NCBI RefSeq assembly: GCF_902713615.1
Contig: NC_052154.1
Span: 81,137,072 to 81,201,071, forward strand
DNA: 64,000 bases
Reading direction: 5' to 3'
Source: Scyliorhinus canicula
Lineage: Eukaryota
How positions within the stretch are numbered: the stretch's first letter is position 1; each line of letters starts with the position of its first letter. The notes beneath the pieces are model-generated. The model made no database searches. It was given only the letters and a program-made list of their open reading frames with translations, and had not been told where the DNA came from. The translations under genes were made by a program, and so were the position numbers. Positions 1 through 64,000 of this stretch are shown piece by piece.

Positions 1-266
1 CATTTAGCACAGAGATGAGGAGAAATCCTTTCACTCAGAGAGTGAGCCTATGGATTTCGTACCACAAGAAGTCATTGAGGCTAAAACAATATATGCTTCG
101 AAGAAGCAGTTAGAAATAGCACATGGGGCGAAGGGGGTCAAAGGATATTGGGGGAAGGCGGAATTAGGCAATTGAGTTGGATGATCAGCCATGCTCATAA
201 TGAATGGCGGAGCAGAATCGATGGCCGAATGACCTCCTCCTGCTTCGATTTTCTATGATTCTATGT
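1..266 (+). mobile_element. CR1 LINE 3' end
   Basis: ...gaatgacctcctcctgcttc...ttctatgattctatg tail. Confidence 0.75.
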
Positions 267-904
267 AATGTCGTTAGGAATGTATTGGCTGCATTTTGGT
301 GTCCAAACTTATTCATTCCTCACGTTCGAATCATTACTTTGTGTGTTAGAAATCTTGCAGATCGAAGGAACGTGTCATAGGCAGATTTCACCGTCCGTGT
401 TGGGGTGCAACGAGCACATCAGGGACCCAAGACTGTTCTGGAAAGTAACATTAATCTGGGCACTACTGCTGCTCAATCTGGGCTTTAAATTGCGTTTTGA
501 TCACTTCCATTGCACAGATGCGTTTATTAGTAGCTAAATACTGTTTTACAAATCTGTCTGGAGCAGAGTTCTCCCATTGACATTCGAAGGTCAATACTTT
601 GCCAGTAAACATCCAGAGCTACTTTATATTTGTCACGCATGCGTAGGTCGGTATATTTGCTTTTATGGCGTTTCCGCATACCCTTTTCAGCCATCTTTAG
701 AATAATCATTAGTGTGTGCCTTAAAGGGAATGTTATGTGCCCAAAAGAGCTATTTTATATTCCTTGAGTGATGTAGCGGGTAATATCTCTCGAGATGTTA
801 CTATTTTCCAGGCCGCTTTTTATTGCACACTACTGAGGTTTGTATTCGCAAAACCCGTGACGCAATAACATCCTCACTGGACGTGCAATCCAGAAAACCA
901 ATAT

Positions 905-1190
905 ATATGACCCGGGTCCCGGGTACGAATCCTACCATGGCAGATTGCGAAATTTGAAGTCAATAACAAAAATATGGAATCAGAAAAAGTCGAATGCTGA
1001 TCATGAAACCATTGTCGTAAAAAACACCTATTTGCTTATCCCCTCTGGCGAGCGAAATCTGCCAAACTGGACTGACCTAATGTGACTTCATAGCAATCCG
1101 GTTCAATCTGAAGTGCCCTCAGAAATGGTTGAGCTAGGCACTCAGTTGGGCAATGGCTGGATCCCACGAAATAATTAAAAATAAAAAAAT
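905..1190 (+). mobile_element. DeuSINE-like (SacSINE-type) SINE
   Basis: gggtacgaatcctaccatggcagattg...catgaaaccattgtcg...gaaatctgcc core with an A-rich tail. A second copy lies at about 11890-12245 (-). Confidence 0.55.
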
Positions 1191-3122
1191 GTCCGGGAAG
1201 AGGGATGTATCACTTGCCTATGAGTTTAAAAATTGGGATGCACTACCGCTTCTGAAAGAAACAGGTTAGCAAGATGACGCATTGGATTTTTCTTTTACGA
1301 ATCTGTTCCTTTATCATCTCCAGGTCCAATTCTATGATATACAACAGGCAGTCAGGAACAATCTTAACGAGAAACCTTCTTCATAAACTGTCCAGAATTA
1401 TGAATTATTTTGCATAAATTGGCTTTATTAGACGTTTTGTGACAAAATGCAAAAGCTACAGTTTATGTGTCAATGAGATCAATAATATAATACTTTAAGG
1501 CGTGAAAAAATGCATTGCACGTGGAGGTTTAAAACTTAACTTTACTAAAGCTTGTGCAATCATCAATAAGAAAAGGCAGACAGTGCATTTACGAAAATGC
1601 GTTTAGTCATATTTGAAAATTGAGTACATAATAGTGGGACAAATGCCATTAGACGAAATATTGATATTTTTTCCCTTTGCAATGATAGTGCGGATCGGAA
1701 AGTTACAGTCACGCTTATACAATAGAACATCGGTTTACGGTAATCATTGGGTGTTGCTATAATTACATATTGAAACACACAATGTAAAACAACTGTGGCT
1801 ATTGAATGTTGGATACGCCCATAGCGTGTTGCAATATTGTTCCATTCTTAGAACCCATCCCTTCACATTTCGAGACGCGCGAGTGATACACGTCCTCTGC
1901 CAAGCTCGAATAAACAATTCACCTTGTCAATATTTAGCAACACGTGTGTAGCTAAGACCAAAACATTACAATCCCTTGATAATGGTTTACACGTTATTAG
2001 AACTGTCAAACCACGCACAGTCATCGGTTACATGCCGTAAATAGACTATTTCGGTTAATCAATTGTGAAAATGATCTGCACTTCTTTGTCTCCATATTGA
2101 ATCAAAGCATGGTTTCAGGTAAGCAAATTAAATGTTAGGTTCAAACTGAAATATCATGACAAGTGAACAGCTGCCCATTTAATTGCATTATTCGGGATCT
2201 CTCTCTTTCGGTACAAACGTTCTCGTAGTGACATGAACTGAACGAGTCAAGTCCCCACAGATTTTTTTAAAAAGTAGATCGTACGTGTCTTCCCCTGCAG
2301 GCGTTTTTGAAGAAACAACTATGGCAATAGTGAAAGGTACTGCAGCAAATGTCGATGTCATGGAAGTGAAAATAATGATAATTTAACGCTATAGGTTAAT
2401 GATGCATGGATGAGGGATACATGGAGTACATTTCAGAATGGAATTCGATGTATACTTAAAAAGGAGAAACTGGATGAGCTCGGGAACGTATCAAGAGTGG
2501 GAACAATGGGGAAACTCTTTCAAAATTTCAGCACTGGTCAGTGGACAGTATGTCTCCTTATCGGTTATATGAATACATAATTCTACATGGTCCATGTGGA
2601 GCTAGATATTTGCAAAGTAAAAAAACAACTCGAAACTCATTTATGTAAATTGAGGGACACGTTTGTGCACTACAGCCTCGCGTAGTTTGTATCAGACAGG
2701 CTCGAGGTCAGAATGCAGTCACGGGATATGGAAACCAACACATTGTGTTTCCGATGTTACGCAACAAAGTGAGCACTAATGGTTAACTTGTAAGAAAAAA
2801 ATCCTATATAATCGATTTTTATTGATTACAGTTAATTAAATGCCACGAGACTTTTGGCTTATCATTGTAGCTGAAAGAAGAGGTGAGTCATTATTTTTTA
2901 AAAAACTTATTTAACATTAAAGTATGTCAGGATATTTACGTTTTTCATAAAATTAGCGAAAATAAAGCTCTTCAAATAAACTAAATAGCAAGTGACTACC
3001 ACATATCGTATGAGAGGCACGGTGTCGCACAGTACACATACACGTGGTGCCCGTCCGGCGGAAGGAAGCGATCGGCACAGACAACCGGTTGATTTTTGTC
3101 TCCAGTTGCCAGCCTCTTTCAC

Positions 3123-3248
3123 TCAACTTTGCTTTTGTATCCGCAGTTGGGCATACTCTGTGCCCCTTTCGTTAGGTTTGCCTCGGCCTAAGTCAGTCAG
3201 TGCGACACTCGCGAAAATCGGATCGTCACCGGCTTTCCTCTGTTGCGC
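3123..3248 (-). CDS. Gene A terminal exon AQQRKAGDDPIFASVALTDLGRGKPNERGTEYAQLRIQKQS*
   Basis: Acceptor attgatcttccag, phase 0. Contains TEYAQL (ITSM-like, compare SIRPa TEYASI) and the stop TGA at 3125-3123. Confidence 0.85.
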   Translation of the reverse strand, partial: AQQRKAGDDPIFASVALTDLGRGKPNERGTEYAQLRIQKQS

Positions 3249-6200
3249 CTGGAAGATCAATATTTGAAAATATGGTTCATTTGTCGTTTTCCAAGTTCCC
3301 TGGTGAATTGTTGAAAACATTCACCAGAAGGACTCGCAAATAATCTTTAGACAATATGCGGGCAAATTCCACAGAGACATATACGCTGCCTTACCGCATG
3401 AATGTTGATGTTACATGGGAGTTCTTTGTTTATCTGATGTGTCAGTCAGGCCTACCTGAGCATACTAACCTTTTCACGTTTACACCTTGGAGTTTTGCTC
3501 AAATCTAATGTGGCATAATGCAGACATTCAGATGCTGTACCCTGCGTGGTACAAAAAGGAAAACATCGGTTACACGGCGCGTTCATTGAATTCCTCAAGT
3601 GCAGACGGAGGCCATTCGGCCCACAGAGTCTGCACCGATCTTCTAAAAGAGCACATTACTTAGTCCCACTTCCCCTCCCTATTCCCGTAACCCCATGACC
3701 CCACCACACCCGCACATCTTTGGACACTAAGGAACAATCTTTCAGTATGGCTAATCCACCTAATTTGCACATCTTTGGACTGTGGGGGGAAACCGGAGCA
3801 CCCAGATAAACCCCACGCAGACGCGGGGAAACGTGCAAACTCCACGCAGTTTGTCACCCAAGGCCGGAATTGAACCCATGTCCCTTGCGCTGTGAGAAAG
3901 CAGTGCTAAGCACTATCCCAGCGTGCTGCCCATTGTGCTCGGTATGCTCACCAGTTTACAGTCATGCTGATCAAACATTGAACAGATTTATTTGGGTTCG
4001 AGCTGAATTAAGCAAACATTTATATAAGTGCAGTGGCCACAATACCAAATATTAAAACCTGCAAATGCTCACTCGACGTGATTGCTGCAGGGCTCATTAC
4101 GTAAAATCGAATTTCAAAGGATAAATTAATTTATGAATCGTTATTAACTCGGTAGATTTTCAATGACATTGGTGGTTTTCTTTTCTGAGCATTTATCAAT
4201 GTTCTGCAGAAATGAACGAGGTGGCAAGTAAATTTCCATATCTGATCGGAATATCTGACCGGGACAGAACAAGTACTTTTATTAAATAGACTGAAACTGG
4301 TCTGACATGATTGTAACATTAACTTTCCATTCTATCTATCGTTCCTGATATTTCAACAAACTGTCAATGAATGAATTAACGCACCAACTCCTCGCGCCGG
4401 TCCCCGCTTTTTATATGTTCTTCTTTATCTATAAATAATTGAAATTTAATTATTTATCATATTATGTTGTATTATAAAAAATATATTGAAAAAAAGACAC
4501 ACTTACCTCATTTACATATCGGAGATGACAAAGATATGTGGATGGTAAGAAATAGCCGGAGTATGCCAAAAATGTTTGAAATCCTAACAGTTTGTAACGG
4601 TCAGCAATAGACTACCTTTTGAATTTTCATCCAAAGCCAATGTATTATTTGAGGCGGCGGAAATCGAAGGACATAGAAATACAACGGGGGATATTGCGTG
4701 GCTTAGCACTCCCGAAGAGCAGTATGGCCCACTCATGCTCCCATCATATCCACCTATGTGTGCAACCATTGCTTAGCCACATTCAAACTAATTGCCCCTC
4801 CACTACGACGTGGTTTGCAAAGTGATTCTGTGTTACGATACTCTTCATTTACCATTTGAAACTTATTTTTGAAACCACTGGATTTTTTTCTAGTTTTGTT
4901 ACAGTTATGAAGGCATCTCCGATACCATATAATTACAACAATTCGTACGATCTTAAGACCATAAGACTGTTTTCAACTTTAACTCCCATTCGGCTTCTCT
5001 TTCTCCTGCATTACCCGGAAACTGACATTCACCTTGAGATTTTTTACTAAAATCAAGGGTCCACAGTAGATCCTACCAACATTCTTCTGCAATCGGTTCC
5101 GCCACCCAATCACGATCAGAAACGCCACCAAGGCGAATCCAGCCACTGCACATCCTGGAATCCAATAGGAAACTGACATCGGGACAATATCTGCAAGATT
5201 AATTTTAACATGATGTCATAGCGGATGTTGAATAAATGTGAATAAAGTGGTCCGTTTTTCATGATCAACAAACTGTTCTTGAAATTATTTATTTATTAAC
5301 GTACAGTTTGAGAAAGTCGAGATACTTTACACAAGCAGTTAATCGATGTCCGCACACAATCTGGACTGCAGCAGTCGGTTAGAAATCCCCTTCAATTCTC
5401 TCAACCGTGGTTATCAAAGCCAGGATCCCATTGGAGGTGGAAAGGTATCACGAGCATACTACCCTCCCAAACAGCCTAGCAAGGCACTCAATTCAAGTGC
5501 AGTTCGGGATGCGGGAAGAATATTGGCCTTCTCATGGATCTGCAGTTCCCATGACGGAACATGAACAGCCTTCTGCATTAAACTGGTACAGTTTAAATGA
5601 CATTCATCAGGAAGACTCTTATTAACCCACCATGGACGGTGAGTCACAGAAATTGGCCAGAGGATTGATTTCAGAACTCTGCATTGGAAGTAGACAAACG
5701 AGGGGCAGTATCGCGAGTTACATTGCGAGATGTCCGTGCACAATCAACTTGCCGACAGCTCCTGCTACGGTCTGAATGCAGGAAGAGTAGGCAATAGTAA
5801 ATAATAAAACGCTTAACATAGAAAATAGAAACTGGCCGGCACGGTAGCACAGTGGTTAGCACAGTTGCTTCACAGCTACAGGGTCCCAGGTTCGATTCCC
5901 AGGTCATTGTGTGGAGTATGGACGTTCGCCCTGTGTCTGCGTGGGTTTCCTCCGCGTGCTCGGGAGTCCTCCCACAGTCCAAAGATGTGCAGGTTGGGAG
6001 GATTGCCCATGTTAAATTGCCCCTTCGTATCGAAAAAAAGGGGTGGGGTTACGGGATAGCTGAGGTGTCGGCTCAGGTATCCGACCTCAGCCGACACCTC
6101 AGCCTACCCTGAGGTAGGGTTCTCTTTCCACTCTTCTGCAGTGTAGATTCTAATATTATATGATTAATAACATTCGGGTGAGGTCACGTTATACTGGGAA

Positions 6201-8329
6201 ATGTGAACGGGTGTTTAATATATTTAAGTGCTGCACAAATAAATTCCAAAGCAAACATTGTTTGAGGGAGAATGCTTATGTATCTGGCGATATAACCTAG
6301 TTTTGCAACACATCGGGTTAAATTCCCTTGTAAAGATACGACTTTGATGTTCGCATTGATAATTCCCACGATGTTTATGAGGCCAATTTCTGTATTATTA
6401 ATATGTATGAACATATAACTCTATTCAAAAGTAGCTGGTGCTCCGTACCTTTAGAAACAGTGTAGGTGGCCACAGCTGGAGTCTTGAGGGACATATGCGA
6501 TACCAAACAAGTATAGTTGTTGACTGTCCTGACAGTCGTCGACTCAATCAAAGTGCTCGAAACTTCATACAGTCCATCTCTGTTCTTCACTTTAATGGTG
6601 TTTATTCCGAGTGCAGTTTCCCTGCCATTTTTATACCAAGTGAGAGTGAAATTTGCTGGGTAAAACGCAGCCGTTTCACAGACTAGCATCAAGGACGAAG
6701 ACGATTTCAATCCAGATGTCCTGGAGTGAAGCTTCAATGGTGTTGGGGCCACTGCGGGACACACAATTAACATAGTTGAGCTACTGTGCACTATTGGAAT
6801 AAATCAAATATATTTCTGATTGACTTTCGTTCTGTTTTCCTACATTAGGACCAGTGGCAATTCTAATCTCCTGTCTTTTTACTATTATGCACACCATCTA
6901 ATCACAATTCACCTTTCTCTCTCATAAAGACCGCTTTCGGTTAACTTTGCCATGGTGTCAAACCCAAAGTTCTCGAATTACTTGGAAGGCAAGGCGGAAT
7001 GATTTGCTAACCAATGTTTGGTTTACATCGCCTGTAAACCAAGGCGATATAAATCAAACATCATTCGGCTTTGGTGGGCAAATCGGCTTACTGATTCCTC
7101 GATGTGCTTGATGTGTGGTGATAGTGAAAAAATAGGCATTTTCTTGACGATAAATGGAACGATTCATCGTCTCTGAACAACTCAGAACCCGAGCATGACC
7201 AATGGAAACAAATTATATTCAGTTGAAACTCTCGAGGTTTCATCAACATTGCCTCTCTGTAGTGTCGTATTTGTTGCGAAGTTCGAGACGTGACAAGCAT
7301 GCGTGTTTCAAACTCCAGTCCATTGAGTGAATCAACTGCTTTATAGTTAGCAGCACATTAGCATCCAAATCAATACCGTATCATCATGTGAGATTTCATT
7401 TCAGAAATATTAATCTCCAAGTGATTAATGCCGACAGACAGAATATCAAAACTGGACGAACAACCATGTACATTTTGGGAGAGGCCCGTTAATATGGACA
7501 ATTTTCCGTCAGCTATATTTTAGGAATTCATTACAAATTTCTGCTATTAGTTAATTTATTTGTACTCATAATTAGAAGCTAGTCGATTTATATTGCGAAG
7601 ATATGCAAACTTCACCGTGTCACATCGCATGCATAATTAGTATTTCGATACAGAGCACCCAGATATACATTAACTTAACTTAAATATGTTCATAGACACG
7701 TTTTACTGACAGAAGTGATGCACAGCCACGATTGTTGTGTTTGATATATTTATAGCGGTCTCGTTCTCCTGTGCTCCAAACTTACCATGCACAATTAGAT
7801 GCGATCCGGTTCCATTTCTTCCATGTAGTCCATAACGGATCACAGAGCAGTGATAGATTCCAGCGTCTTCCAATGTCGCGCCCAGCAACTGAAAGAACCC
7901 GCTCACTTGACGTTCATGACCAAACCGTTTTCTCTTGTCTGCGCTTGAACGAAGGTATTCATTCTCGCCATGCTTCCACCATAATATCCGGACCCAGGAT
8001 TGTTCTTTAAAAATGGGGAATATGCAGTAGAAGGTGGCGTTCCCCCCTCTGGATGTAGCCACTTCTTCTGGTGCTTGAGACACACTGAAAGTAACGTGGT
8101 CCGCAGCTGTCAGAAATATAGACAAACACAGGTTAATCGCATGAGCTAAGGCATGAGGATGGACGATCAAAACTTAACCCAGACAAAGGAAATAAGATTA
8201 GCTAAATTATTATGAAAATTACCTAGGAGGAAGTTTATTAATTAAGGTAAGTGGGCAAATAAATAAACTAGTACCTGTGTGACTAACCCCTCGGAGAATG
8301 ATCCATATAAAAACCATACAAGTTGCCAT
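3123..8329 (-). CDS. Gene A: inhibitory-type IgSF receptor, leader-V(J)-C1-TM-cytoplasmic ITIM/ITSM (SIRP-like / NKp30-like V), 7 exons, ~355 aa
   Basis: Exons read on the minus strand: 8329-8275, 8106-7786, 6751-6449, 5190-5077, 4583-4507, 3541-3470, 3248-3123. All introns are GT-AG and phases match (1,1,1,1,0,0). Total 1068 nt is an open frame ending in TGA. The 4583-4507 exon is the least certain. Confidence 0.85.
3470..3541 (-). CDS. Gene A exon 6, cytoplasmic ITIM exon GTASECLHYATLDLSKTPRCKREK
   Basis: Strong acceptor ttttcctttttgtaccacgcag, donor AAG|gttagt, 72 nt, phase 0-0. LHYATL fits the ITIM consensus (I/V/L/S)xYxx(L/V). Confidence 0.85.
3590..3931 (-). mobile_element. tRNA-derived V-SINE/HE1-like SINE in a gene A intron
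   Basis: tRNA-like head (gggcagcacg...ggttcaattcc), central core ctccggtttcc..ccacagtccaaagatgtgc, CR1-like tail. Confidence 0.85.
4507..4583 (-). CDS. Gene A exon 5, cytoplasmic (G)FQTFLAYSGYFLPSTYLCHLRYVNE
   Basis: Perfect donor GAG|gtaagt. The 77-nt length gives the phase 1->0 change needed to join the TM and ITIM exons. The acceptor (ctgttag) has a weak pyrimidine tract. Confidence 0.55.
5077..5190 (-). CDS. Gene A exon 4, transmembrane DIVPMSVSYWIPGCAVAGFALVAFLIVIGWRNRLQKNV
   Basis: Acceptor atcttgcag, donor G|gtagga, 114 nt. An uncharged hydrophobic stretch is followed by a basic stop-transfer segment (RNRLQK). Confidence 0.88.
5834..6153 (+). mobile_element. V-SINE/HE1-like SINE in a gene A intron, with an internal inverted duplication
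   Basis: Same head, core and tail. Hairpin at 6059-6103. Confidence 0.85.
6449..6751 (-). CDS. Gene A exon 3, C1-set Ig domain
   Basis: Acceptor gtcccgcag, donor G|gtacgg, 303 nt, phase 1-1. Motifs LVCETAAFYPANFTLTW, DGLYEVSSTL and YTCLVSH are typical of C1-set. Confidence 0.93.
7786..8106 (-). CDS. Gene A exon 2, V-set Ig domain with joined J-like G strand
   Basis: Acceptor tttctgacag, donor G|gtaag, 321 nt, phase 1-1. Motifs: B-strand Cys (NATFYC), C-strand WWK, DAGIYHC, and G strand NGTGSHLIV. Confidence 0.93.
8275..8329 (-). CDS. Gene A exon 1, signal peptide MATCMVFIWIILRGVSHT(A)
   Basis: ATG at 8329, hydrophobic core, 55 nt ending in phase-1 donor G|gtac, 168 bp upstream of the V exon. 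Confidence 0.75.
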
Positions 8330-9559
8330 TTTTATCAATGGACCGAATCGTTGAGTCTCTGCGAGCGTGTAACGGTGAAAAATAGTTTGCGGTTAGTTTT
8401 CTATCAGCGGCGTCACAATGACATCTGACATCCGGCAACCGGGTGCTCAGAAATCAAGATTCGTTTTGTGAAGTGGGATTTTCTCATTTATGCAATTATT
8501 TTACATCTGGAATCACTTGTTTTACGGACATCGAAAGGTAAGGGAAATATAGATTTTCTAACTCTGAATTTACTCACATCGCCGAGTCGGTTATGTTTCT
8601 TGGCAGCTAACGGCATTCTAACCAGGATGGAGAACAGCGGCGAAGCGCCGACCAATCGTGGCTTGCTCGAATATGTCAAAGACTATATAGGGGTTGAGAA
8701 CGGCCATATTCACAAATATTGTAATACTGGGCAGTGTATTTATTGTCTGTCTGATTTGGGAAACCGCACGGAGAGACTCAAAGGGGATCTGTGAGCTGAC
8801 AACAGCTTGGCTGTCACCATGCACACGTGGAGGTTGGAGACGTGGTGCCAGTTTGGAAGGTGAGCGCAGTGAGTTAATTGAAAGGAGGGGTGACATTGGT
8901 TTCCAATGAGGCCGTGTCTTCGGAAAAACCCGCGCTTTATATCACAACTCTCTGATAAAAATTACCGGCTGCTTATTCCGCATTGGGCCACGCAGAACGA
9001 GCTGCGAATGGGGTAAGGCATGTTTAGAGGGTGCTTGGCGGAAGAAGAAAATACGTTTCTGAGGAACAGAGTATCTGGGATGTGGTCGGCTGTGCAAGAG
9101 AGTTTTGTTCCCGTAGACAAGTGTTAAAGTCTTTAAAATTATCTGTCACCAGACGAGAAGGATTTCACTTGCAGGTTGTGAGTTGCCGGGTGGGTGGTGG
9201 GCAGATCGGTGGGCGGGGGGGGGGGGGGGGGGGTGCGCTAGGAGGTAGCGGTGGATGGCGAAGGTGAGAGTTGACGCTGGATAGGGAAGCAAATATTTGA
9301 TTATCGTTACGCTCCACATGAGCGGGATCGGTGGCACACAGCCATAGCGCCATGGACCCGGGTTTGATTCCAATCTTGGGTGATTGCATGTGTTTCCACC
9401 GGGTGCTCCGGTTTCGTACCACAGTCCAAATACCTGCAGGTTAGGTGGCGTTGCGGGGTTAAGGTGGGGCGAGTGCCTGGGTAAGGTGCTCTTTCGGAGG
9501 GTTGGTGCAGACTGTAGGGATTCTATGGATTCTGTTGATACCAATACATAAACAGTGAA

Positions 9560-11830
9560 GACTAATTGTTGCAAAGGTACCAAAACAACTAAAGTCATTT
9601 ATCTGAATTCGCATAGCATTCGTAAAGAGGTTAAGGAAAGCATCACACTCATGGAAAAGTCACATAACCACACAAAGATAAATGGCAAGTCAGTTGATTG
9701 GTCAGGACATAACGAATGGCAAAGATTTACTAAAAGGTTAATCAGGAGGAATTAATTAGAATAAAAGAGGATGTTACCTAGAAATGTAAAGGAAAACGAC
9801 ATTAATAACTTCTACAGGTATTTAAAAAGGACAATTAAGTCAATTCAGGGTTGGTCCTCTGGAGGGTGACATTGGGGAGTTAATAGTAGATAATCAGTTA
9901 ATAGCGGGTGAAATAAACAAATATTTTACTTCTGCCTTCATTATAGAGCGCACAAAAACAATCCAGTAAGAAGTCTTACAACACCAGGTTAAAGTCCAAC
10001 AGCTCGTGTTTGAAACAAACCTGTTGGACTTTAACCTGGTGTTGTAAGACTTCTTACTGTGCTCACCCCAGTCCAACGCCGGCATCTCCACATCAAAACA
10101 ATCCAGAAATAGCAGTAAATCACCAGGTGGAAGCGGAGAGGAATTTGGTGAAATTAGAATCACTAAGGAAGCATTACTGAACAAACTGACTGAGCAGCAG
10201 GTGGACAAGTCTCCGGTTCCATGTGGACTTCATCTCAGGGACTTAAAACAGTGGTTACTGGGGTAGTAAAGGTGTTCCTGTTAATTTTCCAAAATTCGCA
10301 AGATTCTACAAAAGTTGCATCAGGCTGGAATGTAGCAAATATAGTCTCAATATTCAAAAGGGGAGAGTGGCAGAAAACAGGAAACTATAGGACAGTCAAC
10401 TTTTAAAAAAAATAATCGTTATTGTCACAAGTAGACATTCAATAACACTGCAATGAAGTTACTGTGACACGCCCCGATTTCCACATTCCGCGCCTGTTCG
10501 GTACAGAGCAGGAGAATTCAGAATGTCCAAATTACCAAACACCACATCTTTCGGGACTTCTGGGAGGAAACCGGAGCCCCCAGAGGAAACCCACGCAGAG
10601 AACGTGCAGACTCCACACATACAGTGACCCAAGCCAGGAATCGAACCTGGGACCCTGGAGCTATGAAGCAATAGTGCTACCCACTGCTACCATGCTGACC
10701 TATCGTAGGGCCACCTGTCGTAGAGAAGGTGTTAGAATAGACCATTAAGGAATTTATTGATGAGCATTTTTAAAAAATCAATGTAATTGTGAAGAGCAAG
10801 CCTAGTTTCAGGAAAATCAGCTTTGTTAACCAATTTATTGGAATTTTGAAGGAGTAAAATGTGCTGTGGAGAAGGGGCAGGGGATTTTAGATGAACTGTA
10901 CTTTTTCATTTTCATTTTGATCAACGGACCTTTGCAGAAAATAAAAGCCCATCATGTAGAAAATAAAAGCCCATCATGTTCATATATCTATGAACATGAA
11001 TATATTATTTAATGGATGGCAGAAAACAGCGCGTATGGATTAACTGGCCTTTTTCTGATTGGCAGAATGTGGTGACTGGAGTCTCGTAGGGGTCTGTTCT
11101 GAACCACAACTTTCTACAATTTACGTCAATGGTATTGATGATGGAAGTGAAGGCATGGTAGCTGACTTTCAAGATGGAGTGACGATAGGTGGGAAAGTAT
11201 GATGTGAAGAAGACATGAAGAGCTAGCAAATGGATGTAGCTAGATTGAATGGTGGGGCAAATATCTGGCAAATGGGGCACAATATGCAAATTGCGATGTT
11301 TTTCACTTTGGCAAGGGGAGTAAAAAAGGAGGTGTTACTTAAGCGGAGAACAACTGCAGAAGTCCGAGTATTCAAGTACAGCAAATAATTAAGATGGCTA
11401 ATGGAATGATTGTCTTCGTTATGAGATGAATTGAACGTAAAATTACAGATGCCATGATACAGTTACACGGAGCATTGGCGAGGCCACATCTCGAATTCTG
11501 CGTGCAGTTTTGGCATCTGTATATATATAGAAGGTTTTAAATGCGTTGAAGGCGGTTCAAACGGTTTACTAGATGAATACATTTGTCTTAAAGAGGAAAA
11601 AGTAGGCGGATTAGTCTTGCTTCCACTAGATCTTAGACGAGTGAGAGATTACTTGTTTGAAGGATGAAAGATGTTGGACGTGACTGAGAAAGTGGACTAC
11701 TATAAAATTAAAACAGTGCCCTTTTAGAACAGAGATCTCAGACAGTTATGCGTCACAGTAACCCTCTGCCTCAGAGAGCGTTGGAGACGGGGTCGTTGGT
11801 TACCTTCAAGGCAGAAAACGATGGATTATT
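9560..11830 (+). mobile_element. CR1 LINE remnant with nested Penelope fragment and SINE
   Basis: YLNSHSIRK, GWNVANIVSIFKRGEWQKTGNYRTV and a typical CR1 3' region. Confidence 0.8.
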
Positions 11831-12329
11831 GTTAGGCATGTTAATAATGGTTATTGGGGGTGGAGGGATTTTTGTCGTTATTCTTTCCTAGGATGTGGTC
11901 GCAGCTGGCAGGGCCAGCATTAATTGCCCTAGCCAAATTCACTAGAAACTGAATGGCTGGCTATAACAGTTCAGAAGGCGTTTACGAAGCATCCACGTTT
12001 CTGTGGTTCTGGAGTTGCTTGCACGGCAGACTGGTTAAACATGGTAGATATCATTCCCTAAAGGACAATAGTGGACCAGATGTTTTTTTTTATGACAATC
12101 GCCAATGGTTTCATGGTCATGACACTTAATCCCAGATTTGTTATCACTGAATTCAAATTTCACCATCTGCCGTGGTGGGCTTTGAATTCTTGTGCACAAA
12201 ACAGTACGTTGTGTCTCTGAATTACTAGTCCACTGACAACACCACTGGGCCCTCGCCTGTAAAACACAAGCCGAACAGTTATGACCTTGTTGAATGGCGG
12301 AGAAGGCCAGAGGAGACGAATAACCTACT

Positions 12330-15050
12330 TCTGCCCCTATTTCGCAAGTTTGCCCCTGTTCCATGCTTCGGTATTTAATTGACGAGGACATCGACAGGGA
12401 GATAGACAAGCAGGATGTGCATGTAACAAAGGGAATCTGTGGCAATGGATGCTGGGCTAACCGTAATCTCATTTCAGAGTTACAGAGCACACTATGTCCT
12501 GCAAGCCAACTGCCCTCTCCATGTAGATCAACAAGTGTCTCAATATCTGATAGTTCAAACAGGAAATGATGAAGGAATCTTCCTCTGAGGTACTCACGAG
12601 ACGCCTCTATAAAGCAACAATAGTCACCTCATCAAAGATAATTAGGTGGCCTTCAGGCATAACGCGGACTTCATTGTTCCCGAGGCCCTTGACCGGACCT
12701 CTTATAACACGAAGATTGGTGAGACGAAAATCCCGAGGGTCATCCAGATACAACTGTTGCAGGGACAGCATATCCACAAGGATTACTTCAATGACGAGTC
12801 GTCACTATCCAAGAACGATTGCCACTGACACGTCCACAGGACAGTCTAATGCAAGCTCAGAGAAATGTAAGAAACTTCAGTGAATCAGAAAGCAGACGAA
12901 CCTCAGTAATATACCAATGCCAATGACTAAAAGTTATGATATGATACCCTGAAATCTCTCTGCTGGCCCTAGTTTACTGGCTCATCATCAATTCTCAGTG
13001 CTGTGCTCACATGCAAAGTTGAAGTTCGAGAAAGATGGCCACAGCTTGTAAAATACATTTTCAGTCAGTCTTTATCCATCAATGAAGTATCGACCAACAG
13101 TATTCCACAGACTTACATGAAATATTTTCTTGCCGACCTTCTCTCACCCCCCCCCCCCCCCCCCACCTCCACACTACGATGCTTTTAGGAACAATGAAGG
13201 ACCTCTAGCTCCTGGATATCGGGAAAGCTCCAGGCACTGATGATGCATCGACAGACATCAAAAAGCTGGGGTCAAGGGCTAATCAAGAAAGTCACTCTAC
13301 TCTTTCAGCCTGTGTGAGAGCAAGGGACCATCCCACAAGAATAAAACAATGTCCCCATTTTTCACCTATGGAAACGGAAATAAGTTTTTCAATCTTGTGC
13401 TATCAAAGAAGAATACATTTCCTCTCTATAACTAGGTACATCTTTACCCAAATCCCCCTGAAGTACTCGGTACAACATCTTCACCAAGATGTTCCGTCAG
13501 AGAATCTGCGGTTTCAGAACAATGTCCAGGAACCGCTGATATGGTGTTCTAGGTTGGATAGCTCCAGGAGAAATGTGACAAAAACAGCATGAACATCAAA
13601 CTGATGCATGTTGGACTGACCAGAACATCGACTCAGCCATAAGGGAATTGGAAGGTAATGTAGAAATGTGGCTACCCTGACGAATTCAGCACAAAGGTTC
13701 GACAACGTGCCCTGAACGAAAGTGTGTCTTCTGACATCTACTGAGTCACTGAAGAGCTAAAGGAGGCTGCATGCTAGCAACAACCCTCTTGGCATGTTTT
13801 CCCTGCAATGCCCTCTCTAATACTTTCTATGACGTTGCTCCTTTCACCGAATTCATATACTATACGGGCGGGAAGCGCTTCAATATGAGGCAACTCCGGG
13901 ACATGGTTCACGAATTCCTGTTTATTGATGACTGTGTACAAACTGCAAGATTGGAGCTCAGCAACCAACATAGAATCATAGAATCCCTACATTGCAGAAG
14001 GAAGCCATTCGGCCCATCGAGTCAGCACCGACCCTCCAAAAATGCACCCTACCGAGGTCCAATCCCCCGCAACCCTGTCTAACCTTATGACGCTTCGGGA
14101 CAATTTAACATGCACAGTCCACCTAACCTCCACATCTGTGGACTGTAGGAGGAAACCGGAACACCCGAGGAAACCCACGCAGAACCGTGGAGAATGTACA
14201 AACACCACATGGACAGTCCCCCAAGGTCGGAATCGAAGAGGGACCCTGGCGCTGTGTGGCAGCACGGTTCGCCACCGATTCACAGTGCCATATAGATTTG
14301 TTCTTTAAAGCATGTGAGAATTCATTATCAGCAGGAAGAAAACTGCAGTAATTTACCAGCCTGCTCCAGCGAAGCTCCGCTTCGAGTCCAATGTTTGAGT
14401 CCATGAGTTCGAACATGAGCAGTGTCTGCAGTGCAACGTTTGCTTATCTCAGCAGCATTCTCCCTCTCGATCTGCCAAGCTGAGATGAGGCACGTGCAAT
14501 AATTTCGAACGCTATTGTATCCGTCGGCAGTCTTCAAACAACAATCTGTGAATGACGGCAAGTCTGTCTCCCAAACTGAAATTCTATAGAGCAATTTTCA
14601 TGTCCCCTTTTCTCTATGCAAGGCGTTCACTGGACTGTGTACATGTATCATGCCAAGAAGCTTAATCCCTTTCACTTGAGGTACCCTTGAAAGTTTATAA
14701 ATGTCATAAAGCAGTCGGCAAACACCAGAAACTGAGGTACATGCCCGTGTCATGCTAAGCACCCACAACTGAATGAGAGATTCACAACTAGTCCGGATTG
14801 TGTATATGGGCAGAATTCCTGATACCCGCCTACCAAATGGAGTCTTTAAGAGAGAGCTCGAGTCTGGGAAGTAATCTCATGGTGGCCAAAGGCAGAGCTG
14901 CAAGGATATGATGAAAACATTGCTAAGGCGTTTTGACATCAACTCCGAGTCCTGGGTGAAAGTCAGCCAGGATTATGACACCATGTGCAGCAACGCAAAC
15001 ATTGTGCAGTATTCTGTCCCATTTGCAATCCCCAACGGTGCCTTCAGAAC
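12330..15050 (+). mobile_element. RTE-clade LINE remnant interrupted by a SINE
   Basis: GGKRFNMRQLRDMVHEFLFIDDC matches the RTE/BovB-type RT motif. Decayed endonuclease at 12550-12900 and C-terminal part at 14700-15000. Confidence 0.7.
13971..14280 (-). mobile_element. V-SINE/HE1-like SINE nested in the RTE remnant
   Basis: Same head, core and tail. Confidence 0.8.
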
Positions 15051-15689
15051 ATACGAATATATGAAGAAGGAGCAAGAGTCGCTCATTCAGGCTTTCAAGC
15101 CTGCTAGGGCATTCAGTAAGATTATGCCAGATTTAGTATTTGCCTTAAATTTGCATTCCGGCTACGCCTAGTAACCTATCGACCCGTTGCTTAGCAAGGA
15201 TCTCTTCATGTCTGCCTTAAAAATATTCAAAGACTTCACTTCCAAAATCTTTTCAGTAAGATTCACAACTCTGAACAAATTCGCTTAATTTGCGTTATAA
15301 ATGGGTGACCGCTTGTTTTTATACAGTGTCCTCTAATTTTAGATTCTCCTACAAGGGGCGACATCCTCTCCATATCCACCCTGACCAGACACCTCGGGAT
15401 CTCTGATGTGACGCTTAATACGCTTCTTCATCTTCTGAACTCCATAGAAGCCTGAGTAACCTCCCCTCACAAAGCAATCCACCCATTCCAGGTATTAGTC
15501 TGGTAAACGTTCTCTGGACTGCTTCCAACACGTTTACATCATTCCTTCAATAAGCCGACCAATATTGTGCACATCCAGATGTGGTCTTACTTGTGCACTG
15601 TGCAACTGAAGCATAACCTCCCAACTTTGTTATCAATTTCCTATGCATAAAATTATAACATTCCATACATATTCCGAATTACTTGATGA

Positions 15690-17225
15690 GCGGCATTCTT
15701 CGTAGGCCGACGCCAAAATCGGAAACACGATTGGCTGACAATTGGTTCTGATGCCGAAATCGCAGCGGGCACTGATTTCATGCCAAATCGCAATTCTCCG
15801 TCGCATCGACAGCGGCCTTAATGCATTCCAGAATGCCTGTACAGTAAATGCTGTTTACATAACATTAGTGGGCCTGACCCGGTATTCTCCGAGGCCTCCG
15901 TCATTCAATGCATTCGATGGGCAGAATTCCCGATGGCGCACTTCACTTGTGTTTTTAACAATTGTGAAACCGGCGTTGTGGCTGATGACGGAGAGAGAGA
16001 GACGGTAAGACATAGAGGGGTGCGAATGTGGGCTATTGGGCCGGACAGTGGCCGGGCTGAATGATGTGGGAGGGCCCTGCCAGGGTCAGGGGGTGAAGGC
16101 GGAATGGGCAGTGTAGCCAGGGTGACCCCGATGAAACCGGGGCAGTGTCCATGAACGGACCATCATTACCAGGGCCTGCAAGGCAGCCTTCTTTCAGAGT
16201 ACCCCACTGACTGCCCACCTTGGCCTTAGCTCTGCAGAGTGACACCGGACGTATGGGTACCCTCCCCCTCCACACCACACCCAACTTCTGCCATACTATG
16301 CACAAACCAACCGTCACCTGCTGGCAGGGCATTAGTTGGTCAACCAAGGACAATGAACAATGTAGCCCCTAAAGGGTCGCCAGGCAGGGACAGTGAAGCA
16401 TACTGCTGGCATGGGCAGCACCAGCGGCTGGTACCCCTGGCAGCAGGGATCGGCACCAGGGCCACAGTTCCCAAAGTGCCGGGCACTGATGGGGCGAGGG
16501 GTTCGGGGATGGTGTGGGAGACATGACGGAGCACAGTCGGCAGAGCCAACTGGGGATAGGATGTAGTCCATTGGACTTGGTTGGGCACGGGAATACGCAC
16601 TATGTTAACATGTTGGCATTTCACCCCCTGCAAAAATCGGATATTGGAATTCAACCACAATGAAATCAAATGAAAATCGCTTATTATCACAAGTAGGCAT
16701 CAGTGAAGGTACTGTGAAAAGACCCTAGTCGCCACATTCCGGCACCTGTTCGGGGAGGCTGGTAAGGGAATTGAACCCTGCTGCTGGCTCTGCTTTAAAA
16801 GCCAGCGATTTAGCCGAGTGCGCTAAGGTGGCCTTCCTGTTAATTGCCTCAGCCCTGGGGATGCTCTATGTCTGTACAAGCTGGCATTGGTCGAGGAGGA
16901 GAAAGCTGCAGCAGCAGAGCATGCAACAGGGGAGCGTACAGGATTGGAGCCTGCCCCAGAGGAACAGGAGGCAGACACCAAGATGGACAGATAGCATCCC
17001 AACAGGCAGAGGAAGAGGTGCCAAGGAGGCACCACATGAGGCCTCATATGTACCGGAAGAGCTTGACATTCGAGAACCTGCCAGACCAGGCATGTCGTTG
17101 AAGATTCCAGAGCAGGGGAACAGTGCGATATATCTACCTGATCCTGGCACATCTGCCACCGTGGGTGAATGGGGGAGGACACCCGCTCCTGGAGCCATCA
17201 AGGTGATGGTTTGCCCTGAGTGATT
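15690..17225 (+). mobile_element. Older PIF/Harbinger remnant (left end plus transposase N-terminus), interrupted by a short SINE
   Basis: 15700-15990 resembles 55640-55930. The transposase start PHMYRKSLTFENLPDQACR is in ORF 16844..17101. Confidence 0.7.
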
Positions 17226-17424
17226 GTGCAAGACAATGAAATGTATATTCGGGAAATTAAACAAGACGTTAAACAAGAAACTGAGGGAAATGAAGAAACA
17301 AATCAACCAGGATTAGATTTTGTGAAAATACTGGACGAGTATGCAAAAATGGTTAACCAAGAAAAGGTTAATGATTCAGGCCAGAATCAGAATTGAACTC
17401 TTTGCAGTATTTATGTAAATTATG

Positions 17425-17810
17425 ATGTGGAGATGTCGGTGTTGGACTGGGGTGAGCACAGTAAGGAGTCTTACAATACCAGGTTAAAGTCCAGCAGGTT
17501 TGTTTCAATTTCAAACACTAGCTTTCTGAGCACTGCTCCTTCCTCAGGTGAATGAAGAGGTATGTTCCAGAAACATATATACAGACAAAGTCAAAGATGC
17601 AAGACAATGCTTTGAATGTGAGCATTTGCAGTTAATTTAAGACTTAATTACCTGCAAATGCTCGCATTCAAAGCATTGTCTTGCATCTTTGACTTTGTCT
17701 ATATATATGTTTCTGGAACATACCTCTTCATTCACCTGAGGAAGGGAAAGTGCTCCAAATGCTAGTCTTTGAAACAAACCTGTTAAACTTTGATCTGGTG
17801 TTGTAAGACT
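17425..17810. mobile_element. Penelope-like fold-back fragment (~100-bp core arms)
   Basis: Same family terminus. Inverted arms at about 17538-17637 and 17645-17745. Confidence 0.7.
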
Positions 17811-17829
17811 TCTTTATGGAAATTGTTTG

Positions 17830-18830
17830 ACAGAGGAAAAATGTGGAAGAATGTAATAAAGGATTGGTGCCATCATGGATTAGCAATGAGCAGTTACAAA
17901 ACTTGACCAATAAGGACATTCACCCGAAAATTACAGGTGACAACTTAGACAGCTGACTAAAGTTTGGTTCAATTAAGATTGTAAAGTGATCAGTGGAAAA
18001 GCAATAGGGATGGTACGAGGGATTCCCATCATCCCACCTGACGAGTCCGGGGTGTGGATCTTTGATTTCCATACAGGACCATACAGCACGATTTGCGAAT
18101 TGGACACAAATGTACGCCCCTATGTGTGGTAGAACAGAATAAAACATGAGCAGGAACTATGCTGGACAAATACAAACAAGCCAGAAAAATTATAATCTGT
18201 CCATATCCAATAAACCCCTCTGATCAAGCCAAGTGTGGATTTAAGTCAAATGAGAATGTCACTTCTACCCCAGAGGTTAGAACCCAAAAAACAGATATCA
18301 CAAACATCGTACTTGTAGGTAAAGAAAAATATTGTGTTACCACCTCAGTGAGAAGCTAACGGTATGGGACCAGCATATGTCCGTTGAGAACCTCAGGTTT
18401 TGCATAAAACCTCAGGTTTCAGCTAGAATTGTACAATTGAGTTAGTTGATACTCATAAACGAAAACAAGAGTGAATTGATGTAATGGAGGAAATTAATTC
18501 GGAATTTAAGGACTATTGGGGAAAATATGTGACAAATATAGAACTGTTGCCAGAAATGTTAATAAACGCCTTAAATATGCTTATATAACACACCAGCGGG
18601 TAGTACAATAAGTAAGTGTAATCAAAACCGACATACTGAAATGAAGGAAACTAATTGGTAGGATGATATTTGGAACTGGGGAACAAATATACAGCTTTAC
18701 CCACGGAAATTAATTTTATCCCATTTATAATAATAACCATGCTTATTATTATATTGTTTGAAACTTATTATAATTATGTCAAAGTACTGGAAAGTTAAGA
18801 TGGAAAAGAAATTAGACATGGAGTTGTGCT
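17830..18830 (+). mobile_element. Decayed retroviral/LTR-element env-like remnant
   Basis: Broken frames: NKGLVPSWISNEQL, GMVRGIPIIPP, the Cys-rich IICPYPINP...KCGF...GKEKYCVTT...ICP, then a Trp-rich W*DDIWNWG followed by a hydrophobic stretch (TM-like). Confidence 0.45.
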
Positions 18831-20049
18831 TGGGAAAACGGGAACGAATAATGGAAAAATGATATGCCAATGAATAATTATATATACATACATTGCTGCA
18901 ATTGCTTTACGTAGTTATGATCAATTGTAACGCAGCTTGGATTTGAATATCTACCTGATAGGAAGATCCGGCTAATGGTGTTTGTAACCCACTTCGCTCA
19001 ATTTAGTGGATCAAATGGAGGAATGAGGCCAATGGCTCACATTGTGTCGTGAAGCATGAGGGGAAAAAAGGCTAACAGTGGACATGAAGTTAAAAGAAAA
19101 CAAGAGATTTGTGTGCACAAACTACAACTTAGTAGAATGAATACCGTGGGAACAGACAGGATAACTTGCAACTGGACTTTTCACTGAAAATACTTTGTTT
19201 TGAAACAGCAAAAACATGCTTCTTTCAAAGATGAATTAGGCGCATGTGCTACAGGATTGTTTATATGAATGAACTATCAACCAAGAACTGAAATCATAGA
19301 AATAAAAAGTTTGGAGATTTCAGCAACGATAAGACTGGGATCAACATTCGCAAGACAAGACTCAAAATTTGGAAACTCACCGCGCACACACTCCAGAGCC
19401 AGCCTGGCCAGGTTCTCGCAATCGGGTAAGAATTTTAGTTCAAATTGTGTGTCTTGAAACTTACGTTACTGTTTAAATGACAGCGAGTTCAGTGAGTTTA
19501 AATGTGTTCAATACAATAATAAATACTAATAATTGTGATTCAAGTTATATTAAAATTAAGCTGACTGTGATGACTTACATGTCTGTTTCGTCAGTTGAAG
19601 CCAGCAGAGGGCAGCAACACTATTCGCATCACTTGCCTGATGAATGCAGCTTCAACAGCACTCATAAAGCCCCACATTGTCTAAGATAAAGGGCCCACTT
19701 GATTGGCACCACATCCACCACAGTCAAAACTTACTCTCTCCACCACCGGCAGCAGTGTGTACCATCTACAAAATGCATTGCAACCACTCACCAAGTCTCA
19801 ATTGACAACACCTTCGAAACCATTGACACCTGCTGGGTAGAAGATTCATGGAAACAGGACATCATTTAATTTTCCCTCCAAACCACACACCACCTTGACT
19901 TGGAAACATATCGCACGTCTCCTTGCAGCCGCTGGGTCAAATGCTGGAGCTCCCTTCATACTACTAACGTGGCTGTCCCTACAACACAAAGGCTACAAGG
20001 AAGTGGCTCACGAACACTTTTTTTTGTTTTTTTTGTTTTTGTTTTTATA

Positions 20050-20264
20050 AATTTAGAATATCCAATTTATTTTTTCCAATTAAGGGGCAATTTAACGTGG
20101 CCAATCCAGCTAACCTGCACATCTTTGGGTTGTGGGGGTGAAACCCACGCAGACACGGGGAGAATGTGCAAACTCCTCACAGACAGTGACCCAGGGCCGG
20201 GATTCGAACCCGGGTCCTCAGCTCCGTAGGCAGCAATGCTAACCACTGTGCTACCGTGCCGCCC
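20050..20264 (-). mobile_element. V-SINE/HE1-like SINE
   Basis: Same head and core, with an A-rich tail. Confidence 0.8.
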
Positions 20265-23200
20265 TCGAACACTTTCTTCAAGGGAAATTAGGGATGGACA
20301 GTAATTTTTTGCCTAGCTAGCGAAGCCCACATCCCAGGAATTAACACATTTTTAAAATGCTGGTCCATTGTGTATTTGTGGCGTACTTGTGGCTCCTTTT
20401 AAGGTTTGCAGTAATAATGCTCCCGCTGGGGTTCACTAACTGAAACATAGCTCCATAAAAACATACGACTTCGAGGCAGCAATAAGACATTTTGCCCTGC
20501 CAATCTGCGCCAACATTCAATAAAATTGTATTGTCTGGTTGTGGCCTCAACTGTACGTTGCTGTCTGTTCCGCAAAATCCTTGACTCTATCTTGAGTAAA
20601 TTCAGTGACCCTGCTTCCATTATCCCTTGGAGAAGAGAATTCCATGAACGGATGACAGTCTGAAAGAAATAAAAATGTCATCTTGTCCGTCTTAAAATAG
20701 AGACCTCTTACTCTTAAACGGTGTCCCATACTTCTCATGACCCCCGCAACTTGAAACATCCTTCCCGTATCTACCACGTCAAGCACCCCCCAAGAATCTT
20801 AAGTGTTTCTATAAGTGTTTCTGATCTCCAAGGGTTTAGGTCCGACCTCTTCAACCTTTCTTCACAGGATAACCGCTTCATTCCAGTAATGGGTCGAGTA
20901 AACACTCTGAGTACTGCTTCCAATATCAGTTTTGCTTTCAAGTTAAGAGACTAGCCTGGGCACAGTATTTACCATGTGCTTTTATTCATATTTCAGGTGA
21001 TGAATGAGGCACAAGGCAAACGAACTGCTTTCATATGAGTGAAGATGAGAGGTTCGACGGCAATTGGACCTGAACTCGTCCAGGGAAATGGGTCTTAATG
21101 CATAATATGTGATTTTTAGATAGCGGACAGACTTTTTGATGTCAGGATGTGAGAAACGTGTCTCAGAATTCCTAGCTTCTGGCCTCCATTTTCAATTTCA
21201 ATATTTATTTGGCTGCTGCCGTTAGATCTCTGATCAATGTTGCCTCACAGCATTTTGACGATGGGTGATTCAGGGATGATAATGCCATTAAATGTTAAGG
21301 GCAAATTGTTAGGTTCCCGCTTGTTGGAGATGGTCCAAGTTAGACACTCCTGTAGTTTAAATGTTACGTGCGACTCATCAACTGAAGCGTGAATGTTGTC
21401 CAGGTTATTCGGCAAATGGAAACGGACTGTTTCATCGTCTGGTAAGCTTTATATAGACGAAAATTCTCTGCAACCATCAGCTAACATCCTATTTCAAACA
21501 CATGGGTGCATTTACACCAACATGGACTCCGCGTTTCAAGAAGGCAGCTCATCCTCACCTTCTGAAGAGCAATTAGGGATTGTAACTTGACAGAGAGGCC
21601 CATATCCCGTAAATGAATGAAAAAGTATCTGATGAAAATAGGGCAATTAATGAAACTACCGGAAATGGTTGTGTGTTGAACATTGTCCCGTGGATCTCCT
21701 TCAGTAATCCCTGGGATCTGAAGATAGATCTCCAGCAATCGCTCCCAATTTTCTTCGTGACAGATGTCATTCCGCGCAGTTGAGAGCTATGCCTCCCATT
21801 CCCACTGTCTTCGCTTTTACCATGATGCCACACTCGGGTAAGTGAACATAGAACCTAGAACATACAGTGCAGAAGGAGGACATTCGGCCCATCGAGTCTG
21901 CACGGACCCACTTAAGCCCTCACTTCCACCCTATCCCCGTAACCTAATAACCCATCCAAACCTTTTTGGTCACTAAGGGCAATTTAGCATGGCCTCCTTC
22001 TGCACTGTAGATTCTATGATGATTCTATGATGACAAAATTTCAGGATTTTTCCCTACGATGGTTGGCGAATTTACAATACGATTCTGCCAATTGTGACAC
22101 ATTTTGCTCCATTCAATAAACAGCAGTAGAATGGAATCTATCAGCGACTGTGCTATCAAGCGACTCAGTAATATCCTGCTCAATTATGCCCAGTTTGGGT
22201 TCAGCCAATTGTCAAACTTGGACAAAAAAACTGAATTCCAGAGGCGATGTGGGATGACTGACGTTGACACCACTTTCGGGCAGCACGGTAGCACCTCACA
22301 TCGCCAGGGTATCAGGGAACCTGCACGTCTTTGGACTGTGGGTCCGCAGACACGGGGAGAACGTGCAGACTCCGCACAGACAGAGGCCCAGCGGGCAATA
22401 ACCTGGGCTGTGAAGCCACAGTGCTACCGTGCTGCCCGAAAGTGCTGTCAATGTCAGTCATCCCACATGGCCTCTGGAATTCGTGACGGGAAGTTTGCCA
22501 TCATAGAATCTTCAGTGCAGAGTTCGGCCCATCTTAACCGGCTCTTGGAAATCGACCTAACCTTTGTGGACACTAAGGGCACTTTAGCATGGCCAGTCCA
22601 CCGAACGTGCACATCTTTGAACTGTGGGAGAAAACCGGAGCACCCGGACGTATCCCACGTAAACTGTGACCGAAGTCGGGAATCGAACGTGGGAGCTGTG
22701 AAGCAACTACCCTAACCACTGTGCCACCCTGCTACCCTTATGAATCTCTCAGGATTTCGAACCCAATATTGGACACGATGATTTCAAGGGTCCGCTACAA
22801 TAGTCTGTAAAAACACAGACCTGTTGTTTTGTCATGAGATAACATCTGTGAAACGTGGAACGCGTTCGCACATAGAATCTCTCTTGCCCATTTTGGCGCT
22901 TGCACGGAGCCATTCAGACAGACAAGGGAATATATAGGAAATAATCAAATTACAGGTCATGCCGAAATTGCTCGCACAGGGGAACAATTACGGCCTGTTC
23001 CCATAGATCACGTTTCAGAATTGGATTGATTTAAAACATGGCACTGGGTTGTGTATTATAGTCTTATGCGGCAGTACTGAACTGAACGTCAGATAAAACT
23101 AGAATGCTGACCATGCAGAAAGTAAGATGTATGCTTAAACAATCACTACATAAACACTATTAATTATCTGGATATTAAGTAAACTGCAATTAAGGGAAAT

Positions 23201-25774
23201 CAAGCAGCAATGGGTGCAATCCCACAAGTTTCTAAAATCCAAACTGCGTCTTTCTTCCCTATATGATAGCATCACTGAACTCAAGTCAAATAGAATTGAA
23301 CAAAATGGACAAAAAGTCAACTGTGAGTTCTCAAAATTATTGTGAGGTCAAATATATCTCTCCCCCACCGCTGATACGACTTGTAATGCTGCAATCTTTA
23401 TCATCTCGAAAAATGATACGGAAGTGAAAAAGATCGACTCATGCCAGAAACAAATTACAGAATTTACATACTCATCCTGATATTTTGGTCGAAAGCACAC
23501 ATGAGTTATTCCAATGAGGAAAAAGAATAGATTTCGGCCATGTTGTCCCTCACAATCGAAAGCCTACCGTAACCAAGGGTGTTTAGATGATCACATTGAC
23601 GTCCCATACCAGCAGTGCAGTTCTCCGCTAACATAAAAGCAACACTTTCGGGAAACCAGGGGTGAGCACAGAAGGGATAAAAGTCAGAATCAAATATCCG
23701 GCAACCAGAAGCAACGCACCGGCATAAAACTCTAATGTCCGATAGACCCACATCAAATACTCACAATGTTGCCATACTGTAATCTTGTAATATCTACCAC
23801 ACGACATTTGAATTAAATACCGTCCGGCCCGTAGAGACATAGAAAGGTAGGAACATAGGAAATATGGTGGCCAGTCAGCCCTTCATGGCTATTCTGCCAT
23901 TAAATTGCACTTTGCTGATCGTCTGCCTCAACGTCATTTCTCCACATTAACCCCATATCCCTAGATGTCTTTACCAACTATAAATCCATCGATGTCTGTC
24001 TTAAATATACGCAGTCACTGAGCCGCCACAACCCTCTGGGATAGAAGATTCCTTAGATTTACCACACACTGAGTGAGACCCCTCTTGCTAATCTCTGCCG
24101 GAAATGAGCTACTACGCATTCTGACGCCCCCTCTCGCTTCAACTGCTCCATGATCCCACCCCCGCCCACAACCAGGCAGGATAAATTAAATAATTTCGCT
24201 ATTATTATTAACGGTCATGGCAGTGACTAGAAAAAGAACTGATGCGCATGTGCGATGATTTTTTTAAAAAATTGTTTCACCGTGCAGGCAACATATTGTT
24301 TGAGAATCACGCCAGCAGCCTCCGACGCAGAAAATCTACAGCAACTAAACAAATATTGTATACATGAAGCGGCGTTATTAGCACCATACATATATGTTTA
24401 CGCGCTATTTTGTTCCGTCAGTCAGGTTTTACGCTCCCTCATGTTGTTTAGTCACTGTTCTTGTTAAATTGTTTAAATAATTCATTATTGGCTAAATCTG
24501 ATGTATTTGTACACGGAAATAGGTACGACTGGTACAGTTGACCCTTGCTATGTCTTTCTCAACACTCTTTATTCCACGATTGAGTATCTAAATTAATCCC
24601 CATCTCATAACAGCTCACATCTCATCTTGTATCATCTGTTTCGTGGTGCCGCAATGGAAAACACCAGTTTGAACTACTTCATGCAAATATTAGCCTAATT
24701 GACTAGCTATTGTAAAATAAAGTATATGTTTCTAATTTTTAGCCCAACTTGTGAAATGTTTGTAAAAATACTGCGGTCAACTGACCCGACATGATGTATG
24801 CCACCTCGGTATTGAACTAGATTGGATGACGAGAAATATTTCAGATCTTCACTTTATCTTTGGTGCTAAGAATAAATTTCAAATTGTTTTCCACTTTGCG
24901 AGCATATCTGCAAAGTAAACAAAAAATAAAAATGAAAAAGTAACCTCTTTGTAAAGTTGCAGGTTATAACAAATTATTTCAAATGTGCAAATCTATAGAA
25001 TCTACAGAAGCACAGGCTGGCTGGATATCCATTACTCAAAGCCAACTAGCGTAAGATTTCATTGCCTTTATTAGACAAATGGTTCTGTAATTTTGAGTTG
25101 AATGTTGTAAGGAGCCTTCCTGTTGACTCCCTTATATCCTATTTATTTTATTTTGACATTATCGTTTTTGCTCCATGGATGTTTAATGCAGACAAAGTAC
25201 GTTTAAATCGAGCAGAGAGTGTTAGGAACTCAAAAGCTGCAAAAGAGCACACTCTGCTATGCAGGATTAGATTTTTAACAGTAGAACCCAGGCTTTATGC
25301 GCTCGAGAGGTTGATTCGGTTGGATTGATAGTGTGGTCGCCAGTTGGATTGGTAGGGTGGTGGCCAATGGACTGGCTAGGGACAGTATCTTTCCCGGTAA
25401 CAGACAGCGATTGGGTCCTGCCAAGTAAGATGTTCAGAGGACGAAGCAGAAAGCTTCCGAACTCTGAAAGAGGAAACTGTGTTGGTCCCTCTTTCTCCAT
25501 CTCTTTCTTTCACATGTTGACTGCTTGTTGTTTCTGTGAATTTACAGAGAAGTCACTGGACTCTAAAGGTCGAACCAACTCTCTCTCTTTGTTCTGCTGC
25601 TTACAATCGAAAGGCAGACGTCTCTAGAGCCTGATGACTCTTCAGTGAAAACCATTACAGACTGAAAGCAAAGGCATCATCCAAATATAGGCCGAGACTG
25701 AAAAGATCCAACAGTAATTGGCAGAACCCTTAAGAGTATTGAAGGCTGAGGGATCTGGGTGTACAGGTGCAGAG

Positions 25775-26402
25775 ATCACTGAAGGTAGCAACGCAGATGG
25801 AGAGGGTAGTCACGAAGGCAAACGGTATGCATGCCTTCATTGGCGGGGGCCTTGAGTATAAAACTAGGCAAGTCGTGCTGCAGCTTTTGAACCTTAGATA
25901 GGCCATACTTGGAATATAGTGTTAAATTCTGGTCGCCACTTAACCAGAAGGATGTGGCGGCTTTGGAGGGGGTACAGAAGATGTTTACCAGAATGAAGCC
26001 TGGTATGGAGGGCATTAGAGGTGAGGGACTTAGATTGTTCTCACGGGAACAACGGAGCTTGAGGGGCGACGGAGCTTGAGGGAAGTGTACAAAAGTATGA
26101 GGGCATGGAGAAAGTGGATAGTCATAAGCCTTTCCCCAGGGTATAAGAGTAAATTACTAGGGGACATGGTTTTAAGGCACGAGGGGCAAAGTTTAGAGGA
26201 GAGTTGCAAGGCAATCTTTTTACACAGAGAGTAGTGGGTGCCTGGCAGAGGAGTTGGAAGCAGGTAAGATAGAGACGTTGAAGGGGCGTCTTAAGAGGGA
26301 TACCGACTCCGGAAATGTAGATAGTTTTAGGTTAGATGAGCAGCATGGTCGGCTCAGGCTTAGAGGGCCGAAGGGCCTGTTCTTGCGCTGTACTTTTCTT
26401 TG
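25775..26402 (+). mobile_element. CR1 LINE 3' fragment
   Basis: LRPYLEYSVKFWSP...ALEGVQKMFTRM pattern followed by a CR1 3' UTR. Confidence 0.75.
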
Positions 26403-26431
26403 TTTTTGTTCTTTGGAGGACATTCATCTGA

Positions 26432-26600
26432 CATCTGGATTCTGCGGTCTCCAAACTGTCTGTTTCTCGGCGGTACGGTGGTTCACTGGCTGCGGGATTC
26501 TCTGCTCCCCCCGTCTTGTCAGTGGGAAAGCCACCCCATGCCGCCGGGAAACCTGCGGGCGAGGATGTGCTGCTGGCGGGACCAGAGAATCGCAATCATT
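26432..26600. mobile_element. Harbinger-type MITE fragment
   Basis: gcgggattctctgctccc...ccagagaatcgc resembles the TIR seen at 55615. Confidence 0.4.
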
Positions 26601-29565
26601 ATTTATTTTGCATCCCTTTTTGTATGTTTGCCTTCTGTGTGTATGGAGGATGGGGCGAGTTAAATGGAAGGGTTGTTAGTAATGAGACTGCAGATAACCA
26701 GTTGTATTTGTTGCTTATTTAGTTACCGTTACTTCAATAAGAAAAGATAATTGTGTTTAAATTTACAACGTTGGAGCCTGGAGTTATTGGAGACCGAAGA
26801 CATCGGGTAGTTTAAAAATTAAGAGTTAATTTTAACTGTATTGCGATTCCGAGGCTGAAATTGACCGCGCACTAGCCAGTGTGTCGTAATAATGTTGTAA
26901 TATTAGCAAGAGAACTTGCACAATCCTCTACTATATTTATCTCACTCAGCCTGAAGTGGCGGTGCGGCAAGGTTTCGTAATCTGATTAAAGGACTGCGCC
27001 GCGGTGGCAGGTGTGTTTAAATCTTTTCTCTTTAGGTTTCTAGTCGGGAAGATACGGTTGCCTTTCTGCAAGTGCTAATATAAAATCAACCGGTAAAACG
27101 TACTGTCAAAAATTTGTAGCATATGATAAACCATGTACTGGCCATGCATAAATGTGCCGTGAGCCAAGTGATATTAGTCACAAAAAAACAATGGGTGAAT
27201 AGACAGTGGTGCGTTCTGGTGCAAGGAAGGACTTTCGCCAGAGAAAACATCTTGCCAATGAGATACAGTAGCGCAATTGACAGAACACAAACCTTTTGTT
27301 TTCTGAAGGACGAAATTCTGTCGGTGCGATTGTGTAATGTTTGTGTCACTGAACGCAATCTAACGAATGCTACTCGAGATCGCAGGAGAATAATTTGAGA
27401 AGTTGAAATAAGTTTAAAAATAAAACGTAATGCAACAAGAAGCACGATTTTCTAAACAAAAATCCGGTAAATTACTCTATGGATGTGACTAAACGTGAAA
27501 ATAGGTGCTCAGTAAACTTGCCCATGACGGTGTTGGAATGTTGCAAAACTCAACTGTTGTGATGATAGTCGATGCGTTTTATTAACCAACTTTCCCTTCG
27601 GGAAACATACCTGGCTTCTGGACTATACGTGACCCACAGGGAGTCTAATACGATTGCTCTAGCATGTCCTCTGAAAAGGTTGAGTGAATAATTTATTTGA
27701 ACGAAGCTTCAATGAGAAGATCCGGTAGCGCCGCCAACTCATGACAAAGCGACGAGCCCCAAATCATCAACAAAATGAGAATAAAAACATACTCAATAAG
27801 CTTCACTGATGATGTACGTTTAAACTAGTTCGCCTGCTTCAAAAATGAAGAAATCGATTTGAAACAATGTCGCTTACATTGTGCTCTGGGAAGTGAATCA
27901 GATGAGTTTTCGCTGGCACCATTGGGCCGCTAATCCGACTCGCCCTTAGCGAAATGACCATTTGTCATCTGCATTGGGCAAAATCATACAGTTAATTATT
28001 TCTGTAGCGTACTTCACCTTCACACTCATTAGAGACCAGACGAAGAATCTTGGACTTACGAACAAGGCCGTTATTACAATTATAACGGGCCTCCTCGCAC
28101 AACAAACAGCTCTGCTTCCCGCGTTGTTCAATTATAATTCACATTAAGATACAGAAAATTAGCATATATCAACCAGTTTTTACTATTTATCTATGTAACT
28201 ATCGATTAGATTTACACCATTCATGAATATGGGAATAATCAACCAATCGTATCAATGATTCGCAAGCTTAATTAAACCATTAAATCAATAAAAAGGCACG
28301 TAAATGTTGTCTTCCAGTTATTTATCACCGGATCCCCGTTATTAAGAATGTGAGGGCAGCACAGTGGCGCAGTGGGTTAGCCCTGCAGTCTCATGGCGCC
28401 GAGGTCCCAGGTTCGATCTCGGCTCTGGGTCACTGTCCCTGTGGAGTTTGCACATTCTCCCCTTGTTTGTGTGGGTTTCGCCCCCACAACCAAAAAGATC
28501 TGTAGGCTAAGTGGATTGGCCACGCTAAATTTCCCTATAATTGGAAAAAATTCTAAATTTAAAAAAAAGAATGTGGCTATCGTTCACCTACCTGTCTGCC
28601 TCTTCTGACTTCTCGTCCGTTTCCCAAGATAAAACTGATCTGCTGCAATAACGATTCTGGGTATTTGTGTCCTTCCAAACAGATAAAGTCGATCTTATCT
28701 TTCCTGGCCCCATCTCCAGCGAGTTGTGACCTTGGGCATGCTTCCTCTTGCTATCTTCAGCTAAACCGCTTGTGAGTGCACTACAGATCGACAGAGAAGA
28801 GTTTTAACCGTGCAGTCAGTTTTTTTAAAACTACAATTATTCGGATATAATCAGTTCCCCCTCATCGCATCCATTAAGTCGAGACAATGAAACTGGAATT
28901 GACCCACAGGGTTCGTGCAAACATGCTTATAATTTGTAGCAGACGTCATGAGTGCAAAGTAGACACAGACGGGAAGTTAAATTTACGTCATGCAATCTTA
29001 TCAATATTAGTTGACTTAATTGCATTGTACAATTGGATGCATGATGCAGTACAGTATCTACCTTGTGGCCTAGATTGGGTTACACTCTTTTGTTGGCCAA
29101 GAAAGAGCAGAATTACGAACAGGATATTTTCAAGTTAACCTGAAGAATATGGGAGGACTAACGGGGCAAGGGAACACACAATGAACGATAGTACACTAGT
29201 AAGTTCAGAGGTCCAGCTGGACATTGGAGGGTGCATATACATAGAGCTATGCAGAGACCATGATAGGAAGGATTGGAGTTGTTGGGTTACGGGTATAGGG
29301 TGGATACGTAGGTTTGTGTAGGGTGATCATTGCTCGGCACAACATCGAGGGCCGAAGGGCCTGTTCTGTGCTGTACTGTTCTATGTTCTATAAGGTGGTT
29401 AAGAAAGCATATAGGATACTTGCTTTTATTAGACTAAGCGTAGAATATAAGAACAGGGAGGTTATGATGGAGGTATATAAACGGCCACTCAGGCCACAGC
29501 TGGAGTATTCTGTGCAGTTCTTGTAGCTACACTATCGGAAGGATGTGATTGCACGAGAGGGGGTG

Positions 29566-29840
29566 TGTGGCCATCTGAGATGGCCACCTGCAAAGGACCA
29601 TGGGAATTATGGCCATCCCAGGACTCAGAAAAATACAGATATTTTGTGTCTTTGAAACGCAGGCAGCTAGACCTAATCGCAACCTCCGCTCGTTTGCATT
29701 CTAATGGCTCATTTCTCCAGAACAATAACCCTTGTGTATAAATAAACCATCTTTGAACTTGAACTGACTAACTGGTTGTGTGGGCATTTGTCCGATATAC
29801 GGGAAAGCCTTGTGGTTCCGCTCTGGTCTCGAGAACGACA
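29566..29840. mobile_element. Short solo-LTR-like element truncating a CR1 fragment
   Basis: TG...CA ends, internal TATAAATAAA, and an abrupt end of CR1 homology at 29565. Confidence 0.35.
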
Positions 29841-30016
29841 GATTGGCAGAATGATTAATCCTAATTGCTATTCCTGTGACTTTTGGGAGAATTATTGCTG
29901 TGTGGAGGCTGTTTGAAATCAGGATAGCACTGCGCGTGGAACGGGCAGGACGCTATATTTACTCACTTTCGCTGCCTATACTCCTGAATGAAGGCCAGTC
30001 TCTCAGATGAGGTGCT

Positions 30017-30028
30017 GGGGAATTTCCC
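30017..30028 (+). promoter_or_regulatory. NF-kB consensus site GGGGAATTTCCC upstream of gene B
   Basis: Perfect match to GGGRNWYYCC about 610 bp before the gene B ATG. Function is not shown by the sequence alone. Confidence 0.4.
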
Positions 30029-30077
30029 GCTCCTGGGGCCTGAATCGATATTATCAGCCACAATACGTAACTTTAAT

Positions 30078-30492
30078 CATGTGGTATCCCGTGTCATGGT
30101 CACGCGTTCAATTTCTTCATCTATGAGATCAATTCCTGACCAAACCATTCAATGCATCATTCTGATTTGCTGCAAGTGGTCAAGAAACGTTTTTAAAATC
30201 ATAAGGTTCCACCTCCTTATTTAGATTCTGCGTTGCAAATTAGATGCGATATATCTCAAATCCGATCGTTGCTGCTTCTTAATTGTTTCTGTATTTTACT
30301 TATCTTCGTTATTTTTTCTCTGACGGATGCAGTTTATCGTAGTTCTTCTTTTTCTCGCCGCAAAAGTAACTTCAAACAAAATGGAGCAATTCCCTAAACT
30401 TATGACTGTAGCCAAGGGTGATAATGTTTCCATATTCAGCACATTTTGCATATATGAATATGCTCCTGAAGTTTCTTGGTGGCGACGCGGCG
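30078..30492 (+). pseudogene. Decayed tandem duplicate of the gene B promoter, intron and 5' half of the V exon
   Basis: 30357-30490 encodes AAKVTSNKMEQFPKLMTVAKGDNVSIFSTFCIYEYAPEVSWWRRGA, nearly the same as the gene B V N-terminus. The acceptor AG is changed to CG and the B-strand Cys to Ser. 30078-30165 resembles 30513-30598. Confidence 0.85.
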
Positions 30493-30634
30493 CGTGGATG
30501 CGCTCTTTCAGTCATGTGACATCTCATGTCATGGTCCCCCGTTTCATATACTCAGAGACCTATTTCCTGCCTAAACCATTCAGAATACATCCTCCTGTGC
30601 AGCACCTACAATTGTTTTCCTTTCCATTTACAAC

Positions 30635-30689
30635 ATGTCGATCAGAGTTACAGCTCAGTACATGGCTCTTCTGGGTCTGATGTGGCCAG
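30635..30689 (+). CDS. Gene B exon 1, signal peptide MSIRVTAQYMALLGLMWP(A)
   Basis: 55 nt (same length as the gene A leader), phase-1 donor CCAG|gtatgt, 211 bp upstream of the V exon. Confidence 0.75.
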
Positions 30690-33600
30690 GTATGTTGAGT
30701 TGTTTAATGTTGCCGTTTTAGAATGGCTTAAATGGTATTTTAAGTATACAACTGTATTGTTGTAAAAAAAAATAGTTGCTGCGCTTCTTCAATTCCACTG
30801 CTGGTGTTTCTTCATTGTTTTTGAATTTTCCTCCATTTAGTTATTTTCCTTCTCTGACGTATGCAGTTGTTATCCACGTTCTTTTCTACTTATTTCCTAG
30901 CCGCCAAAGTAACTTCGAACAAAGTGGAACAGTTCCCTAAACTCCTGACGGTAGCCAGGGGTAACAATGTTTCCATGTTCTGCACGTTTTCCATATATGA
31001 AGATGCTCCTGAAGTTTCTTGGTGGAAACGCGGCGCTGAATCTTTGCTGGAACCAGACAACAGGAAGAGATTTAGTCCAAAGAAGGGACGGAGTACATTA
31101 GAAATTCTAAATGCGAGTATTACAGACTCCGGAATGTATTACTGTAAAGTCAAACATCAACAGGTCAATATTGGGGATGGAAGTGGCTCCCAGCTCACTG
31201 TGTTTGGTAAGTGTAATTGTTCCAGGGAAAGACCGCTTTCCAACTGTGTGTGATTTATGTAATTTTAGCTGTTATTACTAGTTGAAAATCTGGCGATAAC
31301 TGATTCGTTTTACACTGCTGTGGGTTTTCATAGAATCATAGAATTTACAGTGCTGATGAGGCCATTCTGCCCATCGAGTCTGCACTTGGAAAGAGCAACC
31401 TACCCAAGCCCACGCCTTCACCCTTTTCCAGTAACCCCACCTAAACTTTTGGACACAGTGGGAAAATTTCGCACAACCAATCCGCCTAACCTGCACATCT
31501 TTGGTCTGTGGGAGGAAACAGGAGCACTTGGAGGAAACCCACGGATACACGGGAAGAACGTACAGACTCCACACAGACAGTCACCCGAGGCTGGAATTGA
31601 ACCTGGCATCCTGGAGCTGTGAACCAGAAGTGCTAACCACTGTGCCACCTTGCCGCACTTTTTTTTCCATTGGCCTCCATGTTTAACGACCGTTAATTCC
31701 CCATCGCCCAAGATCAATTTTATTCATTCCTCGTCCACGTTACATTCGGAAGTGCTTTTCATCCAACGAGTGTTTTTGATGCACCCAGAATTGTCACTGA
31801 ACAAGATATTGAAAGAAAGATGCTGTTAAAATCTTAGTTTGAGATTAATTAATGGGATGGTATGGTCACTTTTATTGTCAACAAAAGTACCCTAATACTT
31901 CACACAGCATTTGTATTCATTGCTTTAAATTGCCATCTATTACTTTTTATGCTTAATTGTCCAAACGTTGACTTCGGTGAGACTCTTAGGCATGGGTATC
32001 AAAATAATTGAGTTAATCAGCCAAATTAAGTAGAGGTCTAATCAATCGGAATACCCGAATAAGGTAGTGGAACGGAATGACCCACTACAGTTCCTGTGCT
32101 CCCATTGAATGCAGTACACGTGTGTACATTGATTACCTTGTTTACGATACCGAACCCTCCAATGAGGCTTCTTACAGTCCATGTTAGAGGTGTTGATCTT
32201 GCCTTCAAGTCTGGTTTTCAACAAAAGTCCGAGAGCGTGCAAGATAGTAAAGATGTTAATTGCCCATGTTGAGGACCTCTGTCGTTGGCCAATTCGACCT
32301 TCATACACTCGAAACCAATAATTGCAGACGGGCTGTCACCGAACGTTCCTGTAAATGGCTGGGTTCGATCTTGTTAATCATGTTTTCCATTTCCATTCCC
32401 CAAACTTCAATGGAATTTAGAAGAAGGCAGCAGACAGCAGTACCCTCATTCGTTTGCATGGACAATCTACAGCATTACCTATCACAAGTGGATTGGCCAT
32501 GCTAAATTGCCTCTTAATGTTCGAAGATCTGCGGGTTAGGTGGGTTGGGCATGATCTAAGCTTACCATCATGGGAATGGGACGGGGTAGTGGGCCTCGCT
32601 AGAGTGCTCGTTCGGAGGGTCAGTGCAGAGTCGTTGGACCGAATGTCCTAATTTTCCACTGGAGAGATTATATGCTGGTGATACTTAATGAGATCCAAGG
32701 CAAACAAATATCCTTAAATTGATCATTTGTTATTGGAACAGAGCCGAATAAATAGACACATAATGAAAATAATGTTAAGGATAGCGTTCGTAATAAATTA
32801 ACAAACTACTTCAACTTATTAAAGGGCATTTGCTTCCAGATATGTTGCGTCAGGTGATCTAATAATATTAGGTAGATAGGCAACTGATAGAAATATCATC
32901 GCTTCAGGCAATACGAATTCAACACATCAAATGGAGGAGAGCAGAAAACATTTAAAATATACATTCGAAGTGAGATATGCAATTACATTTACTTCATCTG
33001 AATGGGTGCAGTTATCGACAAAGCCATGACAATTGCCAATATTACACTTTCATGACAAAACTAGTATTCCAACCCTCAATTCTTCTTCTGGAGAAAGCAC
33101 CTGAGGTGAAAACTGCACGATGTGGAAACTCCAGCACAGACACTGAGATGTTGTCCTCAAAATTAGTGCAGAATTATAATCTGCACATTTTAAAACAAGG
33201 CTGGAGTCTATATTGACATTATTATAATATAATAAACTTCATTGTCACAAGTAGGCTTACATTAACACTGCAATGAAGTTACTGTGAAAAAACCCTCGTC
33301 GCCACATTCTGGTGCCTGTTCGGGTACACAGGGAGAATTCAGAATGTCCAATTCACCTAACAGCACAGCTTTCGGGACCTGTGAGAGGAAACCCACGCAG
33401 ACACGGGGAGAACGTGCAGACTCCGCACAGACAGTGACCCAAGCCGGGAATTGAAGCACAGACCCTGGCGCTGTGAAGCAACTGTGTTCATCACTTCGGT
33501 GACACACGGGTGTTCACAGTCAAAATAAAATATGGTTGGTATTACTTGAAATATTCGAAAATCGAATTGATTTGAAATAGGCACAGAAAATTGTATACGA

Positions 33601-36041
33601 TATCATGAACAATGTTAATTACGGGAAAGACGATTGTGTTGCACTGTTATTTGCATACATTTAGAGCTGAATTGTCTTCTGAGACATTGCTGCTAACCGC
33701 AAACCTGCTCCAGGACCTGCTGTTCCCATTCAGAGCAGTGACCCGTCTCTCCCTGCATGCTATCAATACTTGGAGATTCATCCTCCCTGTATATCGTTTG
33801 TAATACATCCGAATACTTTGCCGTGCGCCGCTTAACAATTTTGATATAAATATAAACTCAAGAGTTTAGAAGTCATAAAATGGATAACTGTTGTCACTGC
33901 AGAAGTGTAACATCAAAGTTGCGGCATACAAATGTCAATGCGTTCCTTTAAATTAAAAACAGCATTCTATTTTCCTGTTCAAGTTCCTCCAACGCCATTG
34001 AAAATGCTTCCGATTGAAGAGAATTCAGCGACTTCTCTGAAGTTCGAATGCAAAACGGCTGCCTTTTACCCGGAATATTTCAGAATCTCCTGGCAAAGAG
34101 ATGGTGTGGAAATTCTGACCGGAATAGAAACTGTGAAAAACGAGACAGCGGAGGGTCTTTTTGAGGTTTCCAGCTCTTTGGAAGATGCAAGGCCTGTCCT
34201 GAATGGAGTAGTTTATACCTGTCTGGTATCCCATATCTCCCTTAAGGTGCCCGCCAGTGTCAGCTACACCGTCATTCAAGGTAAGATTGGAAACAGTTAC
34301 AGGATTAAGCGCCGGAAAGGCTGCAACCTTAGTTACTTGTTAGACATGCATCTGATCAGCTATTAAAACTCGAATATACAGGGTAAATGTGGAGCGTATT
34401 TACCCACAATGTCACATCAATGGGAATGAATTAAAATAATCAAGGTAGTTTGTCGCTGAAGGAGGGAGAATTTCTCCCTGAAAAGATCTGAAACTGGAGG
34501 TTGATGTGCGAACGGCACAAAAACTTAAAGCTGTTTCTTAGTCAAATTCTTGCCAAATGAAATTAACTTAAAATGGATCAGTTTTAGTGGAGACACTTTT
34601 ATTTAGGACAGTTCCTGTGTGGAACTTCAGCTAATATTTTTGAAGGGAATTTTCTCTATGATGCATATTCCTTTGTGTATTCATAACTTATTTCTAGCTT
34701 ATGCAAACATAAACATTTCAGAATACCCTCTTTTACCTGGATTTACTTTATTCGCATATGACCTTCCCTCTTTCAGTCGTTTGCAAATTGCGGAGTTGAG
34801 GAATTGGTTCTAAATCTATTTTGGTGGCAATTGTGGTTGCAGACCTCTTACTCCAATAAACAAAGTTAATTGAAGTTATCAGCACTAAGGGTGTTGAATA
34901 ACGGAGGAAATTACAGTGTTAGTACCGAGAATTTGGCACTTGATCCGTATGTTACTGAGAACGTGTGTGGCTAGATGGGAGCCGATCAAAGCTACCAGAT
35001 CTGAAAATCAAGAATCCTAAAGCATATGTGGCATCCTGATGAAGTTAGTAGTGCGGGCAAAAAAACAGGCTGATTGTCAGAGATAGCTGAGCTGGTGTTG
35101 CGTGGCGGACTTGTCGTGTCCCATGTTGTTTTAAAAAAGGGCCCAAAAAGGCGCTTCTTTTTTTTGTACCCGGTCAAATATATTTCAAAGGCTATTTGTT
35201 TAGGAGTTGTTTTTCTCTATTTCTCATAAAATTAACAGAGAGAACAGAGCAGAATCCTACCCCAAAATGGACATCATTGTCCTATATTAATTATACAACC
35301 GTTATGTGGAGTTAAAAAAAGAAGCTAACGATCGACAAGATGGCTTAGCCACCAAAACAGGCTGCCTCGGAAGGTGGAATGCGCCACGGTACACGCTCAC
35401 GTGGTGCTCATTTTGCCGAGTATATTTTGAGGTTATCATCGTACGGTAATTCAACTTTAGAAATGTAGAATCGGTCCCAAATTTAGAGTAACAATTTTGT
35501 GGATCCCTTTCCGTGTCTAAAAGCTAATACTATTTGTTTCCATTCGGCAATACTTATATGAGCTAATTGATGTGTATCTTTTAATCCCGTATTGTAGATC
35601 ACAGTTTCCGCAACGTGGTGATTACACGGCTTGTTCTGGGTTTTTTGGTCATTCTTGGATTGCTGGGTATAATTGTGGACCATGTAACATATGTTCGACT
35701 GAAGGTGAGAGGACGTAATTTTTTATTCAATAAACTACATTCAAAGTCCATACACAGGTAGCATTGGTAGGCTAGAAATGCGAAATGTGATTCTGCCCGA
35801 CGTTGTTGACGTAATTTAAGATTAATGGTCCTAAACCTTGCTGTCAAATAACAGACAACATAAAAGATCGACACTTTTAACACACTTTTCCTGTTAAGTG
35901 CTGCTGAAAAGTTACAGGCATGAAACGTTAACCGTTCCCTTTCCACACATGTAGCCTGAGCAGCCAAGTATTTTCAGCATGTTCAGTTTTTATTTCGAAT
36001 TTTATTAATTTCCACATTTATTTCAGTTTCGTGCAGAATAA
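30635..36041 (+). CDS. Gene B: activating-type IgSF receptor, leader-V(J)-C1-TM(Arg)-short tail, ~259 aa
   Basis: Exons 30635-30689, 30901-31206, 33984-34280, 35598-35704, plus a probable terminal exon 36027-36041. All introns are GT-AG with matching phases (1,1,1,0). The terminal exon is uncertain. Confidence 0.83.
30901..31206 (+). CDS. Gene B exon 2, V-set Ig domain with joined J-like G strand
   Basis: Acceptor tatttcctag, donor G|gtaag, 306 nt. Motifs: NVSMFC, SWWKRG, DSGMYYC, and G strand GDGSGSQLTV. Confidence 0.93.
31330..31655 (-). mobile_element. V-SINE/HE1-like SINE in gene B intron 2
   Basis: Same head and core, with a (tctatgat)n tail. Confidence 0.8.
33984..34280 (+). CDS. Gene B exon 3, C1-set Ig domain
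   Basis: Acceptor ttttcctgttcaag, donor G|gtaag, 297 nt. Motifs FECKTAAFYPEYFRISW, EGLFEVSSSL and YTCLVSH. About 47% identical to the gene A C1 by manual alignment. Confidence 0.93.
35598..35704 (+). CDS. Gene B exon 4, transmembrane DHSFRNVVITRLVLGFLVILGLLGIIVDHVTYVRLK with intramembrane Arg
   Basis: Acceptor cccgtattgtag, donor AAG|gtgaga, 107 nt, phase 1->0. Hydrophobic span contains Arg (CGG at 35627-35629). Confidence 0.85.
36027..36041 (+). CDS. Gene B probable terminal exon FRAE*
   Basis: Acceptor ccacatttatttcag, phase 0, stop TAA, with AATAAA at 36049-36054. An alternative acceptor near 36587 would give VNYFRVGTV*. Confidence 0.4.
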   Translation, partial: FRAE

Positions 36042-37094
36042 GTGAAGTAATAAACATCGAACGTGAATGTTAAGCATTGGCTTCGTGTTCGCTCCTTTCA
36101 TTAAACAGGTTCTGGTTTCAAATTGTCGCTGAGATGCTTGAGCACCAAACAGCGGCTAATACTTCAGCGCAGCACTGCTGGAAGTTGAATCTTTTTTCAA
36201 CACCTTAAACTGAGGCCCCTCTGCTCTGTCCGGTGGTCGTAAAGACCCCATAGGACATTTTCGTAGCTGAGTGTTGGAGAACTCGCCGGCGACTTGATCA
36301 GTATTTAACTCTGAATTGCTTCACTGAAACCGATTCGTTCTTCATTTAGTTCAGTATTCTTTGCCGTTAGGAACGCACCGTGTTTTTTTTAAGCACGCAT
36401 TGCACTTCCAGTGGCCGTGAAAGATGTGATATCAATGCTAACCCTTTACTCGATTTTGCAAGATGTTTATGCATGGTTGAATAATTAATAACACGGGCGC
36501 CGCTTTCCCAGTACTATTTTCCAGTGTTGCGTAAAACTGCAAAAATTGAGATAGAGTTATTTCATTTCCTATGTATACTCCTGAAGGTGAACTATTTCCG
36601 TGTGGGCACTGTATGAAGTTAGGCTCTTTGTTTTCCTTCTGAACGCACGGTGTTTAGCTGGGATGACCACAATCCTCTCGCTCCGCCATATCTTGCTTCA
36701 ATTTTACCCGCTAAGCCGTCAGCATCACATGGTTGAGCTGGGAATCTTCCTCGCTCGATTAGAATTTAAGGATCTGGAGCAGAATGCAATGTTAGTTTCT
36801 CTCTCGCTCTCCCTGAAAACACAAGCAGGATTATCTGTTGCAGAACCAGTAGCATTTAATACAAGACACAGATGAGATGTAACCAAGCTTCTTCTCAACT
36901 GTTTGGCTTTGTGGATACTCACGTGCTGTACGCGTCTTTCCTCAGTGTTAAAATGTGATTTTTTTTTTTACATGTGCAAGTGAGCACTGAATACCGAGTG
37001 AGTGCGGTCATTTTGAAATTATCTATTTAAATTATCTATTTAACTAAAAATACTGTCCATGATGGACTGTATTTTTATTTAAATGTCATTCTAT

Positions 37095-37500
37095 GGCACG
37101 GGTACTTGTGGCTTCACAGCGCCGGTGTCCCAGGTTCGATTCTCCGCTGGGTCACTGTCTGCACGTTCTCCCCGTGTCTGCGTAGGTTTCCTCCCGGTCC
37201 TCCGGTTTTCTTCCACAGTCCAAAGACGTGCAGGTTAGGTGGATTGGACATGCTAAAAAAATGCCCTTAGCGATCAACAAAAAAAGGTTGGGAGGGGTTA
37301 TTGGGTTACGGGGATAGGGTGGAAGTGAGGGCTTAAGTGTGTCGGTGCAGACTTATGTTCTATGTTTTATGTTCTATCTGTGCAGGTTGGGTGCTGTTAC
37401 GCGGTAGGGTGGGGAGTGACCATAGGTAAGAGTCTCTTTCCGAGGGTGGATGCAGACTCGATGGGCCGGATGGCCTCCTTTTGCATTGGAGGTATTCTAT
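37095..37500 (+). mobile_element. V-SINE/HE1-like SINE (composite)
   Basis: Same head and core, followed by an extra 3' fragment. Confidence 0.75.
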
Positions 37501-38904
37501 GGAATAAATAAAAATCAACCAGGTCCGACTTAGGTAATCAGGAGTTAACATTATTTATATATTTCTTTAACGTCTTTATGAAAAATGATGGACCACACAA
37601 TAACATACAGACAATAATCAGAGATTCGCCGAAAGCCATTGAAAACACAAATGCAAGTTTTGGAATCTGATGTTTTGTAACTTTGAAAATGGTGTCATAT
37701 TTATCTAAATTAAGTGTTCACCGATCCTGGTTCTATTTATTACAGGGCTATTTGAATAATTATTGTCGAATTACAATGAAATTGCGCAATTGGAGGCAGT
37801 CCCGGTAATTTAGTAATAGTTTCATATTGTTCCAAATGAGTGTGCATCTGTGAGTCTGGAAATATTGATGTCTTGCTTAATGTATTGGGATATTGATGAT
37901 GAAGGGATTACATCGGAACTGTGTGTGTATATAAAGAAGGAGGAATATAACTAAAATAAACCGTTTTGTTCAGAAACTCTCTTCCATTCCCTTTTCCGAA
38001 AGCTAGCGATTTGAAACAAACCTGTTGAACTTTAACCTGGTGTTGTAAGACTTCTTACTATTATTTTTTAATAGTCAGGTAAAGATCGGCTGATAATCTC
38101 CGCCTTGGTTGTTCATAACTACGCAAGCTCAACACGTTAGCCTTTGGGAAAGAGACACACGTGATCAGATAGAGGCGGGAAACAAAACAGAAGAGCCACA
38201 GGAAGCAAGGACCAAGATGAAAGAGCTGCAATTGAGACGGATCAATGGTTCATGCAGCATTCGCTTACAGCCACTTTACGTAGCATTTCGTGACCCTATT
38301 TTCCAGTAACATTAGAATATAAAAATACAATTGTTAGTTGACCCCGTGCACAAATAGAGCTAAATGCATTCTATGTAATTGCATTAACACGAATTTAGAC
38401 ATGGCCGTCAGCCAATCCACATACGGATTTTTAGGAGGGCTGGCACATATCCTGATGTATGAATCTCATCAATTGACATTTAAAGAAAATAAATGTAATT
38501 GTTCACATTTATAAGCATCACAATACTTTACATAAGGAAACCTTTCATATATATTTATGCCGAAACCATTGGAAATGACAGAGAGAGACATTCTTGTTCA
38601 ACGAATTTATATTTGAAGAGTATTTCAGGACCTTTAACACTATTCCGTGCTGGTTGCAATTCTGTCTCTGTCGACAGTCAGTCTGTGAAAACTGCAGCCG
38701 TTCAAGAAGGCAGCAAAAAACCACCATTAGGGATGGACAACAAACGCTGGCCCAGCCAGAAACGCTCTCATTCCAAGAACGAACAAAAACAATGTGAAGG
38801 AATGTTGTCTTCTCCATTTTCTCCTTTCCTGGATACCTAAAACCAAGTCTCTATCTCCCTCTTTTGGGTGTTCAGCAGATTGCAAAATATCTCATAATTA
38901 TTTC

Positions 38905-39098
38905 AAATAAATGAAAAATGAAATTAAAATCGCTTATTGTCACAAGTAGGCTTCAATTAAGTTACTGTGAAAAGCCCCTAGTCGCCACATTCGGGCGCAT
39001 GTTCGGGGAGGCTGGTACGGGAATTGAACCGTGCTGCTGGCCTGCCTAGGTGTGCTTTAAAAGCCAGCGATTTAGCCCAGTGTGCTAAACCAGCCCCT
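38905..39098 (-). mobile_element. Short tRNA-derived SINE with a (TTTCA)n tail; other copies at ~16661-16826, ~10405-10697 and ~33230-33490
   Basis: tcgcttattgtcacaagtaggc...ctagtcgccacattc...gggaattgaacc is shared among these copies. Confidence 0.7.
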
Positions 39099-39347
39099 AA
39101 GAACAAAACATTCTTCAGAGCTTAAAATGAATAAATAATGGAGACTTTTATCAATACAAATGTCTGCCTTTAGGGTCTTCTGCTCTAATTGACTACCTAG
39201 TTGCCAAGTTATGAATTTCACTTCAAATTTAACTACTTTTTCAGTGGATTGCAATGGAATGTCATGTGTAGGTGACAACGGTGCCACATCAATGCCAATT
39301 CACCACTTTCCTTTACAGTTATTAGCGTGTAGTCGTGTGGTAGCCAT

Positions 39348-39586
39348 GATGTGGAGATGCCGGCGTTGGACTGGGGTGAGCACAGTAAGAAGTCTTACAA
39401 CACCAGGTTAAAGTCCAACAGGTTTGTTTCAAACACGAGCTTTCGGAGCACGGCTCCTTCTTCAGGTGAATCTCATTCTTCAGGTGAATCAGATTCATTC
39501 ACCTGAAGAAGGAGCCGTGCTCCGAAAGCTCGTGTTTGAAACAAACCTGTTGGACTTTAACCTGGTGTTGTAAGACTTCTTACTGT
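39348..39586. mobile_element. Penelope-like fold-back fragment (~90-bp arms)
   Basis: Same terminal sequence gatgtggagatgccggcgttggactggggtgagcacagtaagaag. Arms 39382-39471 and 39497-39586. Flanking tagtcgtgtg is duplicated. Confidence 0.75.
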
Positions 39587-40199
39587 AGTCGTGTGCACAT
39601 TTTTGTATTAAAAATATATTCAGTTAGCTATATTTGTATAATCAAATATCATATTGTAAATTGAGAATGCTCGATGTTAATTAAAACTGAATATTAAACG
39701 TTTCAGTTAACCGTAACAGCGAATCGTGAGAATATGAGTCCAAGCCAAATAGTGAGAGGAACGGTACTAATGTAAATTGGACTCAAGCAGTGATCTCAGA
39801 TCGCAACCAGCTATCGTCTCGTCAAACGTGTTGTTTCCCACACCGAAACTGGCAAACTGGATTAGTTTGAGAATAACTTATTGCTAAAGTTTAACCAAAA
39901 TAAAATGACGGCAATTTGCATCAGGAAAAGTAACGAAAGCATTCAATTGTCTTAATTCTTCAAAGGGGTTATCTCTAATATGGAATATTCCACGATTTCT
40001 GCAACCTTACCATATCAGTTGCCATGACTAAAATGTATGCATTTGCAAGTGTTTTGCCGGACTAGGTGTGTCTGCATGTGTTGATTTGTGTCTCTGCGTG
40101 TGTTGCGGAGATATCCAAATGGACATATTTCATCCTCACATGACACATGCAAGTGGAAGTAAATGTCGAGGAAACAAGAATGGAGACTCTAGATAACAA

Positions 40200-41650
40200 A
40201 CCATCTGATCCACCAATGTATTATACCAGATTTCAACCACCCTCTGGTTGAAAAAGCTTTCCCTCGCATCTCCTCTACACCTCCTGCTCATTACCTTAAA
40301 CCTATGTCCCCTGGTTATTGATCCATCAACTAAGGGGAAAAGTACTTTCCTACCCACCCTATCTATGTCATTCAAAATGTTATACACCTCTATCAGGTCC
40401 CCTCTCAGCCTTCTCAGTTCCAGGGAAAACAACCTCAGCCTTTGCAGTCTCTCTTGATAGTGAAACACTACAGCCCAAGCAACATCCTGGTAAGTCTTCT
40501 CTGCACCCTCTCCAGCGCAATCATTTCCTTCCTATAGTGTTGTGACCAGAACTGCACACAGTACTCCAGCTGAGGTCCAATCAGCATTTTATACACTTCC
40601 AACATAAGCTCCCTGCTCTTATATTCAATACCGTACAAAGGATAAAAACCCATAAGCCGTTTTACCCACCTTATCTACCTGTCCTCCTGTCTTCATAGGT
40701 CAGTGGAGATATATAACAAGGTCCGTTTGAAACTCTGTACTTCCTAGGATCCGACCATTAATTGTATATTCCCTTGCCTTGTTAGTCCTCCCAAAATCCA
40801 TTACCTCACACGTTTCCACAAAGAATTTAGCCAAATTTTAAAAACAGGATCTCCCTTTGACAAAACCATGCTGACTATCCTTGCTTTTTAAAAATTCATT
40901 TACGGAATGTGGGCACCGCTGGTTAGGTCAGCATTTATTGCCCGTCTCTAATTTCCCTTCAGAAGGTGGTGCTGAGTCCCTTCTTGAACCTCTGCAGTTC
41001 TTCAGGGTATAGCTACACTCACTATGCTGTTAGGGATAGAGTTCCAGATTTTTGTCCCAGATTAATCCATGCCTCCTCAAGTGGACACATATTATAGCCC
41101 TAAGAATGTTTTTCAGTAGTTTCCCTACCACTAAAGTTAGACCCATTGGCCTGTACTTTGCTGGTTTGTCTCTACTTCACTTCTTGAATAATGGGGCCAC
41201 ATTTGTTGTCCTCCAGTTCTTCGCCCGTGACCAGAGAAGATTTGAATTATTTTTTTCAGAGCCACGGCAATCCCTCCTTTGCCAGTTATAACTGTTAATT
41301 CCTCCTCCCTCTCAATGTTAAGTCGTTCAAGAAAATCACAATATGCCTCCCTGATTTTTATAGTTACATCATCCTTCTCCGTAGTGAACACAGATGCAAA
41401 GTACGCATTTAAAACCTCACCTGTATCTTCTGTGCCATACAAAAAATTCCACCTTGGTCCCTTATGGGGCCAATTCTAACCCAGTCAATCTTCTGCTCTT
41501 ACTATACTTAAAACACCTTTTTAGTTTTCTTTGTTTTACCCACCGTTGCTTTTTCATGCCCCTCTTCATTCTCCTTTTTATAGGTGGCTCCCTGCACTTT
41601 CTATACTCTTCTAGCGTTTCTGCTGTTTTAATCGGGTATCTGCCATGGGC
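40200..41650 (-). mobile_element. CR1 LINE fragments
   Basis: ORFs RLRLFSLELRRLRGDLIEVYNIL, GPQLEYCVQFWS and VLNAYFASVFT. Confidence 0.8.
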
Positions 41651-41899
41651 CTCACTTTCTATTGATATAGGGCCTGAAAGACATATCTGCTTGACTGCCT
41701 GTGCACTAGGTGATAAGTGAACCATAAGAGAGAAAAATCGACTACCTATTACAGATGCTCCTTTGCAGCATGGCCAGTGCAATTGCCACTGCACAGTAGT
41801 TATGGAGACGAAACCCCATATTTACACTGACAACGAATCCCATTGTGTTATGTCACTGTTTCCTTCATTAGGATTCCTGGGTATACCCTGCCCCAGCGG

Positions 41900-42700
41900 C
41901 AGCACTGACCAACCCCTCCCCCCAAAAAAGTGGCGGCATTGTAGTTTGCAGTCTGTAGGAATGAACACTGCTCAGTCCTTACTGAGACAAAGCTACATCT
42001 TTACATCAACGACACCTCAGTTTGTTCTGTGAAACTAGCAACTGTGCTAAATAAGAAGGTTTTGGAACAGAGTTAGGATATCAGAATCGAGCAGCCACGA
42101 AATACTGTGCACCATTAGTGGCAGCAAAATTGTATAAACCATAGCCTGTAACATCACAGCCCAGCATATCCCTGACTGTACCATTGCCGTGAAGTCAGTC
42201 AAACAACCTTGTGCCAGGAGGAAGAGAGGAATGTAACCCAGCAACAGCACGCTTCCCCAAATACCCGGTGCTGATTGGGCGAAGGCAACATGCGTGTCAA
42301 GCAGTGGAGACAGATTATAATAGAAAGAGCTAAGCGATCCAACACCCAATGGTTCAGAGAAGGGCTTTGCCAAATTCATTTGTGAACGTTGCAGACAATT
42401 AGAGGAGAAGGCTACAGAGACATCCCCATCAATCATGGGAGAGCCAACATCTCCATGCCAAATATCTGAGTGTTTGCAGCCACCTCAAGCCAGAAGTACC
42501 GAGGGGATGATTCAACTTGGTTTATTTCTGAGGTCCCAAACATCAGAGGTGCCAGTCTTCAGCTAACTCAAATCGCCCCATGTTATATCAAGAAACGACT
42601 CCATGTATTGAATGTGAACCTCTCAGCTGCAGGTGTGAAAACCAATGCTAGAGAACCAGCTCTATTACAAGTCAAGTTGTTGTGGTACGCCTACAATACA
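41900..42700 (+). mobile_element. Highly decayed Harbinger-like transposase fragment
   Basis: Broken frames loosely resemble the transposase GFP-x-x-x-GAID and NRKG-x-x-S motifs (RFPQIPGADW..., YNRKS). Heavily degenerate. Confidence 0.3.
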
Positions 42701-42863
42701 GGCATTTATTGGGCAATGTGGGAAATTTCCCAGATATATGCCACCAACAAAAAAGGCTCATTATAATTTCCAAATTGCCATCCCATCAATTTACTCCCCA
42801 TCATTAGAAATGTGCTGGAAGTTGTGGTGGAGTGTTTTTATGTATTCAACAAATATGACCTCT

Positions 42864-42951
42864 CCTTCGATAGCTCAGCTGGTAGTGCGGAGGACTGTAG
42901 ATGATTAAAACTGACATCCTTAGGTCGCTGGTTCAATTCCGGCTCGAAGGA
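42864..42951 (+). tRNA. tRNA-Tyr-GTA: tRNA-Tyr (GTA) with a 15-nt intron
   Basis: CCTTCGATAGCTCAGCTGGTAGTGCGGAGGACTGTAG-[atgattaaaactgac]-ATCCTTAGGTCGCTGGTTCAATTCCGGCTCGAAGGA matches the vertebrate tRNA-Tyr pattern, with the intron after position 37 (42901-42915). One D-stem variant (A23->T). Confidence 0.93.
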
Positions 42952-42963
42952 AGTCCCCTTCCA

Positions 42964-42968
42964 TTTTT
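42964..42968 (+). terminator. Pol III terminator (T5) of tRNA-Tyr
   Basis: TTTTT 13 nt downstream of the tRNA 3' end. Confidence 0.6.
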
Positions 42969-43309
42969 GGGGCCTCACGGTAGCATGGTGGTTAGCATCA
43001 ATGCTTCACAGCTCCAGGGTCCCAGGTTTGATTCCCGGCTGGGTCACTGTCTGTGTGGAGTCTGCACGTCCTCCCCGTGTGTGCGTGGGTTTCCTCCGGG
43101 TGCTCCGGTTTCCTCCCACAGTCCAAAGATGTGCGGGTTAGGTGGATTGGCCATGCTAAATTGCCCGTAGTGTAAGGTTAATGGGGGGATTGTTGGGTTA
43201 CGGGTATACGGGTTATGTGGGTTTAAGTAGGGTGATCATTGCTCGGCACAACATCGAGGGCCGAAGGGCCTGTTCTGTGCTGTACTGTTCTAAATTCTAA
43301 ATTCTAAAT
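42969..43309 (+). mobile_element. Full-length V-SINE/HE1-like SINE directly downstream of tRNA-Tyr
   Basis: Head ggggcctcacggtagcatggtgg, core, and tail (tctaaat)3. Confidence 0.85.
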
Positions 43310-43938
43310 GAGCATTGCTGGCTGGAGAAGAATCTATTACCCATCACAAATTGCCCTCCAGAAGGTGGTGATGATCTACCTTCTTCAACCGTTGCTGTCC
43401 ATACTCTGCTAGGGAGGGAGTTCCACGATTTTGAACTGGCGACAGTGACTGATCGGCGATTACGTTCTGCATCAGGATTGTGTGCAGCTTGGAGGGGAAC
43501 TTGCAGGTGTTGTGTCCCCATCCACCTGCTACCCTTGTTCTTCTAGGTCTCAGTGGTGTTAGTTTGGAAGGTGCTGTCCAAGGAGGTTGGGGTGTTGTTA
43601 CAGTGCATCTTGTAGATAGGCTATTAAGGAATACCAACTTGGCAATCAGCTGGCCACCAATGCTCAGTTTAAGTTCCGCCAGGATCCCTCGGCCTCAGAC
43701 CTCATTATAGCGTTTGTGCAAACATAGACCAAAGTGCGGAATTCCAGAGGTGCAGCGAAAGTGACTTCCCCTGATGCCAAAACAGCATTTTTTTCAAGTT
43801 TAACATCAAGAAACTGGGGGATTAAAATAAATGGGATTCAAGAGGAGAACCTTTGTTTATTGGAATCATATCTCGGACAAAAAATGTGGCTGTTGGGGGG
43901 CAATCTTCTCTGACCTATGGCAAGACGTCAGGAACTCC

Positions 43939-44535
43939 TGTAGGTGAATTGATGTCACATGATTAGTTTTAGTTCAGTGTAATAATGTCTCTGATTAAAC
44001 TTCTCGTGAATGTCAGTTTTAGCAACATGTGACTGTATTAGCTTCACTTTGCAGGAGATTGTCGTCTTCAAGGTTGAATGATCAGCTCAAATTTGTTATC
44101 AGCAAAAATGCTGGCAGGATGTTATGGGTACAAGGGAAGGAAGTATAACATCAGATGTTCCTTATGTTAGTTTAGCTCATAGGTTTGAAGAAGAAGTCAT
44201 TACCTTTAACTTTGAATTAGAGTTAAAATGTGTGATAGTATGTGGTCCGTTGTAATAGTATAGTTATTTAGATCATCATTATTCAACGCCATGTATTAAC
44301 TAAACGTATAAGGACACTGGTTTAGAACGTCACATTTTAAACTGTGACTATTGCTATACACTTATATTGTGTTCTCACTCTTGCAACTTTAAATACAACT
44401 TGCATTATGACTTTCTGCATCACTACTTCATAACTTTCGGTATTAGATATACATAGTCTTAAGCTGTAAATAACTCTGTCACTTTAGTCTTTGTTCTAAC
44501 ATTGAAGTGACTAATTCCGAACCCCAATATCTACA
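43939..44535. mobile_element. Solo-LTR-like element
   Basis: 597 bp bounded by TGTAG...CTACA. No clear TSD. Confidence 0.4.
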
Positions 44536-45359
44536 GAGTAAAGGACAGGGACTCTAATGCAGTCACTGATAAGGATCTTATTCAGTGAGTGACTTGCGCT
44601 AGTTAAGCAAATCCCAAGACGACGCATTCAAGGCGCCATTCCTAAGGAAATCACAGGATAGTTCCACAATCCTAAATAAATGGACAAGGAAGATACAAGA
44701 AAACATATTTTGATCTTAGCAAGAGGTGACAAAAACAAACATTAATGAGAGGCATGGTGCCGCAAGTAATTGACAGCTGAGATGGCAAGTCGGAGGATAA
44801 AGCGAAATGACATCATAAAATGAACACCACCCTCGAGAAACCAATTAGAAATTGACCATGCCATCAAGAGCAATCTGATATTGATCATGCACCCGTTCAG
44901 CCAATTAACAATAAGCCTTGCCTCATTCAAGCCAGTCCGAAAACAATAGTATCACCGATAATGCTGTGCGATGTGGCTTGAGGGGGTGAATAAAGAACTG
45001 CTTACAGTGAGCAAGGCGTGCACGAAGTTTCGAAGTGAACTTTGCAGAGTTTTCGGTCAACAGCAAAGCAGAAGACCCACAGAGGTTACGGGCAAAGAAG
45101 GGAAGTCGAGTGTCGCCTCGCACCGAGTCGAACCGGAAAGCAAGAGCTGTAGTACGGCCGTCAATTCGCTGCCCTGCTTTGCTACATATTAATTCATAAC
45201 AAGTTTCCTGAGTTACTTTGTCTCCTGCATTGGGGCAGTACGGTAGCATAGTGGTTAGCACAAGTTGCTTCATAGCTCCAGTATGAAGCTTCTGCACCCC
45301 AGTACACAACGTATACACCAGGATTGACTTCTTTGTGGTGGGGAAATCGGTGTTTCCAG

Positions 45360-48300
45360 GGCTGGTCAAAGCGGAATACTCAGCAATCGTAATCTCCGAC
45401 CACGCTCTACATTACATAGTTGTGAGGTGAGAGATGGGCAAGGCACAACGCCTCACATGGAGGTTGTACACTGCCCTAATAGCCGACACGTCTTTCAGCG
45501 AAAAGGTATCGCAGGCCCTAGTGGAGTATACGGAAAGCAACCAAAACGGGGAGGTCTCACCCTCCACATTCTGGGAGGCGCTAAAGGCCTTAATTAGAGG
45601 GGAAATTGTCGCCTTCAAAGAGCGAAGAGTCAGGGCAGAAAGGACGGCTAGGCAGCAGTTGGTCGACTCCATACTGGAAGCAGTCCGTAAATACTCTGAG
45701 GCACCAACCGTAGAGCTCCTGGCAGAGTGGAAAAAGCCACAAATGGAATTTGACCTGCTCTCCACGAGTAAAGCTGTGCATCAACTCCACCAGGTATGGG
45801 GGACCCAATGCAAATACGGAGACAGAGCCAGAGGCCGGCTGGCACACCAGCTGAGAACACAGGCTGCCACCAGAGAGATTGCGCAAATTTGCGGCAACAG
45901 AGGCACATTGGAAACAGACCCAGAAAAGTTCAACAAAATCTTTCAGGTCTTTTACCAAGGGTTGTACACCTCGGAGCCCTCAACAGGGTCTCGGGGATTA
46001 AATGGTTCCTCGATGGACTGGACATGCAAGTTGTGGGGGAAGACAGAAAACGGGGCCTGGAAGCACCACTAGAACTGGGAGAGAGCATGGAGAGTATTAG
46101 CTCCAAGCAGGCGGGGCAGATGCTGGGAGCAAATGGGTTCCCGGCGGACATCGACAAAATATTTGCGACAGCCCTGGCCCCGCATCTGCGGGAGATGTTC
46201 ACAGACTTTATGGCAAGCGGCACACTGCCACCTACACTTGCACAGGCCTCAATATCGCTAAACCTAAGAAATACAAAGACCCAACAGAATGCGGGTCATA
46301 CAGACCTGTCTCATTACTAAACATAGACGCCAAAATACTGGCCAAGATTCTCACCAAAAGGCTGGAGAGCTGTTCCCAGATATGATTGCAGAGGGCCAGG
46401 TGGGCTTTGTAAAAGGTAGACAACTAACATCGAACATCAGGTGCCTGCTTGTGGAGAGAACACCAGAGATGATTATCTCCCTGGAGGCAGAAATGCTCTT
46501 TAACAGAATCGAGTGAAAGTACCTCATACAGGTACTGGGGCGGTTCACGCTTGGGTCAGGATTCACCTACTGGGTGAAGCTCCTGTACAGCGCTTCCATG
46601 GCGAGAGTATGGACAAAAAACACCCAGCACAGGGGCAGCAGGCAGGGATGCCGGATGTTCCCACTGCTGTTCGCCCGAGCGATCAAACCACTAGAGATCA
46701 CTCTCTGAACAGCAAAAAACTGGATGGGAATCCCAAGAGGGGCAGGAGTACAGAGTCTCACTTTGAGCAGATGTCCTACCTGCTCCTCTACATCTCAGAC
46801 CATAAAGCAACATGGGAAGAATCAGTACACTCCTGGAACTGTTTGGTGCCTTCTCGGGCTACAAACTCAATATGAGCAAATGCGGGATGTTCCTGATGAA
46901 CCTTCAATGGGGTGGGACAGCGCTGGAGGGACTCCGTTTAAACAAGCCCGACGCAAATTCCGCTACCTGGGGATCCAATTCACTCACGATTGGGTGGGGG
47001 TTCACGTAGAACCTGACCAGTCTGTCAGAGGAAGTCAAAAAGGACCTGCAAAGATGAAGCACACTCCCACTCTTCCTTGTGAGGAGAGTGCAGATGATCA
47101 AAATGAACATCCTGCCAGGTACCTCTTCCAACTTGGATCTATCCTGAACTATATCCTCAAGGCCTTTTACAACTCACTGGACAAGACAATCTTGATGTTT
47201 GTAGGGGGGGAATGGAAGAATGCTAGGATCCCAATGAAGGTCCTATAGAAAGGAAAGTCCAGGGGAGGGCTAGACTCCCAGTGCCACTCGGTAGCGACTG
47301 CAGAAAGAGTAATGGGATGGATTAGGGAGCCAGAAGCCAGGTGGGTGTGCACAGAGGATGCCTCCTGCATGGGGACATCGCTCCTGGTCTTCGCCATGGT
47401 GGCACTCCCATTCCCACCCAAAAAACACTCCAGCAGCCCAGTGGTGGTAGGCAGCTTCCAGGCCTGGAACCAATTACGGAAGCAATTCGGCCTGTCCACA
47501 ATATCCGACAAAGCCCCTCATCTGCGACAACCATAGGTTTGTGCCAGTGTTCACTGATGCCACCATTAAAAGGCAGAGACAGGACGGAGTACACTGACAG
47601 CCAGGGATCTATACACTGACGACAGGTTCACAACACTGGATGAACTGATGGAGAGATTTCAACTAGCTACAGGCAACAAACACAGATACCTGCTGCTTAA
47701 CAACTTCCTACGGAAGGAGACAAGGATGTACCCATGACCACCGTGACAGACACTACTAGAGGAAATACTGGACGCAAGCATTCTAGGTAGAGGAAACTGT
47801 AATGGCATGCATGAACGACTGGTAGGAAGGGCTGACACTGTACTGGATGCGACGAGGATGAAATTGGAGGAAGACCTGGGGCTAGAAATAGGGCGAGGAC
47901 TCTGGCGTGAGGCACTACATAAGGTTAACTCCAGCTCCACATGCGAAAGACTCAATCTAACGCAAATAAAGGTGGTACATAGAGCCCACTTAACAAGAAC
48001 CCGAATGAGTAGGTTCTTCCCGGCGGTGCAGGACACATGTGAATGGTGCCAAGGAGGCCCGGCGAACCACGCCCACATGTTCTGGTCTTGCCCCAGACTT
48101 GCTGGGTACTGGACAGCCTTCTTCGAGGCAATGTCTAAGGTGGTGGAGATGAGGGTGGAGCCATGCCAGAAAGTCCCGGCCTTCAGGCTATCAGACCAAC
48201 CAGATCTCTTCACGTGGAGGAGGGCGGAGGCCCTTGCCTTTGCCTCCCTGATCGCCTGCCATAGAATCCTGTTTGGCTGGCGGTCAGCAGCATCACCCAA

Positions 48301-49150
48301 AGCCGCAGACTGGCTGTCCGACCTCTCGGAATTTCTCCAAATGGAGAAAATTAAATTCTCCATCGGGGGTCAGAAGGTGGCTTCCTCAGAACATGAAAAC
48401 CATTCACCCAACTGTTCTGGGACCTGTTTGTGGCCAAAGAATAATCAAATAAATAATTAAGTCGCCAAAAGCCAGGGGAAAGTAGCCAAGACGTGAGAAA
48501 AGAGAGGGAAGGGAGGGAAGACCCGGGGTACCGGGGGGGGGGGGGGCGGCAGTGCAAGAGGGGGTAGCCAAACACAACGTAAAGAAGAGGGAGGCGCAAA
48601 GAGGGCGAGGAGGGGGGAGGGGGCAGGGAAGGTGGAGAATGGGGGGGGGGGGAGCAGGGAAGAAGGAAGGACAGTGGGCAAGAAATAACAGAGAGGAGCC
48701 AGAAGGGAGGAAAGACGAGGGAACACAAACTGTAAGGAGAACGCGGGAAACAACAATGACCACAACAAACACAGCAGGGCAACAGAGAGAAGAAGTAAGG
48801 GAGGAAGGAACGAAAGACTGCCGAGGCGGAGGCAAACACACACAACCGACCAAGAGAAGCAGGTAACACCAGGGGCACTGTCCAGGCGTCCCGCCAACCC
48901 AGTTTTGTTTTGTTTTGCTTGTTCTGTATGTATCTTATTTCTTTAAAAAAACAGAAAAGAATAGGGGAGAACACCCCCCCCCCCCCATGACAATGACATG
49001 TCTCTCCGTTGCCTCTATGTGTATACACTTCCCCAGTTTTTATTTTCCCTTCCCTTGATTTTTATTTTAGTTATATAATGTTTTAATTATCTGTTTTTGG
49101 TTTCTCTATGTGTACATCTGTAAATATACCATGTAAATTAAAAAAAAAAT
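45360..49150 (+). mobile_element. L1-clade (Tx1/L1-like) LINE, 5'-truncated and degenerate, with GA-rich/T-rich 3' UTR and A-tail
   Basis: End of endonuclease (ISDHAL), WEALKALIRGEIV, RT fragments, and the C-terminal CEWCQGGPANHAHMFWSC motif, spread over several frameshifted ORFs. Poly-A is near 49140. Confidence 0.9.
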
Positions 49151-49659
49151 TTTTTTTAAGTCCATGCAGGATTGTTAAAACATTCTCATTACTTCCATGG
49201 TTTGCAATGCAGGGATGATATTACAGGATGGTGACATTAAGGAAGGATAGATCTTTAATTTCATGGGTTAATTTAACATGAGACCGACTTTTCCAGATGG
49301 AAATTAAGAACGGCCTCAAATGGAATTAAAACACTTTGGATACGTTCAAAAATCGTTCACCGATTACATGACTGTTTTGGAGGAAATATGTGTTGATGCA
49401 ATTTTCATCAAAGTGCCAATAGAAGACGTTGGAGAATAGGAAATGTGACAATGTTTCTGCAACGCTGTTCCACCAATCTCTCAGAACACGGTCAACCCAT
49501 GGCTTACTACTACTAATAATAATATTTATTATAATAATCTTTATTGTCACAAATAGGCTTACATTAACACTGCAATTAAGTTACTGTTAAAAGCGCTTTC
49601 CCCCAGTAAGGAAGTTTTGTGCTATGAGCTCTGGGCAAATCAAGGTTGAAAGGAACGAC

Positions 49660-50035
49660 ATTTAAAATTATGAAGGGAATAGATAGGATAGATGCGGGCA
49701 GGTTGTTTCCACTGGCGGGTGAAAGCAGAACTAGGGGGCATAGCCTCAAAATAAGGGGAAGTAGATTGAGGACCGAGTTTAGGAGGAACTTCTTCACCCA
49801 AAGGGTTGTGAATCTATGGAATTCCTTGCCCAGTGAAGCAATTGAGGCTCCTTCATTAAATGTTTTTAAGGTAAAGATAGATAGTTTTTTGAAGAAAAAA
49901 GGGGTTAACAGTTATGGTGTTCGGGCCAGAAAGTGGAGCTGAGTCCACAAAAGATCAGCCATGATCTCATTGAATGGCGGAGCAGGTTCGAGGGGCCATA
50001 TGGCCTACTCCGGCTCCTAGTTCTTATGTTCTTAT
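49660..50035 (+). mobile_element. Young CR1 3' insertion present only in duplication copy A
   Basis: Absent at the matching position of copy B (53328-53335). Flanked by GAC...GAC, with a (ttcttatg)2 tail. Confidence 0.85.
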
Positions 50036-50934
50036 GACTCCATGGTACGCAGATGAACAAGAAAATACAATACGGCATTTGGGAAAACACAAAGCAACAC
50101 ACAAAAAGTGTTTTTTAAAAAGCAAAGATACAAATGCCTTACGTAGAAGAGCTTCATCTGTACCGAGAGTAGTGTTAGAAATGATGCAATGTTACATGTG
50201 AAGTAGAATATCTGTGGCGTGTGAACAGCAACTGTTCTTTTGGTTACTCTGAAACATTCGATGTGAAATTGCCTTTGATATTCATTAGCACGCACATTTG
50301 CAACGTGCCACAATTATATTTAGGACTAGAGATGTGGGTGCTTCAAACAGAGTGACTGCAACACGTCCGTCAGATCAATAAGCAATTGACCATGGTTAAT
50401 ATTTAGCAGCACATCTTGTCTCGACGGTAACTATATTGCAAACGGAGATAATCGGTTTTACTTTTTGAGAATGAGTAGAACGCCCACACATTAAACTGTA
50501 CTTCCTGTAAATAGATGCATCACGTTGAATAATTATCGAAACAATCTCCCGCAGATCAGTGGGGCGATTTTCATCTGTTAATACCTTGAAGGAATACATG
50601 ACGATTACGAAGCCTCGAGTTATTTCCATTGCCCTTGAACATTCCATAATATGTGATTGTGCACAAGGCATGTGGAAACAACACAAGGTCTTTAGATGAG
50701 GAAAGCCAATACGAAGGAACCCCTAGGAACAGGAATAAGGTATTCAGAGCCCCGAACCTGTCCCGCCATTCAATGAGATCATGACTGATCTGCGGCCTAA
50801 TTCCATATACCTGCATTTGGTCTGTATCCCTTAATTCATTTGCTAAACAAAATTTACATCTATTTCAGATTTAAAATTAGCAACGGTTCTGCCGTTAACT
50901 CCTCTTTGTGGGAGACAGTCCCAAACCTCTATCA

Positions 50935-51430
50935 CACTATAGGAAGGATGTGGAAGCATTGGAAAGGGTGAAGAGGAGATTTACCAGGATGTTGCCTGGT
51001 ATGGAGGGAAGATCTTATGAGGAAACGCTGAGGGACTTGAGGCTGTATTCGTCAGAGAGAAGAAGGTTAAGAGGTGACTTAATTGAGGCATACAAGATGA
51101 TTAGAGGATTAGGTAGGGTGGACAGTGAGAGCCTTTTTCCTCGGATGCTGGTGTCTAGCACGAGGAGTCATAGCTTTAAATTGAGGGGAGATAGATACAG
51201 GACAGATGTCAGAGGTAGGTTCTTTACTCAGAGAGTAGTAAGGGCGTGGAATGCCCTGCCTACAACAGTAGTCGACTCGCCAACACTAAACGCATTCAAA
51301 TGGTCATTGGATAGGCATATGGACGATAAGGGAGTAGTGTAGATGGGCTTTAGAGGGGTTTCACAGGTCGGCATAACATCGAGGGCCAAAAGGCCTGTAC
51401 TGCGCTGTAATGTTTTATGTTCTATGTTCT
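50935..51430 (+). mobile_element. CR1 3' fragment, shared by both duplication copies (copy B 54229-54724)
   Basis: YRKDVEALERVKRRFTRMLPG...LRGDLIEAYKM...FFTQRVV. Confidence 0.85.
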
Positions 51431-51998
51431 ATCATCCTTTGCGTGAAGAAATCCTTCCTAACATCGTGAACGACCTGGCCCTAATTTTTAAACCGTGCCA
51501 CCAAGTTCAAAGGGATTGGAGCAACTGCAGGAAAGAGAACGAAGAAAGACGAGTTACAAAACACAATTGGAAATTCAATAAGATTCGCACATTCTTCAGT
51601 CCATTTTATTACAGAATACCATTCGAAAACTGAGACCCCAGTCCTTTTAATTTGACAAAACTGTTAGATTAAAACGATCTCTCCTTAAAGCGGCATGTGA
51701 ACAGTTTTATTCAAGGCATCATATCTAAGTTCATGAGTTTCTCCGCAGGAAAATCACAACAGTATAAATGGTTGCATCGTCCATTCCAAAGAATCAACTA
51801 AATTAACATTGTGGAGGGGAGTTTGATGAGGATGGAAGGAGAAAATTAAATGGGTTGAACCTCACGAAGGTTTAACAAAAATGTTCCTCTGTATTTTTTA
51901 AATTGTATATCAGTGAGTTTACAACCTTGTGTGGTTAAATATACTATTTCCTTTCATGAATGGGTTATCCAACGGTTAGTTACACACTGATTTTCCAT

Positions 51999-52804
51999 GA
52001 TGTGGAGATGCCGGCGTTGGACTGGGGTGAGCACAGTAAGAAGTCTTACAACACCAGGTTAAAGTCCAACAGGTTTGTTTCAAACACGAGCGTTCGGAGC
52101 ACGGCTCCTTCTTCAGGTGAATGGAAAGGCTTGTTCCAGAAATGTTTATATAGACACAGTCAGAGATGCCCCGGAATGCGAGCACCTGCAGGCAATCAAA
52201 TCATCAAAGATGCAGAGAGAGAGGTAACTCCAGGTTAAAGAGGTGTGAATTGTCCCAAGCCAGTTCAGTCGGTAGGCCTCTGCAAGTCCAGGCTTGTTGG
52301 TGGGGGCCGAATGTAATGCGACATGAATCCCAGATCCCGGTTGAGTCCGCATTCATGCGTGCGGAACTTAGCTATAAGTTTTTGCTCAGCAATTTTGTGT
52401 CTATATTGTGTCTGTGTCTATATAAGGAGACGCGACAACGCAAAATTGCTGAGCAAAAACTTATAGCTAAGTTCCGCACGCATGAATGCGGACTCAACCG
52501 GGATCTGGGATTCATGTCGCATTACATTCGGCCCCCACCAACAAGCCTGGACTTGCAGAGGCCTACCGACTGAACTGGCTTGGGACAATTCACACCTCTT
52601 TAACCTGGAGTTACCTCTCTCTCTGCATCTTTGATGATTTGATTGCCTGCAGGTGCTCGCATTCCGGGGCATCTCTGACTGTGTCTATATAAACATTTCT
52701 GGAACAAGCCTTTCCATTCACCTAAAGAAGGAGCCGTGCTCCGAAAGCTCGTGTTTGAAACAAACCTGTTGGACTTTAACCTGGTGTTGTAAGACTTCTT
52801 ACTG
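51999..52804. mobile_element. Penelope-like element 3' fragment with a 364-bp inverted repeat (fold-back)
   Basis: Arms 52034-52397 and 52441-52804 are near-perfect reverse complements. Encodes RQRKIAEQKLIAKFRTHECGLNRDLGFMSHY (GIY-YIG C-terminus-like). TSD-like ctgattttcca. Confidence 0.8.
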
Positions 52805-55614
52805 ATTTTCCAATCAGTGGCTCTGACAGAATGCGACGGGGTAGAGTATCAACGTTGTAATAAGTGACATGCATATGTTGGGAGAAACACATTAATACAA
52901 ATTATTATCAATCAGGTATATGCTTGGAAATGCCGCTCTTTTCCAGACGGAAATTAAGAACGGCCTCAAATGGAATTAAAACACTTTGGATACGTTCAAA
53001 CCCCGTTCACCGATTACATGGCTGTTTTGGAGGAAATATGTGTTGATGCAATTTACAAGGGGAGTCATCAAAGCGCCAATAGAAGACCTTGGAGAACAGG
53101 AAATGTGACAATGTTTCTGCAACGCAATTCCACCAGTCTCTCAGAACACGGTCAACCCGTGGCTTACTACTACTAATAATAATCTTTATAGTAATAATCG
53201 TTATTATCACAAGTAGACTTACATTAACACTGCAATCAAGTTACTGTGAAAAGCGCTTGCCCCCAGTAAGGAAGTTTTGTGCTATGAGCTCTTGGCGAAA
53301 GTATGAAAGGACTCAAGGTTGAAAGGAACGACTCCATAGTATGCAGATAAACAAGAAAATACAATAATGGCATTTGGGAAGACACAAAGCAACACACGAA
53401 AAGTGTTTTTTAAAAAGCAAAGATACAAATGCCTTACGTAGAAGAGCTTCATCTGTACCGAGAGTGGTGTTAGAAATGTTGCAATGTTACATGTGAAGTA
53501 GAATATCTGTGGCGTGTGAACAGCAACTGTTCTTTTGGTTACTCTGAAACATTCGATGTGAAATTGCCTTTGATATTCATTAGCACGCACATTTGCAACG
53601 TGCCACAATTATATTTAGGACTAGAGATGTGGGTGCTTCGAACAGAGCGACTGCAACACGTCCGTCAGATCAATAAGCAATTGGCCATGGTTAATATTTA
53701 GCAGCACATCTTGTCTCGACGGTAACTATATTGCAAACGGAGATAATTGGTTTTACTTTTTGAGAATGAGTAGAACGCCCACACATTAAACTGTACTTCC
53801 TGTAAATAGATGCATCACGTTGAATAATTATCGAAACAATCTCCCGCAGATCAGTGGGGCGATTTTCATCTGTTAATACCTTGAAGGAATACATGACGAT
53901 TACGAAGCCTCGAGTTGTTTCCATTGCCCTTGAACATTCCATAATATGTGATTGTGCACAAGGCATGTGGAAACAACACAAGGTCTTTAGATGAGGTAAG
54001 CCAATATGAAGGAACCCCTAGGAACAGGAATAAGGTATTCAGAGCCCCGAACCTGTCCCGCCATTCAATGAGATCATGACTGATCTGCGGCCTAATTCCA
54101 TATACCTGCCTTTGGTCCGTATCCCTTAATTCATTTGCTAAACAAAATTACATCTATCTCAGATTTAAAATTAACATCGGTTCTACTGTTAACTCCTCTT
54201 TGTGGGAGACAGTCCCAAACCTCTATCACATTATAGGAAGGATGTGGAAGCATTGGAAAGGGTGAAGAGGAGATTTACCAGGCTGTTGCCTGGTATGGAG
54301 GGAAGATCTTATGAGGAAAGGCTGAGGGACTTGAGGCTGTTTTCGTTCGAGAGAAGAAGGGTAAGAGGTGACTTAATTGAGGCATACAAGATGATCAGAG
54401 AATTAGATAGGGTGGACAGTGAGAGCCTTTTTCCTCGGATGCTGATGTCGAGCACGAGGAGACATAGCTTTAAATTGAGGGGAGATAGATACAGGACAGA
54501 TGCCAGAGGTAGGTTCTTTACTCAGAGAGTAGTAAGGGCATGGAATGCCCTGCCTACAACAGTAGTCGACTCGCCAACACTAAACGCATTCAAATGGTCA
54601 TTGGACAGGCATATGGACGATAAGGGAATAGTGTAGATGGGCTTCAGAGGGGTTGCACAGGTCGGCACAACATCGAGGGCCGAAAGGCCTGTACTGCGCT
54701 GTAATGTTCTATGTTCTATGTTCTATCATCCTTTGCGTGAAGAAATCCTTCCTAACATCGTGAACAAACTGGCCCTAATTTTTAAACCGTGCCACCAAGT
54801 TCAAAGGGATTGGAGCAACTGCAGGAAGGAGAATGAAGAAAGACGAGTTACAAAACACAATTGGAAATTCAATAAGATTCTCACATTCTTCAGTCCATTT
54901 TATTACAGAATACCATTCGAAAACTAAGACCCCAGTCCTTTTAATATGACAAAACTGTTAGATTAAAACGATCTCTCCTTAAAGCGGCATGTGAACAGTT
55001 TTATTCAAGGCATCATATCTAGGTTCATGAGTTTCTCCGCAGGCAAATCACAACAATATAAAGGGTTGGATCGTCCATTCCAAAGAATCAACTAAATTAA
55101 CATTGTGGAGGGGAGTTTGATGAGGATGGAAGGAGAAAATTAAATGGGTTGAACCTCACGAAGGTTTAACAAAAACGTTCCTCTGTATTTTTAAAATTGT
55201 ATATCAGTGAGTTTACAACCTTTTGTGTTTAAATACACTATTTCCTTTCATGAATGGGTTATCCAACAGATAGTTCCACACTGATTTTCCAATCAGTGGC
55301 TCTGACAGAATGCGACGGGGTAGATAGGGTATCAACATTGTAATAAGTGACATGCATATGTTGGGAGAAACACCTTAATACAAATTATTATCAATCAGGT
55401 ATATGCTTGGAAATTCCGCTGTTAGACAACTGGTGTATAATTTACCCTCGGAGCATGTGATTCAACCGCTCGAGCACGCTCTACCATTCAACAAGATCAT
55501 GGTTGATCTGATGACAGCTCATGTGACCAGAACTCCATTTTCCTGTCTATACCATATACCTCCCTTGTTAGTCAATAAACTATCCACCTCTCCGTTAAAA
55601 ATATTCAAAACACT

Positions 55615-58280
55615 GGGCGGGATTCTCCATCAGTTGACGCTGAAATCGGAAAAAAGGTGATTGGGCAGAGAATTGGTCTTGACACCAAAATCGTGGCCAG
55701 CGCTGGGTTCACGCCAAATCGCAATTGTCCGGTGCCTCGACAGCAGCATCAATGCGTTCCACTCCTCACGTACAGTAAATACTGTTGTCATACCATTAGC
55801 GGGCCTGACGCGGTATTCCCTGGGGCTTTCACGATGCTCTGCCTCCATCGGGGGAGATTTCCGATGGCGAGGTCCACTTGTGCTTTTAAAATTCGGGAGA
55901 CAAGCAGCGTGGCTGATAAGGGAGAGAAAGGAGGTAGGACATGCAGAGGTGCAACTGAGGCCTGCCGGTCCTGAAACTGCTGGCGTGGCTGGGGGGAGCC
56001 CTGCCAGGTCTGGTGGAGAGGTGATGGGCTTTGGGGCCGGCGTGACCCAACACGGAACTGGGGCGGTATCCAGGCACAGAACACCATTGACATGGCCTTC
56101 AAGGCACCCATCTTGCTGTGCACCCAACTGACTGCCCACATTGGCCCATGGTTGTGCAGAGTGACACTGGCCGTATGGGTGCCCCGGCCCCAACATCCAC
56201 TGCACCACAGCACCCATCCTCCAACCCATCACCAATAGGCTGAGCAGGAGGAGGAGGTGCAAATAAGGCACAATTTGTAGCCTCGTTTGTACAGGCGGCG
56301 CTGGTCGTTCGAGGACCTGATGTACCAGGCATGCTATCGAAGACTCTGGTTGAGCAGGGTGGCAGTGTGGCATATTTGCACCGGGCACCGCGGGGCAAAT
56401 GTGGAGGACACCCGCTCCCACCAACCATCAAGTTGATGGTTGCCCTTACCTTTTACGCCAATCGGTCCTTCCCGGTGCCAAATGGAGGCCTATCCAGGAA
56501 CTCACATTGCTCAGTGCACAGGTGCATCCATGCCTTCATGGAGGCCCTATATGCCCAGTCGGCACACTAGATCCGTTTCAATGTGAACCAAGTCCACCAG
56601 GGTGACTGGGCAGCGGGGTCCATTACCATCGCCAATGTGTCCAGAGGGTAATCGAAGGGATGCATGCCGCCCTACAAGCACCTGCAGATCGCAGGCCACT
56701 GTTCAGGAACAGAAAGGGGTTCCATCTGATAAACGTGCAGCTGATATGTGACCTTCAGATGTGCAAATAGCATGTCAGTGCCCAATACCCGGGCACTGTG
56801 CGCAACACCTTCATCCTTGCACACCCGACGGTACCTGGCCTCTTTGAGCCGTACCCCTGGTTGGGGGGGGGTTGGCTCCTGGATGACAGGGGTTATCCCC
56901 CCCATCCACCCACTCCCATGAACACCCTCCACCCCCAATTTCCCCTTATTGCAAGCTTCTCCGGGATTCATAACTGCCTTAGTATGAAGTGCGGAACCTG
57001 GATTGGCAGTAAATGTATGTCCTGCCCTTGGGATAGAGGATGATGACAACCTGCTCTGGGGTGAGCTCTGCTGCTCTGCATTGTTTGACCACATCTGCCA
57101 TCTACCCACAGTAGCACCTTCCGACGTCCACCTGGGTCATCACTCTGAAAACTCGCCATTCCATCACACAGCCTCACCGAACCTCTGGGGGATGGACATT
57201 GGGACTGTGGAGTATGTGACGGGTGGGGGTTTGACATTGGTGTGGTGAAAACTGACTGATCTGAGGTACCTGGGCCAAGCCCACCCACAACATCCTTCCA
57301 TTCACCCCTTCGTGCCCTGCGGAAGTTTCCTCAGACAAGCCCACCCCTCAGACATTTCTGACAGAGCACCAAGGCAGGTTGTAATGGTGTGCACGGGTGT
57401 TTTATGTAGAGAAATCAAATGTATATAGGTTTGTGCCTTATCCACTAATGGTATACAATGGCCTGCACCCATGCCAACTTTACTGTGTGTATTTGCTGGT
57501 CTTACATTCCCTAATGCTACGTATAGGTGGATCCCCAGATGGTACACCAGGAGTGGATGTGGCCTGCTGTGATTCCTGTCCTGTGATCTGGGTCCCCTTT
57601 GGCAGTTGTCTTCCTGGGCGATCGAGCCTGGATTGGCTGCTCTGGTGTCCCAGGTGGTGTGGTGCCTCCTGAGCAGCCATCTGTCCATGTGTTGCGCCAG
57701 GGACAGGAGTGGGGAGTCTGAGGCACTGTAGTGTTCCGGCACCACCCCTGTGGGAGTCACAGCCATGGGCCCATCACCTCCTCCTCCCTCAGTGTGTCCA
57801 ATGGCCGGGGAGGAAGGCCAGTAGAGAGGAAAGAGAAAATTCACTGTGTTAAACTTGCAACATGCAGCCCAGGAGGTGCGTGGGTGGTGGCTTCCATTGC
57901 AAGTTTAGCCGGCCATGGCGGCTGGTATGGTTGCTGGCATGTGGTACAGGGTAGGGGTTCGGGCACCCTCCGGATTGGGGTGGGGGGGGGAGATTGGTGT
58001 CCAGTCTGGACAGTGTTGCCCATGGCACATATGATCTCTGCCATTTCGCACATGCCTGGTGAACACTGGCGGCTGCCCGCATCCTTCCCACCCCAGGGTA
58101 CAGGGTCGCCCACCTCTCCTCCACTGCGTCCAGCAGGATCTCCAGTTCCACATCATTGAAAATCAGGTCCCTGTGTCTTGCTGCCATCTTATTGGCTGGG
58201 ATAGTGTTTGGGGGGATTGAAGTATGTATATGTATATGTAGCTGCCGCTTGTCAGCCTCCTGAGTGGGGATTAGAACATG
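55615..58280. mobile_element. PIF/Harbinger DNA transposon, degenerate: transposase (+) and Myb/SANT-like partner gene (-)
   Basis: TIR-like start gggcgggattctcc. Plus-strand fragments GGHPLPPTIKLMVALTFYA...SVHRCIHAFMEALYA and WLLDDRGYP are HARBI-like. The convergent minus-strand ORF has MAARHRDLIFNDVELEILLDAVEERWATLYPG. Many frameshifts, and the right TIR was not found. Confidence 0.85.
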
Positions 58281-58289
58281 ATGGACATT

Positions 58290-58846
58290 GTGCATAGCCT
58301 TAGTAAATGTTTATAACCTAATTAGTGGGGTAGATATTATGTTGTTAATGGAAGGAGCCAGGAGCTGAAGAATTCAGTTGTTGAGTTTTGTTTTGATATG
58401 TCTGCGAATGGACTTCCGAAAACAGGAAATTAAAGATTTGACTATGAACAGAACTGAAGTGTTTCTTGTTAAATACTGGGAAGATAAACAGCAGCTTGAC
58501 GCAGTCAACAATCTACAAGCTGGTTCCTGAAGGATCAGTCCCTCTCAAAACAGTTTACCCAAGACAGCGCTATGAAACAAGTATTGCTGGGTCTGCTAAC
58601 AATATTTAAACGTGGGGTTTTGACCTGAGATGGGTTTGATTAATTCGAGGTGAAAATATAGCATGAGGAGAAAACGTGTTTCATTTTATTGTTAAGCATC
58701 TTTAAACTGGAAATATTAGTTATTTTATATTATGATGTTATGTTTAATTTAATAGAGCGGGAATAATAAAGTTTGTATTAATGCACAATATTGTTATTTG
58801 TGTGTGGAATTACTTCTGGGGTGCAATATCCTTTCTTTAGTCTTAC
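58290..58846. mobile_element. Solo-LTR-like element next to the truncated Harbinger end
   Basis: TG...gtcttaCA ends and AATAAA at about 58766. Confidence 0.3.
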
Positions 58847-58879
58847 AAATTAAATTGAATATCGAGATTTCTGTGAGGT

Positions 58880-60410
58880 ATCTTCGCAACTGTTAGGGGT
58901 CTTAATACAAGAATATCTTCCTTCGGATGAGGAGACAAAACTGCAAACAGTATTCCAGATTTGGTCTCACCAAGGCCCTGTATAACGGAAACAAGATACC
59001 CCTGTTCCTGTACTCGAAGCCTCTCGCTATGAAGGCCAAAATACCATTTGCCTCTTTCCCCACGTGCTGCCGTATGCAACTTGTGTAAAAGGACACCCAG
59101 GTCTCGTTTCACATTCTCCTTTCCTGATCTTTAGTCCTTCAAATATTAATTTGCCTTCTGGGTTTTGGTTCCAAAGTGGATCACCTCACATTTATATACA
59201 TTATATTGCATCTGCCATGCACTTGCCCACTCACGCAATTGTCCAAATCACACTGAAGCAAATCTGCATCCTCATCACAGCTCACTAACCCCCCCCCCCC
59301 CCCCCCCCAACAACTTTGTGTCACTTAAAAATTTGGAGATATTGCATTTAGTTCCCTCATCTAAGTCATCAATATACATTGTGAATAACTGGGGTTCGAG
59401 CACGTATTCCTGCAGTATCCCACTGGTCACTAGCCGCCACTTGGAAAAATACTTGTTTGTTCCTTTCCTTGTTTCTTGACTGCCGACCAGCTTCCTATCC
59501 ATATCAGGACACTACCACAATCCCATATGCTTTAATTTTACACGCATTCTCTTATCTAGGACCCTGTTGAAATCGTTCTGAATCTCCAATTAAAGCACTG
59601 GTTATCCATCATCTACTCTATCAGTAATGTTTTCGAAGAATTTCAGTAGATTTGTCAAGCATGATTTCCATTTTGTAAATCCATGCTGACTCTGTTAGAT
59701 CCTGCCACTTTTATCCAAGTGATGTGCAATAAAATATTTTATAATGGACACTAGCATTGTCCCCAACGTTGGACTGACTGGTCGACAATCCCCCTTTTCT
59801 CTTTTACCTCCCGTTTTACATAGTGGGATTACATTCACTACCTTCCAATATATAGGAACTATTCCAGAGTCTATAGAATGTTGGAAGATGACCAGCAATG
59901 CATCTACTATTTCTAGGGCCACTTGAGTACGTGCTCTGGGTTGTGGATTATCAAACTATGGGGATTTATCAGTCTTCTATCGCATCATGCTCCCCAACAT
60001 CATTTCCTTACGAGTACTGATTTTCTTCAGTTCCTCCCTCTGACTAGACTCTGTGTTCATCAACATTCCTATAAAATTATGTATGTACTCCGTCATGAAG
60101 GCAGAACACACTATATATTTAGTTGGTCAACCATTTCTTTGTTCCCACTGAGACATTTGCTTGTTCCTGTCTTTGATTTGTCTTAACCAATCGTTTTGTC
60201 TCCCCATAACTAAAAGGGTCTTAAAGTCAGTTTTTATGTTCCCTGCAAGCTCAGTCTCATACTTTATTACCCCTTTTCATCACTTTATTTGTCCTCCTTT
60301 GTAGAATTCTAAACTGCTCCCAATTCTCAGGAGTCTTGTTTTTTTTTCTGGCCAATGTGTATGCCTCCTCATTGGATGTAATACTTTCTCTAATTTCCCT
60401 TGTAAGACAT
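58880..60410 (-). mobile_element. CR1 LINE RT fragments
   Basis: NKYFSKWRLVTSGILQEYVLEPQLFTMYIDDLD and LYRALVRPNLEYC. Confidence 0.8.
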
Positions 60411-60412
60411 AG

Positions 60413-60806
60413 TTTCATAGAATCATAGAATTTACAGCGCAGCAGGAGGCCATTCGGCCAATCGAATCCTCTGCAGCCCTTGGAAAGAGCACCCAATTTC
60501 AGCCCATGACTCCACGCTATCCCTGTAACCCTGTAGCCCCACCTAACCTTTGTACACTAAGGGGAAATTTAGCATGGCCAATCCATTTAACCTGCACATC
60601 TTTGGACTGTGGGAGGAAACCAGAGCACCCGGAGGAATCCCACTCAGACACAGGGAGAAAGTCCAATCTGCACATAATCACCCAAGACCATTTTCATTTT
60701 CATTTTTCATTTCATTTTCATTTCATTTCATTTCAAGACCAGAATTGAACACGTGTCCTTGGAGCTGTGAGGTAGCAGTGCTAACCACTGTGCCGCCGTG
60801 CCGCCC
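60413..60806 (-). mobile_element. V-SINE/HE1-like SINE with an inserted (CATTT)n run
   Basis: Same head, core and tail. Insert at 60691-60733. Confidence 0.8.
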
Positions 60807-61059
60807 CCAGGGAGGCAAAGACCAACTCATCAGTCTCTCTTCCCACCTGCACTCCCGCATCATCTGAAACTCCAAATATTGCTACCCACAGGTTCAGAGC
60901 CACCTTCAACTCGCAACCTTCCACATAATTCCTAGAATGGTCTCCCAAAACACCTCCAACTTCAGACATGCCCAAAACCTGTCGACATGATTCGACGCTC
61001 TCCTTGTGCACCGCCTTCATCTATCTTCCAACCCCAGAAAGAACCCATTCATCCTTGAC

Positions 61060-64000
61060 ACCACCATTTTTTTAAAAAAATAATTTTTATTGAAATTTTT
61101 ACAAAATATAAACAACTCAACTCTATTAACAAACCAACTGCGGTAACACCCCAAGAACAATTCCCACCCAACTTCAAAAGCAACTACAAACAAAAGAAAA
61201 AAACAAAACAAAAGAACACCCAACAACAAAAGGGAAAGAGATAACACCCGCCACATCCCACAAACCCATGTACACAGTTCTCCCTCCCCCCGATCCAAAC
61301 CCACCCCCTCCCTCCCTCCCTCCGCCCCCCCTCCCCCCGAGTTGCTGCTGCTGCCGGCCTATTTCCCTACCGTTCCGCCAGGAAGTCCAGGAAAGGCTGC
61401 CACCGCCTAAAGAACCCTTGCACCGCTCCCCTCAGGGCAAATTTCACCTTCTCCAATTTAATGAACCCCGCCATATCATTGATCCAGGCCTCCATGCTTG
61501 GGGGCCTCGCATCCTTCCATTGGAGCAAGATCCTCCGCCAGGCTACTAAGGATGCAAAGACCAGAACACCGGCCTCTTTCGCCTCCTGCACTCCCGGCTC
61601 CACTGCAACCCCAAAAATTGCGAGTCCCCAGCCTGGCTTGACCCTGGATCCCACCACCCTCGACACCGTCCTTGCTACCCCCTTCCAAAACTCCCCCAGC
61701 GCCGGGCACGCCCAAAACATATGGGCGTGATTCGCTGGGCTCACCGAGCACCTAGCACACCTGTCCTCGCCCCCGAAAAACCTACTCATTCTCGTCCCAG
61801 TCATGTGGGCCCTATGCAGCACCTTGAACTGTATGAGGCTAAGCCTCGCACAGGAAGAGGAGGAATTCACTCTCTCCAGGGCATCCGCCCACGTGAGGGC
61901 CTCAATCTCCTCACCCAGCTCCTCTTCCCATTTACCCTTCAGTTCCTCCACCGAGGACTCGTCTACCTCCTGCATCACCCGGTGTATGTCCGAAATCCTC
62001 CCTCCTCCAACCCACACCCCCGAGAGCAACCTGTCCTGTACCCCATGTGGGGGCAGCAAGGGGAACCCCTCCACCTGCTGCCTGGCAAACGCCCTCACCT
62101 GCATGTACCTAAACATGTTCCCGGGGGGAGCCCAAACTTCCCCTCTAACTCCCCCAAGCTCGCGAACCTCCCCTCCACAAACAGGTCCCTCAACCTCCTA
62201 ACCCCTGCCCTGTGCCAGCCCAGGAATCCGCCATCAATGCTCCCTGGGACAAACCGATGGTTCCCCCGTATCGGGGCCTCCATCGAGCCCCCCACTTCTC
62301 CCCTATGCCGTCTCCATTGCCCCCAGATTTTGAGGGTAGCCGCCACCACCGGGCTCGTGTTATACCTTGTTGGAGGGAGCGGCATGCCGTTACCAGCGCC
62401 TCCAGGCTCGTGCCCACACATGACGCCGCCTCCATCCTCTTCCATGCTGCCCCTTCCTCGTCCATTACCCACTTACGCACCATCGCTGCGTTGGCAGCCC
62501 AATAGTACCCACAGAGGTTGGGCAACGCCGGCCCCCCCCCCCCCTATCCCTGCCTTGTTCCAGGAACACTCTTCTCACCCTCGGGGTCCCATGCGCCCAC
62601 ACAAATCCCGTGATACTCCTGTTGACCCTCCTAAAAAAGGCCTTCGGGATAAGGATGGGGAGGCACTGGAACAGGAACAAAAACCTCGGGAGCACCGTCA
62701 TCTTAACGGACTGCACCCTCCCCGCCAGTGACAGCGGTAACATATCCCACCTCTTAAACTCCTCCTCCATCTGCTCCACCAACCTTGTGAGGTTAAGCTT
62801 GTGCAGGGCCCCCCAGCTCCCAGCCACCTGGACCCCTAGGTTTACGAAGCTCTTCCCTGACTGCTTCAATGGGAGCCTACCAATCCCCTCCTGTTGATCC
62901 CCCGGATGCACCACAAACACCTCACTCTTGCCCAGGTTCAACTTATACCCCGAGAAACCCCGAATTCACTAAGAATCCTCATCACCTCCGGCATCCCCCC
63001 CCACCGGGTCCGCCACATACAGCAACAGGTCGTCCGTATACAGCAACACTCGATGCTCCTCCCCACCCCGCACCAGGCCCCTCCAGTTCCCTGACTCGCT
63101 CAATGCCATAGCCAGGGGCTCAATCACCAACGCGAAGAGCCGGTACAGCCCGGTACAGCCAAAAGTACTCCGACCTCCTCCTTTTTGTGGCTACACTCGC
63201 CATCAGGGCCTCGTAGAGCAGCCTCATCCACCGGATAAACCACTCCCCAAACCCAAACCTCTCCAACACCTCCCACAAATACTCCCACTCAACTCTATCA
63301 AAGGCCTTCCCCGCATCCAATGCCACCACTATCTCCGCCTCCCCTTCCATGGCCGGCATCATAGTGACATTGAGGAGCCTTCGCACGTTCGTATTCAACT
63401 GCCTACCCCTCACAAACCCCGTCTGGTCCTCATGAATGACCCCGGGCACGCAATCCTCTATTCTAGTGGCCCGGATCTTTGCCAGCAGCTTAGCATCGGC
63501 GTTCAGCAACGAAATCGGCCTATATGACCCGCACTGCAGAGGGTCCTTGTCCCGCTTCAGGATCAAGGAAATCAGCGTCCGTGACATAGTTGGGGGCAAA
63601 GCCCCCCCCCCCCCTCCCTTGCCTCGTTAAAGGTCCGGACCAACAGGGGGCCCAACAGGTCCAAATACCTTTTATAAAATTCCGCCGGAAACCCGTCCGG
63701 CCCCGGCGCCTTCCCCGACTGCATGCTCCCTATCCCTTTGACCACCTCCTCCAGCTCGATCGGCGCCCCCAGTCCCTCCACCTGCTCCTCCTCCACCCTC
63801 GGGAATCGCAGCTTGTCCAAGAAGCGCCCCATTCCACCCCCCTCCACCGGGGGCTCCGACCGGTACAGTTCTCCATAGAAGTCTCTGAAGACCCCATTAA
63901 CATCTATTCCCCTCCGCACCACCTTCCCAGCCTTATCCGTCACTCCCCCAATCTCCCTGGCCGCGTCCCGCTTTCGGAGCTGGTGTGCCAGCATCCTGCT
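61060..64000 (-). mobile_element. L1-clade LINE ORF2 3' part, younger copy, continuing past the window end
   Basis: ORFs contain GKAPGPDGFP, SYRPISLLNADAKLLAK, VALDAGKAFDRVEW, LYADD region, and CARCSVSPANHAHMFWAC. The 3' UTR and poly-A are at 61060-61360. Confidence 0.92.

Follow-up and report, generated by a model that had tools for sequence, protein, structure and literature searches.

The 64 kb window, the whole stretch of Scyliorhinus canicula DNA analysed here, probably holds two members of a Chondrichthyes-wide family of germline-joined VJ-C1 type I membrane receptors, one of inhibitory type (gene A) and one of activating type (gene B). The two genes are intact and lie head-to-head on opposite strands, with the gene A ATG at 8329 (minus strand) and the gene B ATG at 30635 (plus strand), a spacing of 22.3 kb. 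The first-pass annotation had described two intact opposite-strand paralogues with ATGs about 22 kb apart and a common leader (55 nt)/V/C1/TM exon plan, and both points held. Each gene opens with a 55-nt leader exon that ends in phase 1 and continues with V, C1 and TM exons, with phase-1 introns and canonical GT..AG sites. Pfam called V-set and C1-set domains in both genes, and the C1-set model outscored the butyrophilin and CD80-type C-set models.

A tblastn search of the window returned genes A and B and one partial V copy, and no further genes were seen in the 64 kb; the pairing of A and B exceeds chance. When the DNA of the two genes was compared by blastn, only the C1 exons aligned (67.5% identity). 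The partial copy adjoins the gene B leader exon on its upstream side:

30259..30505, plus strand: degenerate partial duplicate of the end of the gene B intron and the first ~155 nt of its V exon (DNA alignment, tblastn)

Its DNA identity to gene B is high across about 245 nt, with none past that, and the tblastn match was 68% over 57 aa.

Gene A (8329..3123, minus strand) encodes a leader, a VJ-type V domain, a C1 domain and an uncharged TM, followed by a tail in which LHYATL and TEYAQL occur. Its exons are:

8275..8329, minus strand: exon 1, 55-nt split leader, beginning MATCMVF (sequence, GT donor, ATG at 8329, ends in phase 1)
7786..8106, minus strand: exon 2, VJ-type V domain with the J-like NGTGSHLIV in the same exon (Pfam V-set, RNA)
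6449..6751, minus strand: exon 3, C1-set domain (Pfam C1-set E 1.2e-11, RNA)
5077..5190, minus strand: exon 4, stalk, uncharged TM (YWIPGCAVAGFALVAFLIVIGW) and juxtamembrane stretch (X1 RNA contig)
4385..4428, minus strand: exon 5, 44-nt cytoplasmic exon (RNA joints, frame check)
3470..3541, minus strand: exon 6, ITIM exon with LHYATL, Tyr288 (RNA joints, motif search)
3123..3248, minus strand: exon 7, ITSM-like TEYAQL, Tyr335, and stop (joint 3470|3248, motif search)

RNA contigs confirmed four of the six splice joints of gene A: those that connect V to C1, TM to exon 5, exon 5 to the ITIM exon, and the ITIM exon to the last one. The first of these, 7786|6751, was present in RNA set X1, where the contig spliced to the V exon spans 6492-6751 of C1. 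The V exon itself was covered by contigs at 7820-8106 and 7881-8146 with 95.5-96.6% identity to the reference, which indicates that they derive from an allele or a paralogue. A 356-nt contig from X1 matched exon 4 with no more than two mismatches and carries the joint 5077|4428; this joint and 4385|3541 were both found in X1 and X2, as was 3470|3248 on the other side of the ITIM exon, and contigs continue from exon 7 into the 3' UTR. Exon 1 had no RNA-contig coverage in the sets examined; the N-terminus aligns with the RefSeq orthologues P0183, P0184 and P0185.

The 44-nt exon at 4428-4385 was missing from the first-pass annotation and was revealed solely by the RNA contigs. It is required, because the reading frame is kept only when it is included. 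A phase-1 acceptor within the ITIM exon was rejected once the RNA had shown this exon. The uncharged TM and the two tail motifs predicted for gene A were confirmed, with Tyr288 and Tyr335 as their tyrosines, and so was the presence of the ITIM exons in transcripts: both tyrosine-motif exons are transcribed and spliced. Orthologue tails carry up to four xxYAxL motifs, of which gene A retains two.

When spliced, the gene B CDS (30635-30689 + 30901-31206 + 33984-34280 + 35598-35704 + 38075-38140) encodes exactly the 276 residues of the Scyliorhinus canicula RefSeq protein P0217, and its span of 7506 bp agrees with the annotated gene:

30635..30689, plus strand: exon 1, 55-nt split leader, beginning MSIRVTAQYMALLGLMWP (candidate scan; identical to the P0217 N-terminus)
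30901..31206, plus strand: exon 2, VJ-type V domain with the J-like GDGSGSQLTVF (Pfam V-set/I-set, RNA)
33984..34280, plus strand: exon 3, C1-set domain (Pfam C1-set, RNA contigs joined to V)
35598..35704, plus strand: exon 4, TM with Arg230, then D-H at its cytosolic end, formed by D247 and H248, and VTYVRL (RefSeq P0217)
38075..38140, plus strand: exon 5, last coding exon, SGKDRLIISALVVHNYASSTR and then stop (P0217 identity, paralogue homology)

The last exon is homologous to that of a paralogue in L001, and it carries the feature about 2.1 kb past the end at 36041 given earlier. That end did not survive comparison with P0217, whose identity with the spliced CDS places the true end at 38140. 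The exon previously proposed there (36027..36041, plus strand; FRAE, stop) lies outside P0217 and had zero RNA coverage. The charged residue predicted for the TM is present as Arg230, but the description of gene B as having almost no tail was mistaken: the tail is 30 aa, against the ~17 aa of the earlier model. Two other start codons, at 30328 and 30861, were considered and rejected. The ATG at 30328 has no subsequent phase-1 donor, and the RefSeq model agrees with the 55-nt leader at 30635-30689. The AlphaFold model of the protein has two Ig domains and a TM helix, with a mean pLDDT of 89.4.

The V and C1 exons of gene B had an RNA depth of 29-95 in X2, and the V|C1 joint was seen. An X2 contig matched the V exon at 306/307 nt and was spliced to C1, contig 26 of the same set carried 58 extra nt upstream of the V exon, and two expressed C1 variants in X2 were 3-6% off the reference. 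None of four RNA contig sets gave any depth over the Arg-TM exon; a gap in contig coverage by itself proves nothing. RNA thus bears out the splicing of the V-C1 and tail joints of gene A and of V-C1 in gene B, but not that of the gene B Arg-TM exon, which was unseen; use of this exon is predicted from the RefSeq model and from conservation.

The proposal that both are non-rearranging VJ-C1-TM genes proved correct. In A and B alike the V exon itself contains the J-like G-x-G-x-x-L-x-V motif, and no RSS-like heptamer or nonamer was found in 2500-9500 or 29500-38500. Rearranging Ig and TCR genes, in contrast, have separate V and J segments flanked by RSS, and A and B have neither.

Both genes belong to a family that we define by a score of at least 200 bits to an ectodomain HMM, WW[KR] after strand C, and G-x-G-x-x-L-x-V followed by P-x-P-L at the V/C1 junction; A and B have both the score and the motifs. 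We count at least 69 representatives from 18 species of cartilaginous fish, with sharks, rays and chimaeras among them. On sequence criteria it is well bounded: 69 proteins reach 200 bits or more and the next tier scores at most 69 bits. Every named member is chondrichthyan, as are all the strong family matches; in Scyliorhinus canicula the RefSeq members include P0030, P0217 and P0219. ITIM-like motifs were found in the tails of 30 of the 62 TM-bearing representatives. The TM module R-x(15-19)-[DEN]-H is kept in 13 of the 62, from chimaera (Callorhinchus) to sharks, and requires at least nine state changes on the ectodomain tree.

RefSeq has given these proteins at least eight conflicting automatic names, among them SIRP-alpha-like, B7H6-like, tapasin-like, MHC-II-like, CD276 and Ig-lambda. 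The commonest is 'tyrosine-protein phosphatase non-receptor type substrate 1-like', and gene B and several other members are called 'natural cytotoxicity triggering receptor 3 ligand 1-like' (NCR3LG1-like). The suggestion that this is an undescribed family therefore needs qualifying, as RefSeq models already exist in 18 species, but we found no paper characterising it in the literature on shark SIRP-like genes, PRARP, shark NCR3 and B7H6 evolution.

Genes A and B do not form a matched couple. They are 34% identical in V and 47% in C1, and fall in separate starred clades of the ectodomain tree, that of gene B including rays. Strict paired receptors have near-identical ligand-binding domains, which A and B do not share. 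The pair proposed by the first-pass annotation therefore stands in that signalling features of both the inhibitory and the activating kind are present, but not as a match: A and B belong to different old subfamilies. The nearest relative of gene B is P0219, which lies on the same chromosome outside the window and is 93% identical in the ectodomain (V 95/102, C1 92/99), while its TM/tail backbone differs. In the P0219 model an Arg replaces the family Cys in the TM, and the 27-aa tail has no ITIM. The neighbour of P0219 is an OGFOD1-like gene, the sole flanking non-Ig gene seen beside a family member.

If A and B are receptors of the kind we propose, ligand binding to gene A would lead to phosphorylation of Tyr288 (LHYATL) and Tyr335 (TEYAQL), which would recruit SH2 phosphatases of the SHP-1/SHP-2 type. 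In gene B, Arg230 lies five residues deep in the TM, counted from the outer side, and would pair with an aspartate in the TM of an ITAM adaptor, for which the FcR-gamma/CD3-zeta and DAP12 types are candidates. We infer that both proteins are expressed on immune cells and bind ligands there. As A and B are distant paralogues of different subfamilies, these ligands probably differ, and it seems unlikely that the two act as decoy and counter-receptor for a single ligand. TM and tail modules have been swapped among ectodomain lineages many times.

By sequence and fold the family is about equidistant from Ig/TCR chains, SIRP, the B7/butyrophilins and UrIg2. In a phmmer search of solved structures with the gene B ectodomain, UrIg2 scored 58.6 bits, Ig lambda 43.8, SIRP-alpha 42.2, B7-H3 41.7 and B7-H6 38.1. 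Ectodomain scores for Ig light chains, SIRP-alpha, B7-H3, B7-H6 and TAPBPL were roughly equal; that for UrIg2, the top immune-type V-C1 match among solved structures, was somewhat higher. The C1 profiles scored 84.8 and 97.4 bits against UrIg2 when summed over its C domains; the best per-domain score was that of human C-lambda (43.9 bits), and there is therefore no specific affinity to UrIg2. The V-profile search of solved structures was swamped by multi-Ig proteins (titin, Robo) and was uninformative. The top Foldseek matches in Swiss-Prot were BTNL9, B7-H6 (ranks 2 and 6; E 6e-14, 21% identity), PD-L1 and CD276, with SIRP-alpha at rank 10 (rmsd 3.8) and all E-values within one order of magnitude. 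Among solved structures the top fold matches were Ig light chains.

Other systems resemble the family in part. PRARP genes of bony vertebrates, attributed to Fu et al. 2019, are reportedly VJ(-C1) genes that occur linked, do not rearrange and carry ITIM-like motifs in the cytoplasmic region. Teleost NITRs and mammalian KIR and LILR form clusters mixing ITIM and charged-TM forms with repeated exchange of signalling modules, but NITRs are built of V and I-type domains and KIR/LILR of C2/I-type domains, none of them C1-set, and they are not sequence relatives of the family. UrIg and UrIg2, found only in cartilaginous fish, share the single-exon VJ and split leader followed by C1-type domains. They differ in that UrIg, with its three C1 domains, is secreted and UrIg2 has at least nine C1 domains (PMC12227049), whereas genes A and B combine one C1 domain with a TM and with signalling parts of ITIM or Arg-TM type.

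Other readings were weighed. A and B share with Ig and TCR a VJ-type V followed by a C1-set domain and a split leader (55-nt, phase 1). The family might be a surviving germline VJ-C1 lineage of the antigen-receptor ancestor kind, whose chains would pair through C1 and V, as homo- or heterodimers, like those of TCR and Ig. Head-to-head neighbours such as A and B would then be predicted co-regulated partner chains of one receptor, with an inhibitory tail and an adaptor-coupling TM. We regard this as highly improbable. With scores about equal across Ig, SIRP-alpha, B7-H3, B7-H6 and TAPBPL, the idea that the family stands close to the pre-RAG ancestor gained no specific support. Membrane proteins with a V-C1 ectodomain of the B7/butyrophilin kind act as ligands in most cases, which counts against reading the family as receptors, and it may instead be the cartilaginous-fish B7H6 (NCR3LG1) lineage, serving mainly as ligands for expanded shark NKp30/NCR3 receptors. 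B7H6 and the B7/butyrophilins do share a V and C ectodomain, a single-pass TM and a phase-1 exon plan with the family, B7-H6 ranks high in Foldseek, and NKp30 and B7H6 gene numbers are said to co-vary from sharks to mammals (a report attributed to Flajnik et al. 2012). Nurse shark has eight NCR3 genes (PMC12227049). However, B7-H6 scored below both Ig lambda and SIRP-alpha in phmmer, identity to this group is just 15-23%, and the canonical J-like G strand, multi-ITIM tails and charged-TM forms with the conserved Arg-TM module set the family apart, the last two being features of receptors. The NCR3LG1-like name given to gene B and several members weighs little, since others are named after SIRP, tapasin, CD276, MHC-II or Ig-lambda, and we consider this reading unlikely. 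True SIRP orthologues, with A as SIRP-alpha-like and B as SIRP-beta-like and one C1 in place of two, would account for the commonest RefSeq name and for the alignment of SIRP-alpha across the entire V-C1 region. SIRPs are already known as VJ-C1 paired receptors with ITIM forms, short-tailed basic-TM forms and several xxYAxL-type tail motifs, and the orthologue tails of the family have a four-tyrosine xxYAxL layout that we take to recall the SIRP-alpha tail. Mammalian SIRP-alpha, -beta and -gamma are V-C1-C1, though, and A and B carry a single C1 exon between V and TM; the activating forms of the family use an Arg near the outer leaflet with D-H, as opposed to the central Lys of SIRP-beta; and similarity to SIRP is no stronger than to Ig light chains, B7 proteins such as B7-H3, or TAPBPL. 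Against the family HMM, sarcopterygian multi-C1 'SIRP-like' proteins are level with IgNAR at just 58-63 bits, and a search from a Pogona 'SIRP-alpha-like' protein returned only a conserved multi-C1 family of reptiles and amphibians. OGFOD1, as an OGFOD1-like gene the one non-Ig neighbour found, is to our knowledge not in the human SIRP region at 20p13. SIRP orthology thus seems quite unlikely.

A separate doubt concerns the activating role of gene B. Its TM exon might be skipped to give a secreted decoy, or its tyrosine motif and tail might serve endocytosis or inhibition. The silence of 35598-35704 in four RNA runs, although V and C1 were well covered in X2, is compatible with skipping. The membrane-adjacent VTYVRL matches the ITIM pattern, which counts against a purely activating reading; it is conserved next to the membrane as VRYVQL in the paralogue P0005, and the Chiloscyllium member P0056 joins the Arg-TM module to a C-terminal VGYDAL. 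The exon is nevertheless present in the RefSeq model, such coverage holes are no proof, and the R...[DEN]-H module is conserved from chimaera to shark in several ectodomain clades. As the chimaera and shark lineages split about 400 million years ago, conservation of this depth argues for a selected function within the membrane, and we think it very unlikely that gene B is not an activating form. A family of germline-joined VJ-C1 receptors with inhibitory-type and activating-type members is the reading we prefer.

No living lineage with Ig, TCR and MHC is older than the cartilaginous fish, and non-rearranging VJ-C1 genes are central to the debate over the origin of antigen receptors. On present evidence the picture of RAG-transposon invasion is unchanged. 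What the family offers is a large clustered set of VJ-C1 genes, common to sharks, rays and chimaeras, in which ITIM forms and conserved Arg-TM forms follow the logic of the SIRP, KIR, LILR and NITR families, but with a V-C1 ectodomain like that of antigen receptors. A proper definition of the family would tidy the annotation and provide a further outgroup when the V and C1 domains of Ig, TCR, SIRP, B7H6 and UrIg are placed in phylogenies. We know of almost no NK or myeloid receptors in cartilaginous fish, and this family would supply candidates.

Six-frame reading found open V-like and C1-like exons on both strands of the window, and we built spliced models of the two head-to-head genes from sequence using canonical GT..AG sites. 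The structures proposed by the first-pass annotation proved correct for both genes, except that RNA contigs revealed a missed 44-nt exon in gene A and the RefSeq protein P0217 showed the 3' end of gene B to be wrong.

Exons of gene A and gene B
8329-8275, minus strand: gene A leader, 55 nt, phase 1
8106-7786, minus strand: gene A V exon
6751-6449, minus strand: gene A C1 exon
5190-5077, minus strand: gene A transmembrane (TM) exon, TM uncharged
4428-4385, minus strand: gene A 44-nt exon, revealed by RNA contigs
3541-3470, minus strand: gene A ITIM exon, LHYATL, Tyr288
3248-3123, minus strand: gene A last exon, TEYAQL, Tyr335
30635-30689, plus strand: gene B leader, 55 nt, from a search for an ATG followed by 3n+1 nt and a GT
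30901-31206, plus strand: gene B V exon
33984-34280, plus strand: gene B C1 exon
35598-35704, plus strand: gene B TM exon, Arg230
38075-38140, plus strand: gene B last coding exon, from homology to the paralogue exon at locus L001 and identity with P0217

The components of an inhibitory receptor are present in gene A, and they are transcribed. The spliced model gives a product of 344 aa with an uncharged TM and two tyrosine motifs, LHYATL (Tyr288) and TEYAQL (Tyr335), encoded at minus-strand positions 3506-3523 and 3144-3161. Contigs from two same-species RNA runs (X1 and X2), aligned over 3000-8500, joined 7786 to 6751, 5077 to 4428, 4385 to 3541 and 3470 to 3248. All four joints have CT..AC ends, and so are GT..AG on the minus strand, confirming that both tyrosine-motif exons are used. 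Without the 44-nt exon the reading frame breaks. No X1 or X2 contig over 3000-8500 covered the leader-V joint; the leader is supported by RefSeq orthologues, whose N-termini it resembles. Compared with orthologues that have four tyrosine units, gene A has kept the first (LHYATL) and last (TEYAQL), lacks the TVYAQ unit and has phenylalanine for tyrosine in the third. Judging by its motif class, this tail would recruit an SHP-type phosphatase.

The tail contig matched the reference almost perfectly, while the V and C1 contigs diverged from it by 3.5-4.5%, suggesting an origin in divergent alleles or close paralogues. Across V and C1 exons of both genes, contigs at 6492-6751, 7820-8146 and 34110-34230 were 3.5-6% off the reference, and X2 held two distinct C1 variants (depths 57 and 37), neither identical to it. 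This divergence points to very polymorphic alleles or to near-identical paralogues with gene conversion. Three other runs, X3-X5, covered exons and introns of 3000-5185 evenly at depth 4-7 with zero mismatches; in this they resemble DNA from the reference individual or strain and not RNA. In an alignment of the family, ITIM-type members have G-C-A-G-G with a cysteine at the outer TM edge (Cys240 in gene A, window position about 5150), which may be an interchain disulfide or palmitoylation site.

The 3' end of gene B was found through a S. canicula paralogue (P0005/P0151), which has the same exon plan at locus L001 and a last exon of four codons far downstream of its TM exon. The counterpart in the window lies at 38075, where an altered stop codon has lengthened the exon to 21 codons. 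A search seeded with P0005 led to the S. canicula RefSeq protein P0217 (276 aa), which the five gene B exons ending with 38075-38140 reproduce exactly when spliced; the terminal exon proposed earlier, 36027-36041, is wrong. Our model also agrees with the annotation in its span of 7506 bp. This assigns the window to S. canicula, on a chromosome record of 198.8 Mb, and shows that gene B already has an annotation, with the automatically given name 'natural cytotoxicity triggering receptor 3 ligand 1-like'.

An X2 contig matched the gene B V exon at 306 of 307 nt, was spliced to the C1 exon and carried 58 extra nt upstream, consistent with the leader. RNA splicing was seen for the tail exons of gene A and between V and C1 in both genes. 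The Arg-TM exon of gene B had zero coverage in all four RNA runs, though X2 depth over C1 was 57-95; such holes prove nothing, and its use is predicted from the RefSeq model and from conservation. As read from sequence, gene B has the parts of an adaptor-coupled receptor, and the signalling types first proposed for the two genes hold. An arginine at the outer leaflet is more like that of FcR-gamma/CD3-zeta-coupled than of DAP12-coupled receptors, and by analogy gene B might couple to an adaptor of the FcR-gamma/CD3-zeta kind.

Three residues past the gene B TM is a tyrosine motif, VTYVRL (35671-35688, plus strand; conserved as VRYVQL in P0005), which fits both the ITIM pattern and YxxPhi. Upstream of the V exon, 30150-30950 (plus strand) had low continuous X2 coverage (depth 2-8), including a 520-nt contig that continues past the left limit at 30150; unspliced RNA or an alternative 5' exon could account for it. 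At 30259-30505 (plus strand), immediately before the real leader exon, the end of the leader-V intron and the first ~155 nt of the V exon are partially duplicated in tandem. The copy has an ATG of its own and, fused in frame, a good signal-peptide-like start (MQFIVVLLFLAAK), and is degenerate after WWRRGA.

Apart from this partial V copy, tblastn with both proteins found no further family exons in the 64-kb window, the remainder of which is mostly SINE and LINE debris. One SINE family occurs in introns of both genes (3583-3931, 5834-6056, 31336-31656, 33385-33495) and elsewhere; its intronic copies draw RNA contig depths of 10^4-10^5 and fill the read tables with spurious joints. Near-identical tandem blocks of ~1.6 kb (50032-51633 and 53282-54927) contain reverse-transcriptase-like ORFs, with additional LINE/RT ORFs at 45.4-48.4 and 61.3-64.0 kb. 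GC-rich parts lie at 56-58 and 60-64 kb.

The proposal that these are non-rearranging VJ-C1 genes was borne out. Pfam V-set and C1-set domains scored above threshold in both genes, each V exon contains a J-like G-x-G-x-x-L-x-V motif immediately 5' of its splice donor, and a sequence scan found no RSS-like heptamer/nonamer pairs in either gene. The J-like motif within the V exon and the lack of RSS indicate that both are germline-joined. Their split leader is typical of antigen-receptor genes (PMC12227049).

A two-exon C1 profile from both genes, searched against 1.8 billion representative proteins, gave 968 matches, 30 of them below 1e-30. With a V-C1 ectodomain HMM, 69 proteins scored at least 200 bits and all others at most 69 bits. 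All named members are chondrichthyan, from 18 species: Callorhinchus milii, Heptranchias perlo, Heterodontus francisci, Chiloscyllium punctatum, C. plagiosum, Stegostoma tigrinum, Scyliorhinus canicula, S. torazame, Mustelus asterias, Carcharodon carcharias, Cetorhinus maximus, Amblyraja radiata, Pristis pectinata, Mobula hypostoma, M. birostris, Hypanus sabinus, Hemitrygon akajei and Narcine bancroftii. Many members of a species lie on one chromosome record. Their automatic names clash (SIRP-alpha-like, SIRP-beta-1-like, tapasin-related-like, CD276 homolog, MHC class II beta-like, NCR3LG1-like, Ig lambda-like, TCR beta-like), as expected of a family with no curated reference. A literature search, which did not reach key shark NCR3/B7H6 papers, found no publication on the family, so prior description is possible; it is annotated yet apparently uncharacterised. 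The novelty first claimed was overstated.

Members share WW[KR] after strand C, N/D-G-T/S-G-S-x-L-x-V closing V and P-P-T-P-L-K opening C1. Long tails with ITIM-like motifs occur in 30 of 62 TM-bearing representatives, commonly as three or four xxYAxL units. Of the same 62, 13 have a TM module with arginine ~5 residues from the outside, 15-19 hydrophobic residues and then [D/E/N]-H at the inner TM end, ranging from Callorhinchus to lamniform, carcharhiniform, orectolobiform and hexanchiform sharks. The module changes state at least nine times on the ectodomain tree, and signalling modules have thus been repeatedly swapped or lost, as in other paired-receptor clusters.

Genes A and B are not a matched inhibitory/activating pair. 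They are only 34% identical in V and 47% in C1. Gene B belongs to a clade of 20 members from sharks and rays (SH-aLRT 100) that mixes ITIM-bearing (Heterodontus, Mobula, Hypanus) and Arg-TM members, and gene A groups separately with orthologues from Heptranchias, Heterodontus, Mustelus and Stegostoma, so the split between them is older than the shark-ray divergence. The closest relative of gene B is P0219, a S. canicula paralogue on the same chromosome outside the window, identical at 92 of 99 C1 and 95 of 102 V positions with a TM/juxtamembrane backbone of the other type. Gene B and P0219 fit the classical definition of paired receptors better than genes A and B do, but in the P0219 model arginine replaces the family-conserved TM cysteine and the protein ends before any ITIM. 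Genes A and B are neighbours within one mixed family. An OGFOD1-like gene (2OG-Fe(II) oxygenase and Ofd1 C-terminal domains) lies 2.4 kb downstream of the P0219 gene on the opposite strand, a possible synteny anchor for the cluster edge.

The ectodomain of gene B was also compared with all solved structures by phmmer.

Phmmer scores of the gene B ectodomain against solved structures
UrIg2: 58.6 bits
Ig lambda chains: about 44 bits
SIRP-alpha: 42.2 bits
B7-H3: 41.7 bits
B7-H6: 38.1 bits
SIRP-gamma: 38.0 bits

The best single-domain match of a 13-sequence C1 profile was the human lambda constant domain (43.9 bits); the UrIg2 and SIRP-alpha totals with this profile come from several C domains. 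The V domain alone gave only weak matches, to PD-L1, VH, TCR beta and amphioxus IgVJ-C2. With the AlphaFold model of gene B (pLDDT 89.4), Foldseek placed BTNL9, B7-H6, TAPBPL, TCR beta, Ig lambda/kappa, PD-L1, SIRP-alpha and CD276 within one E-value order at 15-24% identity, the best solved structures being Ig light chains. These comparable scores suggest a separate V-C1 lineage that lies, by sequence and predicted fold, at much the same distance from SIRPs, TAPBPL, B7/butyrophilins and antigen-receptor chains, and its closeness to the pre-RAG ancestor of antigen receptors had been overstated. Genes A and B have one C1 domain and a TM, whereas UrIg has three C1 domains and is secreted, and UrIg2 has nine or more C1 domains (PMC12227049). 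PRARP genes are cited as MHC-linked VJ genes in PMC10751288. A highly conserved reptile/amphibian family (P0123, P0209-P0216; about 610-640 aa, V and several C1 domains; 64-85% identity between lizard and turtle, 44% to frogs), automatically named SIRP-alpha-like, IgG heavy chain-like or CD276-like, may be a counterpart, in tetrapods, of the multi-C1 VJ genes of sharks.

The IgSF receptor family to which the locus belongs is clustered and has both inhibitory and activating forms, a type of system that is already known.
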